From Isurus oxyrinchus (taxonomy: Eukaryota): a DNA stretch of 64,000 bases. Within the stretch, counting starts at the first letter, position 1; each line of letters starts with the position of its first letter. Position numbers and translations under genes: made by a program. Where the stretch lies: positions 5,208,001 through 5,272,000 of the forward strand of contig JANJGN010000034.1 in assembly GCA_026770705.1 (NCBI GenBank), given 5' to 3'. Under the pieces are notes generated by a model. That model did no database searches, was not told the origin of the DNA, and was given only the letters and a program-made list of their open reading frames with translations. Positions 1 to 64,000 of this stretch are shown one piece after another.

Positions 1-556
1 TTCCTACATGAAAGAGTCTTCACCCCAAAGGGCAGAATCCGATAAAAATAGCTATGTCAGTTTCCATTAAATGAGGAAAACGGGAAATTACTATGCAGGA
101 ATGTTGTACAATTAGTTGGCCTAGTCTTCACAATATGTGGCGACCAGGATGCATGTTTACTTTTTAAAAGAAGCAAAGTTAAGTTAAGTGAGATATTCTC
201 AATCAATTATTTTACCTAATGTCATTTAGCCATGAGAGATGAAAATGATGTCTATCCTTATAATAAAGGCGACGTTAAGTAATATACTGAAGCAGAATAT
301 AAACTTCTACATTATAGATTAAGACTATTTGCTTTTAATTGACCCAGTGTCACCTTTATTCTCGTGAGAATACATCATTCAACAAGTCATGGAGATCAAC
401 AATATAGCACTTTCTAAATTTGATGAATAATGACTCTCCAAGGGAAATATGGAATAGTACACGTAAGATGCCAATGGCTGCAAATATAAAAAATTGCATG
501 TTAATTAAATGCTCCTCCGTGTCTCCCATATTGTATTTTTTGTTATAATTGTACAG

Positions 557-592
557 GGACAGATGCATGTGAAGCCGTTATAAAATTAAAAG
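557..592 (+). CDS. Probable 36-nt phase-1 exon upstream of the heptad array, encoding (G)TDACEAVIKLK
   Basis: Acceptor ttgtattttttgttataattgtacag and donor AAG|gtgagc. Length is a multiple of 3, the exon is open in phase 1 and it ends in G like the 21-nt exons. Confidence 0.55.
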
Positions 593-1093
593 GTGAGCCA
601 AAGTTGCTGTTTATTCGACACATTTGCATAACCACTGACACTGTGGAATACATAATATATTTGCTATCCATACAAGTGAGAATGAAAATGAAAAACATGC
701 TAGATTCGTTTGATTGTTTGAACTGTCGAAATGGGCACATGGGCTGGGGACCTACATGATGAAAACTCTTTTTTATGCACATCTATGTGAACCGTTAAAT
801 TTATTGTTTATTTTTGTAATAATATCATGGTTTTTTCATATGTATATATAGCTCTCACAAAGTTGTGACACAGCCTCATTCCTGATGATATAAGAATAGT
901 GTGTTATTAAAAGCCACCTAATTCCAAAAACAAGCATATACAAGCTCCAGTATGTGCATATTTTAATAAACGAACGACACAAGTATAAGTTTATTTTTCA
1001 TGTATTTCCATGTAACGATATTTCCACTGCAATCAATAGACACAGGTAGGCAGCTAGATTTCTCGTTATTTCTTCTTTTATTTTATTTTTTAG

Positions 1094-1120
1094 TCATTAA
1101 TGGAAAACAAATCATACCAG
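1094..1120 (+). CDS. Possible 27-nt phase-1 exon, (V)INGKQIIP
   Basis: Very long pyrimidine tract ending ttttttag, open in phase 1. The donor CAG|gtggca is weak and the peptide is not heptad-like. Confidence 0.25.
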
Positions 1121-1342
1121 GTGGCAGCGAGATCAGCACAGATATTGACGTAAAATAAAACGAAGAAGGCAACAGCATTGAAGTTGTCAGCTCTGCTAAC
1201 ATTGCCTCTTCTGAGTCATTTAAATAACTGTTGATTCTCTTTTCCTGAACACAAAGCTCTTTCAGCGCACACTTATATTTCCCCCTTAATAACATTGCTC
1301 AAATGTCTGCAAAATGGAGAGCAACCTTGGATCTGCAAGACT

Positions 1343-1896
1343 TTTTTGTATATTTCAGGCTCCATTTATGGCTGTAGCAACCACCATTGAGTAACCCCTT
1401 TAGCGTAGCAGACAAATGCATGGCAAGTGAAAATAATCGAGTTTGTGGGGCTTCCACCAATGAAGCGTCCATGTCTCATATCCGGGATTAACTGGTATTT
1501 TTGTTTTATTAAGCGTGGTTATAGGGAAAGAGCAATCAATTATTTGCTAATTTGACATCCTGCTATGAGATAGGATTCCATGAACTTATGAAAAAGCGTT
1601 GGTGGGTAATGCTTCTAATCGTAAGAAACAAAAAAAAAAGAAACAACATTTTCATGCAAAAAAAAATATTGTGGCCGAAAGGTTTTATCACCGAATAACA
1701 CTAAAATGTTTTTAATGCTCATACCTGAGGTTCATTTCAGATGACATTGCATTCTGCCAATTTCTGTAAACTAAAATACAGAAAATAGGCAATACAGCTA
1801 GAAAAGGTGCAGAGAAGCGCTCCTGAAATGCTCCGCTAAAGGGGTTACTCAATCGTGGTTGCTACAGCCATAAATGGAGCCTGAAATATACAAAAA
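1343..1896. repeat. ~68-bp near-perfect inverted repeat (arms 1343-1410 and 1829-1896)
   Basis: Left arm tttttgtatatttcaggctccatttatggctgtagcaaccaccattgagtaacccctttagcgtagca is the reverse complement of the right arm, with 2 mismatches counted by eye. Confidence 0.9.
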
Positions 1897-3175
1897 GCAT
1901 GAGATGTTTGAGATATGAACGTTAACAAAATAAACGTGGATCTTCTGCCCAAACGAAAGTATGTAATGGACAGCTTTAGAAGAGTCATTCAAATGGTGAG
2001 CAGTTTGATCTTATGGAACACAGCAGAGCAACGTGTTTGTAATCCTTGGCAAAGGTTCAACAAAAGCTTTAAAATGTTCAGAAGAGAAAATTATTATCGC
2101 TTTCTTATACCAATATTTGTTATTACGATACTCAATGCAGTGCCCATATGGATGGCAGAAGTAGTTTCAAAACTTAGTAGAAGTAATGAAAGCAAACAAA
2201 TGCAAAAAAAAAAAACAATTTGAATTTAAAAAAAATGGAAGGATTATTTATCTGTTAAAATTGCACTTCATTGCTACCGGACAATCTGTATATAAAAAAC
2301 CCTTAGGCACGACTATTGTAACAAACACATCTGGTTCATTATCGTTTTTGAGGGAAAACACCTGGAGCCCTTATAGAATCAGGATTGTTATTACTAAGAA
2401 GGAGAAATTTCCCCCGCTTGTGTTTGGTTCAGCTTACCAAATGAACAATGCATCATGAGCAAATGAGTGTCGCCTCTCCTCAGCTCTCTCTTGGAAACTT
2501 TACGCCTTCTTTCCTTTCAGATAATAATCCAATTTATTTTCGAACCCTTTGCTTAATCCAGCCTCTGCAACATTAAGATGGCACATTGTTACAAGTAACT
2601 ACACATTATGGGAAAACAGTTTCTCCATATGTTTCCAGTTTTCCTTTGGCCAAAAAACTGACACATGTGCCTTCATGCGTTCGATGGTTCTAACGGTAAG
2701 AATCCCTCTCTTGAATCCGAATGTTTCTGTGTAAATGCGTCCCAACTTTTTGTTCTTAAAATTATTAATGAAAGATCTCTATCTTTGCCATCATTCTAAT
2801 GCATTCAGAACTTTATGAAATTCTGTCGCCCAAAAGTGGATAAAATATTCCCGTTGAGGCAGGACAAGTATTTTATATATGTTTCAGAGGGCATCAAAGC
2901 TCTAAAACTGTAATTTCTGATTAATAGAGCCCAGGAAATTGTGTGCGTTTTTGCAGTGCTCTGAACTTATACTGATATATGGAATGCCTTATGCTTATGT
3001 GCAAGCAGGTCCCCTGGCACACGCACCCGTTTTAGAACTCTACCCATTGTTTAGATTATCTTTCCGTGTCCTTTTTGCTAAGTTGAATTTCTTCACAATT
3101 CTCTGCATTGAACTTCATTTGCCACTTATCTGCTGATTCCACGAAATGATCTGTGTCCTGTTAATGCACAGTCAC

Positions 3176-3460
3176 AGTGGGACACAAGTTCATGGTGAGG
3201 GGCAGGAGGCTTACGGGGGGATGTGAGGGAAATCTTTTTTTACGAAGACAGCGATGACGTTCTGGAATGCACTGTCTCGGAGGGTGGTGGAGACGGCTTG
3301 GCTCACATCATTTAAAATGTATCTGGATAAGCACTTGGGATGTCATAACATTCAAGACTATGGGCCAAGTGCTGGTAAAAGGGATTTGCTTGTTTTTCAT
3401 GTGTCGGTGCAGACTTGATGGGCCGAAGTGCTTGTTCTGCACTTTGAATCTGTGATTATG
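3176..3460 (+). mobile_element. CR1-type LINE 3' end fragment
   Basis: Typical CR1 3' sequence (ggacacaagttcatggtgaggggcaggagg...tctggaatgcactg...gatgggccgaagtgcttgttctgcact) ending in a short tgatt-type tail. Confidence 0.7.
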
Positions 3461-5229
3461 TTATAGTTCTATATTATCCTCTTTGTAGTTTATAATGCTT
3501 TAATGTTTTGTATAATCTGCAAATTTTAAAATGTACCCTGTTTACGCCATTAATATATGTCAAAAATGGCAGGGTATCTACAGCTGCCCCTGGAGAGATT
3601 CATTGCGAGACTTCCACCAGTGCATCAACTTTAATTAAACACTAGTTTCTCTTTCCTGTCATTCAGCCAATTTTTGAGTGAACGATGTTACTGCTGCTTC
3701 AATGCATGAACAATATTTATTTTTAAATGTCTCTTGTGCGACAGTGCATCAAATGCCTTTGGAGGTCCATGCAAACTACATTAATAAATATTACACTAAC
3801 CAAACTTCTACATCACATCTTTAAAAGCTGCAGCAAATTAACTAACTACGGTTTCCTTTTCACACATGCATCATCTATGTCTTAATTAACATGCATTTAC
3901 CCAAGTGACCATTAAAAGTGGCCCGAATGAGAAGTAAAACTGCCTGACTAGCAGTTCTTATATAGCTTTTTTAGAACACGGGTGCAACATTGCCAAGGCT
4001 ACAATCCTCCAGCACTGCTTCTGTGTCTAAGGAACACTGGGAAATTGTTGCCATTGCCTCTGAAATTTCCATTCTTACTTCTGCAAGTATCTTTCTATAG
4101 ATTTCATGATTTCATATTTTTCTGATGCCTTATCAAAATTTAGTTGTGGTGGTCTTTGTAAAACATACTTGTTTACATTTTAAACCATTCAACTGGCTAC
4201 TTGCTTATTTCTCACCATAACCTAAGCAATCACGCTATTCCTTGGTAAGACAAATGCAAAGTATTATTTTAGCAATCGGACATACACAACGCTGGATATT
4301 GCCTACAGGTAACGAAGTACTTTTCACCAGCTGCCAGTCTCCTGTCGTGCTATCAATTAGTTTCTGCCATTTAGTTTTTTACTCCTCCCCTGACAATTTA
4401 ATGTTTGGCATCGTTCCCTGTGGCATAATCCACCCGATATCATACGCACACTTTTTGTTCTTTATCTTATCTCCTTCCTTATCTGGAGTTTTCTTGATCA
4501 GCTTGTCCTTTGAATGCATTCATGGGGATATATATTCCATGACCGAGAAAGCTATCTGCTTTAAGTAACCCAATATTTGGTTTAATTTGCTTTTATTTGC
4601 ATGAAAATCTTTGCCTCCAATTTATCTTGACCAGATCCAATCCTCCCCCCTGACCCAATGGCACAACCTCCCAAAATACAGCGCCCCCCTCCCCCACCAC
4701 GCCACACTCAACACCCACCCCCCACCCCCCTGCGAAGATGCTGCCCTGTAGTTAATTATTATTTTAATGGATTGTTGTTTGCCCTTTACCATAAAAAATT
4801 TCGGCCTTATGATACATTGCTTACTGTTCATAATTTGGTTCCTGCCAATATGGTGTCCACGTGGTCTACCCCATTCCCAAGAAACAGGCACTGTTATTTC
4901 CCCTGGAAAAACACTGCTTTAAAATTGACCTGAGCACACCAAAGGAATGTTCAAGTCTATCTGCCCTTTCAGCAACCACTGTACTATTGTAGATTCGGAA
5001 AGTTGAAGTTCCCCATTAGAACGGCTGCATTTAGTCGCTGGCAAGACAACATTCCCAATAGCATTGAGCGAACATCTTGCTGATGGACAATTTACGAAAA
5101 TGCGATGTTAACCAGCTTATGAAGAAAATATATATTACAATATAATATACATGCTAAGAAATGGAGAAAGTTTACAGTGTGTATCAATACAGAGGAATCC
5201 GGGCATTCTCGCCCATTGGTCAAAAAAAA

Positions 5230-5900
5230 AGCCGGCATGGAGGCACAAGTAATTAAGAAGGCAAATATAGTTTTGGTCTATTTGTAGCGGGTAAAAGGAC
5301 GGAAATCTTACTACAATCGCTAAGGCCGTTTCTGACACCTGGAATACTGTCCACAGTTTTGTTCTCCTTATTTAAGCTGGTATTCTAGGCACCTCGGGGA
5401 AGGTTCACTCGCTTGCTTCCTGGAATCAATAGACTGTCTTATACGGAGACGTTGCATGGATTAGGCAGAAGCTCAGTTGATTTTAAGCAGGTAGCATTTG
5501 GTCTTATTGAAAGGCATAAAGTTCTGATGGTTCTTGACATGCTTTCTGCTGTTTGGATGTTTCCCTTCATGTGGAAATAATGAACGTGGTAGCACTGTTT
5601 TAGAATGACGGAATCCCATATAACGGACAGAATTTTGTTCAATAGGAGGCCATTCAGGTTTGACATTTTTTGACGTCAGAGTGCAGTGGAGGCTAGAACA
5701 TTGAATATCCTGCAGGCTGGGTTAAACATTTTTGTACGTTCTAATATTGCTTCACTTACGCAGCGTGAGGGAGAGGGAATTAAGAGAGGTTTTGGAGTTG
5801 AGGCCAAGATCAGCAAAGATCTTATTCAATCTCGGAGCAGGTCCGAGAGGCTGAATGGCCTATTGATTGTTCTTTTTGTGTATTTACTTCTTATGTTATG
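5230..5900 (+). mobile_element. Degenerate CR1 LINE 3' portion
   Basis: cacctggaatactgtccacagtttt (HLEYC-QF-like ORF2 C-terminus), followed by a CR1-like 3' UTR and a cttatgttatg tail. Confidence 0.7.
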
Positions 5901-7084
5901 AATTAAGTCTGGTGAGCTGCATATCCTATGTGTTCCATTAATGCACGGATGACAAAAGCAAATTAAATAATTATTGAAGTAATAATTGAATACTTCACTT
6001 AATTGATGACAAGCTGAGACAACTGAAAAATTGGTTGACCAGCTCGTTGACAGAGTCGGCACAGATACCTCTTAAATAAAAACTGCTGATAACTCACATT
6101 AATGAGAAATATGACGTCAGTATTCAGATGACTCTATTTTTTTCTCCCGACACTTAACAAGGCATTTGTATCTGAATTGCTCTTTGAAGTGATAGATTAA
6201 TTCAAGTACCCAATTGCATTTAAGGCGACGGCTACCTATGGCTGTATCAATGACAATTAAGCGTAAGCATCAAATAATGTTCCAAGCATTGATGGGCAAA
6301 AACCGTGAAGAATATAGAGGAGGAGTAAATAAAAGTGTAGTTTTGCCTGACCTGTTCCTGGACTTTATGCAATCTCTGTTTAAAAGCCTGTAATATAACT
6401 TACAGGATCCTCAGACGCAGAAATGTTAAGCCTTTTGTTTTTCTCAACAATTTACTCAACTTTCAAATCTCTCACACTTGCTTCTTCCTTCTTCTTTTAT
6501 TCTCTATATTTCTCAAAATATTTGGACACCTTTCGTTATATTGCCTTGCATGATTCAGTATGTGAGTCAATTTGTCAGCAATGGAGTTGATAAAAGATTT
6601 TTGTACGATTCATTTCTAATTCGAAGACGCAATGTAGAGCAACTTTGTTCTTGCAACAATTGTAACTTATTGCAAGTACTATTAACGTTGGGAACATGCA
6701 TTGAATTATTCAATATTGAAAAAGAGGCGAAATGTCTTATTCCTAGTGGAATTTCGTGCCGAGATAATAACATTACAAACCCACAGGTTTCTCAGGTTCT
6801 CCGTGTTTTGTTCCTCTCTCTGCCTTTTATCCATTTTGAACACTAACGCCGACAAAACTCTCTATCTCTCGCCTTTCCTCCAACTCCTTCATGATGTGGC
6901 AAGAGTGACCTTAGCACAGCATGTGTCTAAAAGTTGTGCTTTGCATGATGCTCATGTCAAAATATAGCTCACAGTACCGTAAAAGACGAGGCCTGTGTTC
7001 AGGAGCCTTGTCATTGGTTTGCTTTCACTGTTCATGCGGAAAATAAGTAACAGAACAAATCATGCTTTGCATTGTAATCCACAG

Positions 7085-7105
7085 AACTTAAGCAGCGTAA
7101 TGATG
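7085..7105 (+). CDS. 21-nt heptad microexon, ELKQRND
   Basis: catgctttgcattgtaatccacag|AACTTAAGCAGCGTAATGATG|gtaagg. Confidence 0.8.
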
Positions 7106-8735
7106 GTAAGGACATGCCATAAACCCTTACACATTTGTTTGACTCTATCTGGACTGTGTGAAAGTGACAGTGACAAGAAAAAACTATTTGAGAATTTCAA
7201 GCATATTTAAGGTACGGCTAAAGTCATTAAATATCCTGCAATGGGCCAGGGTCATAGATGTCTTTGTTCTCGGCGTGTATCACAAGACTACTTCTATCGG
7301 GTCAATGTCGTTATATACCCCGCACTATTTTTTCCATCTGCAGTCTTTAATGAGCCATTTGCACATTTACCTGTTTTGAATTTCAACTTAAATAATGCAG
7401 CAGTGTGCCCAGTTTCACAGCTTGGGGGTAAAGCTTTTACAGGGGTCTCAGGGAATATCTTCGGGAATACTACAACAGGTGAGCGACTAGTAAAGTGGAG
7501 AGACTGAATCACCGTTAACTGTTTCTCCCCAAGAGTACCCCCCCCCCCCTTTCCCCCCACCACCACCCCTCCACCCCCACACCATGTGAGTGGGAGATTT
7601 AAGAGCGGGAAACATAACTGAGATAAGATTGGTTCAGGTGAATCTCGTTCTGCTGTTAAGGTGTTGAGCAAATAATCCACAAGATACCATAGATTGACAA
7701 AATTACAAAAGAAACCTGAAGGATAATTACGATATAATTGGTTCCTGTGATTCTGCATGTAATTCTGATAACTAGAGTTCGAACAGCATACAAAGTACTG
7801 CGGGCAACTCTGCACGGCATACTTTAAGATGATGCACCACCAGAAAAGGTGAAAGCAAGAATTTACAACATTATACCCAAAAACCGACAGTGTAACATTC
7901 CATTCAAAAACAAATTGCACGGGCAACTTGTTTCTTTGTGTTTCTCACGAAAAGGGAAGATTGTGCAGTTTATTTTAAAGAATATACTTTTTTTCATTTA
8001 CACATGCGTTCATAGTGTAGGCAAGGAGGAAATAATTCCCATCGTGGGATATAGCAGCTTTCATGAATATGATAAATTCATAAAATAATTAAATGAGTAA
8101 TTTGGAGATAATATATTGTTTGCCCAGATCATGGACCACAATAACACTGGCAGAAGTTCAGCTGATGCCGAAAGAGGTACTTCAGAGGAAAGAGGCAAGA
8201 AGCCTGAAAATACTTTAGAAGGCTGTGCTCACAGGCTTAGCTGTATTCCAGAAACTGCTCTGTATTTCCTTATGAGATGGTTTTGTGTTATACCTGAAAA
8301 CAGACCTGCCAAGACCTTCGGCACGTGTTAACATGTTATGGGCTTTATGAATGAAATGCCTTGCTGGCTTCTATGAGTCATACCACTAGAACGAAACACA
8401 ACCTAAGCATGAACACTAAACCACGTGCATCCTCAGAAAAATAGGTTTTTAACGGAATGGAGCGCAGAGCACACTTTTTTTATTGACATGTTTCCTCTCT
8501 CTGGTATTTTATTCAATTCGGACGCTGACACGTGGCCTATTCGGCTCCCCTGCCTTGATATGGCTGGTCTTTTCCCACCATGTGCCTGGACGCGCTTTTA
8601 TTTGGGAGATGAGATGTGCCAAACGGTTTTGCTAAATCTAAATCCTGGCTTATGTCTGTTGTTATCGTGCTGTGAGTTACCATTACAGAAATCAATTTTA
8701 CGAAATCGATCATCGTTTTACTTTATGCCCTGTAG

Positions 8736-8756
8736 ATATTAAGTCCCTCGAAGCAG
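8736..8756 (+). CDS. 21-nt heptad microexon, DIKSLEA
   Basis: cgttttactttatgccctgtag|ATATTAAGTCCCTCGAAGCAG|gtaagc. Confidence 0.85.
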
Positions 8757-11700
8757 GTAAGCAACCCGACTGATGAGTGCATGTATATGTATGCGTGGGT
8801 AATATGGTTGAAAATAGAATTGTGATAAATGCAAATTTAGATGGTTCTTGCATACATCAAATTGACACTAAAATAATTAATTAGTCACATCATTGCCATT
8901 TATTAATTAAGCTCAGCATTTCCCAGCAATTCCCAGTTCAAACAAAAACTACATGTTCAACGGGGCCAATTATTGCTTCATCAAACCAGTAAAACCAAAT
9001 GATAGTGGGCTTGTCAGAGGCGCAACCAACTTGCTCAGGAACAACAAACACGATGAAGCACAGTTTTGGTGCTGCCTGAGCTACCCAGACACATATATCC
9101 GTTGAGCCTTTCTCCACATTTTGACAAAACAACTAATTTCAGGGGACAAGAGAAAGTCAACGCAGCATTTCACCATGTGTGACATTGAAGAACAAAAGCA
9201 AGATTGTCATCCGTTGGATTCGGGAAAGAAACACATCTTACTCGTTGAGTCATAGCTAGCACAGAGGAAGGTGGATTTGGAATGTGGGAAGTCAATGATT
9301 TCACGTTCAATACACTACTGCAGCACTTCCTCATGATAGAATTGTAAGCAAAACCACCTGTCCAAGCATCGTATACTTGGGGCCGAGAATATACGGGAAG
9401 AATTTGGAAACACGTGGATGACTGCAGAGGGTTCAGTCCATTTACGTCAATTCATTCCCAAGGTTTAGAAAATATATATATATCAATCGCAGGGACTATT
9501 CAGTCCGGGCTGCAGCGCAAGACTGGATGAACTATTAAACTCCATGGCCTAGTTTTTTATGAACTATCGCTATATTTATTAAAAAAACGTAAAGCAGCTG
9601 CCCTACGATCTCTTTTTAAAGAAGCTTTTATATCGCTGTGTCCATTTTGGCACCACATGGGCATGGATATAACTTAAAATCTCAGTGTGCGTTTGCATTG
9701 GATATTTAATAGAATAATAGTGAACATTTCAGCTTCAAGAACAGTAAGCAAAATGTAACACAGCTCATGGGTACCTTCGCTAATCTCTTTGGACTGGCTC
9801 GAAGTGTTTTTCTCATCATGTATGTCTAGCTCGCAGCCGTGGCAGCAAAATGATGTGACCAAGTAGTCTTATCCACACCCGGGCAAACAGCTTCGACCGA
9901 TGTGACAAACCAGTATAGGGTAGCTGTCGTGCAAACTACCTTATCCAACTAAGTTATTTGTCTACCCTGGCCTGTGAAGATAGCTTTCAGCAGACTGCGT
10001 GGAAGAAATCAATCCAAGCCCCTATTGTTCTGAAGGGTGTTGAACACCTCCGCCTGGAAGGCGTGCTTCATGCCAAGAAATGGACAGCATCCTGGTTTGA
10101 CATTTTTGTGGGTATAATTCCAGCTATCTTCATTTGCCCTGCCATTAGAGTAAGGTTGGTCAGAGTGATAGAATCAGGCTGAAAAAGGACATCGCTTATT
10201 CACTGTACTTCAATTCAACTTCGAGGGAGGTACATCACAATTAATGCATCTGTAAATATATCAGTTATGCGCCCTTTGGCGCTGAATGAGAGCAGCAGTA
10301 GCAGAAGTGGAATCAAGGGATGTGTAGCTTAGAACATATTTGCTTGAACTTCATGCCTCTGGATCGTTTGTAAATGGAACATAAATTGAAACTCGACAGA
10401 TCCACATTCAACTGAGGAGTCTTTTTCAAGACCACTTTGTTCTTATTACACGTATGAGAAAGTACGTGAAAATCAAAAACTATCCTACTCGTCTCCTGTT
10501 TTATCAACCTAGTGAACATGACATATTTTCCTGAATCCCATTAAAACGGTTGAAATTCAATTCTCACAATAGAATGGAACAGTAACACTAGTCACAATAG
10601 GCAAATGGAGAACATCACATCCGGGAGAACTGGGAAGAGGAACGGTTCTGTCGGTGGAGAGTTAGCTAGGTACAGGTTGCAGATTGCCGACCTCAGTGAG
10701 TTTCATCCACATATAGATTGACAACACAAGGGATAGGTTTCAAGCTCCACATTCTTCTGGATTGCCTTGGAAAGTAAGCATGGTGCTAACTGGAGTTGGA
10801 GCTGCCACGAGCTATCTTGCCAGAAAGTTGACCTGTCTTCCCTTGAGAGGTCTGGTGCTGCTTATACACCCATTGCACTGATATCGGAATGGAAATCTTA
10901 TTATGCGCCTATCATGACCAAACTGGACGAAGTCAAGAATATTATGTGTTGCCATCCCCTCTCTCATTGATACTGAAAACAAAATCATAGATATTAATCA
11001 TTATTGGCGACTGCAACTCAAAACTTGGTGCAGATCACTAGGCGTGGTAAGGTGTTATCAGAAATTAATTAAAACAAAACAACGTTGGCTGGTATAAAGA
11101 AAGGTGATGTTGGTGAAAATATGCGCTGAGCATGAGTTCGTAATCGCCCATGCAGTTGTCCACCTTCCTAATCATAACAGAAGTTTTTAGAAGCACACAC
11201 CTTCTATGAATTGGTGTTAAATCGACGATGTAATCGCCAGCCAAAGGGTGAGGCAGCTATCTGAAAATGAAAGCCATATTAGGGGCTGAATATTTGACTA
11301 CCCAGAGTCTTCAGATTTCAAAGCTAAGTACCAAAATATATCTGAATATTTGCCCCCTGGATACAAAGGCCCATATCGTCACAACAACCCATGGCTATCT
11401 GCCAGCTACGCAGATAGTTCATTGATTGAAACCCGATAGTTGCCTGTATAAAGAAGAATTGGATACTCACTCTACTGGGGACGTTTTGTTGATCTTCAAG
11501 AATGCAGGATGCGCTGCTTGACAGGCCGTTCTTCCTACCCCCCGTAACCTTCAAGATTATATTAATAAATGCATTGATTTAATCCAAGAAATATTTGGGG
11601 AAAGGTATCTATTCAAGGCTTTCCTTACGAACAACGCATCAGTCTGCAATCATGGTGGCAACTGAAACATGTTAAGCAGCATCCCATTCCCGCTCAAATA

Positions 11701-13639
11701 TTTACAAGACAAAATTGGCTGAATCGGAACACAATGATGTTCAGTCACACACACACCACAAGGATTGAAATGGTTCAACAATGCTCCTTAATCTTCAATT
11801 ACCTCCAGTTTACTGATTCGTTATCAATTCTAGGTGCCAACAAAATAATAACTCTTACAGAGAATAACATCTCTAGTATAAAAATAGGCAGAGCACGAAA
11901 TGCAAATGCATGCTTGCCCATCCTCCATCAATGAAGAACCTTTGCACAGGCTGCCACAAATCTCAATCAACTGCATGTTTTATAGTCCCAGAATGAAGTA
12001 AGAAACGACAAACACAAAACAGCTCCTGTCTTGAGGCAAATCTCCAGGACCTGATGCTATCCTATCAGTGTCTTACAGGGCGAAATGTCAATTCTTGTTC
12101 AAGAAACTCACTCAATTTTTTTTTGTGCGTGTGGCAGTAAAAATCAATCTTGCAAGAAAACAAAGATGCCTCCGTTGTACTACTGTAAAAGTGGAAAGTA
12201 ACTGTCCAGTTTTCTGACAATTACACAGGAATCTCACTCCTCTCCAAAGCAGGAAATGACTTCACCGAAATCTACTTGAGCCACTTAGTGCAAGATTTTG
12301 ACGATGATTGACTGCGAGAGTTTCAGGTCGAGGAAAAACAGACATGCTTTTTTTCAGCTAGAGATTTCCAGGAGAAATTTCAGCACCGAAATGTTTTGCC
12401 TCCACAACGCTTCTAGACCTGAGAATGTGTTTTTTTTTCTTTCATAGTCTGTCATGAAAGCGTTGGGATGGCTAAGTCGAAATTGAACTGATAAATTCAT
12501 TTCAAGATTGGATGGAAACTTGAAGGCATTCACGTGCATGCCCTGCAAAATCATAAGTATTTTCACCCAATCCCAGTCATTAGGTGAATAAGAAAACAGC
12601 TGACTGCCAGCCAAAGCAAATGTCAGCATGTATTATTCTTCTCTTTCTGATACATTGTCTGATTACCTCCACGGTGGGCATAGTGGCAACTAAATCATAT
12701 ACCACATGGAAGGTGAGTTGTTCAACCTGAGTGGATTCCAGGAAATATTGTGGGCCTTCCGGAAGGCATTAACTGCTTGCCAAGGATGGTGTACTATCTG
12801 TCGGTTCAGGGCTCCACGTGCAATATAGCATTGACATGCAAAACAATCCATGTGCCAAATTCGGCCTTCACATTTGGAAAAACTAATCTGACGAAATGTA
12901 CCAGACATCTACTGGCTAGTTGTATCTAGATCTCAGCTCCACAGATCATTCTCAGGAGAGGTTAGCAGTGGAGGAGACGGCATACTCCGGCAGCATACTC
13001 TCTCAGTCTGTCTTCATTGAGGACCAGACACATGCATCAATTTACGAACAAAGTATAAGATTTGTAAACATGAGAACATGAGTCTGAGAGTGAAGTCTGC
13101 CGAAAAGAAAATGATTACCGAGAGAGCAATATTCCTCACCACTCTGATGGGACAAGGATTTTTCTCAATAACTGCTTAGAAGCACTAAAACTTCTGTTTG
13201 GGTTGCCTATGATGCCCCTGTGGATCAAAATTTAGAGCAAAATATCTTAAATTGGGGATGGCATGGAAGCTGGTAGGCCAATCCTCAATACCATGATAAA
13301 ATAATCAGGTGAGATTTGGGATTTTCAAGCAGACAAAATTCCTGACGCTGGCTTAACAAACCTAATCTTCCAATGGAGATCCTCAGTAAGGAGCATGCTC
13401 TCATACGATTAAAAATTGTCCTGAAAGGACACTGGAATATTTTTTTGCAGAGAATTTTGCTAACCACTTTGAGTCCCTGAGTAAAACTCGGCCACAATCG
13501 CTGCAAAACGTACAAAGTAACAATTGAAAGCAAAGTGGCGTTTTTTTTAAAAAAGTTAAATAAATGGAAGTTAACTTGCAGAAGAAGAAGTGCTGAAATT
13601 GGAAATTTAATTTTATGTCACTCCACTGATCTCCAATAT

Positions 13640-14222
13640 GAATCAGCTACCTGGCGCATTGCATCCAAATCAGGTTGCATTGTTATTAAAAAAAAAACCG
13701 AGGCACTGGAGAGTATGCAATAAATGGATATAAGTATCAAAAGGTAACTGAGGGAGTGTAAATTTGAAGGGAGAGGGCGCTAAGCAGTGTGCGCCAATTA
13801 TACGCTAAGGAAGAAAAAATAAGGCCTCTCCTAATATGTGTCGCCTAACTTTGCAAGTTGTTGTTTGAGTGCAAGGAGATAGATTGTTTTCACTGGGAGT
13901 GGAGTGTGGTATCAGAGAGAAGAGATATAGGGCATCATATATGACAGTCTGAGGCAAATCAAATAAGAACGTTAGAACAAATATATTTACACAGCGAGTG
14001 TAGATAATGTGCGATGTGCAATTAGAGGGAACATCTGAATTCGGAGCATGCATTGTTTTAAGGGGAGAAAAGACGTGTTTAACACGATACAGGGCAGACA
14101 ACGATATTTCAATGGACGAATGTGAAGGCAAATTGTAGAACTTTCAAGCAGAGCATACATTGTGGAAATGACTGGTTGGCCCAGATAAACTGCTTCTAAG
14201 CTGTAACTGCTTCTAAGCTGTA
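13640..14222 (+). mobile_element. Highly degenerate CR1 LINE 3' fragment, ending in a 17-bp tandem duplication (14188-14221)
   Basis: gaggcactggagagtatgcaa and gttggcccagataaactgcttctaagctgta resemble a CR1 3' end. aactgcttctaagctgt occurs twice in tandem. Confidence 0.5.
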
Positions 14223-15729
14223 TGCCTCATGTCCAGCTTTCACTGCACATTCGGGTAGATCAGAGGGTAGATTTAACAATGTGTTACAAAGTATAAACGT
14301 TGATAAATAATTCAAATGGAGATGGGTCCTTATTTCGTACAGGGTATACCCCAACATTGAGATTGGTTCACAAGTTAAAGACTTGTCCCTTGAAGGCCCA
14401 ATGACTCACGGAATGTCTGGCTTTAGTTTGCTAGGTCTTACATAAGAATAGAACAGGCCCATCTGTCAGGAATGCCAGCCTGCTTTACGAACTTGCTGAA
14501 GAAAATGATTTCACTCACTTGACCAAAACGTGTAGAGTAAATGAGATGTGATGTTTGACATGAGACCTGGAAATATTCAGAAAAACAAAGTTAAAAATCT
14601 GGTTTGCTTACAATGCCACGTGTTATTTGTTGGACTAATACATATTTGGAAGTGGTAAATTCATGGCCTTTCCTTCCCAGCAAAAATGAACAAGTGCAAA
14701 AAAGCTAACTTATTAACAAACATGTGCTATTCTTCTCTGCCAGAGGGTAATTTTTTGGAATGCAAAGAAAGTTAATAGTGAGGCTAAAATCACGAATATT
14801 CTACATGGATGCTGAGAGTGGCCTGTAGATGGTCCCCTCTTCCTATTGCACAGAAACAACAGTAATCTATTAGCGAACTTTTATCATTTATATTAAATAG
14901 AATTGTAAGATTTATTCCTCAGTGCCAAATGCATTTAAATCCCTGTTTCTTTCTTAAAACTCAAATCACAAAGGAGTATGCCATTTTGGCACATGTCAGA
15001 ATGGACAACAACAGTTTAGGGGAGATGAAATGAGTTTTTATTAGATATATAAGTATGGATGTGATCAATTAGCTTTAGGAACTCGATAAACTGCAAGGTT
15101 CTCCTCAAAGCAAATTGCGTAAAGGATAGTTATAATGCAATGCAGCTTAGTTTTTCCAAAAGATGCAAAAGATAGGTCGGGATTATTTTTCTGTTTTCCG
15201 AAAACGTGATTTTTTCAGATATCTAAAGGTCAGAATAAACATGGAGGAAAATATACATTCCAGTATGCCATTTACATGAAATATAATTTTTAAAAAATAA
15301 TGGGAATGTTGCAAGTTAAAGGCTTAAAAGGATGTTGCCTGGAAAATAAGTGTATAGTTTTCAGCCGTCCCGGTCCAAATCATCTTTAAATTTGTAACAC
15401 GCCAATATTTTTCCACAGTTTAATAATAAATAATACTTTCACGTTGCCGTGCAGAAGTAAAAGTGCCTTAGAATCACTTAGGAAATCATTGCTGCTTCAT
15501 GATTGACTTCCTACGCATGTAGATATCATCCCCCTTGTTTTTTTTATGAAACACAACTTAGTGCACCATTAGGCTGGGCAGTCTGTTTTGCATGAAGGTT
15601 TTCACATGAGATGGCATAGCTTATCGACGAATTGAAACATTTTTTTCTTGCTTACTGTCATGTCTTCTGCGTCAATTGCTCGCAGTCAAAGCAATCTGAC
15701 AAAAACAATGTTTTCAATTATGCTTTCAG

Positions 15730-15750
15730 AAAAACTCAAGCTCCAAAAAG
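15730..15750 (+). CDS. 21-nt heptad microexon, EKLKLQK
   Basis: gttttcaattatgctttcag|AAAAACTCAAGCTCCAAAAAG|gtacat. The donor is weaker than the others, but length, phase and terminal G match. Confidence 0.6.
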
Positions 15751-16204
15751 GTACATCATGGATAAAATTCTGTGCTGGTCACTATTATATGCGAGAACAA
15801 AATGACAGAATAGTTAAGTAAGTCAGATTGCTTCATGTTCTATACTTAAAGTAGCAATTTCACTTTTGATGTGACATACTTTTGATCCACTAACTTTCGC
15901 TTGAACTCCAATAATGCAATATTGGTCCAGTTTTTCGTTATATTTGAGGATGGAGTCCGATCTCTTATCGCGGGTGCATAAATGGTTGACAAGATCACGC
16001 TCGGGGGAACAAATTAGTTACGTAGTAATAGTGAATATGCTTGAAGTTTTTAATCGAAGAAGGATACTGAATGGAAGATTCAAGACCGAGTTCTAGAACT
16101 ATGATTTTTTTTCGATCACTGCAAATTCTCTCCTAATTGGACAGTGATGTTAATCCAGAGGAACAGATTCCACCAAATTTTGAAAAGAACCAGGAGATTC
16201 ATGC

Positions 16205-16332
16205 TATTATTCTTATTATTTTTATTAATAGTATTATATATATTTTAGTATGAGCATTACCATCAGCAGCAGCAGCACAATTTTCATCATCATCATCGTC
16301 ATCATTATCATCATCATCACCAGAATCACCAT
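16205..16332. repeat. Compound degenerate microsatellite (TAT)n/(CAG)n/(CAT)n
   Basis: tattattcttattatttttatt...cagcagcagcagca...catcatcatcatcgtcatcattatcatcatcatcac. Confidence 0.85.
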
Positions 16333-17329
16333 TCGTAGAATTAGTCATAGTATTAGTAAAATTCCTCTAAAGCAGTGACGCTTTCCTGTATCTAACAGGC
16401 AGATTATTCCTGGGGAACAGTAAAGTGACTAATGGAAAGGGAGGAAGAAGATCTCATAATTGACTGCCAAGATTAATTACAGTGAAGATCCCAGAAATGT
16501 GGGTTTGCTACTTCTCTTTGAAATTAAGGAATGCCTACTTAGCCTAAAAAACATTGTTAGCCCTTAACCCTCTGATATAATGAACAGCTGGAAAAATTCA
16601 AAAAAATTCAACAAGAAATAAATTGCTTCAAAACACTAGGGATGTTATCAAATAAATTTAGAAAAGGTTACAATAAAGTGCTGAAACTGTGAAACTCGCT
16701 ACCTTAAGGAATAATGGCAGGCAAGTGTGTGAAAACGTTTACAGCTTGACTCGCCAAGCATTTGGTAACATTGGAATTGAGAGTAATGAAGAATGACTTC
16801 GATGACGAAAGACTGGTTGAGGCCTGAAGGCAGCCCGAACGCTGACACATGTTTAGGCATGCTTTTGACCTCTGCTTATGGTATGGACAACGAAATCAGT
16901 ATTATTTCAAGGAATAAAATAAAAATTGATGCTTACTTCAAGCCCATAGTTCATTGACCGAGACAGGAAAGGTGCGTAGGGTTATTTGGATATTTCTTTT
17001 GTTGAATAGACAAGCAGAAACCTGCTGGGAACAGCGGTGAAGTTCAGTTATACTTGTTAACGATGGTAATCATTTGGTTTTACTGAGGCCACGATTCATG
17101 TCACTCCAGACAAAGAGTAATCAATTAGGTTCTATACTGCCCACTCAAACGACAGGAAAAGACAACATCACAATCTGAGGCCTCTAAACGTTGAGCAAAA
17201 AGGTGCTATCCTTCCTAACCAATGTTGTCACCAATTAATGCATTTAATAACAATGAATGTTGGTACTATTATCTTTGTGGGATTTTGCCCATTTTAATAT
17301 TTTAGCGTTTAGATCTTAAGAAATGAGCA

Positions 17330-18360
17330 GAGCAGGGAGGTGAAGAGAAGTCCTCAATTGCAGAACGGAGATGTAAAGAGTGAGCCTTCAGTGAACAGAG
17401 CGGGGCAGTAAAGAACGAGTCTTCACTAATCAGAGCAGGGCTTACAGTTAATGAAATAGTCTTTCAATTAAAAACATATCAAAAGCATGGCAAGGGAGCT
17501 CAGCCCAGTACAGCATTTGGGAATTCTAATAAATTCCTTGTTACATTTGCAGGATGCGGCACCCAGTTTTCCAGTTGGAGCAACGAGTACGGGAGCTTGA
17601 GAGTCAGCCAGAAACACAGCCCTGCATCCGTGAGGCTTAGGGTTACATGGAAATCAAATTTTTAGCCATGGTCACTTTGCAGTTTAAAGAAGTACAGTAA
17701 GAGAGGGAATGAGTGACAACAATCCAGAAGACGGGAGGCTTGCAGGTAGTCAGGAAAACCCATACGTTACGCTCAGACAATAAATGTTTTTTTTTTTCTC
17801 TCTATCTTGAAAAACGGAGAGGTTGAAGTTGCCTCTAGAGTATACAGGCCGAGCCATGTTCGCGGTATAATGGGTGTCTCAGCAGCAAAAGGGAGAATGA
17901 CTATGTGTGCAAGAGCAATAATAGTAGGAGGTCCAATAGTGAGGGGTGCAGGCAGGTGCTTCTGCGAACGTAGGCATGACTCCAGGATAGTGTCTTGCCT
18001 ACCTAGTGCCAGAGTCAAGGATGTAAAGAAGAGCTGCAGGGCATTCTAAAGGTGGAGGATGAATGGTCAGATCCGTGATTCACGGTGGTACCATAGAGAT
18101 AAGTAAAAAGAAAAATGAGGTCCTGCAACACGGATTTAGGCACTTGTAACAGATTAAAAAGAAAAATTCCAAAGGTTGTAAAATTTGAATTATTCCCTGT
18201 GTCATTTGGTATTGATTATAGGATTAGGAGGATAGAGAGAATGCGTGAATGACTGAGGAGATGACGAAGGAGGCAGGACTCCAATTTCCTTTATTACTGG
18301 GTCAGTTTCAGGTGAAGTTGGGGTCAATAAAAGTCCGACATGTTGCACCTGAACTGGGCC
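17330..18360 (+). mobile_element. Degenerate CR1 LINE 5' region (ORF1 SGNH/GDSL esterase-like remnant)
   Basis: ORF 17807-18049 reads ARAIIVGGPIVRG...SRIVSCLPSARVKDV, matching the CR1 ORF1 pattern VIGDSIVRG...VCCLPGARVxDV. Stops and frameshifts are present. Confidence 0.8.
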
Positions 18361-18892
18361 TTTTTTTTCCAGCCGCCCTTAAATTTTTACCATTTTTCGT
18401 TATGTTTTAACCACTCGTCCATTTTTTTTTACCCTTCAGTGTAATTAGTTCCAAAGCACGAGGAAAAGGCATTGCATCCTTTATTAGGTTCAGTACTAAT
18501 CAAATGCATTGGTCGTGATCTGTGTTAATTAGCATTCAGAGTACCGTTTCAAAACCATGCCGAAGCTCTATTGGTAATACACAATATGTGTTACTAAAAC
18601 CATACTGCTGAGATAATAATGCATCCAATTCCACAGACCATTAGAGTTGTTATTCCTCTCTCCAGTTTATTCCGTTCAAGCTCTTATGCTAGACACTTTG
18701 CTTTCCCTTTCTGATATATAAGTGGTATTGATTACTTTGTGTCTTGTAAGTCGTTCACTGTTTGACTTGAGATGTGTGCATACTTTATGCAGTTAAGTTG
18801 GAAATTCGACAGTACTTTTATTGGCATGTGTTAAATGTTACGCCCAATTTGAATATGACAGCATTAATTGTGCTTTCTATCATTTCTGACAG

Positions 18893-18913
18893 AACTTGAC
18901 AAGTGCCAAGACG
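18893..18913 (+). CDS. 21-nt heptad microexon, ELDKCQD
   Basis: cattaattgtgctttctatcatttctgacag|AACTTGACAAGTGCCAAGACG|gtaagc. Confidence 0.85.
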
Positions 18914-20576
18914 GTAAGCTCGAGAGCAAAATCATTGCCATCTTATTTGGAAAATTATCGAAATCGGAACGTGATGGAAATTTGGAACAAAGCTAAGGTA
19001 ACGAATATACTTTGTGGTTTTTGGCCTACTCTGCAGATACTCATGTTTGGCTATAGAACAGTGTTGGCAGAATGCCATTCCCAATCTCCACCCTAAGGTT
19101 GAAGTCACATTACAAGATTCCTCCCTCGATGCAGAATGAATGTCACCCATAGATTTTCCTCTGACCTCAAATAATAAAATTTCGATTAAATTTGGTTCAG
19201 ATTGTCACAAATTATTCCAAACGTTTCTACTAGGTGTGGGGGAGCTTCATTAAAGTATGGTTATGCTGGTGATCATTTACGTACTGTTATCTTCAAAATG
19301 GGATGACTTAAGGTTTCAATCGGTTGCTCAAAAGTTGCAGAAAATAGATTAGGTTATTTTTTTTTCCTTTATAATTTCGTGATCCGTTCAGATTTCTGTT
19401 CTTCAGAAAAAATGTCGGAATGCAATCATTCCTTCACGGTGTATAACAAGAAAAACTTATTTTTCACATGGGATTGGAATTCATTAAAGGGATAAGTGGA
19501 TGCTACAGGGCATTTAATACTTCCTTTACAGGAGGGTAAGCAAAAGCTGGATATCATATATCATGAAACGTTGAGCTGGTGGGTGTGAACGTTCAAGGGA
19601 GATCTGGAGAGAGATTCTGAAAGAAATATGGTAGCTGGTTAAACAGGTGACAATGGAGAAATAATGGTACATGCTGTGGGGTAGATAAATAAAAGAAAAA
19701 ACAAAAAAAAAGAAGTTCCAAGAGCAAGGGAAACTGCTTAAAACTGAACTGTTCTGTCCAAACATCAAACCAACCATTGTGAGCACCTGAGGCGATTGGT
19801 GTGAACAATTAATGCACTGCTTACCACGTAGTGGTGCTTCATGCAAATGAATATCAATATTAATGCACGATTGTGGTCTTCCACTTTCGGATTTCCCTAT
19901 ATTCCCATGCCATAGTGCTCAGGGTCTTAACTGCTGAATAAATGGTTTAAGGGCCTACATTTGCTGAGGAGATAATGCAGCAATTCTCATCTCAACTGTT
20001 TTCTTTTTGTTGTTTTTATAACCGACTTTTTCAGGTTGTTTCTTGAATCATTCACCTTTCATAGAGCTTTTGCCCTTCTTTCCCATCAGTCATAGAATTT
20101 AATTTCTATGTGCGCTGGTGCCTCTATTCCTCCATTAACACATCTGTGAAACGAATATGAGGCTTTGCTAATTTAAAGCCTGTATATATTGTCAATTCTT
20201 AACTATACTTGTGCAATTATATAACAGCCATCACTGTCTGCAGTCTATAGAAATGAGAATGCAAACTAAGCAGACCGCTTCGAAAAAGCATTGATTGGTT
20301 AATGGCGCACATAAATCCGCAATATTCCCATTTCATTGAATCATCTTTCGCAATTTCATGAATTGGGATGTTGAAGAGTGAAATGCTTAACTGTTTTACA
20401 TTACATTACTCTTAATTTTCAAGCTGATGAGTGGAAGCTGCCCTCCTGCACAGTCTGTTTGCGATGAGCTGGCAAAAACGCTTGTTGACTGTAGGATTGT
20501 TTAGTAGTCTTGGCGTCACTTAACTCTGTTAAATTTTGCATAACCAATTAATGTTTTTTTTTTGTTTTCCTTGCAG

Positions 20577-20597
20577 TATCAGAGATGTTTGAGAATG
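20577..20597 (+). CDS. 21-nt heptad microexon, VSEMFEN
   Basis: attaatg, a long T run, then gttttccttgcag|TATCAGAGATGTTTGAGAATG|gtaaga. Confidence 0.85.
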
Positions 20598-23500
20598 GTA
20601 AGACAGGAACAAAATGTATCGTGATACAAAATCTCTAGTCCGCAACATGGTTAAAATCGAATGGGAAAAACTATTTGAGGGGAATAACGTCAATGACAAA
20701 CCTCCAAAATCATTAACTAGCAGTGCAGCGGCTTGATTTTTAATAGCATGAGGAGTGAGAGACACGAATTGTTATTATTTATCCAAGAAATGTTCCCAGT
20801 ACCAAAAAGACAACCCGTTCATTTCAATGCACTGATATCTCACGAGAAGTGCACAGTGACAGGAACTGTTTACATGCGGCACAGAACCCAGGTGAAGTTT
20901 GAGAGAAAAGTGAAGAATGAAGATAGACCATCGTCAAGACTCTTCTGAAAGCTTCACAAAATTTCACAAGACAAATGACAAATAGGTGCAGCTCCAGCAA
21001 GGGAATATATGCTGCAGTAATTGCAAATTCATCGCCAGGATGGCCACAACCTCATATGTTTCCTGACAATCGGTGCGACAAATTTCCTAAATTTTACTCC
21101 ATAGTGTACAGTGTGCGTTCATGTAACGTATGAATTCGTTCTCCTCAATGTGGTACCATTACCATCTTCCAACGATGCAAAACAGGGCAATGGCCTATCA
21201 GCACCATCCCCTGGGGTTGTCCCACGAAAGTACCCAGAAGGTGCGCTGAAGGACGCCTCGGGAATCCCCGATAACTACCCGGGAAAGTAAAACTTGCATC
21301 GGAAAAATATCCTCCCAAACCTCTTAAGCTGTGATAGGAAGTGGGAGACGTTGGAGTATTTCAACTTTGTAATAAGAATAGCTATCCAGCAACAGTTTTA
21401 AGGGTCAAAACCATTTTTCCTCCTCGAAAGGGCACTTCATGAAATAGTCCAGCGACTCAGAAATCAGCCGCATAACTAACCATATAAGCTAAACCTTCAA
21501 CCATGTAAGTATGCGTCCGACATGGAGAATTTGTCCCCATGAGAGCTCCTCAAAACCCCAGTGTACTCCACCAATCTTCAGACCACCAAAGCACTGCCCT
21601 CTCTTAACACAAGGTCCCCCACACCATGACAACCCGAGTGTGGCCCCCACCCCAATATACCCAAGACACCCAGAAACGATGTCTCACTCCCAACCACGAC
21701 AACCACAAACGTCTGGCGACACAAACTCTGAGAAATGGGATCGAGAGGATGTGCCCTAATTGAAGAAATTAATCTTGTGAGACATTTTGTTAAAACTGGC
21801 ACAGAGATCTTCTCGACTTCGGGAACAAATATTGATATACTTGGAGTCGAAATATGGAACATCAACATAATATTTTCACCTAGGATACAAATGGGGAAGT
21901 CACACAGAATATATTCATCCAGCACGGGTTCACAGTGTGCACTGCATTGTCTAAGGTTGTAGTTGAATTTGGAATAATTTAAGAAATTAAGGGCTAATAT
22001 GAATAATTGCCAAAATAATGAATGTTGCAAACTAGTTTGTGCACGGCATAAGCTATGGTTTGTGATGCCTGGGACTGCTGACCTCTTCCTGAGCAGTATG
22101 CCAAGAGAACAGGCAATATTTTGAGTCACAGAGGAGAAATATTAATTAATACTCATAAAACAACTTTGAATAGGAAAAACACAAACAGAGGGAAAAAAAA
22201 TAACAGGTCCAATGAGCAAGGAGATGCATAACATCAGGAAATTCGCGGAAGGGCTTTATCTGATCATAAAAGTTTTATCAATCTCGGAATCCTTGCATGG
22301 AAAGCGCTCGCATAGAGTGAGAACATAGAACTAAAATGCTGATTGATTCACTGATGATCATAAACCACAGAAATTAACTCTCCTGACATAGCCTGGATTA
22401 ATTTGGCTCCCAAACCATAGCAGACTTGCTGATTCTGACTCAATGCCATAAATGACCATGTTAAATAAACGTTTTAATTCATAAATTGGTAGGGGGTGTT
22501 GGAGTGGTCGGGAGGGGCGGGTGGTGGTCCTGTGGCTCAAGGTCACAAACATCATCGAAGAAAGAATATGCTACTGAGCACAAAATTTGCTCTTTACATG
22601 GATCGCAACCCCCTGTGAATCATTACATCTTCAGAAAATGCATCATACCTTTCCTAGCCTCTTGGTCTTTCGCGCTTTAATAGATTCCTTTTCATCTTCA
22701 GGGTCATCAGATTCATACTGTTATTCTCTATCTGACCTCCTCTCCCAAAAGAGTCCCATTTTCAAGCTGCCATTAAATTTCTCCTGTCGCATTAATATTT
22801 ATTTGCCACTATGATCCTTCTGTTGCTCATTGTAAATGTTTGGAATGGAGATTGCATTGGTTTAATACGTTAAAGGTTCATTTATATTTCAATTAGCTTT
22901 CCGTCCATATCTTAATTATCAATCAGGAAACGGGTCAGCAAACCAAAACTAAACTTGGAAACTGCTTGTTTCGGCAAATACACAACAGCTTCTGCTGGCG
23001 TAATGTAGGGTATGAGTAATTATGTATCAAGTTGCACAGATTGTATAATCTATGATTCGTCTATCTGCCACTTTATTCCCTTCGAAAAATAGTACCTGAA
23101 ACATTGCATTCCCCTGGTAATATATGGCTTGTAATTGAGTACCAAATGGTTTCAAACTGGTTATCTGCTTGAAATGATATATCTAAATATTCGTTACAAC
23201 TAAGGTATAAATTTGTTCCTAGTTTCACAAGTGTGTGAGGATTTCATTTTCTCAGAAAATAAATTAGGCTGGATTAATTGAGTTTTCTACTCATTCTGAA
23301 TGGACTTTAAATTAGTTTTGACGATAAGAACGAGGGGCAGATGTTTGTAGTTCAATGTGCAAGATGGGCAAATCTGGAGTTCATTAGTAATTTAAAATAA
23401 GACTGATTGACGAATACATTACATGGTTGGTGGTCGTGGACAGGGAATAGTCGTCATTCAATCAAACACAGTGCTGACAATACGTTATTGAGAAAAACTT

Positions 23501-25363
23501 GAAGAAGTTGTTTAGCCAAAGGTAGTATGGGGGGAAAAGAGAGGACATGAGTGAAGCACTTGATCAGGTTCAACTGGCCGCATCTCGACAATTATGACAT
23601 TGACCTTCTGCACGAACAAATCCAAGTTCATATCCGAGCCACCAAGCAACGTGGCCAGAAACCTGATCACCGTTCTTTTCACTGGCATTGGGTCAAACCT
23701 ACTAAAGCATGCTCCCAGGTGCACCTTGTGCCTTCCTACTAGAATATATTCACGAATTTGTTGGTGATGCCCCCGAAATGTATGTAAGGTTTGATCTTCC
23801 CTTGGTAATTAGCCTGCGATCGAAACTTTGGCTTAAAGTTCGATGGTGCCAAAGGGAATAAGAATTTGTGCCTTAATAGGAGAATTTTAATACATGAAAT
23901 CTTTTCTCAGACTGCAAACAGCGAGATTGTTGGCACTGAGGCCATGCATTTGGATGATGTGGAGAGGAAATATAATGCTCCAAAATAAGATAATCACAAC
24001 GAACTCAAATGGAGAAGTCAGGCGTAATGTTGCTACCTAGAGAGGGCCAGTACTTCAATATATTACCCAAGAGGGCAGTTGAAGTCAAAATATTCAAAGT
24101 ATTATGCGATAATGTGCTAAGGGATGCATGTTCGAAAGAGGCTCTAGCAGTGCATTTGCCGTGACATGGAATGTTTTTTTCTAATGGCCTGTTTCTATAA
24201 GATATACCAAGCAACTCCTTTGGATAGCTGGTTCAACTTATAATGCAGTTGATCAATACAATTTTGAAAAAAAAATTATTGAAGGGGTCATGATTTCTGA
24301 GGGCAGGGTCAAAAATGACCCTGTGCTGCACCGCCTCATTCTGTATAAAAAATGGTATTTCAACATGGCAAACTTGGCCTGTTACTGGATAGCTCTTACA
24401 CAGACTCAGGGTAGACCCGCCTGTAGCAAAATCCAGTCTCCTTCACTAATATTCATGAATTCACAGCCCCCAGCTAGTCTGATACACTTTGCTCCAAAGC
24501 CATATCACGTTGATCCTGTCTTAATGTCGTTAACGAAGGAGTTGACTACGCAGGTCTTCTTCAGTATCTTCAGAAGTGCAGAACTCAAGTATCATAAAAT
24601 AAAATCTTAGCGTTGAGCAAGAAATAAGGCCTTCAAAACGCTACAGCATCCTGTGCATTAGAATAATTAAAAAAAAAACATGTTCTTGCTAAATTAGACT
24701 TTGGACATCTTTGGCCTAAACAACTCTGTTGCCAACTCAAGGTCCCTTAGATGTGCACCGTTTTCCCATAAAAAGTGCTCAATCTCCAAAACGTTGCATT
24801 TCCATGGTCCCTGCTAAATTTTGCTCTTCGATAATTGTTTGGTCATTTGACCGTTTTTTTTCTTCTTTACTGCAACATTTTTTAAAATAACTGCACATGT
24901 TAATGGCTTTGATAAGTGTCAATACGTGAGGTTGCCTACCAACCAAATGCATTATCTTTGATCAGTCTTCGATTATTATTCGGAGCACCATCACCAAATG
25001 ATCCCTAAGCATGCAATCAATTTGTATCGGCAAATTTATAATACCTATCGCTAGCCTAATATATTGCAGAGGTAATAATTTATCCAATTGTGCAGATTAT
25101 CAAAATTGTGATTCCGGTATCTGGCATCTTATTCCCGTCAATCCCTTAAGTCTGAATTCTGGCTTTCTCTTGGTGACATACAATGTTACTTGATAAACAT
25201 TTTGCTTGCAACCGGTTGGCAGCTTTGCATGAGATCTCATCATATATCACAATCTAAGTTGCATGTTCTGATTTTCTTTCATGGGGACGAGTTTTCTCTT
25301 CCCTCTCGCATCGGAAAAAAAATCCTTATGCAACATTAATTGCATTTTCTCTAATCCTGACAG

Positions 25364-25384
25364 CACAAAAGCATTGCATAGCCG
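25364..25384 (+). CDS. 21-nt heptad microexon, AQKHCIA
   Basis: cattaattgcattttctctaatcctgacag|CACAAAAGCATTGCATAGCCG|gtaagc. Confidence 0.85.
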
Positions 25385-25883
25385 GTAAGCACACACTAAG
25401 AATGATTGTATTCTGTGTGGAAGAGGACATAATTTGCAGCGTCATTGTAATTTAAAGCAAACCTAAAATCACGAATGTATTGCACGGGCGGTAGGCGAGC
25501 GATGTGCATGGTCAGCTTTCGCTATAACAAAGGGTTGTAAGTACACTTTTAGGAAACTTGAGAGTTAGGTTTAAATAACATTGTTTGACGGCATTTTTGA
25601 CAAAAACGCACGCCATTCTAGGTCTTTGCTCTGAACTCAAGAGTTAAAGTTCCGTTGACAAATTGGCATAGCTTCCCATACTTAACCACAATCCTGTCGA
25701 GAGGGTGACGAGATGTGTTAATAGAATAGTGCTTTCATGGGCAACATTTACCATTGGTTGATAGGATTAACTGCAAGCGTTCTCATCAAGCATTATGATA
25801 TAAAGAGCATATTTATGTTCCATTCTGTGATTGGTTTCTGGCTTCGCTGGCTAGGCCAATATTTATTGGCCATCCTCAATCCA

Positions 25884-26520
25884 AAGAATCACATGATCAC
25901 AGAGTGCGGAGGAAGCCATCTGGTCCATCAAGACTGCGCCGACACGTCAGAAATAACTGGCCCACGTACCTAATTCCATTTAACAGCACTTGTCCCATAG
26001 CCATGAATGTTATTACTTGCCAAGTGCTCCTCCAGGCACCTTTTTAAGGTTGTGAGGCAACCCGCCTCCAACACCTTCGCAGACAGTGCATTCAGACCAC
26101 CATCAGCCTCTGGGTTAAAACCCTTTTCCTCACATCGCCCCTAAACATTCATGCCCCTCACCTTGAACTTGTAAGTCCATAACAACATAAGACATACCAG
26201 CAGAAATTAGGCCATTCGACAGGACGACTCTGCTCCATCATTCAATCAGGGCTGATTAGTTTCTCAACCACATTTTCCTGCCTTCTCCCCGTAAACTTTG
26301 ATCCCCTTATGACCGCTCGTGACTGACGCTTCAACTAAGGGGAACAGCTGCTCCCCATTACCCTGTCTGTGTCTGTCATAATCTCGTACACATCGGTCAG
26401 ATCGCCCCTTGGTCTTCTATGCTCCAAAGAAAATAACACAATTCTACAAAACCTGTCTTTATATCTTAAATGTTTCATCCCAGTCAGCATCCTGGTGAAT
26501 CTCCCCTGCACCCCCTCCAG
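25884..26520 (-). mobile_element. CR1-type LINE 3' fragment with a second CR1 3' end nested at ~26177-26310
   Basis: Two reverse-complement CR1 tails: aagaatcacatgatcacagagtgcggaggaagccat and cataacaacataagacataccagcagaaattaggccattcg. Confidence 0.7.
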
Positions 26521-26765
26521 TGATCTTGAAAAGTTGGTCGTGAGCTGCCTGGTTGAAGAACTGCTATCACTATGGTGTGGAAAAACCTACAGTGATGTTA
26601 GAAAGTGAGTAACAAAATTTCACAGAGCAAAAGTGAGGAATTGTGGTTTAGTTCCGAGTCATGACAGCCTGTAGCTTGGAGGCAAAATTCCAGAGAGTGG
26701 CTCCCCATGCATCTGTTGTGGTGCCCTTTCAGTTGCTTGAGGGTGCGGAATTGGAAGAGTGCAGT
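26520..26765 (-). mobile_element. CR1/L2-clade LINE fragment, left part of the host interrupted by the Harbinger element
   Basis: agcttggaggcaaaattccagagagtggctccccatgcatctg appears to continue colinearly in the LINE fragment at ~31410-31930. Confidence 0.55.
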
Positions 26766-26769
26766 TGTA

Positions 26770-29700
26770 CCACACTTGCATTGTGTGCAACAGTGGGCAG
26801 GTGCTACAATGTCTTAACCAGCTGTAGCGATGGGTGGTTTTCATGTGGTATCGAGCCAAACCCGCTGCATACATTCCACATTCCAGAGAAACACACCATT
26901 TCCATGGCGTGCATGCTCTCATTCAAATGAGGTGCCATCATCTCGTCGTTTTATCATGCTGCCCCATTTTTTATGTCCAGGGTTGCGCAGACCTCGCAGT
27001 GCTACAATTCTACGACTACTGCAGGGAAAATGTCCACCAAAAGCAAAATTGCCACAGCCCCCATTTTTAGCGAAGCATAATTGGAAACCCCTTTGGATGC
27101 CAAGGAGTCACACTGCCAATGTCCTCTAACCCTCTTCTGGCTGCAAGGTTCGCAACAGCATGAACAAACGGGCTGGGAAGGTGGTGACAACAGTCTTTAA
27201 TACCCATGCCCTTCAAAATAAGTAAAAAACCCAGGGCCACAAGAGAATGAATGATCTCCAACATTTCGCAAGGGTAAGTCAGTCTCACATGCACAGAAGC
27301 ACATCACACATGCACAGGGATCTCTTAGTCACTGCCAGTTAAAGAGGCATCACCATTCACGCTCTCATAATATATGCATTGTCCTCATCCCGTCGAATGA
27401 GCCACTTACAACCAACACATGCCAGACATCTGTAGCATCTGGCCACGTGGGCTTCATATTTGCAGTGTCTCTATGTCTATTCATATGCAGCAAACAGGCA
27501 CACAACAGAGGGAAAGGTCACAGCCAGTAGAGGAATGCCGGTACTCAAGGTCCTCACAGTCTTTGAAAACAGAGCCATCCTGTCGGTTTGTGAAAATCTG
27601 GCCCATCTCTGAGCTGACAGGGATGCTGCTGATGCTCTACCAAGTGAGGTTCCAGCAGCACAACAAAAATCAGCCCAGCATACTGTGCGTGATACGCCCT
27701 GTTTCACAGGCTACTTTCATGCACTAGTTATCTCCCTCTGCTTCCACCAACAAAGCTGGGAAGTAATCGATGGATTCCATGACAAACGGCCTACAAACAA
27801 GTTCCGAAGAGATGTCTGAATATTAATCTGAAGGCACATTCCTTCAAGTCGCGCCACAACGCTCACCCACAACGCCCACGAGGGCAGAGACACACTCCTC
27901 GCTGGAACTTCGCTTTGGAATAGCCTTGAGATCATAATCTGGAGTGTACATCGTACTGTTGGATTTACAACAAGATACGGTGGGTATCTCCCAGGAGTCC
28001 GGTACTCAGAGGACTGCAGGAGTACTGAAGTCCGCTCTTTCCACGTCAGATCAAGAGCGTTTGGGCTTGGTAATGTCACAGTTGGTGGAAAAGCAAAGGA
28101 ATGGTTGGAAATGCCAGGAAGTGATGTTCAGTGTACTACTTAAATTGGAGAGCATGATGGAGGATTTCCCCCTCCTACATGCTGGTGTGATAGTGGCGGC
28201 ACACAAACTCACCGAGGTCAAAACAGGTTGAATGAGGGCACCAGCGAGACCTTAGTCCAGGGTGTCGCTCCTGCACTGCTGCACTGGCTGAACACCATCA
28301 CTGATACCATAGTTTACCTCCAACCGTGTTTACACAAGAAGGGTGCTGGTAAGCTCGACTTCACTTCAACCACTATATTTCCTTAATGAGCAAACTGGGG
28401 CCCTTGGGCATCCCTATGGAGAAAGATAAGTTGGTGACCCCTCCCTCAGTTGTTCAAAACGATTAATCCAGGTGACTATGGGAGTGTCCAGCCATTCCAA
28501 ATTTTCTCTTCCTTAAGCTTAGCAGCTCCGTTTGTACAGGCCACGGATGATGCCAGTGCCACAGAGCAGTGCCACGGAAGCAGGACAGCATCCTCCAGGT
28601 CTCGGCATTCCAGCAGACACGCGCTGTGATCATAAACGCAGGGCGTGCCAGTAAACATTCTGCATTTAACTCAGTAGTGGTTGCAGGGAGGACCAACATG
28701 GAGCTGCAGGTTTAATCGATTGCATGCACTGTTCAAGATTGTCAATGGACTTGCAAGAATGTTTCCCTGCCCACGGCTATTTGTTGAAATGAGCAGTGTT
28801 CATGTCAATCAGATATGGAACCTTTCAGAACAGGATGAAAGCAGGTGTCTCAGTCCAGGGCTTCTTCCCTGTGCGTTATGGAGTTTTCAGACCAAAGTGA
28901 TGGCCCGGCATCACACTCCCTGGACACATTACTGATCCCAGTACCTAGGCAATGCTTGTTATTCGTGCCGGAAAGTATTGGGCAGGAGCCACAGAGATCT
29001 GTATTTCTATGTGTGTGATCTCCACAGCTTTAAAGTTGGGCTGGCAGAAATTTCTACAGACTTAGCCAACAAGGATATTGTGCCGCTGAGTAGGTCAGAT
29101 GCTGAATGCATACAAATGATCAGGTGCTTCTAATGTTTAATTGCCACATCTTATGATATGATGCCGATCACAGAACACAAGTCAGCTGCCCTAGGGCAGG
29201 CAGGATTCTAGCATTCTTGGTGGCTATGTGAAGATCTATGGAGAGTCCTCATGGTACTCAGCAGTCTTCATCCCGCATTTGAGGCTTATTAAGGACTCCA
29301 CTGCACCTACATTACAGGGACAATATCACAGAGTGCATAAAGGCTGTCATAAGCCGGGCATGAGTCAAACGCTCACAAATGTTTCGAGAGCATCTATGCA
29401 GTCTCCTCACTTCGTGTTTTCATGATTGTCCACATTTCTAGACGATACGAAGTTCTACCGAACATGCCTGCCTTGCATGAATTGTGCGAGGGCTTCATTC
29501 CCATGATCGCTGATTTCGAGGTCTACCTCCCACTCATCCCTGTCAGCGTTCTCCTCATGCCTGGAGACCTCCAGTTCCTCCATCTCCTCCTAGACAAATT
29601 TCTCTCTCTGTTGCAGCACGGGTTTACAAAGGGTGCAGCGGGCCACAACGATTGTGCCACCCTGTGTGGAACATATTGCAGTTCTCCAAAAGACTGATCG

Positions 29701-31400
29701 AATCACTGGGCCCTGATTGTCAACATACTGATGATCTGCTTCACAAAGTTGCGAGTCACACCATCATCTCCATTATATGTTCGCTCTGCAGCACCCTGGG
29801 GACACTGCACACGTCCTCTGAGGGTAGACCCTGTCGCTGAAGATTCTTCCCTGCAGTTGCTCCTTACTGTGGAATTTGTCAGTGATCTCTGATCAACTGA
29901 GAGGTAGGAGTCGTGCACCCTCCCTGGAACATGTTTGCAGGTATAGAGCATGCGGATATGGATGTCGCCCAGCAGCTGTACTTTCAGAAAATGGAATCAC
30001 TCACGGTTGATCTTGCTGCCCGTTTTTTGGAGACAGTGACCTGTGCGCCACGTGAGACCAGTTGATGGCAACCTGCGCCCACGGGAAGCGTGATATCTCA
30101 TCAACTCCAATTGCTACTCCATCATGAATGCGCGAAACGCACAAACATCTGTGCCCTCAAGCAAGTTCGACCTCATTGTATTTGTGGGTGGAGGCCTTTG
30201 ATTCCAAAAATAAACCATACTTCAAATCCAGAAAGAAACTACTGGCGTATAAATTGAATGCCACTGTCACTTTCAGGCCTAATGAGAGTGGATTGCTTCC
30301 ATATCTGCAATGCACCAAACCTTGCAGCGTAGATGTTGTGAGTGGCCATTTCCATACCCATCAGCAGACTTCGGCGGCACTGTTTCTCTTTCATCTGCAG
30401 GGATGAAGGGAGGCTTCTAAGGACACTGGTGGTAAAGAGGTGCCTACCAATGCTGCTCGCCATGGCCTTTCTGCGTCGTGAGGGTGAGCCCCAGAATCCC
30501 TTATTCCTGAGGATGCTGCTCCTCTCTCTGCGAAGACATGCCCCTCAGTCACTCTGTCTGACCGAAATTACAGTCCCATCACCTTACCAATTGGCAGCAG
30601 CATTGCCCATTGCACAAAAAAACTGTGCTCTCAGGTCATGTGCAGCCATCCGCTTATCCATCGCTGCAAGACAGCACTGTTAGATGAACCATGGGGGAGA
30701 ATGGTCCTAACTAATGTGCTGATATTGCAATGCGCTGTGAGAGACTGCACTAGTCACTGCTCCATGTGCAGCTTTCTGAAGGAGAAATGCAGTATTTACT
30801 GTCTTCCAACTGCTCTTCATAGCAATAAAACGCTCATTAAATTGCACTCTGTTTTAGGGGGTTTAAAAGATCCAAACATATCGATGGCTGTGGCTGAACT
30901 GCCCCAGTTGCAGAGGAATGCTCAAATTATACAACATGTTCCTAATGCATTGTCGCTTCCATGCCGCTTCGAACCCAAGCCTGAGATTGCCCAGCACCAC
31001 AGTCCAAATCAGAGACGCCAATCCCCAAGGCATTTACAACTTAAAGTCCAACAGGTGACGATGATGACCGCTGTGCAATGTTTCCATGTAAACACCTGTG
31101 AGTTCCCCTCAAAGTGCAGCCCTCCACATGTACGTCTTTTTATATGTTGTTGTTATAAATGTTATTTGTTGTTGTGAAAGACGTCGGGCTGATCAAGCAT
31201 GGGCGTGGGCTCGGCATGAATCTGCTGGGTTGGCCTAATAATGATAGGCAGATATCCTGGCGTCCGAATTCGGGAGAAGTGGCCTGTCATTGGCGGGCTG
31301 AGCAGACAATCCCAAACAGGTCTCACGCGGTTATGAAACCGATAGCAACATACAGTAAGCTCACGCCACCGAACATGAGGTGGGCATGGAAAATCACCGC
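26770..31400. mobile_element. Fossil PIF/Harbinger DNA transposon with convergent Myb/SANT-like gene and DDE transposase remnants
   Basis: GC-richer block. The plus strand near 27050 gives APIFSEA*LETLLDA (Myb/SANT-like), and the minus strand carries a HARBI1-like transposase. The ends are approximate and no TIRs were resolved. Confidence 0.8.
29440..30520 (-). pseudogene. HARBI1-like Harbinger (DDE_Tnp_4) transposase pseudogene
   Basis: Minus-strand motifs KVTVAFNLYASS, PGRVHDSYL and PQGAAERTYN...TRNFVKQIISMLTIRAQ*FDQSFGELQYVPHRV match the Harbinger patterns KVTVALNFYASG, PGSxHDS and TRxxIExxIGxLKxRFRCL...LQYSP. Multiple stops and frameshifts. Confidence 0.8.
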
Positions 31401-31409
31401 TGAAATCAC

Positions 31410-31930
31410 TGTTGACAATGCATTTGTCAGTTGCTGCAGTGCATCTACCAGAGGGTCTACACCGTTGCTACTGAGAAACACTGGTGCGGAAGTGAGTGTT
31501 GAAGGCGCAGCATAGAATTCCATTCCAGCCAGCTGTTATGTTCTGAATGGTGTGGAGATTCTTGAGTGCAGTTGGGGCTGCACTCATCCAGGTCAGTGGA
31601 CAGTACTCTATCCCAATCCAGACCTGTGCCTTGTAGACGGTGGGAAATGTCTGATTGATCAGGACAGTTTTTCTGTGCAGATTTTCCTGGTTCTAATATG
31701 CTCTTGAGGCACCGTAAGTATACTGTAGACCCAGTTCAGTTTCTAGTCAATGATAACACCCAAGATTTTAACAGTCTCGTGATCAACGATGGTAATGCCT
31801 CTGAAACCCTCTTGGGCATGTTTGGATTATAGGTTTTTGGATGTTTAAATGTTCTGGCACCTGCGAGGCACGGAAGTTTATTGCCCTTTTTCAGCCCAAG
31901 CCCGAAACAGCATTTGTTGTTTTTGGGCAA
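31410..31930 (-). mobile_element. CR1/L2-clade LINE fragment, right part of the host; homologous pieces recur in each tandem cassette
   Basis: ggggctgcactcatccagg...gacctgtgccttgtagacggtgg...ccagttcagtttctagtcaatgataac...tcagcccaagcc. Confidence 0.65.
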
Positions 31931-33193
31931 AGCAGTGCTTCCTCATAATCGAGGATGATTTTTTTTTATCTTTTAGCACATTCCCTAAAGAATCAGAATG
32001 CTAACATTATTGTGACGCATCGAATGGAATGTTATCGGAATAATGCTGTGAAGTACATATTTCACAGTAATAATTTTAAAGAAAACATTTAATTGGCTGC
32101 TGTACGGAATTCGGGGTGTTTTACAGGACAGTGAACATTAATATAATTGAGAATGATACGAGGATATTCGCGTGGGATTTCAAAGAGAGATAATTAATAT
32201 TAAGAATGGTCATTACAGAGTTTACGTGGAAAAAATAAAATGTTTCCAACGGTGGGGAAGATAATAAAGGCAAACAAATAAAATGGAACTCAGAAAGACG
32301 TCAATTTGGTCGGAACTGAACGGCTCTCAGCAACCACTGAGCAATCCAAGAGCAATAAATGTTTGGCAAATGAAAGGAACAATAAATAAACAAATGCGCG
32401 TCAGCCGATATATTTTTTTTGTATCTGTTGCGTACTACAAATAAAAACATCAGTACATGTCTGCCACCTTCCAATTGTGAGATTTCTTGCATTCTACAGC
32501 TTTAGTGTTCAGCCTTTTAATTACTGAAGAAATTATTTCAGGGCCTAAATGTGCCAAGGGCGTTTGTTCAGCAAGTTCATTCTCATTGCTCTCCTTTTTT
32601 TTCACTCTCTTCGCTTTACTACGAGCGCTACTTGAATCAAATGTCCTCCAGAAAGTTTTTGGTATTATTTCCCATCACACCTTTTTTTGCCTTTGTGATT
32701 TGTTGCTTATCCTTTTTTGTTAAATCACCTGTGGCATGACTTGCCATGTTTTTCTACGTTAATGTTGCCATATGCATTTAATTCGTTGTCATATTTGCAT
32801 TTCTCCATAACACTCACTATTGTCACAGTAGATCATTTTTTTCAAGTTTGAATTCAATGTTCGTCACCTTGCACGCTAAGTCGACTACTTTGTTAAAGGA
32901 TTGCCCATTTCACAGTACAGGAAATGTTAGATCCTTTTCATATTTGTATCAATCTCAGCTAATATATGCATTCGATCACTTCAAACGGAATTTTGAAACT
33001 ATTTCGTGTTATATTACGGAACATTGCCAGCTCATTAATGCAACTTGTCCTTTTTCATGTTTTGCTAAATGGGATGTCACTGTCCCTCACCAATACGGGT
33101 TTCTGGTTCGGTTTTGCTGTCAATCGTTCTGTTAATTGCACAAAAGTAAAATATATTTTAAGCAAAAATGAAGATTTTCTATTCCGCCTGCAG

Positions 33194-33214
33194 AATTGAC
33201 AAAAGCCAATGACG
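33194..33214 (+). CDS. 21-nt heptad microexon, ELTKAND (cassette-type exon)
   Basis: gattttctattccgcctgcag|AATTGACAAAAGCCAATGACG|gtaaga. Confidence 0.85.
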
Positions 33215-34606
33215 GTAAGACCATGGCAAAATTAATTTTGATGTGCAGTGTCTAACTTATATCATGGCTACACATGAGCAGGAATGCAATTTGTGAAGGG
33301 TAAACTTTGTTACAACAAGTCCAGAACCATGCACTAATCGTGGCAAGGCTAGATATTTCATTGGAATAGAAGTATAAGACTGGAAAAAATGTTTCTTTCA
33401 CCCTAAACTCTCCCAATACCAACATATTTCCCTTTGATTTCAATGCAACTATATATCACGTGTTATTTAGATGGTTTTGGTTGGTCAATGATGGTGTCTA
33501 GAATGGATTGCGTTGAAGAATATAGTGGGGTTGGTGTGTAAGGGAAGGAGTGCTCAACTGAATACATCTGTCCCTTACGGAAAACCTATCACTGCCGTTG
33601 CAGCAGTGGCATCAGAACGCCGGTGAGTGCAAATTCACCTCCAAGCCATTGACCAACCTGAACAGAAACGGGATCAGTGTTTCTTCACGGTCACGGGTAC
33701 AAAATTACTAAATTACATTCCAAAGACCCCACTGTGCCTTCGTACATTATCATCCCTCGAAGTCCTACCAGAACGTATGCGAGAATAACGTGGGATGTCC
33801 CCCAAATTCAAAAAAAAACGTAACGCAAGCATTGCACAGCAATTATCCGTGAGATTTCTAAATCTACTGGGCAAGACCACCGGTGATGGAAACCTCCCAA
33901 ACAGTGATGTGTTGTAGGATTTTTTGAATGACTCCAAATTTCTTAGTTTAGTACCTACGCATGTATATGGCCATGGATAGAAAACAATTATAATGAATGT
34001 ATAATCAATCTAATTACTAGTAGCCCAGCACACCAATGGGAGTCCTGATCAACGATAGCAATATCCAGAATATAATAGCGTGAAAAAATGTGCTCGTCCC
34101 ATCTAAACTCTTGAGGATCTGTTTGCTTCAGCAATCCCAGCACATGATTTAAAAGTAAGCTATGCACCGTTTCTTCCAAAAAAAGCACTTCCTCTGCAAA
34201 AAGTATCACATTCAGGGTGTCCATTAAGTTTTACCTCTTCAGTTATGTTATGATCATTTTTCCGAATTTTCCTCAGTTGTGGCAGCGTGTTTTTTTCATA
34301 GGCACATGAAAATGTTATTTCATTGGCTAAAGATACACACAGATTTTAAACTATTCGATTCTTCGAGGGGCCCCATGACTTATTTCAAATCCTTAAGCTT
34401 CATTTTTTTTCCCTTGTTGATACATTAATGGGGCTATAGTAAACTTTCACCTGAAGCTGATTCTCTGCTTGATATGCGATGTGGAAACAGCAACTTATAT
34501 AAGTTGCAAGCTTTAATTTGCTTTCATCATGGTGAACTATTATTAATTTAACTTCTGTGAAGGAGAAGTATGCATCTTTAAATGCAGTTTCTTTCCTTTC
34601 TGGCAG

Positions 34607-34627
34607 TGATTGTGAAGTGCCAAGAAG
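34607..34627 (+). CDS. 21-nt heptad microexon, VIVKCQE
   Basis: gtttctttcctttctggcag|TGATTGTGAAGTGCCAAGAAG|gtaagc. Confidence 0.85.
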
Positions 34628-35099
34628 GTAAGCACAGCATCACTACTGTTGCAACTCATTGTGGAGGAAAGAATTGATAGGACGGTGGTAATGTAAAAGA
34701 CACATATAACTGTGTCCAAGTTGCGTGCTTGTTGGGCGTGGCTCATGAGTCTGCACTTGAGTGCCATGTTTGTCTGTAGTGGTCAGCTTCGGTTAGGGTC
34801 CGGTGATTAAGACAGTTTAAGGTTTAAATTAAATCTAAAACCTTTCAATTAGCAATTAACTAAACGTTTCTCTTAATGATGGAAAAGGTAAGCTTTACTG
34901 CAGTCTTACAACAGGGCTCATACAGGCTCTGCCTGCAACAGAACATAATTCATTATGTATTTGGCTTAATCAGGATTTCAGCAGCAAGGTTCAGAGTTTA
35001 TAACACTATTTTATCTGATATTTCTTACTTTCCTTGTCCTGGATTGTTGTGTTAAGCTGCATTGGTGGGTTTCTGTTGGAGTGTGGTGACTGATGGAGG

Positions 35100-38000
35100 A
35101 GGTGCCCTTTTCCATTTCTACCTTCCACCAGAGAAGTCTGGCAGCAGTGCAACATAGGAAAAGGTGACCAAACGAAAAAGTGTAATATTTTTAAAACTCT
35201 TATTCGTCGATTTAACTAGATGCCACAGGAAAAAGTGAAGGTTAGGGCCAAAATGATAATGCAATATTAATAATCCATAGTAGAACAGAGTTAACTTAAG
35301 GGAAGTAGAGTTAAAACATGACAGCAAAGCTCATCCAAGTCGAATGCATACCCTATAAATTGGGCAAAGCAACTGACGTTTTCAGTGTCTTTGCTGACCG
35401 CATGTCCACGAAATTCCATTAGCTACAAAAACCTGCGCTCCAGGCTACGGATCTCGAGTGGTGGCTGGATTCACTATGCTGAAACCGTGGTTCTGAGAAA
35501 TACGTGCATGGAATGTTCAGAGAGGTGGTGTCACACGCAGCTTAAAGGCGTGGAGGCAGACAGATAATTGTTTAGGGAACAGACAGGCGTTTCGGTGGCC
35601 ATGCATTTGAATGCAGGACGGTATCTTGCCTCTTTGGTGCCATGTTCATGGATCTTAAAAGCGGATGCAGGATATTTTTTCTTAGGAAGACTGATCACCC
35701 ATCGATTAAGGTACATATTTGTACCAAAGGCTGTGGTAGTAATGGGGAATGTGGCCCTCCAATAATGATTTAGGAGCTTGGTAAAAAAAAAAAATTGCAA
35801 GCAGAGCCTCTAAAATACAATTCTCCTGGTTGCTCCCTGTGCGACATGCCAGTGAATATAAATATGAAAGGACAAGGCAGATGAATGTGTGGCTAGGAAG
35901 ATTGTGCAGAATGGAGGGCTTTAGATTCCTGGAGCACTGTAACTGGGTCAGGAAGAAATGACAGCTCTACAAGACGGACGGGTTGCACCTCAATAGAGCT
36001 GGGGCCGACGTCATTGCCTGGCGTTTTATTAAGGCTGACGGGAAGACTTTAAACTAAATTGGCAGGGCTGCGGGAGACAAAAAATTTAAAAAAATACGGG
36101 AGGAATGCAAGCCTGGAGAAAATACTGGGAGGGACAGATAGCACTAGTGTAGAGAATGATAAGTTATTAGGTAAATGCGATGTTAAAGAGAAAGTAAAAA
36201 AGCCAAATCAGATTAACAATGCATGTAAATTAATGAAAGGTATTTAGTAAATGCGATTAGGGAGGTAGGGGTGCTGGTTGCCAAATGGAAATATAATATT
36301 GGGGTGAGAACAGAGAACTGAGTCAGCTAAGGACATAGCTGATTGTTAAATATTCCCGGTACAAGGTACCACAAAATATCGGAAAGGAAGAAAAGGTGGA
36401 GGGATAGCGGCGTTCGTTAAGGAGACCATTACAGTGCTGGAGAAAGGGGCTGTGCCAAAGTGTCGAAGAACAGAATACATTTGTTTGCAGCGATGAAGCA
36501 ACAAGGATGCTAGTACATTCCCCTGTGTAGTCTACAGGCCGCTAAATATTGATAAGTACGTAGGAGATCAAATCTGCAGGGAAATTGTTGAGAGATGCAG
36601 GCAATACGGGATGGTTATAATGGGGTAATTAAATTATGCGAATGGAAAATTGGGCAGTTGTAGTCAAAATAGTAGCGATGGGCAAAAGTTCCAAGATTGT
36701 GTTCAGATTTTCTGCAGCACTATTTGTCCAATACAACAAGAAAATACCTTGATCTTGGAAATCAGGCGAGCAAAGCCGATGCATTAATTGTAGGTGGGAG
36801 AGTATTTTGGAGACAGTGATAATTGTACTGTATGATTAAAGGTAATACAAAAGGACGATCGACAATCCAAAGTATTAATATTAATATATGGACAGTGGGG
36901 GAAGAATGGAGCAGAGGCAGACATACTGTAACAAATGTGTAACAGGAAAAAAACTGTAGCTCAACAATCGGCTACCATAAAAACTAATTGATTCGCGCGA
37001 TTCAATGTATATTCAATCGAAAGGCATAGGTTGGACAAGCAACTCCAGAACTCCCTGCATGGAAATGGAGATTCGCTTTAAGATAAGGACGAAAAAGTGC
37101 GTTTAGCACAGTGGAAAGGTAGAAAATACATTTGAGAACGATGAGGAATGCAAATGTTTCAGAGCGCAACTGCAAAGAAAAACATATAGAGGCGTGAACA
37201 TTGATTATAAAAGAAGACCGACAGGCAACTTTTAAAGGATGAGATCGATGGAAGGATATTGAAGGAAGGGAGAGGAGAAATTGCAGTGACACTGGTCATA
37301 TTCTTCCAGTCTTCCCTGGTCTCAGGCTTCATTCCAGAAGGCTAGAGGATTGCAAAATTAAGTTTTTGCTGAAAAAAGCATTTTTTAAGGAAAAGCCATA
37401 GCAAATACGGACATGTCAGTTTAAATTCAGTGGCGAACAAGCTTCTATAAACAGTTATTCGAAAAATAGATAGTAGTCAAATGAAACAAATATGGACTGA
37501 TATGGAATAACTAGCACGCATTTCTAAAGATGACATTGTGTCTAACTAACTTACTGGGTTTTTTTGAAAAGTAACAGAGCAGTCTGATGAGGTTAATATT
37601 ATTGACATCGTCTAGATGGACAATTTAACTGGATTTCACACAGTGCTATAGAGCAGGCCTTTGAGAAAGGTTTTTTTTTCATGGACGAATGAGACAGCGG
37701 GAAAAGGAAAAATAGGAAGAAGAAGACATTATTTCTGAATTGATATTTTATTCCAAGTGCTGGAACGTGTGTTGCTGAGTTCTGCAGTTGTTACTTTTGT
37801 AATCCTTGCTTTTCCAAATATATAACCATGATCTCACTCTAGGTGTGTGTAGAACAATTTAATGATTGTGGATGTACTAAGCTTCTGAGCATTATGAACT
37901 GCGATCAGGATGGTTTGGAACTCCAAGAGGACAGAGGCATATTGTTTGGGTGGGAAGACAGGCGGCAGCTGCAGATCAATGGAGGGAACTGTGAGGTGAT

Positions 38001-38460
38001 GCATTTTGGTAGGGAGAACAAGAACAGGCCATATTAAATAAAGTGTGAAATTATGGAGTTGATTCAGGAGCATAAAGATATGTGTGTATGTGTGCATATG
38101 TCATTGGAGCTGGCAGAGCAGATGGAGAGGGTAGCTAATAAAACAAACTTTAACCTGGACTTTATTAATAGGGGGCATAGATTATAAGAATAAGGATGTT
38201 GTGCTATATTAATATAAAACACTCGTTAGATCTCAGCTGCGATACTGCGTAAAGTTCTGAGCACCATTTTATCCAAATGATGTGAGCACATTGGAGAAAG
38301 AGCAGGATAGATTTTGGAGAATGTTTGAGAGATGAGAAATTTTTACAATGAGGTTACATTGGAGAGTTTAGGGCGGCCCTCATTGAAGAGAATTGATAGA
38401 GATGCTGAAAATTATGCGGGGCTGGACGGAAAGTATAAGGAGAAGCTGATCCCACTCCGA
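35100..38460 (+). mobile_element. Long degenerate CR1 LINE (ORF1 esterase, ORF2 endonuclease and RT remnants)
   Basis: gacgggttgcacctcaatagagctgg (DGLHLNR), aaaggtggagggatagcg (KGGGIA), gtgtagtctacaggccg (VVYRP), tgtgaggtgatgcattttggtagg (CEVMHFGR). Many stops. Confidence 0.85.
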
Positions 38461-38850
38461 AAAAATGTTTTGTTGGAAATGCAATCAGCCAGGATATTGC
38501 ACTGGATTTCCATCACAATCCAGGATGGTGCCTTGTAGATATCGTGTGTGGTCTAAACAGCTAGTAATTGAGTTGTTCTCCGCAGAATCACCAGACTTTG
38601 ATCCGCTGTTCTAGCCACACTACATATATAGCGGGTCCAGTTCACTTTGTGGTCAATGGCAACACCGCGTAGTTTGATCGCCGGCGCTTCAGCAATGGGA
38701 ATACGATTCTAACTCATGTGGATATGCATGCATTCTACTATTGTACATTTCCAATCTCTGAAACTTGTGTGGCGCTGAAGTTCCTTTCTAATGATCAGAC
38801 CAAGCCTGAAACCTGCCTGTTCTTGCTGCATATGGGCATGAAGTGTCCGA
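38460..38850 (-). mobile_element. CR1/L2-clade LINE fragment
   Basis: Same family as 31410-31930 (ttccatcacaatcc...gtgccttgtagat...ggtccagttcactttgtggtcaatggc). Confidence 0.6.
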
Positions 38851-39422
38851 ATTGCACTCCATTATGTCATTCCATTACTTATTTAGAATGTTACTTAAGT
38901 TATTTATCTTTCATCTCTTTTTTCACCTCTATCCTTCTATTTCCCTCAGTGTTTTTATGTTAACACCTCCGTGAAGTATGCTTGCCACTTCAAAGTCGCT
39001 AAATAAATCTAATTCATTCATGGCATTCTATTATTCCGTTACCTCCGCTGATACCACTATAAACAAAGCACTTTGTAAAAAAATATGAAGCCCATCAGTC
39101 TCATGATACCCCAGGTATATTTATAGCATAATGTATAAAATAATTAACGAGGCATCGCAGACCACAGCCTTCTTTCCCTTCTAATATTCATACATCCAAA
39201 GAGATAAATGTGGAACATTAATCCCAATGTGGTTGCTCAACTGAACATGCATTACTTTGTGGTTGAAAGCTATGTATAGGCATGATCCGCTTGATATGAG
39301 ATGCCATATACCCTAGCCAATGCAGGGATCTGCGTTTGTAATTGTTGCCATTTGTTACTGTTACATAGACAACTGAGAACAAATTTGTTAGAATTAACTG
39401 TTCCTTTTATTTTACCCTACAG

Positions 39423-39443
39423 AACTTAAGAAGTCAACTAAAG
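39423..39443 (+). CDS. 21-nt heptad microexon, ELKKSTK
   Basis: aattaactgttccttttattttaccctacag|AACTTAAGAAGTCAACTAAAG|gtatga. Confidence 0.85.
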
Positions 39444-40079
39444 GTATGATCAGGAACACATTGTTGCATTTTGATGTGTAAAATCTATATTATGTCATGG
39501 TTATGTTGCGCCCAGTAGGTCAAAAAGAGACAAGATGCATAGCATATTTACTAAAATGAAACTAGTGATGAAACCCATCAGCATCGTTGAGGGAGTGTAC
39601 AGCCTGTGATTTTACTGTTCTAATTGGAGATTTGAGGGCAGATTTCACGATAATGATGTACTTGTCCATTTATCAGTTTAAATTCTTACTTGAGCATGAT
39701 CATTGGTAATTGGTTAAGAAAGAAAAAAAAATGTAAAGGAATAGTAGGCTATGACTTTTTAAATTTAATTCAGCACTGTGAATCATTTTGTTATCCAGTA
39801 CCCAGGTCATTACAAGGATTGTGCATTCAAGCCTGTTCCCAATTCAAAAAAGGAGAGCTGCTCAATGTTGCACAATAAAGGCTGGCAGGAGAGATTCGTA
39901 TCAAAAAACTACACCATGTAGGGCTTTCATGAGTGACAGAAATCCCAGATAATTTTCTCACAGCAACTGAATATTCGTCATTAATTATTAGAATGCATTA
40001 ACGTTTGAAAGCTGATGTTACTGTGTAGACAGAGAGAATGCGTCCATTTGCATTTACAAATTCCTTCGCTGTTCGGAAT

Positions 40080-40500
40080 GAATGCAAGTTCAATGCCATT
40101 AAAGTATATCGAAAACATCCATGACACATCAATCCAAATGATTAATACACTATTATCCTTCTTAAACTTCACTCCCTGCAAACCCATAGCTTTGGCAACT
40201 GTGTGTACCAGATTTATGATGCACTCCATCAATGCAGTAAGGTTGCTTCCACAACCTCTTCGAAACCTACACCCTCTACAATATAGAAGCACTGGAGCAG
40301 CGGGTAGTTGGGAAAACCAATTCCTGCATGTACCTTTTGTGTACTCACATCATCTTGTTCGGTATCCTGTGAGCAGCATTGCCATATACCAAAAAACATA
40401 AATTACAAGCTCCAAAAAGGCGGCTCTGCATAAAATTTCCATCAGCAGCTAGGAATGGATAACATGTGCTACTGGAGCCAGTGGCCCTGGCTTCATGTGA
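40080..40500 (+). mobile_element. CR1/L2-clade LINE 3' fragment
   Basis: catgacacatcaatccaaatg...gatgcactccatcaatgcagtaaggttgcttccacaacctcttcgaaacctac is the reverse-orientation counterpart of the minus-strand LINE pieces elsewhere in the window. Confidence 0.55.
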
Positions 40501-43188
40501 AAGGATAGTTTTTAAAAAATGAATATGTTAGGAGATGAGCAAAATTGGATGATAATAATATAAGTTAGTTGTCGAAAAAAACATAAAATAAAGCCATAAC
40601 GTTTAAAAGAAAAGTTGTGTTGCTTTGCCCAGAAGAGCTGCGATGGCGTAGAATTTTCACTGCAGAGAGTAGTTAACGGGCCACTGTAAAAACATCCCAG
40701 AGGAGGAAAGGTAAACACTCGAGCGTGCAGGGAGGAAACTGCTACGGTGGTAGGTTTAGAAGATGGAACAGGGGAGAAACTCGAGTGAAGCATAAAAAAT
40801 GACATCGAGTGTAGAGGTTGACCGGCCTGTTTCTGACCGAATATGTTGTGTTCTCTGTGAAGGAAATCTGCACGGAGAATATAATCAATCATTATATGAA
40901 CTGTAAAGTAGTTACAAGCTGGAGGTGTAGACGATTGTGTGCCTCAGGATTTAGAGTTTGAGGTCTCAATACAATGTGAATCCTCTCAGAAGCCAGCAAA
41001 TGCGTCAAAATGAATACATGATTCTACTTGACAGGAGATTTACAGAGTTCAAGCAGTGCATCAGGTGTACACATATAAAAGCATCAAAAGTCTTGAGAAA
41101 AATAAAGCAGCCTTCCTAACGTATTTCTGATATTAGAAATTCCAGGCCCACATTCAGGTTGTTAAGCGTGAAAGTCACTCATGCATGGATGAAATAAACA
41201 TCGTTATATTCCAAGCATCGACTTGCCAAACCTGTCTAAAATCCACTTGGTGATGAGCAGTGAATGCTGTTCGTAAGGAAGTTAGGCACATCCGGTAGTT
41301 AACACAAACAATTGAATCCATCCTCCTCCAGTTCTGCCATTCTGCACGCTCTTGATGTTTACCGCTCCATTATTGACTTCATGGCCTTCAGACCGAAAGG
41401 TTCCGTTACTGGTTTCTTCTCAAATGCACCCCCCCCCCCCACCCCGCCCCCGGCCTTTTCAAAACTCTTCGGTTCACTTTATGCAGCACTTTAAATCTTT
41501 TCTCTTTTCATCAAGTTATTTAGTGTTTTTCATTGCTTTTCGATGCGAAAGAGCTGTTGAATTCCAATTCATTTACAATTGTAAGTTGTGTCATAACACA
41601 TAATCATTGTTAAGCATGACACTAGTTAGACTACAGCTGGAGTACTGCGTGCAGCACTGTTCGCAGCACTATAGGAAGGATATGAGTACACTGGAAATGC
41701 TTCAGGGGAGATTCACCTGGATGTTGCCTGCATTGTAGCATTTAAACTATGAATAGAGACTGGGACGTCTGTGTTTCTTTATTGCTCAGAGCAAGAAGTC
41801 CAATGAGGGATCTGATAAAGGTATATAAACTGTAAGAGACGTAGATATGGTAGACCACTAGCGGAGGTGTCAATAATCATGGGGCATGGATTTAAGTTGA
41901 TCAGCAGGGGATCTGAGGATTTCCTTTTACACCTGGAGATGGTTTCACCTCTTTAAAAACTGCCTGAGGGAGTGAGGCACAGGCGGTGGGAAGGGGCGGG
42001 TGTGGGAGTGCGCTGGAATGTAATCCATCACAGTGCAGACCTACGCTTTGTAGATTGTGGACATGATCTGATCAGTGAGGAGGAGAGTTGTTCTCCATTG
42101 ATTGTACAGAGCCTGAACTGGCCTTTATGTAGTGTGTGCATATGGCACGTCCAGTTCAGTTTCTGCTCAATGATAACGGCAAAGATTTCAATAGGCGGTA
42201 TTCAGGCATGATGATTCCTCTGAATGTCAAGAGTGGATGGCGGGATTCTCTCTTTTGGGAGATTGTCATTTTATGGCCCCTGGTAGTCACGAAATTTGAC
42301 TGCCATTTTTCAGACCAAGCCTGGAACAGATCTTGTTTCATATTGCCACCCAGAGCTTCCTTATAATCGAGGATCAATTAGTTTTTGTTCTCTTTTCGCA
42401 CAGCAACCTCATTATTCCGAATGTTAATTTTTTTTGTGCCATATCGCATGAAGCGGTATACGAATAACACTGGCAATAATCAAGGATTTTTTTAATATTC
42501 TGGAGCTGTACGGATTTCGGGGTATAACACAGAAGAGGAAATTCATCTAGTATTTACAATAAAATGAGAGAATGGGGCTGTGGTTTAAAACAGTCAAAAT
42601 AATATTATGGAATATATTTACAGAGTTGAGACTGGAAAGTAAAATGTTTGTAACGATGGGGAAGATCAAAAAGGCAAAAAATATTGGAACTCAGGAAGGC
42701 ACCAATGTGATTGTGACTGAATGTCTCTAATGACACATGGAGCAATCTACATTCTTTAATTGAGGGCAATTTGCTGAAAATATAACTATCAGTGAATGTC
42801 TCTGCCCTTGCAAATGTGAGATTTTATGTGTTTCAATGTATTTGCTTTTAGCATTTTAATTGCTGAAGAAATGCTTTTAGGGCCTAAATTTGCCGAGGAG
42901 CTGAGTTCGGAAGTTCCATTCTCCTCTTCCTGCTTCCATTGATTTTTCCATCTCTGATTTGTTTCGGGCTCTAATCGAATTACTTGTCAGCCAGAGAGAC
43001 TTTGGCCTTCAATCCAAATCGTCATATTTGTTTGCTTTGTTATTTGCCACAAACCTTTATTTGTTAAGGCACCTGTGATGTGGATGCCAGGTTTGGCCAT
43101 GTTATTGGAGGCATACGCATTCAATTCGTTGTCATATTTGCATTAATCTATAATTCTCAACTGTGTCATAGTAGATCAATTATCTTAA

Positions 43189-44378
43189 TGTCACTTTAAT
43201 GTCCGCTTTGTCCTCACTTATAACCTCACCAGCCTCTGCATTCAAAGGATCATCCTCCAGCATTTCCGCCAATTCTAGCATGATGCCACCACCAAACACA
43301 TCTTTCCTTAACACCCCCCCCCCCCCCTCCACCTCCCACCGGCGGCATTCCGTAGGGATCGTTGCCTCTGTGACACCTTGGTCCACTCCTCCATCACCGC
43401 CTACTCCACAACCCCCACCTATGGCACATCTCCATGCCCATACAAAAGATGCAACACCTGCCCTTTCACTTCCTTTCGCCTCACAGTCCAACACCCCAAA
43501 CATTCCTTTCAAGTGAAGCAGCATTTTACCTGCATCTCCTCCAACTTAGTCTACTGCATTCGTTGCTCACAATGCGATCTCATCTACATTGGAGAGACCA
43601 AACGTAAACTGGGCGACCGCTTTGCAGAACATCTGCTATTTGTCCGCAAGAATGACTCAAATCTCCCTGTTGCTTGTCATTTTAACACACCACCCTCCTC
43701 TCTTGCCCACATGTCTGTCCTTGGTTTGCTGCATTGTTCCAGTGAAGCCCAAGGCAAACTGCAGGAACAGCACATCGTCTTCTGACTAAGCACTTTACAT
43801 CCTTCTGGACTGAATATTGAATTCACCAACTTTAGATCTTTAACTACTCCTCCACCCCACCCCCTTACTGTTTCTTCCCCCTTCCTTTTGTTTTTTTTAT
43901 CATTAATTTATTTCGATTTTTCTTTTCCCACCTATTTCCATTATTTTTAAATATTTTATGTCCTCCTAGCCTTTCCACCCCACCCCGACTAGAGCTGTAA
44001 CTTGAGTACCCAACCAACCATTCTTAATTTGCACATTCGTTTAGTTGATAACACCATCTTCAACACCTCTGTGTACTTTTGTTCTTTTGTCTGTCGCATC
44101 TTTTGATTACCTGTTCCTATCACTGCTAGCTTGTCCCTACAACCACAGCCACCCCCCCGACACTCTTCTCACCCCCCACCCAACCCACCCTCCCCCCACT
44201 TGAAAATAGTTTATATTTCATCCCTCTCCTTAGATTATTTCAGTTCTGTTGACGGGTCCTGGGAACTGGAAGTGTCAAACCTTTTCTTCTCTGCCGATAC
44301 TGCCAGACATGCTGGGTTTTTCAGAGCAATTGTGTTTTTGTTTCGGATTTCCAGCATCCATAGTTTTTTTTGTTTTTA
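43189..44378 (+). mobile_element. 5'-truncated Penelope-like retroelement (GIY-YIG endonuclease end) with an 8-bp flanking duplication
   Basis: ORF 43378-43785 contains FTCISSNLVYCIRCSQCDLIYIGETKRKLGDRFAEHL. It is flanked by tatcttaa at 43181-43188 and 44379-44386. Confidence 0.92.
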
Positions 44379-44665
44379 TATCTTAAGCTTGATCTCAATC
44401 TCCAACACTTTATATGCTAAGTAGACTGCTTTGATAATGGGTAGTTTAATGGCGATGTTTGGGATGAACAGCATTTATGAAAACTGTGGTTGTGGATCCA
44501 TGAGGGAATGCAACGCTCCGCTGGCAAAAGCCCTAATTTCGGCAATACCTATCACCTGGAAGTTCTGATGCAGCAGTGACATGGGAACGCCAGCGAGTGC
44601 AAACTGAGCGCCAAGCCACTGTGAAACCTGAACAAAAACTGTATCAGTGACACTTCAACGTCACG

Positions 44666-45097
44666 GGGCCAATATTTCCAAATTACCCTGCCAAGAGCCC
44701 ACTGCTTCATCATGCTGTATCATTCCTGGGACCCTCTCAGAATTTCGCCATGAACTCCGTGGGATATTCCCCCAGATTAAGAATACATTACAGAAGAATT
44801 GCACGTACATTGTCTGTGAGGTTTCCACAATGATTTTTGTCAATTATCCCGCTGCTGGAACCCTTTGGAACTCCGACGTCAAATGGTTTAATGTGGGCCA
44901 ATATTTCCAAATTACCCACTCAAGAGACCACTGTTCCTTCATACAGTATCATCACTGCGAGTCCTGTAGCCAGGAACTGCATTTGATGTCCCTTCAGATT
45001 AAGATTTCAGAATGGAAAGATTTCACGGAAATTGTCCGTGAGGTTGCCACTTCCTTTGTTGAATTATCCCGCAGCTGGAACTCTCTTAAACTCCGAT
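44666..45097 (+). repeat. ~230-bp local tandem duplication within the first cassette
   Basis: gggccaatatttccaaattaccc...aactccga occurs twice (~44666-44880 and ~44896-45097). Other cassettes carry at most one copy. Confidence 0.8.
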
Positions 45098-47329
45098 ATA
45101 TATGGAAGATTTCGGATTATGCCAATTCTCATAGCACAATACCAATGCAAATAAATTCCCTGGACCAAACCCGCTGCTAATGTTTGGATAATGAAACTAA
45201 TTAATCGTGTTCTGGCACACCAGCAGGCGCCCTGGTCAGCGATGCAAATATACAGAAAATTAATAACGCACTTCTGTTTCGTTTATGCAGAACATTATAA
45301 CTCTTGTCTTTCATCAAAATATTCAAAGCTTTTCGTTGCTTTTCCTTGCCTGAATCAATGCGAAGGAGCTGTTGAATTTAATTTGCATTACATTTGCAGG
45401 GTCTGTCAGAACGGTTAATCATTGCTAAGCATGAGGCTAGTTATACCACGACTTGAACACTTTGTGCAACTCTGGCCACCACGCTGTAGGAAGGATATGA
45501 CTGCACTGGACAGTTTCAGGGGGGGTTTCACCTGGAGGTTCTCAGATTTGGAGCGTTTCAGATATGAATACTTACTGGCTACGCTTCGTTTTTTTTAAAT
45601 CCTTAGAGCAAGACAGCTCATGAGGTATCTGATTAATGCATATAAAACTGTGAGGGAAATAGATAGCGAGAGAAAGGATGAAACATTTCCCATTAGCGGA
45701 GGTCTCAATAATCATGGGGATGGATTTAAAAGCCGGGATCAGAGCGTTCAGTGGGGATTTGAGGATTTCATTTTTCACCCACAGGGAGAGTGCAATCTGT
45801 AAATCACTGCTTGATTGAGAGGGAGTGGTTTATTTCATTACACTGCTGACATGTGCCTTGTAGATGCTGGACATTATCTGATTAAATAGGAAGAGAGTTG
45901 CTCTCCGCAGATTTTCCATAGCTTGATCTGCCCTTTAGGCCCTGTGTGTATGTGACAGATCCAGTTCAGTTTCTGATGAAAGGTGACAGCAAATGATTTA
46001 CTTTTCGAGAGTTCAGCCATTGCGATTCAACTCGCTTTCATAAGGCGATGGTTAGATTCTGTCTTTTTTGATATTGTCATTTCCTTCCCCTTGTAAGGCA
46101 CAAAATTTGATTGTCGTTTTTCAGCACAAGCCTGAAACGGCTCTTGCTGCATTAAGGGACCTAGTGTTTCCTTCTCATCGAATTTCAAATAATTTTATGT
46201 TTCTCGTTTTAGAGCAGCAACCCCATTATTCCGAAAGTTCATTTTTTTTGTTGTGACTCATTGTATGAAGCGCTATAGGAATAACACTGGCTGTATTCAA
46301 GGAAAAGTTGTAATTGGGAGCTTTACGGAATTCGGGGTGTTTTACAGAAGATAAAAACCGTATAGCATTTACCATGACATGAGGAGATGGAGGTGGGATG
46401 TCAAAGAGTGATAATAACTATAATAAAATGTAGTTACAGAGTTGGCACTGGAAAATAAAATGTTTCTGTAGTTGTAGAATATCAAAAATGCAACAATATT
46501 GGAACTCAGGAGACACCAATGTATTTAGTGCTGAACGGCTCTCATGAACCACCGAGCAATCTACAGTCTTTAATTGAAGGCAATTTGCTGAAAATAAAAC
46601 TATCAGTGAATGTCTCCGCCCGTTTAAATGTGAGATTTCCTGTGCTTCAAGATATTAGCGTTTTGTGCTTAAAACAATGATGTTCTGGTTTCAGGTCCTA
46701 AATTTTCTTAGGAGCTTAGTTCAGAAGTTCCATTCTACTCTCCGCTTCCTTTGATGTTTCTATCTCCGCTTTGTTATGGGCCCTAATTGAGTCACTTGTC
46801 ACCCAGACAGTCTTTGGTCTTCTATCATATTCGTCACATTTTTTGGCTTTTTGATTTCAGGTATACCTTTATTTGTTAACATACCTGTGATGCGAATTGC
46901 CATGTTTCGCTACAGTAATGGCGCCACATGCATTTAATTCGTTGTCATTTCTGCATTATTCTATAATTGTCACCAGTGTCACTATTTATTAATTAATTGA
47001 GGTCTCAAGTCAAGTAGACTCCTTTGATAATGGGTTCCCATTTCCGGATACACGAGATTTTACATAATTCGCATGTTTGATTCATTCTCTGTGCATGTAT
47101 GCATTCAAATTCTTCAAAGAGAATTAAGAATCTGTTTGGCACTATATTAACGGTATATTTCCAGTTCATGCATAGATGCTTTCCTTTTGCAAGGTCTGCT
47201 TGTATTGGGATGCAGCAAGTCCACACCAATACAGGATTCTGAGTTTGATTTTGCTGTCAACTGTTCTGTTAATTGTTTGAAAATGAAATAAATTGTGAAT
47301 AAAATGAGACATTTCCATTCCGCCTACAG

Positions 47330-47350
47330 ACATGGAAAAGGAGATTGAAG
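47330..47350 (+). CDS. 21-nt heptad microexon, DMEKEIE
   Basis: catttccattccgcctacag|ACATGGAAAAGGAGATTGAAG|gtaaga. Confidence 0.85.
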
Positions 47351-50252
47351 GTAAGAGCAGGGCGAAATGAATTTTGATGTATGGTTCTTCCCTGGATCTC
47401 TGATACCACCGAGCCGGAATGCAATTAGAACTGGCTACAATTATTTCCAACAATTCCAATGACATGAACCAGTCGTGCGAAGGCTAGATATTTCCATGGA
47501 TCAGGAGCACAAGATTGGAAATAATATTTTTTTCCACACAAAATGCTCTCAATATCAATAACATTCCTGTTGACTTGCATGCAATTATTTTTCATGTACT
47601 ATGTAGATGGCAGTAGTAGGTTAATGGCGATTTCTCGGATGAATAGCCGTGAAGAAAACGTGGGCGTGTGTCCGTAAGTGAAGCCAACGCTCCACTGGCA
47701 ACAGGTCCAATTTCTGCAATACCAATCACCTCCAAATGCTGAAGCAGCAGTGGCATGGGAACGCCGGTGAGTGCAAACGCAGCTCCAAGCTACGAAGCAA
47801 CATGAAAAGAAACGGTTTCAGCCATCCTTCACTGTCACCGGGCCAATATTTCCAACTTACCCTCCCAAGAACCCAACATTCTTTCGTACTGTATCATTCC
47901 TGGGAGTCCTACCAGAATGTAACCAGGAACTGCGAGGCATATCCCCCAAGATTAAGAATTCATAACAGTAGGATTGCACAGAAATTGTTGTTGAGGTTTC
48001 CAGTTATTTTGTTCAATTATCCCGCAGCTGAAACCCTCTAAAACTCCGACGTAATGTGGGAGTTTTCGGATGATTCCAAATCTTGTAGCAGAAAAGCTAC
48101 GCAAATAAATTGCCAGGGACCTAGAACGTTTCTAATGCTTGGATAATCAAACTAATTATTCATAACCCTGCACACAATCGGGTGCCCAGATCAGCGATGG
48201 CAATATTAAGAAAATGATTAATACTCTTAACTTTTATTCATGTAGAACTTTAAATCTTTCCTCTTTCTTCAAGATATTTACATTTTTTCATCGTTTTGCC
48301 TTGCCTGAATAGAAGCGAAGGAGCTGTTCGATTTCATTTGCAATGGTAAGGCCTGTCCTCACATATAATCATTGTTAAGCATGGCACTAGTTAGAACGCA
48401 GCAGGAGCACAATGTGCAGCTCTGGTCACAGCACTGTAGGGAGGATCTGACTGCACTGGAGTTGTTCAGGAGAGATTCACCTGCACGTTACCTGATTTAA
48501 AGCGTTTCAACTGTGAATAGCGACTGGTTAGGCTGAGTATTTTTTTATTCCTCAGAGCAATAAGGCAAACTTGGGTTCAGAAAAATGTATAACAATCTTT
48601 GAGGGAAACAGATGGGGTAAATAGGAAGGAACGTTTCCGCTTAGCAGAGTTGACAATAATCATTAGGCATGGAATGAAGGGACATGAACAGGGGGTTTAG
48701 AGAGGATTTGCGGGTTCCTTTTTCAGCCAGAGGGTCGGTTGAATCTGCAGGACACTGCCTGAGTGATGGGGGAGGGATGTGCACTCCATCGCAGTGCAGA
48801 CATGTGCCTTGTAGATGGTGGACATGATCTGAGCAGTCAGGAAGAGAGTTGTTCTCTGCAGAACTACCCTTCATGCACTGTTTGTATAGGACAGATCCGG
48901 TTCAGTTTCTGGTCAATGATAACGACAAATATTTCAACAGAGGGGAATTGATCCATGATAATCACTCACAATGTCAAGAAGGGATGATTTGACTCTCTCT
49001 TTTTGGAGATTGTCATTTTCTGGCCACTGTGAGGCAAGAAATTGGTTTGCCATTTTTCAGCACAAGCCTGAAACAGCTCTCGCTGCCTTTCACCGCGCAG
49101 TACCTCCTTCTAATGGAGATAAATTAGTTTTTTTTTCACTTTTAGCACAGCGACATCATTGTTCCGCATATTCACATCTTTTTGTGAACAACTCATGAAG
49201 CGATATTTTAATATTACTGGCAGTATTCAATGATTTTTTTTTTAATTGGGAGCATTACGGAATTCGGGGCATTTTATAGAAGAGGAAACATTTATAGCAC
49301 TTACCACGACACGAGGTGATGATGGTGGGGTGTCAAAGAATGATAAATTATTTTATGGAATGTACTTACAGTGTTGACACTGGAAAATAAAATACCGGTG
49401 GGGAATAGTAAAAAAGTCAAAAGTACTGCAACACAGGAATGCACCAACTTGGTTGGTACTGAATGGTATTTAACTGAGGGCAGTTGGCTGAAAAAAAAAC
49501 TTTCAGTGAATGTCTCCAATCTTACTAATGTGAGGTTCTCTATATTTCAAAGTATTAGTGATTAGCATTTTATATACTGAAGAAATGATTTCAGGGCCGA
49601 AATTTGGTGAGGACCTAAGTTCGGAAGTTCCATTCTCATCTCTCTGCTTACTTTTTTTTTTCTTCTCCGCTTTGTTACCTGCTCTAATCGAATCACATGT
49701 AGTGCAGAGAGACTTTGGCTTTCTATGCCAACAGTCATATTTTTTGCTTTGAGATTGGAAGCATATACTTTTCTGTTAAGACACCGGTGACGTGACTTGC
49801 TACGTTTTGCAACGTTAATGGCTCCATATGCTTTCAATTTGTTGTCATTTTTCATTTATTCTGCTATTATGATATTGTCACACCAAGTCAATTATCTTCA
49901 GCATGAATTCAATCCCCATCACATTATACGCTATGTAGACTGCCTTGACCATAATTTTCCCTTTTAAGGCTACAGGACATTTGAGATATTTCGCATATTT
50001 TTGTCATTATCTGCTTATGTATGTATTCAAATGCTTCAAACATAAATATGAATCTATTCGGCCGTATGTTTAAGGTATATTGTCAGCTTATGCATGCATG
50101 CTGTCCTTTTGCATGGCATGATTGCGATGGGATGCCACAATACCACACCAATATTGGATTCTGAGATTGATTACGCAGTCAATTGTTCTTTTAATTATAC
50201 AAAAGTAAAATAAACTCGACCGAAAAATAAAATCTTTCTATTCTGCCGACAG

Positions 50253-50273
50253 TACTGGGGCTAGCCAAGGAAG
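50253..50273 (+). CDS. 21-nt heptad microexon, VLGLAKE
   Basis: atctttctattctgccgacag|TACTGGGGCTAGCCAAGGAAG|gtaaga. Confidence 0.8.
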
Positions 50274-53121
50274 GTAAGACCTGGGCCTAATTAATTTTGA
50301 TCTATAGTGTCTTACTTGTATTATCGTTAAACACGAGCCTGAATGCAAATTGAGAAGTCTGAAACTATTTACAACCAGCCCAGAATAATGGACTAATCAT
50401 GGGAAGTATTCATATTTTCTTGGAACAAGAGTGTCGGAATGGAAATAATATTTCCTACACACAAAACGCTCTCCATACCAACAACATTCCTATGACATCT
50501 GTCAACCAACATTTCATGCAATATTTCGAAGGCACTGATAAGTTTATATCAATATCTTTGATGCACTACTTAAAAGGAAAACGTGGGTGCTGCTCCGTAC
50601 GGGAAGCAAACTCCTTGCTGGCAACATCTCTTTTCTGCAAGACCTATCACCTCGAAGTGCTCATGCGAACGCCGGTGAGTGCAAACTCAGTTGCAACCAC
50701 TGAGCGACCTGAACATAAACGGGATCAGCGTCCCATCACTGTCACGAGGCCAATATTTCTTAATTACCCTGCAAAGAGCCTACCGTTTCTTCATTCAGTA
50801 TTGTTCCTGGGATCCCGAGCAGAAGGTAGCAAGGGACTGCTTGGGCTATCCACCCAACTGTGAATTCATTACGGAAGCATTGCAGGGAAATTGTTTGTCA
50901 GCGTTCCACTTGTTTTTGTCAATTATACCGTGGCTTGAACCCATCGAATCTCTGACGTAATGTGGGAGAATTTGAATGTTTCCAAATCTCTAGGAGAATA
51001 GTGACACAAATAAATTCCCAATGACATAAAACAGCTACAAAGACTTGGATAATTAACCAAATTGCTCGTAACCCGGCTCACCAGCGGTTGCCCAGATTAG
51101 CAAAGGCTATGTACAGATAATTAATAATGCACCTCTGGTTCCTTCATGTAGCATTTTAAATCTTTCCTCCTTCATCATTTTATTTACAGTTTTTCAGCGG
51201 TTTTCATTGACTGAATTGACGCAAAGGAACTGTTGAATTTCCTTTGCATTAGAATTGTACCGTGGGTCATAACACATCATCATTGTTAAGCATGACGCTA
51301 GATAGACCACAAATCGATCACTAGTTCCGCTCTGTTCACTGCAATATGGGATTTTTGTGACTACACCAGCGATGGTGCACCGGAGATTCACCTGAATATT
51401 ACCTGATTTGGAGATTTTCAACTATGTGTGCCTTTTTTTTTATTCCTCAAGCAAGAATGCTAATGAGAGTTCTGATGAATGTGTATTAAACTATGCGGGA
51501 CATAGATAGGTGAGATAGGAAGAAATATTCCCCATTTTCGGAGTTGTCAAAAATCATAGAGAATAGATTTAAGGGGACTGGGGTTTCCGAGATGTTTTGA
51601 GGATTTCCTTTACCACCCATATGAAAGACACGCCTGATGGAGGATGGAGGAGGGGAGTGGGGAGGGTGAATTCCAAAACTGTGCAGACTATGCCTTGTGT
51701 ATGGTGGAAATGATTTGATAAGTCAGATGGAGATGTGTTCTCCGCAGATTTTCCAGACTATGAGCAGCCCTTAAGGCACTGTGATTATATGATCAATGCA
51801 GTTCAGTTTACTCTCCTTGATGACACCAAAGATTTTCATAAACGGGTATGCAGACATGGTGATTCCTCTGAATGTCAACTGAGGATGGCTGCAATCTTTC
51901 TTTTTGGAAATTGTCGTTTTCTGGCCCCTTTGAGGCAAGAAATGCGTTTGCCGTTTTTCAGTTCAATCCTGAAACAGTTCTAGCTGTATTTCGCCATGAA
52001 TAGCTTCCTTCTAATCTAGGATAAAATTGTTCTTTTTTTAGCACAGCATCTTCATCATGTCGAATGTTCATATTATTTTGTGACACTTCTCATGAAGCAA
52101 TATAGCAATAACCCTGGCAGTAATCAAGGAAACTTATTAATTGGGAGTTATATGGAATATGGTTTCTTTTACAGAAGAGGAAACAGGGGTAGCATTGTCC
52201 TTGACACGAGGAAATATGGATGGGGTGTCAATGAGTGATAAATTTGGAATGTATTTACAGAGTTGACACAGGAAAATGGAATGTTTCTACCGGTGGAAAT
52301 ATAAAAAAGGGAAGAATATTGAACCTCAGGAAGGCACTGATGTGATTTGGACTGAATGACTCTCAACTACCACCGTGCAATCTACAGTTTTCAATTGAGG
52401 GAAATTTGCTGAAAATAAAACTATCAGTGAATATCTCCAACCTTCCGAAGATGATATCTTCTGTATTTCAAAGCATTCTGGTTTAGCGTTTTAAATTTAG
52501 CAATTCTAATCTCTCTTGTTGCGATGGATATTTTTTCCATCCTGCTTTATTAACGTCACTAATCGAATCATGTGCAGGCCAGATATCCTTTGGCTTTCTA
52601 TCCCATCAGTCATTTATTTTGCTTTGAGATTGGAAGCATATCTTTATTTGTTAACTCACCTGCGACATGACTTGCCATGTTTTGCTACGTTAAAGGAGCC
52701 ATATGCATTTAGTTCGTTGACATGTTTTCGTTATTCTATAATTCGCACTAGTGTCACTATAGGTCAATTATCTTCAGCATGAAGTCAATCTTCATCTCCT
52801 TATATGCTTCGTAGGATGCTCTGATCATGTTCTTCCCGTTTTAGGATACAGGTAATTTTAGGGACTTCGCATATTTGATTCATTCTCTGCTAATGTATGC
52901 ATTCGCATGCTTCAAAGAGAATTATGAATATATTTGGCGTTTTTCTACTGCTACATTTCTAGCTTATGCATGCATGCTTTAACTGCGCATGACCTGCTTG
53001 CAATGGGATGCCACAATTCCACAGCAGCACTGGATTGTCAGTTTGGTTTTGCAGTTCTGCTAATTATTCAAAAGTAAAATAATTTTTTTGCAAACATGAA
53101 TGTTTTCCATTCCACCTACAG

Positions 53122-53142
53122 CACTTGGAAAGGTCACTGACG
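53122..53142 (+). CDS. 21-nt heptad microexon, ALGKVTD
   Basis: tgttttccattccacctacag|CACTTGGAAAGGTCACTGACG|gtaaga. Confidence 0.82.
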
Positions 53143-55626
53143 GTAAGAAAATGGCGAAATGAATTTGATGTAAAACGTCTTAAATGCATCATCGATACAC
53201 ACGACCCCGAATGATATTTGAGAAGGCTCAAATTATTTACAACAAACCAAGAATCATGAACTAATCTTGAGAAGCCTAGATATTTCCTTGGTCCAAGTGT
53301 GTGGGACTTGAAATAAAATTTATTCCACGCAAAATGCTTTCAATACCTCGGACATTCCTAATGTCATCTATGCACCTACATTTCATGCAATGTTTAGATG
53401 ACACTCGTCGGTTAATGGCAATGCCTGGGATGAATAGCATTGAAAACAAACGTAGGTGTTGCTCCATAAGGGAAGCCAACGCTACGCTGGCAAAATGTCC
53501 AAATTCCGCAAAGGCTATCACCTTGAAGTGCTAATGCAGCAGCAGGAGGGAAATGCCACCAAGTGCAAACTAAGCTCCCAGCCATTGAGCAAACTGAACA
53601 TTAGATCTTTCCTCTTTCATCATGACATTTACAGTTTTGCATTGCTTTTCCTGGTCTGAATCGATGCCAAGGAGCTGTTCAATATCATTCACATTACAAT
53701 TGTAAGGTGTGCCATAACATATAATCATTGTTAAGCATAACGTTCGTCTGACCACAGCTGGAGAACGGTGTGCATCTCTGGTCGCCGCACTAAATGCAGG
53801 ATGTGACTGCAATGGAAATGGTTGAAGGGAAATTCACCTGGATGTTACCTGATTTGGAGCATTCGAACTCTAAGAGGAGTCACTCTAGGCAGCGTTTTTA
53901 ATTCCTCAAAGCTAAGATGCTAGTCAGGGATCTGATGAATTCATATAAAACTATGAAGGACAGAGATATGCTAGATAGGAAGAAATATTTCCCATTAGCG
54001 GAGATTACAATAATAATGAGGCTTGGATTTAAGTTTAGGCAACAGGGAGTTCAGAGGGGAATTGATTATTCCCTTTTTTTGCCCAGAAGATGGTGGGAGT
54101 CTGCAACATACTGCATGATTGAGGGGGTGTGGTCCATTCCATCACAGTGCAAACCTGTGCCCTGTAGACGGTGGACATGATTAGATTAGTTAGGCAGAGA
54201 GTTGCACTCCGCAGATTGTCCAGAGCTTGGCCAGCTGTGAGTATTTGAAAGATGTGGTTCACTTTGTGCTCATTAATAACACCAAAGATTTTAATAGACA
54301 TGTATTCAGCCATGGTATTCCTTTGTAAGTCAATTGCGATTCTCTCTTTTTGGAGATTGTTATTTTCTGGCTTTTGTGAGGCACGAAATGTGTTTGCCAC
54401 TTTACAGCCTAAGCCTAAAGCAGCACTTGCTGCAGATAGCCACGCTGTCCATCCTTCTAAACCAGGACCAAATCGTTTTTTTGTCTCTTTTAGTGGAGCG
54501 ACCTCATTATTCTGAATATTCATATTATTTTGTGAGAAATCACATGAAACGATATAGCAATATCAATGGAAGTGTTCAAGGAAAATATTTAATTGGTATC
54601 CGTATGGATTTCGTGTATATTACAGAAGAGGAAACATGGTAAAATTAACCATGACAGAAAGAGATGGGGCTGGTGTGTCAAAGAGCGGTAATTAATATTA
54701 TGGAACGTATTTAGAGTTGACAGAGGAACTAAAATGTATCTGCTTGTGGCGAATATCAAAAGCGCAAAAATATTTGAACTTAACTAGGCACCAATCTGAT
54801 TGTGACTCTATTGCTCTCTTGAACCACTGAGCAAGCTGCATAAGTTAATTGAGGGCAATTAACTGAAAATACAAGTATCACTGAAATTCTCTGCCCTTCC
54901 AAATGTGAGTTTTTCTGCACTTCATGGTATTTACGTTTAGCGTTTTAAGTGCTGAAAAAAAGTTTTCAAAGCCTAAATATGCCGAGGAGCTTAGTTCCGA
55001 GGTTGTGCTCTCATCTCTGTGCTTCCTTTGATTAAACCATCTCCGAATTTTACAACTTCTAATCAAATCATTTGTCACCCAATTTTTGCCCTTCGACGCC
55101 ATTTGTCTTTTGTATTTGATTTGTTAATTGCAGCATACCCTTACTTGTTAATGCAACTCTGACGTGACTTGTTATATTTTGCTATGCTGATGGTGCCATA
55201 TGCATTTTATTCATTGCCACATTTGCATGATTCTATAATTCTCACCATGGTCACTCTAGGTCAATGATCTTAAGCTTGAACTCAATCCTCATCACTTTGT
55301 ACGTTAATTGGACTGCCTTGGTAATTGTTTTCCCATTTACGTGCTCCGGTAAATTTGAGATACTTAGCATATTTGAATCATTCTCCGCTAACGTATGTAT
55401 TTGAATGTTTCAAAGAGAATTATGAGGATATTTTGGTGTTATATTACTCGTACATTGCTAGCACATTCATGCATGCTGTACTTTCTATGAACTGCTTGTA
55501 TTCGAATGTTACAATACCAGGTCGATACTACACTCTGAGCTTGGTTTTACAGTCAGTTGTTCTGTTAACTGTTGAAAAGTAAATTCAATTTGACGCAAAT
55601 TTGAGAGCTTTCTATTCTGCCTACAG

Positions 55627-55647
55627 AACTGGCAAAGACCAATGAAG
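55627..55647 (+). CDS. 21-nt heptad microexon, ELAKTNE
   Basis: gctttctattctgcctacag|AACTGGCAAAGACCAATGAAG|gtaaga. Confidence 0.85.
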
Positions 55648-56590
55648 GTAAGACCATGGCGAAATAAATTTTGTTGTATAGTGCCATGCCTGTGTCATGG
55701 TTAAACAGGAGCCTGAATGCAATTTAAGAAGGCTAGAATTATTTACAACATCCCAGAATCAGGAAATAATTGTGTGAAGTCTACATATTTACTCTAACAA
55801 TGAGTGTTCGACTGGAAATAATATTTATTCCAATGAAGATCTTCTGAATCTGAAAAGCATGCTTAATGTCTGGGCTGAATAGTTTTGACAAAAAACATGG
55901 CTGTGGCTCAGCAGGGGATGCCAAAATCTCTAATTCCACAAGATCTGTCACCTATGCGTGCTGACAAAGCAGGGAATGGGAAAGCCGGCGAGTGCAAACT
56001 CAGCTCAAAGCCAGTGAGCATTCGGTACAGAAATGGTATCAACATTTTCTCACTGTCGCGGGGCCAGTATTTCTAAATTACCCTCCCAAGATCCCAGCGG
56101 TTTTCCTGCATTATCATTCCTCGGGTCCTGTAAGAAAGCAAACAGGAACAGCGTGACATATGACCCCAAATTTAGAATTCATAACGGAAGTCTTGCACAT
56201 AACTGTCCATGAGTTTCCACCTCTTTTGGAAATAAACCCTCATCAGGAAGCATACGAAACATCGATGTAATATGGGAGATTTCAGATTATTCCAAATTTC
56301 TTATCAGAAGAGGTGCACAAATAAATACCCAAGAACATAAACCACTGCAAATGCTTGGATACATAAATTAATTGTTCGTAATCCAGCGCACCAGCGAGCG
56401 CTGAGATCAGCAGTGGCAATATACAGAAAATTAATAATTCACATCAGTTTCCATTTCCTAGCACATGCAATGCTTCCTCTTTCATCATAAAATGGAGAAT
56501 TTTTCATCGCTTTATTGGCCTGAATCAATGCGAATTTGGTGTTGAAATTCACTAACATTACAATTGTTAGTGGTGCAAAAACAGATAATC

Positions 56591-58591
56591 ATAAGACTAC
56601 AAGACAAAGGAGAAGAAATCAGGCCAATTGGCCCATCGAATACGCTCCACCATTCAATTAAGGCTGAAAGATTTTCAACTCCGTTTTCGCACCTTCTTCC
56701 CATAACCTTTGATCCCCTTACCAAACTAAACCTATCTATCTCGATCTTTAATGCACTCAATGTCCTGGCCTCCACAGATTTCTCTCGCAATGAATTCCTC
56801 AGATTTACCACTCTCTGGCTAAAGAAGTTGCTCCTAATCTCTGTTCTAAAAGGTCTTCCCTTTACTCTGAGACTGTGCCCTCGGGTCTTAGTCACTCCTA
56901 TAAATGGAAACATCCTCCCCACGTATACCCTATCCAGGCCTTTCATTATTCTGTAAGTTTCAATCAGCTCCCCCCTCTTCCTTCTAAACTGCATTGAGTA
57001 TAGACCCAGAGTCCTCAAACCTTACTCATATGTTAAGCCTTTCATTACTGCGATCATTCTCGTGAGAATCCTTTAGACCTTCTCCATGGCCAGCACATCC
57101 TTCCTGAGATTCGGGGACCAAAATTCTCACAATATTCTAAATCTGGTCTGTGCAGAGCCTTTCAAAGGCTCAGCAGCACATCCCTTTATTTATATTCAAG
57201 TCCTCCCAAAATGAATGACAACATTCCATTTGCCTTCCATATTACCGACTCAACCTCTATTTTAACCTTAGGAGAATACTGGACCAGGACTCCCAAATCC
57301 CGTTGCACTCCAGATTTCTGAATTCTCTTCCCAATTACAAAATAGTCCAAACTCTCCTTTTGCTACCAAAGTGCATGTCATCAAAATTTCCCACGTTGCA
57401 TTCTACCTGCCAGTTCTTTGCCCATTTTCCTAACCTGTCCATATACTTCTGCAGCCCGCCCGCCTTCTCAGTTCTACCTGTCCCTCCACCTATCTTTGTA
57501 TTATCTGCAAACTTAGCCCGGATGCCCTCAGTCCCATCACCTAGATCGTTAACGTATAAAATGAAATGTTTTGATCCCAACACACACTTCCAGAACTCCA
57601 CCAGTCACTGGCCGCCATCCTGAGTAGGATCCCTGTATCCCAACTCTCTGCTTCCTGCCAGACAGCCAATATTCTATGCATTCTAATACGTTGCCTCTAA
57701 CTCCATGGACTCTTCTATTTTGAGCAGCCTCCTGAGCGGCACCTTGTCAAAGGCTGTCTGGAAGTCCAAGTAGATAACATGCATTGGCTTTCCTTTGTCT
57801 AACCTACTTGTTACCTCCTCAAAGAATTCTAATAGATTTGTCAGGCATGACCTCCCCTTGATGAAACCATGCTGACTTTGCCCGATTTTTCCATGTACTT
57901 CCAAGTATTCTGAATTCCCATACTATATAATGGACTCTAAAATCTTAGCAACAACATAGGTCATGCTAATCGGACTGTAACATCCCGTCTTTTGCCTCAG
58001 TCCCTTATTATACAGGGGAGTTACATTAGCCATTTTTCAGTCCTCTGGGACTCTCCCTGAGTCCAAGTGATTCCTGAAAGAACACCACTAACACGTCCAC
58101 TAACTCTTCAGCTATCCCTCCTTGAGAACTATGGTGTGTAATAGATCTGGTCCAGGTGATTTATCCAACTTCAGACCTTTCAGTTTTTCTAGCACCTTTT
58201 CCTTGGTAATGCCCACCATACTCACCTCTGACCCCCGACCTCCTGAACTTTGGGAATCTCACTCCTGTCTTCCACTGTGAAGACTGATGCAAAGTACCTA
58301 TTCAGTTTCTCGTCCATTTCTTTGTTCCCCGCGACTACTTCTCCAGAGTCATTTTCCAGTGGCATAATGTTATCCATTGCCTCGCTCTTACTCTTTATAT
58401 ATCCAAAAAAAACCTCTTTGAATCTTCTATAATATTATGGGGTAGTTTAACCTCATATTTATCTCCTTACTTATTTATTTTGTAGTTGTCCTCTGTTGGT
58501 CTTTGTAGGCTTCCCAAACCCCTGGTTCTCCACTGCTTTTTGCTGCATTGTATGCTTACCCTATAGCTTTTATGGCTGTCCCCGACTTCGG
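56591..58591 (-). mobile_element. Younger 5'-truncated CR1 LINE (~2 kb) inserted into a cassette
   Basis: Minus-strand ORF fragments [22 protein letters not shown]...[23 protein letters not shown] and KTRGHSLRVKGRPFRTEIR...FFSQRVVN. The element splits the cassette motif ataatc|attgctaagc. Confidence 0.95.
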
Positions 58592-60497
58592 ATTGCTAAG
58601 CCATGACTTTTGTTAGACAACAGCTTGAACAGTGTGTGCAGCACTGTTCGCTGCACTGAAGGAAGTATGTGAATGCACTGGAAATAGGTCAGGGGAGATT
58701 CACCTGGAATGTGCCTGATTTGGAGTGTTTCAACTATGAATAGAGACTGGCTAAGCTGCCTTTCTTTTTAATCCTCAGAGCAACAATGCTAATCAGGGAT
58801 CCGATGAAGTTATATAGAACTGTGAGGGACATAGATAGGGCAGATAGGAAGAAACATTTCCCTTTAGCGTATTTGACCATAATACTGGGGCATGGCTATA
58901 ATTTACAGAGCAGGGAGTTCAGAGAGGATTTCTGGATTCCTCTTTCAGCCAGAGGGAAGTTGGAATCTGCAACACAATGCCTGATTGAGTGGGTGTGCTC
59001 TGTTCCATCGCAGTGCAGACCTGTACCCTGTAGATGGTGTACATGATCAGGTCAGTGAGGTGTAAAGTTGCTCTTCACATATTTTTCAGAGCCTAACCTT
59101 CCTTTTAGGCGTTGTATATGTTTGAAAGCTGCAGTTAAGTTTATGGTCATTGGTAAGACCAAAGAGTTTAAAAGACGTGTATTCAGCCAAGCGATTCTTG
59201 TGAATATCAAGGGAGTATGATTGGATTCTCTCTTTTTAGGGATTGTAATTTTCTGGCTCCTGTGAGGCATGAAATGTGTTTGCCATTTTACAACCCAAGC
59301 CTGAAACAGCTCGTGCTGTATATCGCCACACAGTACTTCCTTCCAAACCAGTGTCATTTTTTTTTCTCATTTAGCACAGCGGCCTCATTATTCTGAATGT
59401 TCATCTTATTTTGTGACACATCGCATGAAGCGCTCTAACAATACCATTAGAAGTGTTGAAGGAAAAATTTTAAGTGGGAACTGTATGGATGTCAGGTGCA
59501 GCATTTACCGTGACACGAGGAGATGGGGGTGGTGTGTCAAAGGGTGATAATTAATAATATGAAATGTATTTACAGGGTTACAGCTGGGAAATAAAATGCT
59601 TCTACTGGTGGGGGAATATAAAAAAAAACAATAAAATATTGGAAATCAGGGAAGCAGCAATTTGATTGGTACTGAATGGATTTCATGGATCACCAAGCTT
59701 TCTACAGTCTTTAATTCAGGGCAATTAGCTGAAAATAAAGCATTCAGTGAATGTCTCCGCCTTTCCAAATGTCAGGTTTTCCATACTTTATGGCTTTTGC
59801 CTTTAGTCATTTAAGTGCTGAAGGAATGTTTTCGGGGCCGAAATTTGCCAGGGAGCTTAGTTCAGAAGTTCCATTCTCATCTCTCCACGTCCTTTGATTT
59901 ATCCATCTCCTAATTGTTAGTGCTTCTAATCGAATCACTTGTCAAGCAGACAGACTTTGGCCTTCTACCCCATTCGCGTTTTTTTTTTTGCTTTGTTATT
60001 TGGAGCATACCATTATATGTTCATGTAGCTGCGACGTGAGTTGTTATGTTTTGCTATATTGATGGCGCCATATGCACTTAATTAATTGTCATGTTTGCAT
60101 GATTCTATAAGTCTCACTTGGGTTACGCTAGTTCAAGTATCTTCAGCTTGAAATCAGTCATCATCACCATATATATTAAGAAGACTGCTTTGATAATGGT
60201 TTTCCCATTTAATGGTTCCTGAAAATTTTAGATATTCGTGTATTTGCATCATTCTCTGCCAATGTATGTATTCGAATACTTCACAGAGAATTATGAGGCT
60301 TTTTTGGCGTTATATTACTCGTACATTGCCAGCACAGCATGCATGTTGTCATTTCCATTGACCTGCTTGTTATGGGATGCCACAAACCAATGCCAATACT
60401 GGATTGTGAGTTTGGTTTTGCATTTATTTGTTCTGTTAATTGTGCAACTGTAAAATAATTTTGACGAAAATATTTGAGCTTACTGCTCCGCTTGCAG

Positions 60498-60518
60498 ATC
60501 ATGCAAAGGTCAATGAAG
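60498..60518 (+). pseudogene. Degenerate heptad microexon DHAKVNE with donor GT>TT
   Basis: tactgctccgcttgcag|ATCATGCAAAGGTCAATGAAG|ttaaga. All paralogous cassette exons have gtaaga here. Confidence 0.75.
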
Positions 60519-61902
60519 TTAAGAACAGGACAAAGTCCATTCTGATGTAAAGTATCTTACCTGCATCAGCGGTACACAGGCGCCTGAATGCAATTTTATC
60601 ACGCTAAAATGTTGTACAACAAACCCAGAATCATTAAGTAATCGTGGAAAGCTAGGTAATCCTTTGGATCAGAAATAATACAAGACAGGAAATAATGCTT
60701 CTTCCACAGAAAAATTTCTCAATAACAGCAACATTCCCATTGACTTCCATGCACCTATATTTGATGCAATATTTAGATGGCACTGGTAGATTAATCGGTA
60801 TGTCTGGGATGAATAGTGCTGAAGAAGAAAGTGGGTTTTCCTCTGTAAGGGAAGCCAACGCTCTGCTGGCAACATCTGTAATTTCAGCAAATGCCTACCA
60901 CCTAGAAGTGCTAATGCAACAATGGCATGGGATCGATGGCAATTGCAAATTCAGATCCAAGATACTCAGCAACCTGAACATAAACGGTATCAGCGTTCCT
61001 ACACTGTCACGGGGTGCGTATTTTCCTCCCAAGCACCAACCGTTTCTTCATTCAGTATCGTTGCTGGGAGTAATACCAGAATGTAGCCAGGAACCATGTT
61101 GGATTTCCACTCAAATTAAGAAATCACAACGCATGGATTGCAACAAAATTGTCCGTGAGTTTTCCACTTCTTTTGGGCAATTGTCCCGCACCTCCAAAAC
61201 TCCAACATAATTTGGGAAATTGTTGATGATTCCAGATCTCTTTGCAGAATAGCTATGCAAATAAATTCCCAAGGAACAAAACCACTCTCAAGCTTCTATA
61301 ATTCAACTAATTGGTCGTAACCTGGCACACCAGAACGCATCCAGGTCAACGATGGCAATATACACATTATTGGAATATGAAAAATAAATGCTTTTCTCTT
61401 ATAAACTCTTGTGAGTAATTAGCTTCAACATCCCCAATACAGGATTTAGAACAGTTAGCTATGCTCCCTACCCGCCAAATAAAATGCTGTTTCTCCAACA
61501 AGTGTCACTCTCAAGATGTTCATTAAGTTTTATCTCTTCAATGATGTTCTGCTCAATTGCCCAATCTTGCTCCTTTGTATCAGCCTTCTTTTTGCAAAGC
61601 ACCTGTAAATGTTATTTTATTGACTAAGGATGCAGACAGGTTATTAACGTGCGGTTTCCTCCTGTTGCACTTGACTCCTTTCAAACCCTTACACTTGAAA
61701 GACTTATATCTCTAGGAGAGGTTTAACTGCTATCCAAGAAGAAATTGCCTTGGATTGATTTGTTGCTTGACATGAACTGTGGAAAAAGTTAAGATACTAA
61801 GCTGGAAGTTCTACTTTGCTTTCTTTGTGGTGACTTTGTTAACTTCTCTTCTGTGAACGAAGAATTTGCAGCTTTAATTGTAGGTTCTATCCACCCTGAC
61901 AA

Positions 61903-61923
61903 AGATTGTGAAGTGCAGAGGCA
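61903..61923 (+). pseudogene. Degenerate heptad microexon EIVKCRG with acceptor AG>AA; paralog of 34607-34627
   Basis: ttctatccaccctgacaa|AGATTGTGAAGTGCAGAGGCA|gtaagc. Confidence 0.7.
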
Positions 61924-62379
61924 GTAAGCACGGTATCAAATAATTGTAATTCGATGTTGCTGAGGAAAGAATTTACAGGCTGGTGTTAATTTAAAACACA
62001 CTTTAAATCGTGAAGAGGTTGCGTGCATTAAGGTATGTGTCTGCACTGGACTGTCGTGTTTTGCTTCAGTAGAGGGCTTCAGCTGGAGTTCGGTGACTAA
62101 AGGAGGTTAAGAGTTAAATTACAGCTAAAGTAATCTCTTCCTTTAATTTAGAACTTAGTTAAAAGTTGCTATTAAGGTTAGAGTTATTGAATTTTAGGCA
62201 ATTCTAAAAACAGGGCCCATGCAGGCTTAGCCTGCACCTGAAATTCATTTGTTAGATAACTAACTCAAACAGGCTTTCAAATGCAAGGTTCACAGATTAT
62301 AAAAGTATGCTATCAGATATTTCTGACTTTAGGATTGCAGCACTGTTGTGCTTCTGTTGCAGTTTGCTGACTAAAGGAG

Positions 62380-64000
62380 CACGTGCTTTCTACTTTTGTG
62401 ATTCTTGCTAAAAACAGCGGCGGCCTTGGAACATTGGAAATGTTGACTAAATTAGAAACGTGTAAGATCTGAAAATTTCTATACTTGAATTTAATTCAAT
62501 GCGCCAGAAAAAAGGGAAATTTAGCGCCAGTATGATAAAGTAAAGTTAATGTTCAAAGTAGAATAAATTTAATGCCAGGGGAGTCGAATTAAGAAATAAT
62601 AGAGGAACTCAGTAAAGTGGAGCGCATTTCCTGTAATATATTCAAAGTCTTGAAAGCAACTGGTGTCGCAACTGAGGAGATGTGCGCAAGGTGGTCTCAG
62701 ATGCAGAAACTTGAGCTCCAGGTTTCGGATCTCGACGTTGGCTGGGGTCACTCTGGCCCATCCGTGGCCTGAAAGCTAGGTGGAAAGATGGTGCATAATG
62801 GTGGTCACACAGCGTAAGGGTTTGTAGGTGACCACCAGGAAGTGCAAGGGAAGTAGGCAGGTAGTGCAGGATTCCCTTGACGTCCTGCAGACAAATGTGT
62901 TTTTAGCTGTGGAAGCTGATGAGGGGGCTAACTCCTCAAAGAAGTGTTTTCAGAATCGAGTTTGCTGTACATGGGGAGAAGTGGACAGAAATAAGTTTAG
63001 AGCTAGTTTATTCATTGGTTTGGAAACAGGCAGGCGTTTCTGTGGCCGTGGATTGGCCTGCAAGATACTACTTTGCCTTGTTGGTGCCAGGTTCATGGAT
63101 GTCACACAGCGGGTGCAGAACATTTTCATGCCGAAGGGTGATCACGCAAAAATATCAGTCCACAATGGCACCAATGACTTAGGAGGAAGGGGGTTGTGTT
63201 GCTCCAAAATTTATTTAGGGAGCTGGTTAAAAATTAGAAAGCAAAAACAATCATATGCCAATCTCTGGAATACTGCTAGTGCCATCTGCCAGTGAGTACA
63301 GAAATAGAAGGACAACGCAGATGAATGTGTGGCTGTAATGATGGCGCGGAAAGGAGGGCTTTAGGCCCCTTGGGCACTGGGAATGAGGTGTGGAGGAGAT
63401 GTCCACCTGTACAAGCCGGACGGGTTGCACCTGAACAGAGCTGAGGCGTTTTTGGGATGTTTTGCTTAGGATAATGGGAGGGTTTTAAAATAACTTGGCA
63501 GCTGCGTGTGAACCACAAAAAAAAATGTTAGCGACGAACACCAGTGTGGAGCGAATATTGGTAGGGACAGATAGTCCTTGTATGGAGAACAATATGTTAT
63601 CAGGTAAAATCGGGATTATGGAGAGAGTAACAAAAGCAAAGTCAGTATAACGATGCATGTATGTTAATGTAAACGTAATTTTGTTTATAATATTGAGGGT
63701 TTAGGGGCATAGGTTGTAAGCTGAAAATATAATGCCATGGCAATAACAGTGAAGTGGCTCAAATTAGAGCAGAACTGGCTCAAGTAAGCGTTGTAAACAT
63801 ACCCGGTACAAGGTGTTGACATGTTACAAGGAATGAAGGAAAGTTGGAGGGGTGGCGGATTTTGTTAAGGAGAGCATTTTCGTGCTGGAGGCAGAGGGTT
63901 TCCCAAAGGGTTCAAGGACATAATCAGTTTGGCTCGAATGCAGGAGCAAAGGGGATTCTATTATGTTGCCCGGTGTAGTTGACAGGCAGCCAAATAATGA
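62380..64000 (+). mobile_element. Degenerate CR1 LINE 5' half (ORF1 and endonuclease start), duplicated paralog of the element at 35100
   Basis: ORF 62828-63295 contains CLVGARFMDV and SVHNGTNDLG (CR1 ORF1 esterase), followed by DGLHLNR. It runs off the end of the window. Confidence 0.8.

Follow-up and report, generated by a model that had tools for sequence, protein, structure and literature searches.

A 64,000-nt stretch of Isurus oxyrinchus DNA (C34:5,208,001-5,272,000; "the window" denotes this whole stretch, and window-relative coordinates count from its first letter) raises the question of whether regularly spaced 21-nt segments in it are exons of a single coiled-coil gene, and, if so, to which known family such a gene could be related.

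Short exons in the window

A sequence-only reading had proposed a hidden gene segment in which each phase-1 exon encodes one heptad, a layout that escapes ORF scans, and this proposal is supported here. All thirteen plus-strand 21-nt segments lie between an AG and a GT at the coordinates it gave, with GTAAG donors in 11/13 and a final G in 13/13. These include the heptad exons at 7085..7105 (weak acceptor; region 78 % identical in paralogue B), 8736..8756 (supported by splice tests and comparison with paralogue B), 15730..15750 (weak donor; the least certain of the thirteen), 18893..18913 and 20577..20597 and 25364..25384, with cysteine encoded at core position d in the 18893 and 25364 exons. 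The others belong to duplicated families and comprise 33194..33214 (family 1, opening a three-exon block), 34607..34627 (family 2, cysteine at d), 39423..39443 (family 3), and the family-1 exons 47330..47350 (within a tandem 2.9-kb intron-exon unit), 50253..50273, 53122..53142 and 55627..55647. The span originally noted is bounded by a predicted 36-nt phase-1 exon of twelve codons (557..592, plus strand), of which class nineteen further members occur outside the window, and by a dead 21-nt copy (61903-61923).

Using a fixed splice test over the window (pyrimidine tract plus AG, N bases, GTRAG), eleven matches of 21 nt were found on the plus strand and one on the minus strand, and counts for the remaining lengths between 12 and 39 nt ranged from zero to four on either strand. 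Generic splice-site weight matrices, their frequencies not fitted to these exons, gave eleven 21-nt matches on the plus strand, none on the minus strand, and at most two at other lengths between 9 and 60 nt. The eleven that pass the fixed test compare with a chance expectation of 0.75 (maximum 3), obtained by simulating the window 100 times with an order-3 Markov model. Two of the thirteen exons, 7085 and 15730, fall below the matrix thresholds on account of their weak acceptor and donor, respectively. An equal richness at lengths 20 and 22 or on the minus strand, which the earlier reading had raised against itself, was looked for and is absent.

Phase 1 is free of stops across the thirteen exons and is the sole open frame, as had been claimed, although the accompanying stop tally was incomplete: the 50253 exon also has a stop in phase 0, and nine of the thirteen are interrupted in phase 2, for which the 7085 exon alone was given. 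A recount agrees that position 2 is L/I/M in 10/13 exons, while position 5 is L/I/M/V/F/C/A in 9/13. The a/d heptad pattern is likewise borne out, with the hydrophobicity power of the thirteen joined exons peaking at a period of 3.5 residues (113, versus a mean of 12), a value equalled by none of 2000 within-exon shuffles. A tandem-repeat or satellite origin was rejected, the window holding just three trivial arrays, as was a retroelement origin, given that repeats yield minus-strand short AG-GT matches and a few plus-strand ones, all lacking the family signature. Four small RNA runs mapped on L027:7500-10000, a sequence that does not take in the window exons, gave coverage at repeats only, which speaks neither for nor against expression. 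The AG-GT segments are very probably coding exons that are spliced, or were until recently, with splicing predicted from the sequence.

Extent and organisation of gene A

The thirteen exons are predicted to lie midway in a very large gene, termed gene A, the interior of which occupies the entire window (1..64000, plus strand) and the array of which runs on at both sides. Gene A extends over at least 418 kb of the plus strand of C34, its minimum limits being 5,076,831 and 5,495,198, so that the array, originally described as unusually large and dispersed, is in fact far larger. It includes about 60-65 predicted phase-1 microexons encoding at least 550 amino acids, with 21-nt heptad exons first, followed by 36-nt and 27-nt exons, and its introns have a median length of 3.5 kb and reach 29 kb. 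An N-x-S sequon is encoded in the candidate exon lying furthest 5', which is 30 nt long and begins the array at C34:5,076,831 as far as it has been traced.

A curated chain of 59 exons spans 335 kb and encodes 553 aa in about 1.7 kb of coding sequence, with 39/59 exons (two thirds) being 36, 27, 33 or 30 nt long. This chain has no stops in phase 1, the two alternative phases having 45 and 61, and a 27-nt exon directly follows a 36-nt exon in 13/17 cases (shuffle mean 8.3; p = 0.002), but both figures are partly circular, since an open phase 1 and resemblance to the family were among the grounds on which exons outside the window were chosen. The chain omits several candidates, of 27 nt and other lengths, at window-relative 79339, 99817, 152211, 152466, 173631 and 207850. 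The 36-nt and 27-nt exons often alternate, and such a 36+27-nt pair makes up a 21-residue unit of three heptads with a hydrophobic stripe at positions 2, 5, 9, 12 and 16, and keeps the register of the 21-nt exons, in which codons 2 and 5 are hydrophobic.

A pattern search for 36-nt exons recovered three known gene A exons and two matches on other contigs (control, one match), with nothing past 5.50 Mb. As this pattern detects only 3/20 known exons, the 3' extent of gene A is a lower bound. A candidate terminal exon at window-relative 282524, with a stop at matching positions in the two genes A and B, was withdrawn because 282558 is the start of a 36-nt exon of the family type in a different frame, and the stops are the donor consensus of this exon. 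Further candidate exons follow at 284578 and 287163. Three protein-search matches to bacterial repeat proteins were also discarded as homologues, as the query was in the wrong frame and had been lengthened with intron codons of paralogue B.

Between 4.09 and 6.58 Mb, C34 carries three paralogous arrays on the same strand (X, A and B), and gene A is one of them. Genome-wide searches with two exon patterns placed 12/12 and 27/28 matches on the C34 plus strand, in three clusters, with 0 and 1 match for the reversed-pattern controls. Paralogue B is colinear with gene A at 78-80 % identity in four tested stretches, and the acceptor of one of its 36-nt exons reads AA instead of AG. The 5' stretches L030 and L031 yielded no paralogous match on C34 that could point to a conserved exon among the 40 candidates scored for each, which were mostly repeats.

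Relationship to BG and butyrophilin genes

The sequence-only reading had assigned the segment to a BG/butyrophilin-like or analogous coiled-coil gene. The BG-like layout holds: the exons agree in length and phase, paralogues follow one another on a single strand, and growth is by exon duplication. Membership of the family is not supported, and the evidence favours an analogous gene. The origin in a cartilaginous fish, which that reading took as probable, agrees with the genome size of 4.98 Gb, the MHC and large V clusters, and the types of repeat. Chicken BG exons are described as being 21 nt long, occasionally 18 or 24 nt, and number 13-36 per gene (PMC4046983, PMC5938342); their first codon is split, and the hydrophobic a/d positions fall on codons 4 and 7 (PMC5938342). 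As in gene A, many 21-nt phase-1 exons encode one heptad apiece, paralogues stand in tandem in the same orientation, and exon number is altered by duplication and loss (PMC4046983, PMC5938342, PMC8813856). Variation is concentrated in the coiled coil of both, which for BG genes is the tail (PMC8813856). Butyrophilins, in the accounts available, combine IgV, IgC, few heptads and usually B30.2, and as a rule are found on the MHC chromosome in cartilaginous fishes; they share very short heptad exons in series with gene A, but these are few there as opposed to about 60 here (PMC6790196, PMC12841164).

These likenesses of exon length, phase, paralogue arrangement and tail diversity could be explained if gene A encoded a BG-like or butyrophilin-derived type I membrane protein with an Ig V head upstream and the array as its cytoplasmic tail, with or without B30.2. 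Cysteines are also present in BG tails (PMC5938342), and BG0 is located off the MHC chromosome (PMC5938342, PMC8813856). Such an origin is nevertheless unlikely. The hydrophobic stripe falls on codons 2 and 5 here but on codons 4 and 7 in BG (PMC5938342), and gene A incorporates 36+27-nt three-heptad modules and about 60-65 exons, whereas BG tail exons are nearly all 21 nt (PMC4046983, PMC5938342). Exons of the 36/27/33/30-nt classes dominate its chain, its introns are kilobases long, and it lies off the MHC contig, C21, where MHC class II alpha is found together with the clusters of IgC and B30.2 exons of butyrophilin type. All 110 first-look candidates for butyrophilin-type IgC (C2-set_3) were scored, and the 37 matches include none at C34:4-6.6 Mb, although a very divergent exon might escape this first look. 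Scoring of the other domains covered part of the candidates, which leaves some room for a BG-like head or a B30.2 tail: no V-set was found at the locus among 150 of 3319 candidates scored genome-wide, no PRY on C34 among 150 of 313, and 150 of 308 SPRY candidates gave a single C34 match, on the minus strand at 3.47 Mb. BG genes have a single extracellular Ig V exon upstream and a transmembrane exon immediately ahead of the heptad exons; no IgV or transmembrane exon was recognised in C34:5,066,001-5,085,000, in a gene with introns reaching 29 kb, and no convincing transmembrane candidate was found in the 10.8 kb 5' of the 5'-most microexon. The array can be described as BG-like in its working, while membership in BG or butyrophilins is not supported.

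Predicted product and its location

The array in all likelihood encodes a coiled-coil rod. The product would be a long parallel coiled coil, probably a dimer, the length of which could shift by whole heptads in evolution with frame and register intact, and exon skipping may perhaps change it in the same manner. The 553-aa chain is K/E/D/L-rich, with hardly any aromatics, four prolines, no tryptophan and 22 cysteines, and cysteine takes up position 5 in 21 % of the 21-nt exons and 50 % of the 36-nt exons. Given this placement of cysteine mainly at core d, an extracellular disulphide-linked stalk is considered likelier than a cytoplasmic tail. As neither gene end has been reached, topology is read from composition only, and an extracellular rod is favoured by a small degree. 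Cysteine is no proof of an extracellular site, since BG cytoplasmic tails have a conserved cysteine and at times clusters of them (PMC5938342). The chain includes a lone N-glycosylation-type sequon in its 553 aa, an observation that runs counter to the extracellular reading.

A soluble intracellular structural coiled coil without a membrane anchor, for example of the sperm tail, egg or epithelial cytoskeleton, with cysteines serving in late cross-linking or lipid modification, would suit this uniform composition and single sequon. The fully scored domain searches (IgC and C1q) also show no known family at the locus. This alternative is improbable, considering that the cassettes are all symmetric and in phase 1, a form typically seen in modules placed after an exon for a signal peptide or transmembrane segment, and that amino acid divergence among copies is fast, which is unusual for a structural filament.

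An extracellular rod would belong to a protein that is either secreted or anchored in the membrane, and would serve as its disulphide-linked stalk, in the manner of the stalks of tetherin and PV-1 or of lectin necks. The coiled coil is likewise the main body of tetherin (BST2), TMCC(aT)/CCDC194 and PV-1 (PLVAP), according to the account in PMC10617486. In this genome, a stricter first look placed the PV-1 match on C12 rather than C34, and a search for BST2 gave no match over the cut-off. Such proteins combine an N-terminal transmembrane helix with an extracellular coiled coil and a GPI or second anchor; no transmembrane or GPI part was found in the DNA covered at the C34 locus, which stops short of both gene ends. 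The tetherin and PV-1 stalks carry core cysteines, but the genes of all three proteins have few exons, in contrast to the about 60-65 of gene A. The stalk of CD23, a type II C-type lectin like the CD209 family, is built from a 21-residue, three-heptad repeat unit similar to that of gene A, where two exons of 36 and 27 nt share this unit. Among 150 of 616 candidates scored for the C-terminal lectin domain, none lies on C34, and the same holds for all 68/68 candidates scored for the C-terminal domain of C1q-type proteins with a coiled neck. The micro-exon genes (MEGs) of Schistosoma also consist of many short symmetric exons that could be skipped without a frameshift, but are unrelated in sequence and lineage, and the gene A cassettes in addition keep a coiled-coil register. 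Synteny markers were discarded as a means of identifying C34: besides PV-1, a full-length match to TRAPP, which adjoins the CD209/CD23 neighbourhood in mammals, lies on C29, the APP family on C24, C18 and unplaced contigs, and myelin P0 on unplaced contigs. Taken as a whole, the best reading, of cassette exons of a huge gene encoding a length-variable, dimeric and more likely extracellular coiled-coil rod, stands at about an even chance of being correct.

Birth, loss and constraint of exons

The array grew, as intron homology shows, by duplication of whole 2-3 kb intron-exon units, and shrank in some copies through splice-site mutation or exon deletion. Sixteen duplicated units were recognised, with flanks 70 % identical. 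For example, a copy of the 2.9-kb family-1 unit at 41467..44900 (plus strand) has lost its exon and includes a retroelement fragment (~43197-44383), while further downstream a family-1 copy (60498..60518) is dead through a donor change from GT to TT, with its frame still open, and a family-2 copy (61903..61923) through an acceptor change from AG to AA. In the duplicated block that holds the family-2 copy, the third exon (window-relative 67121, just outside the window) has likewise had its donor changed from GT to TT.

These losses, amounting to 4/16 duplicated units, could point to a decaying pseudogene, in which formerly coding exons are now unconstrained, as could the dead acceptor in paralogue B and the closeness of pN (0.38) to pS (0.43) among six family-1 copies (15 non-independent pairs). 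This is very improbable, however, considering that AG and GT are kept in 12/16 units versus a neutral expectation of 7.9 (p = 0.035), and the full donor consensus as well in 11/16 versus 4.7 (p = 0.001), both under a rough model. Furthermore, none of fifteen exon bodies has a stop or length change, and three of the four losses fall within one duplicated block, which fits a single redundant block rather than general decay. The family-1 exon bodies (0.61 identity) have diverged as fast as their introns (0.71 and 0.69), a pattern compatible with diversifying selection and equally with weak constraint.

That X, A and B are internal repeats of a single 2.5-Mb gene, as their shared strand and the failure to find a head or terminal exon for any of them might suggest, is extremely improbable, as A and B each pass from the 21-nt class to a 36/27-nt region in identical order, and the arrays are separated by about 0.9-1 Mb without pattern matches.

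A more specific reading is put forward tentatively: an undescribed gene family of cartilaginous fishes may have come independently of BG to a modular ruler, encoding a surface or secreted rod from ~60 register-preserving cassettes. The birth of exons, the death of splice sites and combinatorial skipping would vary the length and surface chemistry of this rod, and the exon bodies would be under diversifying selection. As an equally tentative part of this reading, such selection would resemble that of host-pathogen or gamete-recognition conflict.

Significance

Heptad-per-exon arrays of such length are described for chicken BG genes (PMC4046983, PMC5938342), and no comparable gene in sharks or rays was found in the open-licence literature (PubMed Central, bioRxiv). 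Genes of this type, in which some 335 kb hold only about 1.7 kb of coding sequence, would be missed by ORF- and homology-based annotation; the exon signature retrieves paralogues with almost zero background. The gain and loss of heptads is visible within one haplotype, where live, splice-dead and deleted copies occur side by side. Should the head prove to be an Ig V domain, the BG design would be as old as the jawed vertebrates or would have arisen twice in one superfamily; should it not, gene architecture would here have converged in a clear-cut manner, though with exons and heptads set in another register.

Microexons of the window

The sequence-only reading had proposed thirteen plus-strand exons of 21 nt, each encoding one heptad, and all thirteen segments were recovered at their positions. 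With a fixed splice test, eleven 21-nt matches were found on the plus strand versus one on the minus strand, with 0-4 at other lengths between 12 and 39 nt, and generic splice weight matrices gave eleven and none, respectively, with at most two at other lengths. One hundred simulated windows contained a mean of 0.75 such matches, and never more than three. Phase 1, which places one base of the first codon before the junction and two after it, is the sole open phase, as had been claimed, but the earlier tally of stops was too low, as these occur in four of the thirteen exons in phase 0 and in nine in phase 2. The heptad pattern was likewise borne out: with the split codon numbered 1, Leu, Ile or Met occupies position 2 in 10/13 exons, and a hydrophobic residue, Ala or Cys occupies position 5 in 9/13. 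The hydrophobicity spectrum of the joined peptide has its maximum at 3.5 residues, a peak that none of 2000 shuffles reaches. The open reading frames in the window are all short, with no long coding frame to explain the splice sites, and one of the five scanned is a weak match to a retroelement endonuclease.

Extent and exon composition of gene A

The array of gene A, the predicted gene whose interior is the window (C34:5,208,001-5,272,000; C34, contig JANJGN010000034.1), fills 344 kb of contiguous DNA end to end (the window, 50 kb upstream and 230 kb downstream). A curated chain of 59 exons (twenty of 21 nt, twenty of 36 nt, seventeen of 27 nt, one of 33 nt and one of 30 nt; median intron 3.5 kb) comprises 1662 nt and 553 aa, with no stops in phase 1 versus 45 and 61 in the other phases. 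The chain is partly circular, because phase and likeness to the family guided the choice of exons beyond the window and no fewer than six other candidates were excluded. In counts made free of such selection, at a stricter threshold, the length peaks are confined to the plus strand (plus versus minus: 21 nt, 16 versus 1; 27 nt, 10 versus 2; 36 nt, 12 versus 0). Two further exons, of 30 and 21 nt, occur in C34:5,075,001-5,085,000, and five 21-nt-exon matches from the genome-wide pattern search fall between C34:5,085,000 and 5,158,000. Gene A thus spans at least C34:5,076,831-5,495,198, with about 60-65 predicted exons. C34:5,066,001-5,085,000 yielded no recognisable IgV or transmembrane exon, and no terminal exon was identified up to C34:5,495,198. 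A conserved site at window-relative 282524 was considered as the terminal exon and rejected; the array extends as far as the DNA analysed.

In the 3' part, a 27-nt exon directly follows a 36-nt exon in 13/17 cases (shuffle mean 8.3, p = 0.002). The 36-nt class is hydrophobic at positions 2, 5 and 9, and more weakly at 12, and the 27-nt class at position 4, which is position 16 of the 21-residue unit encoded by the pair; the pair carries the a/d register on across three heptads. Cysteine occupies position 5 in 21 % of the 21-nt and 50 % of the 36-nt exons of the chain.

Family searches and comparison with BG genes

A genome-wide family search placed MHC II alpha on a second contig, C21, which also carries most butyrophilin-type IgC matches, with none at C34:4-6.6 Mb (110/110 candidates scored). 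No C1q was found on C34 (68/68 candidates scored), PV-1 was matched on contig C12 and BST2 gave nothing over the cut-off. Neither V-set, lectin, SPRY nor PRY domains were matched at gene A or its paralogous arrays X and B among the 150 scored of 3319, 616, 308 and 313 candidates, respectively. Elsewhere, C21:80-118 Mb groups MHC II alpha with the butyrophilin-type IgC cluster, four lectin domains each encoded by a single exon, and over 100 PRY-SPRY exons; several of the SPRY exons recur about every 5.5 kb near 112.5 Mb. Taken with genome size and repeat types, the immune gene clusters suggest a cartilaginous fish. Most of the scored lectin matches derive from a very large tandem C-type lectin exon cluster at C43:0.02-5.96 Mb, on another contig. 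On C34, one SPRY exon (3,474,158-3,474,475, minus) lies upstream of array X but on the other strand, one V-set exon at 13.07 Mb (minus) and three weak C2-set exons at 16.39-16.51 Mb, none of which is placed with the arrays.

Chicken BG genes carry 13-36 tail exons of 21 nt, at times 18 or 24 nt, 3' of single IgV and transmembrane exons (PMC4046983), with the first codon split one base to two and hydrophobic fourth and last codons (PMC5938342); they are tandem, in a single orientation, and their tails are under selection for diversity (PMC8813856). Butyrophilins comprise IgV, IgC, a few heptad exons and B30.2 (PMC6790196); in those cartilaginous fishes that have been studied, they lie on the chromosome that carries MHC class I (PMC12841164). 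The split first codon is common to BG and the array, but their hydrophobic codons lie two codons apart in register. Of the features compared, layout and evolution thus resemble those of the BG array, and register, exon length, IgC and linkage speak against the BG/butyrophilin assignment first proposed. A BG-like cytoplasmic tail is unlikely. A soluble intracellular rod is more doubtful still. The closest models for an extracellular rod are tetherin, TMCC(aT) and PV-1 (PMC10617486), but these are located elsewhere in this genome than the arrays.

Birth and death of exon units

Tandem copies of a 2.9-kb intron-exon unit occupy window 41.5-56 kb, and three exons (33194, 34607, 39423) form a block that is present again at window-relative 60-68 kb and 84-95 kb. 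Some copies have decayed: all three exons of the 60-68 kb block have lost a splice dinucleotide, and the exon of the unit at 41.5-44.9 kb is deleted. Among sixteen units recognised by intron homology (flanks 70 % identical), both AG and GT are kept in twelve, where a rough neutral model predicts 7.9 (p = 0.035), and the fuller donor consensus in eleven, where it predicts 4.7 (p = 0.001). Fifteen duplicated exon bodies contain no stop or length change. Decay of the whole array as a pseudogene, for which the lost copies might speak, is improbable. Divergence of the exon bodies is rapid (pN 0.38 and pS 0.43 among six copies; identity 0.61, versus 0.71 and 0.69 for intron columns without gaps), a pattern compatible with diversifying selection and weak constraint alike. 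The combination seen here, in which splice sites, length and hydrophobicity at position 2 are retained and surface positions vary freely, is what would be expected of a rod that needs register, not sequence.

Several repeats also occur in the window. A retroelement fragment at 43197-44383, which we take to be Penelope-like, matches GIY-YIG weakly (E 1.7e-4, narrowly below the cut-off). Its relatives are numerous in the 280 kb of flanking DNA, and one of them has an open frame of 720 codons (window-relative 177503-179662, minus). The arms of a 68-bp inverted repeat (1343-1410/1829-1896; 97 % identical), separated by about 420 bp, resemble the termini of a small DNA transposon. The region 26000-32000 (GC 0.47-0.49 versus about 0.39 elsewhere), with several overlapping open frames of 100-230 codons, two of them scanned without a Pfam match, is probably a decayed transposon. 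A fragment at 56512-58588 (minus), with relatives in the flanks and no Pfam match at E 0.01, resembles the terminal part of a LINE reverse transcriptase.

Paralogous arrays X and B

Two degenerate patterns, each of a 21-nt exon with splice sites, were run genome-wide (~5 Gb; assembly 4.98 Gb). Their matches fall on the plus strand of C34 in 12/12 and 27/28 cases, versus 0 and 1 in 5 Gb for reversed-pattern controls. The 27 form three clusters, namely array X (C34:4.089-4.189 Mb, plus; 13 matches), gene A (10 matches) and array B (C34:6.461-6.492 Mb, plus; 4 matches). Array X (C34:4,088,595-4,188,792) contains thirteen closely similar 21-nt exons, which suggests a more recent expansion, and two have damaged splice sites in the matched letters. 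Four stretches of array B align colinearly with A at 78-80 % identity. Because the same interval measures 250 kb in A versus 38 kb in B, and the window's duplicated units have no match in B, either A would have expanded or B contracted. At C34:6,577,400-6,578,200 in B, AA replaces the acceptor AG of a 36-nt exon intact in gene A; B may either skip this exon or be decaying. That the three same-strand arrays constitute one giant gene is highly improbable.

Proposed product

Alongside the observed exon positions, phase, register, duplication history and three paralogous arrays, splicing and translation of the predicted exons is to be expected with high confidence, and the product very likely forms a parallel coiled coil. 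An extracellular location of this rod is slightly favoured over a cytoplasmic one; if it sits outside the cell, core cysteines could cross-link the chains. An extracellular stalk is overall the best reading, at even odds. No published description of such an array was found among open-licence PubMed Central and bioRxiv papers. The feature is real and unusual, larger and more structured than the sequence-only reading supposed, and represents a variant of the heptad-per-exon gene design.

Follow-up and report, generated by a model that had tools for sequence, protein, structure and literature searches.

Can the exons of a coiled coil be left out in any combination, and would a gene make use of that freedom? 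The question is raised by 13 segments of 21 nt in a 64,000-nucleotide stretch of the Isurus oxyrinchus genome, hereafter the window. These segments look like genuine mini-exons that carry one seven-residue coiled-coil repeat apiece (Table 1). All 13 read AG-21 nt-GT with a terminal G, which bears out the original observation that intact exons are 21 nt long, in phase 1-1 and G-final, for the range 7085–55647 only. In phase 1 none of the 13 units contains an in-frame stop, compared with 4/13 and 9/13 in the other two frames, and no ordered pair of these exons creates a stop at its junction (0/78). The second module position is L, I, V, M or F in 10 of 13 units and the fifth is hydrophobic or C/A in 9 of 13, with a hydrophobic period of 3.50 that was matched by 0 of 2000 shuffles. 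Splice sites were scored with rough, home-built matrices made from approximate base frequencies. Since these matrices reward a G at position −1, the number of G-final exons is partly a matter of ascertainment; of the minus-strand decoys, 16 of 17 are G-final as well.

Table 1. Exons, duplication units and decayed copies in the window (positions counted from its first nucleotide).
Feature	Position	Strand	Basis or remark
Heptad microexon 1, 21 nt	7085..7105	+	splice signals, phase, register
Heptad microexon 2, 21 nt	8736..8756	+	splice signals, phase, register
Heptad microexon 3, 21 nt	15730..15750	+	donor weak (GTACAT)
Heptad microexon 4, 21 nt	18893..18913	+	splice signals, phase, register
Heptad microexon 5, 21 nt	20577..20597	+	splice signals, phase, register
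Heptad microexon 6, 21 nt	25364..25384	+	splice signals, phase, register
Heptad microexon 7, 21 nt	33194..33214	+	duplication family I
Heptad microexon 8, 21 nt	34607..34627	+	family II
Heptad microexon 9, 21 nt	39423..39443	+	family III, donor GTATGA
Heptad microexon 10, 21 nt	47330..47350	+	family I
Heptad microexon 11, 21 nt	50253..50273	+	family I
Heptad microexon 12, 21 nt	53122..53142	+	family I
Heptad microexon 13, 21 nt	55627..55647	+	family I
Intact 36-nt phase 1-1 coil exon, 12 residues	557..592	+	score 22.8 vs best minus-strand 14.9
Tandem duplication units, ~2.5–5 kb, exon + intron	31597..64000	+	63–74% identical
Decayed 21-nt copy	14684..14704	+	acceptor and donor lost, weak match
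Decayed 21-nt copy	23303..23323	+	in-frame stop, weak match, missed by the scoring matrix
Decayed 21-nt copy, family I	60498..60518	+	donor reads TT
Decayed 21-nt copy, family II	61903..61923	+	acceptor reads AA, A-final

The exons of the window probably belong to a gene on the plus strand of contig C34, at about 4.86–6.40 Mb, which we call gene B. Scored candidates over 844 kb lie mostly on this strand, with 33 plus-strand vs 7 minus-strand for 21 nt, 50 vs 5 for 27 nt and 45 vs 5 for 36 nt, and the exon-length spectrum from 15 to 60 nt has no other comparable peak. Phase-1 stops are found in 1/33, 0/50 and 2/45 of these three classes, compared with 14–34 in the other frames. A continuous survey of 742 kb gave 150 intact exons of 21, 27 or 36 nt, with 1,431 codons and 1 junction stop; such symmetric microexons make up the bulk of the array's coding sequence. 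One T-final 21-nt unit and the exon that follows it form TAA at their junction. The part outside the survey was sampled at 9 places, and plus-strand microexons were detected in 7 and minus-strand ones in none. Proline-rich, hinge-like exons are present internally. The long open reading frames of the window showed nothing of the heptad-exon gene, and several appear retroelement-like by eye.

It had also been proposed that any subset of exons would keep the frame, the heptad register and the junction residue. This holds for the 13 exons, in line with the absence of junction stops. It fails for the gene as a whole, where 119 of the 150 intact exons have a length of 27 or 36 nt and each of these shifts the register when skipped singly, and where 22 of the 150 have A, T or C as their last base. 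The 36-nt exon of the window, which lies outside the range of the 13, would shift the register in the same way if skipped alone, and two further intact 36-nt exons are found at window positions −1038 and −9128.

The register-neutral modularity of the 13 is a consequence of copying. Because they are tandem copies of one symmetric exon and donor sites usually have a G at −1, no special selection is needed; this G is ordinary donor consensus, at about 80%. We consider it unlikely that the 21-nt block works as a regulated combinatorial dial, in which tissue-chosen subsets of heptads set stalk length or partner specificity and G-final, register-neutral exons were selected for that role. The compatibility of all 78 pairs would suit such a dial, as would the concentration of the 21-nt exons in one ~220-kb block and their G-final share of 28/30, vs 55/66 for 27-nt and 40/46 for 36-nt exons. 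However, three 36-nt exons break up this block, the 13 heptads account for 91 of at least 1,431 residues, and at the gene's own G-final rate (123/142 in total) a score of 13/13 has a probability of 0.15.

At its 3′ end gene B has a penultimate 21-nt exon followed by an intact B30.2 exon of 516 nt, or 172 aa, at C34:6,395,819 (PF00622, E 1.8e-13), to which, as we infer from position and strand, the window exons are joined. The array is probably one ~1.5-Mb gene ending in this exon. Among the best 150 of 283 candidates scored, C34 carries at least five paralogous B30.2 exons including that of gene B, and in all 5 paralogs found the exon is open for 172 codons. Of the ~1,540 kb of gene B, 742 kb was read continuously and ~780 kb was sampled only; given this coverage and that of the paralog search, several genes in a row are possible. 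We regard it as quite unlikely that the interval between two B30.2 exons contains several smaller genes, or a true butyrophilin- or BG-type membrane protein with Ig and membrane exons that escaped detection. The large sampled portion would allow for this, and the exon design with its terminal B30.2 is butyrophilin-like, with BTN3A1 as the top solved-structure match (E 6.8e-20); the proline-rich exons point the same way. On the other hand, the best Ig hit over 24,663 frames had an E of 1.1. These frames came from 924 kb, which covered both intergenic regions behind the upstream B30.2 exons, and the profile, built on 16 Ig domains taken from B30.2 proteins, recovered 6/6 leave-one-out controls at 1e-22 or better. 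For RING and B-box the best E in 924 kb was 0.25 (profile from 54 RING regions, no leave-one-out control).

Searches for other parts of the gene were also carried out. Candidates for a phase 1-1 membrane exon included none that was convincing, the 5′ end of gene B not being fixed, and repeated searches for a start or signal exon fixed none. For the frame of the 111-nt exon at C34:4,859,457, 0/33 candidates proved to be homologs, and the genome gave no paralog match to it. Genome-wide PRY and V-set searches gave nothing near the window among the best 150 of 313 and 150 of 3,319 candidates, respectively, and a search with one 21-nt pattern gave no match. Assembled contigs of 4 sequencing runs, compared with the last 10 kb of gene B, covered repeats and had zero depth across the B30.2 exon; contigs report presence only and have no bearing on expression. 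In a 31-letter word search, a 6.5-kb stretch matched no RNA data set and shared next to no words with five same-species runs, among them the four just named, the exons of this stretch all being 27 nt and thus below the word length.

The exons were generated by tandem duplication of units of exon plus intron. Decay is also visible, and broken copies make up 14 of the 44 catalogued 21-nt copies. Stops occur in 0/30 intact vs 3/14 decayed copies (p 0.027), and the decayed copies are clustered in runs (p 0.026). Full splice consensus is retained in 11 of 19 flank-defined copies (p 0.0003–0.003), while retention of AG..GT alone is marginal (13/19, p 0.03–0.09); these selection tests are small and their seeds were picked as intact. 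In 5 exon pairs of gene B and its paralog gene C, identity at codon positions 1, 2 and 3 is 28/30, 31/35 and 28/35 against a background of 80% (p 0.016). Window duplicates have exon identities of 0.68, 0.61 and 0.61 by codon position vs ~0.64–0.74 in the flanks, so that exons are no more alike than introns. A conserved acceptor-like repeat, D14 (38586, 42101, 45911, 48862, 51748, 54215), was rejected as an exon, with no donor downstream and stops in the projected copies.

Could the array then be a relic, decaying or silent, of an exon that once coded, was amplified in tandem and now drifts, with gene B largely a pseudogene? The broken copies, the intron-like divergence of the window paralogs and the failure to identify a start exon would be expected from such a history. 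Nevertheless, hardly any exon of the three size classes has a phase-1 stop, each of the five paralogs has an open B30.2 exon, the B/C exon pairs show a codon-position bias, and the breakage comes in runs and not at random. On this evidence we judge a relic highly improbable. The clearest length change at the locus is genomic, consisting of exon birth, death in runs and the difference between the paralogs, gene C lacking ~240 kb of gene B.

We then placed the terminal domain among its relatives. The B30.2 of gene B falls in a clade of 12 of 85 rows with support of 100/100, which stands apart from TRIMs and butyrophilins and has named members from cartilaginous fish only; the tree is midpoint-rooted, with bootstrap not fully settled and an unresolved sister group, and rows with Ig motifs lie outside the 12. 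Relatives in the clade are XP_055510696.1 (skate), XP_038668997.1 and XP_038672306.1 (catshark), XP_042191566.1 (elephant shark), XP_069775384.1 (electric ray), XP_078422387.1 (basking shark) and XP_060706632.1 (epaulette shark). None of these 7 contains an Ig domain, a RING (both by Pfam) or a membrane helix, and the B30.2 domains are placed outside the group of Ig- and RING-bearing proteins, both of which speak against a missed membrane protein. Across 13 related proteins the best 19-residue hydropathy is at most 1.53, and 2/7 related clusters have a signal-like N-terminus. The skate relative has ~120 residues ahead of its B30.2, has coil modules EEMLRKKNI and ELDSLREDL that match exons of gene A, and is predicted to form two long helices and a B30.2 fold; a two-copy complex prediction scored 0.00, with no bearing either way. 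A search for longer relatives from the B30.2 returned TRIM-like proteins alone, at 29–35% identity (14 of 467), and a search from the skate protein recovered no cluster but its own (1 of 758). At abstract level, where subscription journals are mostly uncovered, we found no description of a coil-B30.2 family in the literature, and supplements of shark genome or proteome papers may mention the genes.

Annotated isoforms of the relatives differ in one module at a time and stay in frame; the modules concerned have 6, 7, 9, 9 and 9 residues and each begin with D or A, as predicted by the G-split codon. These isoforms are database models whose underlying RNA support is not visible. They would favour a splicing dial in that single modules come and go, but four of the five differences (three of 9 residues, one of 6) put the heptads out of register, and the remaining difference, of 7 residues, stems from another annotation source.

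Taken together, we think it likely that the 13 units are coding microexons midway in a very large cartilaginous-fish gene with a B30.2 end and a coiled-coil stalk that grows or shrinks chiefly as exons duplicate and decay, and in which skipping is tolerated rather than a tuned code. The analysis shows the exon signals and their phase, the heptad pattern, the duplication in tandem, the terminal domain, the five paralogs and the clade. The gene would be made up nearly entirely of phase 1-1 exons, 21, 27 or 36 nt long, that encode a long K/L/E/D-rich stalk, and would end in a single B30.2 (PRY-SPRY) exon. As a single transcription unit it would comprise some 300 exons and encode about 3,000 residues. 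Its stalk may oligomerise and keep B30.2 binding heads at a distance, and the chances that the protein is secreted are about even. It may derive from a butyrophilin-like gene after loss of the Ig and membrane exons. Since a symmetric phase-1 exon leaves the frame intact whether it is added, deleted or skipped, stalk length would change mainly through genomic duplication and decay, with occasional skipping presumably tolerated and no tuned combinatorial code. The boldest version stands only a slim chance of being right in full: one ~1.5-Mb unit of ~300 microexons encoding a secreted ~3,000-residue rod (~0.4 micrometre) with B30.2 tips, from an undescribed cartilaginous-fish family, in which regulated skipping in the 21-nt block varies reach or pairing.

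Being modular is nothing unusual for symmetric exons that have been duplicated, and the surprise is the host gene. Should it prove to be a single unit, it would rank among the vertebrate genes with the most exons, nearly all of them too short for standard annotation; titin has 363 exons. It is one of five clustered genes of a cartilaginous-fish B30.2 family whose members are wrongly labelled TRIM or butyrophilin-like in databases. Gene B offers a direct test of how the spliceosome copes with hundreds of microexons in a row, and of whether splicing or the birth and death of exons determines how long a coiled coil is.

Chicken BG genes already show the design of 21-nt heptad exons: their coiled coil is described as encoded by numerous exons of 21 nt that contribute one heptad apiece and share their first codon 1+2 with the neighbouring exon; exon number is given as 27–37 across genes and haplotypes, and splice variants alter tail length (PMC5938342, PMC4046983). 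The gene structure described there has an IgV, a membrane segment and a cytoplasmic tail, and no B30.2. In contrast, gene B has a terminal B30.2, mostly 27- and 36-nt exons, and at least 150 exons over >740 kb, with no Ig or membrane exon found. The BG splicing variants described there are intron read-through with truncation (PMC5938342), which does not help the idea of a heptad dial, whereas the macaque BTN3A transcripts reported to lack one heptad do (PMC6790196). Like gene B, BTN3A is described with short heptad exons and then one terminal B30.2 exon; unlike gene B, its heptad exons are few and follow IgV, IgC and membrane exons (PMC6790196), and the B30.2 of gene B sits in a separate long-branch clade.

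In schistosome MEGs, too, the coding sequence is described as lying largely in symmetric microexons whose skipping preserves the frame (PMC4015677). The MEG products are described as secreted, with a signal peptide (PMC4015677). MEGs are, however, unrelated parasite genes for small proteins, with skipping seen in transcripts (PMC4015677), whereas each module of gene B is a coiled-coil segment and its protein ends in a folded B30.2. Vespryns are B30.2 proteins found in snake venom, and ohanin has 107 residues and no long stalk (PMC12730704). TRIM proteins (class IV) share with gene B a coiled coil followed by B30.2, but no RING or B-box was found for gene B in 924 kb and its B30.2 is only ~30–35% identical to TRIM. 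The cartilaginous-fish coil-B30.2 proteins share with gene B the B30.2 clade, the lack of RING and Ig, a helical charged N-terminal part and similar coil modules. Their database models have 175–460 residues and automatic TRIM, A33 or butyrophilin-like names, and the shorter ones may be truncated; the stalk of gene B is at least several times longer.

The window (C34:5,208,001-5,272,000) is part of a 4.98-Gb genome. Between window positions 7085 and 55647 it holds 13 units of the form AG-21 nt-GT (negative positions and those above 64,000 lie outside the window on the same contig, C34). All 13 units end in G, and the phase-1 frame is free of stops in every unit, with stops in 4 and 9 of the 13 in the other two frames. 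None of the 78 ordered pairs of units creates a junction stop. Module position 2 is L, I, V, M or F in 10 of 13 units and position 5 is hydrophobic, C or A in 9; the hydrophobic period across the joined modules is 3.50, matched by none of 2000 shuffles. The original prediction that any subset of these exons yields an in-frame, in-register coil is correct for the 13 units. Such free skippability is expected when a single symmetric exon has been copied in tandem. Upstream of position 7085 there are three intact 36-nt exons, one of them at window 557. Repeat insertions resembling retroelements by eye lie at window 43,200-44,380 and 56,590-58,590, with copies elsewhere in the region at 75-82% identity on both strands.

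As a loose 21-nt exon pattern returned dozens of candidates on both strands, candidates were scored and the minus strand served as the control. With rough splice matrices of our own, which favor G at -1, the plus versus minus strand of 844 kb gave 33 vs 7 candidates of 21 nt, 50 vs 5 of 27 nt and 45 vs 5 of 36 nt. Plus-strand microexons of the three sizes persist across all 844 kb, with phase-1 stops in 1/33, 0/50 and 2/45, respectively. Counting only these sizes above the third-best minus-strand score, the number of intact exons in 742 kb of continuous sequence is 150 (27 nt, 71; 36 nt, 48; 21 nt, 31). They encode 1,431 codons, and a stop arises at one junction. At this scale the modularity holds only in part: for 119 of the 150 exons, skipping that exon alone would shift the register, and the G ending fails in 22. 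At the gene's own rate (123/142), 13 of 13 exons ending in G has a probability of 0.15. A T-ending 21-nt unit with a weak donor at -116,539 forms TAA with the next exon. In nine samples (44 kb) of the remaining 780 kb, plus-strand microexons were found in seven and minus-strand microexons in none.

The terminal B30.2 (PRY-SPRY) exons on C34 are tabulated below.

Terminal B30.2 exons on contig C34
Feature	Position	Strand	Basis
Gene A (upstream neighbor) terminal exon, B30.2/SPRY, 172 codons	C34:4,816,509, upstream of window		PF00622, E 2.9e-14
Paralogous B30.2 exon	C34 2.71 Mb	-	Search with gene A exon, 150 of 283 candidates scored
Paralogous B30.2 exon	C34 3.47 Mb	-	Search with gene A exon, 150 of 283 candidates scored
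Paralogous B30.2 exon, probable gene B end	C34 6.40 Mb (6,395,819)	+	Same gene A exon search
Paralogous B30.2 exon	C34 7.50 Mb	+	Search with gene A exon, 150 of 283 candidates scored

The 172 codons are open in all four paralogs of the gene A exon, and coil-type exons of 21 or 27 nt lie no more than 10 kb upstream of three of the four. By this arrangement, the window most likely belongs to a host gene, gene B, that starts with a 111-nt exon of phase 1-1 at 4,859,457 and runs to its B30.2 exon. Extrapolating 0.2 exon per kb, gene B would comprise about 300 exons encoding some 3,000 residues, presumably in a single transcript. The 111-nt exon peptide starts AVMLAIEVARR and by eye resembles skate GYLPAEEKVRR; no start exon of gene B could be fixed. 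A 36-27-27-27 exon unit (39 residues) repeats at window 320,000-394,000 (labelled stretches L078-L085). The hydrophobic period is 3.53-3.55 in 27/36-nt regions versus 3.50 in 21-nt blocks, which suggests built-in stutters in the coil. Proline-rich microexons (36 nt at window 329,727, 27 nt at L102:4563) may encode rod hinges. Pattern matches reveal one 21-nt and one 27-nt exon of the same types about 1 Mb upstream (G000:C34:4,130,627 and 4,302,501), which makes a separate 21-nt block in gene A probable.

Among 1.84 billion representatives, the nearest single-domain relatives are from skate, catshark, elephant shark, electric ray, basking shark and epaulette shark, automatically named TRIM, A33 or butyrophilin-like. 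In an 85-row tree of the 75 best-scoring domains plus TRIM-like matches (midpoint root, bootstrap not fully settled), the five C34 domains and seven cartilaginous-fish relatives form a 12-row clade (100/100). SPRY/PRY are the only Pfam matches in all seven relatives, and the skate protein is predicted to form a pair of long helices followed by a B30.2 sandwich (pLDDT 74.9), with TRIM7, pyrin and BTN3A as top fold matches. A signal-like N-terminal stretch occurs in the skate and epaulette shark proteins and is absent from five other clusters. Ig and RING region profiles found no match in 924 kb, and we consider it quite unlikely that the region holds several genes or an overlooked membrane protein. 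Most of 150 scored PRY-domain matches are massed in a very large cluster at G000:C21:82.9-118.2 Mb; this is probably an expansion of TRIM or related genes that has nothing to do with the present locus.

The right half of the window consists of units of 2.5-5 kb, 63-74% identical, with one exon per unit. Among 19 flank-defined copies, AG..GT is kept in 13 (p 0.03-0.09 against neutral decay) and the full splice consensus in 11 (p 0.0003-0.003). Over the 21-nt block as a whole (window -123,216 to 99,817), stops occur in 0/30 intact versus 3/14 decayed copies (p 0.027), and decayed copies cluster in runs (p 0.026). Intact paralogous exons show identities of 0.68, 0.61 and 0.61 at codon positions 1-3, not above their introns, which counts against strong constraint. 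All of these tests are small, with seed copies picked as intact. We consider a relic array very unlikely. GC replaces the GT donor at window 99,817 and G000:C34:6,461,090; these copies were scored as decayed and could be GC-AG exons.

Gene C, a paralog, is 84-88% identical to gene B at the 3′ end, introns included, and 76-83% in the 5′ blocks. Its 5′ block directly abuts sequence matching window -116,807 (joint at G000:C34:6,455,835/6,455,840 vs window -357,627 and -116,807). Gene C therefore has no counterpart to a stretch of about 240 kb in gene B that holds the 111-nt exon and some 45 microexons. Five exon pairs are intact in B and C alike, and they agree at 28/30, 31/35 and 28/35 sites of the first, second and third codon positions, respectively (p 0.016 versus the 80% background). 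This count omits three more pairs in which at least one of the two exons is non-canonical. A Met-initiated, signal-peptide-like hydrophobic stretch of 16 codons at C34:4,834,624 (window -373,376) and 6,440,497 is 44/48 identical between B and C (background about 80%); it lacks a good phase-1 donor and lies just 3′ of a conserved donor-like site.

Annotated isoform models of the relatives gain or lose in-frame blocks, which measure 9 residues in elephant shark, electric ray and catshark, 6 in electric ray, and 7 in elephant shark (the last from another annotation source). Every block begins with D or A, as predicted for a G-split codon. Four of the five block differences break the heptad register and so speak against a design rule of keeping it. 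Combinatorial splicing of the 21-nt block as a regulated dial is compatible with the 13 exons, and we regard it as unlikely. We favor an oligomeric B30.2 stalk sized by exon duplication and decay, with skipping tolerated, as the probable explanation. The long stalk would bear B30.2 binding heads and would lengthen or shorten through duplication and decay of symmetric phase-1 exons, occasional skipping being harmless. Cysteines, found at core positions in 3 of the 13 window modules and at position 5 in 22% of 36-nt exons, could cross-link chains. Ig and membrane exons of butyrophilins are phase 1, and their loss from a butyrophilin-like ancestor could have produced the present layout in one step. 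The feature is real and its modularity ordinary; the host gene is unusual.

Titles and abstract openings in the literature revealed no paper on the cartilaginous-fish coil-B30.2 family. Related designs have been described. In chicken BG genes the tail is encoded by 21-nt exons, 27-37 in number, whose codon is split 1+2, and variants with intron read-through occur (PMC5938342; PMC4046983). Some macaque BTN3A transcripts lack one heptad (PMC6790196), and symmetric microexons are skipped in schistosome MEGs (PMC4015677).

Follow-up and report, generated by a model that had tools for sequence, protein, structure and literature searches.

The window, which is the whole 64,000-nucleotide stretch of DNA analysed, carries between 41.47 and 61.37 kb six units of ~2.9 kb that are arranged head-to-tail, colinear and on one strand, as detected by self-BLAST (E values down to 0.0). 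Relative to unit 1, the BLAST offsets of 3804, 6759, 9666, and 12110 correspond to spacings of 3.80, 2.96, 2.91, and 2.44 kb; a further 2.85 kb separates the starts of units 5 and 6. The array is far beyond chance, its offsets agree with the spacings of six colinear, diverged units given in an earlier note on this DNA, and the seventh homologue that the note had placed at 31.5-34 kb is present as well (U0, Table 1). Colinear periodicity is evident in the self-comparison, and a phylogeny of the seven units was built. Pairwise identity among the array units is 70-74% (26-30% divergence), and identity between array units and U0 is 65-68% (K2P 0.43-0.47). Later changes made the spacing uneven: unit 1 acquired a Penelope-type insertion and a 229-bp duplication and also lost a segment by deletion, ~430 bp were deleted across the boundary of units 4 and 5, and unit 6 received an antisense CR1-type LINE. 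Tandem Repeats Finder, with a period limit of 500, reports three short arrays, none within the six units; inverted repeats in the array comprise 62 short pairs, and none of the 25 listed suggests terminal repeats. The six-unit tandem array is real and matches a tandem exon-duplication array, with same-strand, head-to-tail segments that contain a homologous exon.

Table 1. Cassette units, 21-nt exons and retroelement fragments in the window. Splice scores (acceptor / donor, in bits) rest on approximate matrices.
Feature	Position	Strand	Description
Unit 1	41465..45268	+	exon-less cassette; ~586 bp including microexon deleted at 44440; presumed Penelope-type insertion
Internal duplication in unit 1	44666-44876 / 44895-45096		229 bp, 75% identical
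Unit 2	45269..48226	+	complete cassette
Unit 3	48227..51134	+	complete cassette
Unit 4	51135..53597	+	shortened by ~430-bp deletion across 4/5 junction
Unit 5	53598..56445	+	sister of unit 6
Unit 6	56446..61375	+	interrupted by 2-kb LINE
Seventh unit, U0	31590..34080	+	outgroup to units 1-6; intact exon 33194-33214 (ELTKAND)
Unit 2 exon	47330..47350	+	intact; DMEKEIE, phase 1; 5.6 / 6.6
Unit 3 exon	50253..50273	+	intact; VLGLAKE; 4.1 / 6.6
Unit 4 exon	53122..53142	+	intact; ALGKVTD; 5.1 / 4.7
Unit 5 exon	55627..55647	+	intact; ELAKTNE; 5.9 / 6.6; final intact microexon of window
Unit 6 exon copy	60498..60518	+	donor lost, TT for GT; acceptor intact, 5.5
Continuation of duplicated block	34080..36552	+	copy at 61375-64000; 67-69% identity, K2P 0.41-0.45
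Exon in continuation block	34607-34627	+	intact; VIVKCQE
Dead copy of 34607 exon	61903..61923	+	acceptor AG lost
Exon	39423..39443	+	intact; ELKKSTK; in older, internally deleted cassette copy, 38.5-39.5 kb
Exon	20577..20597	+	intact; VSEMFEN; in oldest long cassette copy, 19.49-21.42 kb
Second-type exon	18893..18913	+	intact; ELDKCQD
Second-type exon	25364..25384	+	intact; AQKHCIA
Second-type exon copy	14684..14704	+	dead; in-register AG and GT lost
Second-type exon copy	23303..23323	+	dead; AG and GT lost, in-frame stop
21-nt exon	7085..7105	+	ELKQRND; 1.3 / 5.2
21-nt exon	8736..8756	+	DIKSLEA; 4.3 / 7.9
21-nt exon candidate	15730..15750	+	EKLKLQK; weak, 1.5 / 1.6; least certain of 13
Sense LINE RT 3' fragment	45431..45812 (unit 2 copy)	+	common to units 1-6, absent from U0
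Second fragment	45830..46175	-	in all units and 38.5-kb copy; like LINE RT C-terminus by eye only
Presumed Penelope-type retroelement 3' fragment	43190..44378	+	Pfam GIY-YIG, E 1.7e-4; inserted in unit 1 post-duplication
Presumed CR1-type LINE ORF2 fragment	56580..58590	-	inserted antisense in unit 6; 2 kb

Where a unit bears an exon, its 21 nt lie at one fixed position of the alignment. The expectation of one microexon per unit at the same place is borne out for the position; it fails for unit 1, whose exon was deleted, and for unit 6, which has no GT donor. Read-through of the unit 6 copy meets a stop after 16 codons, and its core Leu has become His. An intact exon is kept in four of the six array units (five of seven if U0 is counted). 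Tandem duplication of exon-plus-intron cassettes, with an in-frame, seven-codon exon of a heptad-patterned helix, is supported; the claim that every cassette adds seven residues is not, since only four of six are able to do so. The burst would have lengthened the coil by no more than 4 heptads (28 residues) rather than 6.

On the plus strand, 12 of 219 AG-21nt-GT sites score at least 5 with the approximate splice matrices, as compared with 0/213 on the minus strand and 0-3 sites on either strand for each of ten other exon lengths. In total, 13 intact-looking, phase 1 exons of 21 nt lie on the plus strand over 49 kb. When these are joined, phase 1 is open with no stops, the other phases have 5 and 13 stops, and the final base of the exon is G in 13/13. 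The duplicated exon itself is symmetric and frame-preserving (21 nt, only phase 1 open). Splice-position cells are off consensus in 1/54 cases versus a background of 17.7% (P 3.4e-4); at positions other than AG/GT, 0/30 deviate (P 0.003), even with the donor-less unit 6 included. The splice signals are conserved beyond background; this result accumulates over the entire history of the exons, and present use does not follow from it. The array exons would be spliced into mRNA, presumably jointly in one molecule.

Within the exons, which contain no Pro, the hydrophobicity of the a/d positions at codons 2 and 5 is reached by none of 20000 shuffles, and that of the 9 non-array exons alone by 3/20000. 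The a/d score is 1.75 for codons 2/5 and -2.64 for codons 4/7. Hydrophobicity at the d position is weak in the array exons (mean 0.45 versus 1.6 in older exons). Array exon interiors, with 26/108 cells off-majority (P(>=) 0.058), are not better conserved than the intron; their identity is 0.57 versus 0.69 for the intron, a value equally low in 3% of 541 windows, and pN is 0.40 with pS 0.44. Thus, neither pN/pS nor interior conservation gives a sign of purifying selection on the array exons at the amino-acid level. Cys occupies the d position in three live second-type exons and would suit a disulfide-linked, extracellular coil. The coil may be dimeric, and its length may be a selected trait. 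Gene predictors are likely to miss 21-nt exons of this kind.

The window contains at least 17 exon copies, of which 13 look intact and 4 are dead; with one further copy deleted, they fall into three strata of divergence. The cassette copy at 38.5-39.5 kb has a K2P of 0.78 to U0; the copy at 19.49-21.42 kb matches the profile with E 6e-83 (K2P 0.71-0.78). Together with three dead exon copies beyond the array, these older duplication layers point to exon birth-and-death across the window.

The units had been described as mostly LINE debris. However, reverse-transcriptase (RT) matches account for 0-11% of a unit across all seven, and the figure for unit 2 reaches ~25% once an antisense piece, LINE-like by eye only, is added; no more than about a quarter of any unit is explained by remnants of LINEs. 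The remaining ~2 kb of unit 2 match no Pfam family in 6/6 frames. The sense RT fragment is detected by tblastn/HMM in units 1, 2, 3, 5, and 6 and by a DNA match in unit 4. For the antisense fragment, searches for a LINE yielded no relevant Pfam match in 12 frames (two weak ones are unrelated), 0 PDB matches, 0/44 candidates in a protein search, and no match to an RT profile HMM. The element inserted in unit 1, whose GIY-YIG portion has its best named matches in Leucoraja erinacea (58% and 68%), is taken to be Penelope-type from general knowledge of RT+GIY-YIG elements. The LINE in unit 6, which we take to be CR1-type, has RT matches with PF00078 (tblastn E 1.6e-101), the named ones from rays, sharks, chimaera, and turtles. 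The segment at 29.0-30.8 kb had been suspected of being a DNA transposon, but it matched no families in 3 minus frames, and the idea was dropped.

In the tree, units 1-6 form one clade (99/99) with U0 outside; trees that group U0 with unit 6 or with unit 1 are rejected (p-AU 0.0002 and 0.0013, respectively). The pairing of units 5 and 6 recurs in two trees (100/99 and 98/98), and the two share 52 derived sites, versus 12-22 in the other 14 pairs; weaker sister pairs are 1+2 (70/67) and 3+4 (80/84). Growth by one unit at a time is shown for a single event only, that of units 5 and 6, which are adjacent sisters as a single-unit duplication predicts. The tree is star-like, with internal branches of 0.01-0.026 versus tips of 0.15-0.20, which speaks against steady growth of the array. 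The longest exact match between units is 30 bp, and the best 100-bp window is 88% identical (21 pairs). The star-like tree with its long tips and the lack of longer exact matches argue for an old, frozen burst and make present-day polymorphism unlikely, contrary to the suggestion that cassette number varies among individuals. An active, copy-number-variable array was likewise rejected, since long near-identical tracts between units are absent over the 21 pairs. Differences in cassette number between species are plausible. The star tree could alternatively reflect early gene conversion that later stopped. The epaulette shark pedigree rate of 7e-10 mutations per generation (from the available part of PMC10587355) would date the array to ~250 million generations, an implausible age that was dropped.

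The same junction is found at four of five unit boundaries, the fifth having been changed by a deletion. From it, the sense LINE fragment is ~150 bp downstream and the antisense piece ~2 kb upstream. The array flanks have no homology to the unit ends (z -1.0 to 1.1, with z <= 1.1 in 11/11 comparisons; control 103.5). With the junction outside the LINE pieces and non-homologous array ends, the idea that LINE-aided crossover originated the array is not sustained. LINE-mediated non-allelic recombination, with its breakpoint in homologous repeats and its homologous flanks, was rejected on the same findings. The first head-to-tail repeat was probably made by a non-homologous join.

Pfam searches of 20 selected ORFs and of all 136 plus-strand ORFs of at least 62 aa found only GIY-YIG and three sub-threshold matches; Ig, B30.2/SPRY, and lectin domains are absent from these 136 ORFs. 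Candidates for longer or transmembrane exons in the window are two, both weak and neither hydrophobic, and Rfam gave 0 matches. On the sequence evidence, the window is quite probably the central part of a vertebrate gene for a coiled-coil rod with one heptad per exon; the gene is most likely from a cartilaginous fish, the group to which the transposon matches point. With exons of 21 nt in phase 1-1, gain or loss of one would disturb neither the reading frame nor the register of the coil; thus, any piece of intron that bears an exon could be duplicated without harm. The oldest events would have been duplications of segments with one or two exons (K2P 0.6-0.8), followed by that of a two-exon block of at least 5 kb, now at 31.6-36.5 kb and 59-64 kb (K2P 0.41-0.47). 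In the second copy of the block, a non-homologous break-and-join may have generated the first head-to-tail 2.9-kb repeat, which unequal crossover between near-identical copies, as the presumed amplifier, would have expanded to six units within a short time (K2P 0.32-0.39). The array would then have been frozen by substitutions, deletions, and the arrival of further transposons, with selection retaining splice signals in four of the copies; of the other two, one lost its exon and the other its donor.

Other explanations account for parts of this evidence. The 3' block could be decaying, such that the gene ends at or before unit 6 by the read-through stop, or such that 41-64 kb is a truncated duplicate with unused array exons. 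Both exon copies past 55.6 kb are indeed broken (the donor at 60498, the acceptor at 61903), the 60498 acceptor is still strong at 5.5 bits, and read-through truncation occurs in BG genes (PMC5938342, in the part available). However, four array exons have full splice consensus, and the isolated dead copies at 14684 and 23303 lie upstream among live exons, so that exon death does not mark a gene end; decay is unlikely. Somewhat less probable again is that the exons serve as alternatives to one another, through mutual exclusion or frequent skipping, which would diversify one heptad without lengthening the coil. This would fit the exon interiors, which diverge at least as fast as introns, and tandem exons used in a mutually exclusive way form a recognised class (PMC9741552). 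The same source, in the portion available, gives such events as only 0.3% of human splice events, and BG heptad exons are described as additive (available text of PMC5938342). Furthermore, kilobase introns impose no steric exclusion, and symmetric, in-frame exons can be included jointly without frame penalty.

It is improbable that crossover between LINE fragments made the array and still drives it, with cassette number varying among individuals. The sense LINE fragment is common to units 1-6, and exon number does vary between BG1 alleles (PMC5043582, as far as available). The location of the junction, the non-homologous flanks, and the divergence of the units, with their short exact matches, all argue against it. 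Ectopic crossover needs long near-identity, and the array units are far from that. Least credible by a wide margin is a dispersed composite element that inserted independently to give each unit. Parts of the unit do derive from transposons, and the window contains similar pieces at other places. However, unit-length and partial non-LINE matches are all on one strand, with the exon at the same place where they are long enough; only two minus-strand matches occur, both to the LINE part; and the units abut head-to-tail with a common junction, with homology extending into flanking exon blocks. Copies in both orientations, unlinked and with independent flanks, are not seen within the window, and a dispersed element was rejected.

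That a coil can grow through duplication of 21-nt exons is already documented in chicken BG, and the principle is not new. Human TSBP1 also has many 21-nt exons. A literature search, thin on subscription papers, found nothing on the structure of TSBP1 or on such a gene in cartilaginous fish. The locus is a clean fossil record in which exon gains and losses in three divergence strata have breakpoints that are still visible, and comparison of orthologues could show whether heptad number is selected or drifts. If this is a shark BG-like gene, the architecture is pushed back to the base of jawed vertebrates; if the gene is unrelated to butyrophilins, there has been convergence on the same exon design. 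A tentative possibility, less likely than not to be correct, is a separate cartilaginous-fish gene not derived from BG/butyrophilin heptad exons, which use another register. Its one-exon-one-heptad design would be independent, and rod length would have been tuned as microexon cassettes arose and died in at least three datable rounds. In that event, the kilobase introns record gains and losses from which coil length is reconstructable across the shark and ray phylogeny, and coil length becomes testable as a selected molecular ruler.

Among known systems, as far as the available portions of the cited papers describe them, the closest likeness is to chicken BG (butyrophilin/B7 family), whose genes contain 13-36 exons of 21 nt each and duplicate blocks of one to four exons (PMC4046983, PMC5938342, PMC5043582). 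The coil is encoded, as here, by numerous 21-nt exons whose first codon is split (phase 1); duplication alters their number, the coil occasionally contains Cys, and loss of a donor can truncate by read-through. However, the a/d positions are codons 4 and 7 in BG (PMC5938342), rather than 2 and 5. The single IgV exon and the transmembrane exon that precede the heptad exons in BG have no counterpart within the window (0 Ig in 136 ORFs), and could lie upstream of base 1. BG1 alleles contain 13 to 21 heptad exons, varying by unequal crossover (PMC5043582), whereas the units here are diverged and frozen. Butyrophilins occur in cartilaginous fish, and the heptads that follow their transmembrane segment vary in number (PMC12841164); they have few heptads, then B30.2 (PMC5938342), unlike the heptad exons here, which number at least 13 and span 49 kb, with no B30.2/SPRY or Ig in the 136 plus-strand ORFs of a window in which both gene ends are outside or unseen. 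A butyrophilin would also carry IgV-IgC domains. A tetherin/TMCC-type coil or C-type lectin neck would come with a type II membrane anchor at the N-terminus and a GPI or lectin domain at the C-terminus; those ORFs give no lectin match, the gene ends again being outside the window. Coils of the tetherin/TMCC(aT) type resemble this one in low sequence conservation with coil topology kept, but avian TMCC(aT) has about five exons, and the part of the source available describes no series of 21-nt exons (PMC10617486). As in tandem exon duplication generally (PMC9741552), homologous exons were copied with their introns; unlike the mutually exclusive substitution described in the accessible part of that paper, addition is likelier here, and intron homology is readable over three strata.

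Self-BLAST of the window resolves six colinear units on one strand, at offsets of 3804, 6759, 9666 and 12110 bases relative to unit 1, together with a seventh homologue, U0 (Table). The colinearity spans about 3000 columns of a multiple alignment. The unit coordinates and spacings of the earlier note were correct, and its seventh homologue is present. Units 1-6 are 70-74% identical to one another (K2P divergence 0.32-0.39, 15 pairs), and U0 is 65-68% identical to them (K2P 0.43-0.47, 6 pairs). The transition/transversion ratio in the unit alignment is just 0.65-0.79, low relative to vertebrate neutral DNA.

Features of the window
Feature	Position	Strand	Remark
36-nt phase-1 exon candidate	557-592	+	GTDACEAVIKLK; good splice scores, 3.0/7.0 bits
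27-nt exon candidate	1094-1120		weaker than the 36-nt candidate
68-bp inverted repeat	1343-1410 / 1829-1896		97% identical, ~420 bp between
Decayed LINE copies	2.8-5.9 kb; 25.9-26.5 kb	-	
135-nt open segment	7344-7478	+	directly after exon 7085; strong splice scores, 5.1/7.7
Decayed LINE copy	17.6-18.4 kb	+	
Older ~2.1-kb tandem duplication	21734-23500 / 23851-25561		K2P 0.70; one dead and one live exon
GC-richer block (47-49%)	26.6-31.5 kb		insertion-like, upstream of U0
229-codon open frame	30488-31177		inside the GC-richer block
U0	31.6-34.1 kb		
Duplicated block	34.08-36.55 kb / 61.4-64.0 kb		K2P 0.41-0.45; extends beyond the unit
Decayed LINE copy	35.4-38.5 kb	+	~35.5 kb copy part of duplicated block
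Six-unit array	41.47-61.37 kb	+	
AATAAA-type words	near 61260 and 61385		3' of donor-less unit 6 exon
Decayed LINE copy	62.7-64 kb	+	~63 kb copy part of duplicated block

The microexons are 21 nt long, in phase 1. When both strands were scanned for AG-21nt-GT sites, with matrices of approximate values, 12 of 219 plus-strand sites reached at least 5 bits versus none of the 213 minus-strand sites; ten other exon lengths gave 0-3 such sites each. A thirteenth candidate, at 15730, is weak and was added on visual inspection. Each of the 13 ends in G, which completes the split codon for residue 1 of the next heptad. Joined in order, they are open in phase 1 alone (0 stops; the other two phases have 5 and 13). 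Ten of the 13 have L, I, V, M or F at codon 2, and nine have a hydrophobic residue at codon 5, an a/d pattern matched in 0 of 20000 shuffles of all 13 exons and in 3 of 20000 when restricted to the nine non-array exons. The 91 joined residues include no proline, and 39 are charged. Together, these properties make "heptad" and "coil" well-founded predictions. The same gene may also include the 36-nt candidate as an exon further upstream. The 135-nt segment, whose enclosing ORF has no Pfam match, is probably an intronic repeat. In a second microexon family, exons 18893, 25364 and 34607 (named by start position) and dead copies 14684 and 61903 carry Cys at codon 5, the d position, which could permit interchain disulfides or acylation. 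A search of the 64-kb window for Ig, SPRY, lectin or transmembrane exons found none.

An intact exon is present in four of the six array units (47330, 50253, 53122 and 55627). Unit 1 has lost ~586 bases, microexon included, and the unit 6 exon has TT at the donor GT position, with its acceptor intact and strong. The claim that each cassette added one heptad therefore fails. Read-through past the unit 6 exon, over 60498-60550, would give 16 codons before a stop, a possible alternative end. Among all six exon-holding copies, the dead one included, only 1 of 54 cells at nine splice positions is off the majority versus 17.7% across 1631 background columns (P 3.4e-4), and 0 of 30 when AG/GT are removed (P 0.003); the binomial test assumes independent cells, an assumption appropriate to a near-star tree. 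Counting against selection as the reading of this conservation are the exon interiors, which show no conservation (26 of 108 cells off majority; P for at least as many, 0.058), and codon 5, whose hydrophobicity is weak in the four array exons. Among five live copies, pN is 0.40 and pS 0.44. On these small numbers, what selection kept seems to be exon inclusion together with the residue at codon 2 rather than the sequence.

A single junction, ~150 bases upstream of a sense LINE fragment, is common to four of the five unit boundaries; the unit 4/5 boundary was lost to a deletion of ~430 bases. DNA 5' of unit 1 shares no homology with any of the six unit tails (z from -1.0 to 1.1, against 103.5 for the control), DNA 3' of unit 6 shares none with any of the five unit heads compared, and the 150-base unit head is absent from four other regions tested. 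Since crossover at pre-existing repeats predicts homologous flanks, the founding duplication was non-homologous. The likeliest amplifier would be unequal crossover among whole units while they were young. LINE causation is not borne out, given a junction outside the fragment and non-homologous flanks. The description of the units as mostly LINE debris is likewise unsupported: tblastn with 22 named reverse-transcriptase (RT)/endonuclease proteins (from 131, unnamed ones excluded) and a profile made from 20 of them finds the sense fragment towards the beginning of each of units 1-6, and coverage is 0-11% in each of the seven units. A second, antisense piece resembles the RT C-terminus when translated, an identity confirmed by no tool; both pieces together make up ~25% of unit 2, whose remaining 2 kb, with no match in six frames, may be an unrecognised old repeat. 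Among the named RT matches are sawfish, stingray, bamboo shark and chimaera, along with turtles; those of a GIY-YIG insert belong to the skate Leucoraja erinacea (identities of 58% and 68%). These matches make a cartilaginous fish the most likely source of the DNA. Elsewhere, the inverted repeat pair resembles a non-autonomous DNA transposon of recent origin, and the GC-richer block, which together with its open frame has no Pfam match, is suspected to be a decayed DNA transposon.

Rooting the phylogeny on an older copy groups units 1-6 in a single clade (99/99); U0+U6 (p-AU 0.0002) and U0+U1 (p-AU 0.0013) are rejected. Internal branches are short (0.01-0.026) and tips long (0.15-0.20), and only 5+6 is a firm sister pair (98/98; 52 shared derived sites versus 12-22 in the other 14 pairs). 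This shape points to a burst, or to early homogenisation, that then halted. The whale-shark/zebra-shark rate (dS 0.061-0.111 for a ~50-million-year split, from passages of PMC13100897) would place the burst at 145-320 million years, although the local rate may differ; because of this uncertainty, we adopt only an age of the order of 100 million years. Exact matches between any two units are at most 30 bases long, and identity over a 100-base window peaks at 88%, which does not bear out current polymorphism: differences in unit number are unlikely among individuals and likely among species.

Older layers surround the array. Because homology runs beyond the unit, U0 belongs to a block that holds two exons and spans at least 5 kb. 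Exons 20577 and 39423 sit in older copies of the array-type cassette (K2P 0.71-0.78), and 18893, 25364 and 34607 in a second cassette type (K2P 0.6-0.7) that also has three dead copies (14684, 23303 and 61903). Fifteen exon positions can be assigned to the two types (10 intact, 4 broken, 1 deleted). The window records microexon birth and death, with the six-unit array as its youngest layer.

Among the papers listed by a literature search, none describes a gene of this kind from a shark or ray. Kinship with butyrophilins is possible, because cartilaginous fish possess butyrophilins whose number of heptads varies (passages of PMC12841164). The locus works in the same manner as the chicken BG genes, except that hydrophobic residues lie at codons 2 and 5 rather than at 4 and 7, so that one BG feature fails. 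The core idea of the earlier note thus stands, shorn of its one-heptad-per-cassette rule, of LINE causation and of present-day polymorphism, and the locus is a real, well-preserved case of an already known mechanism.
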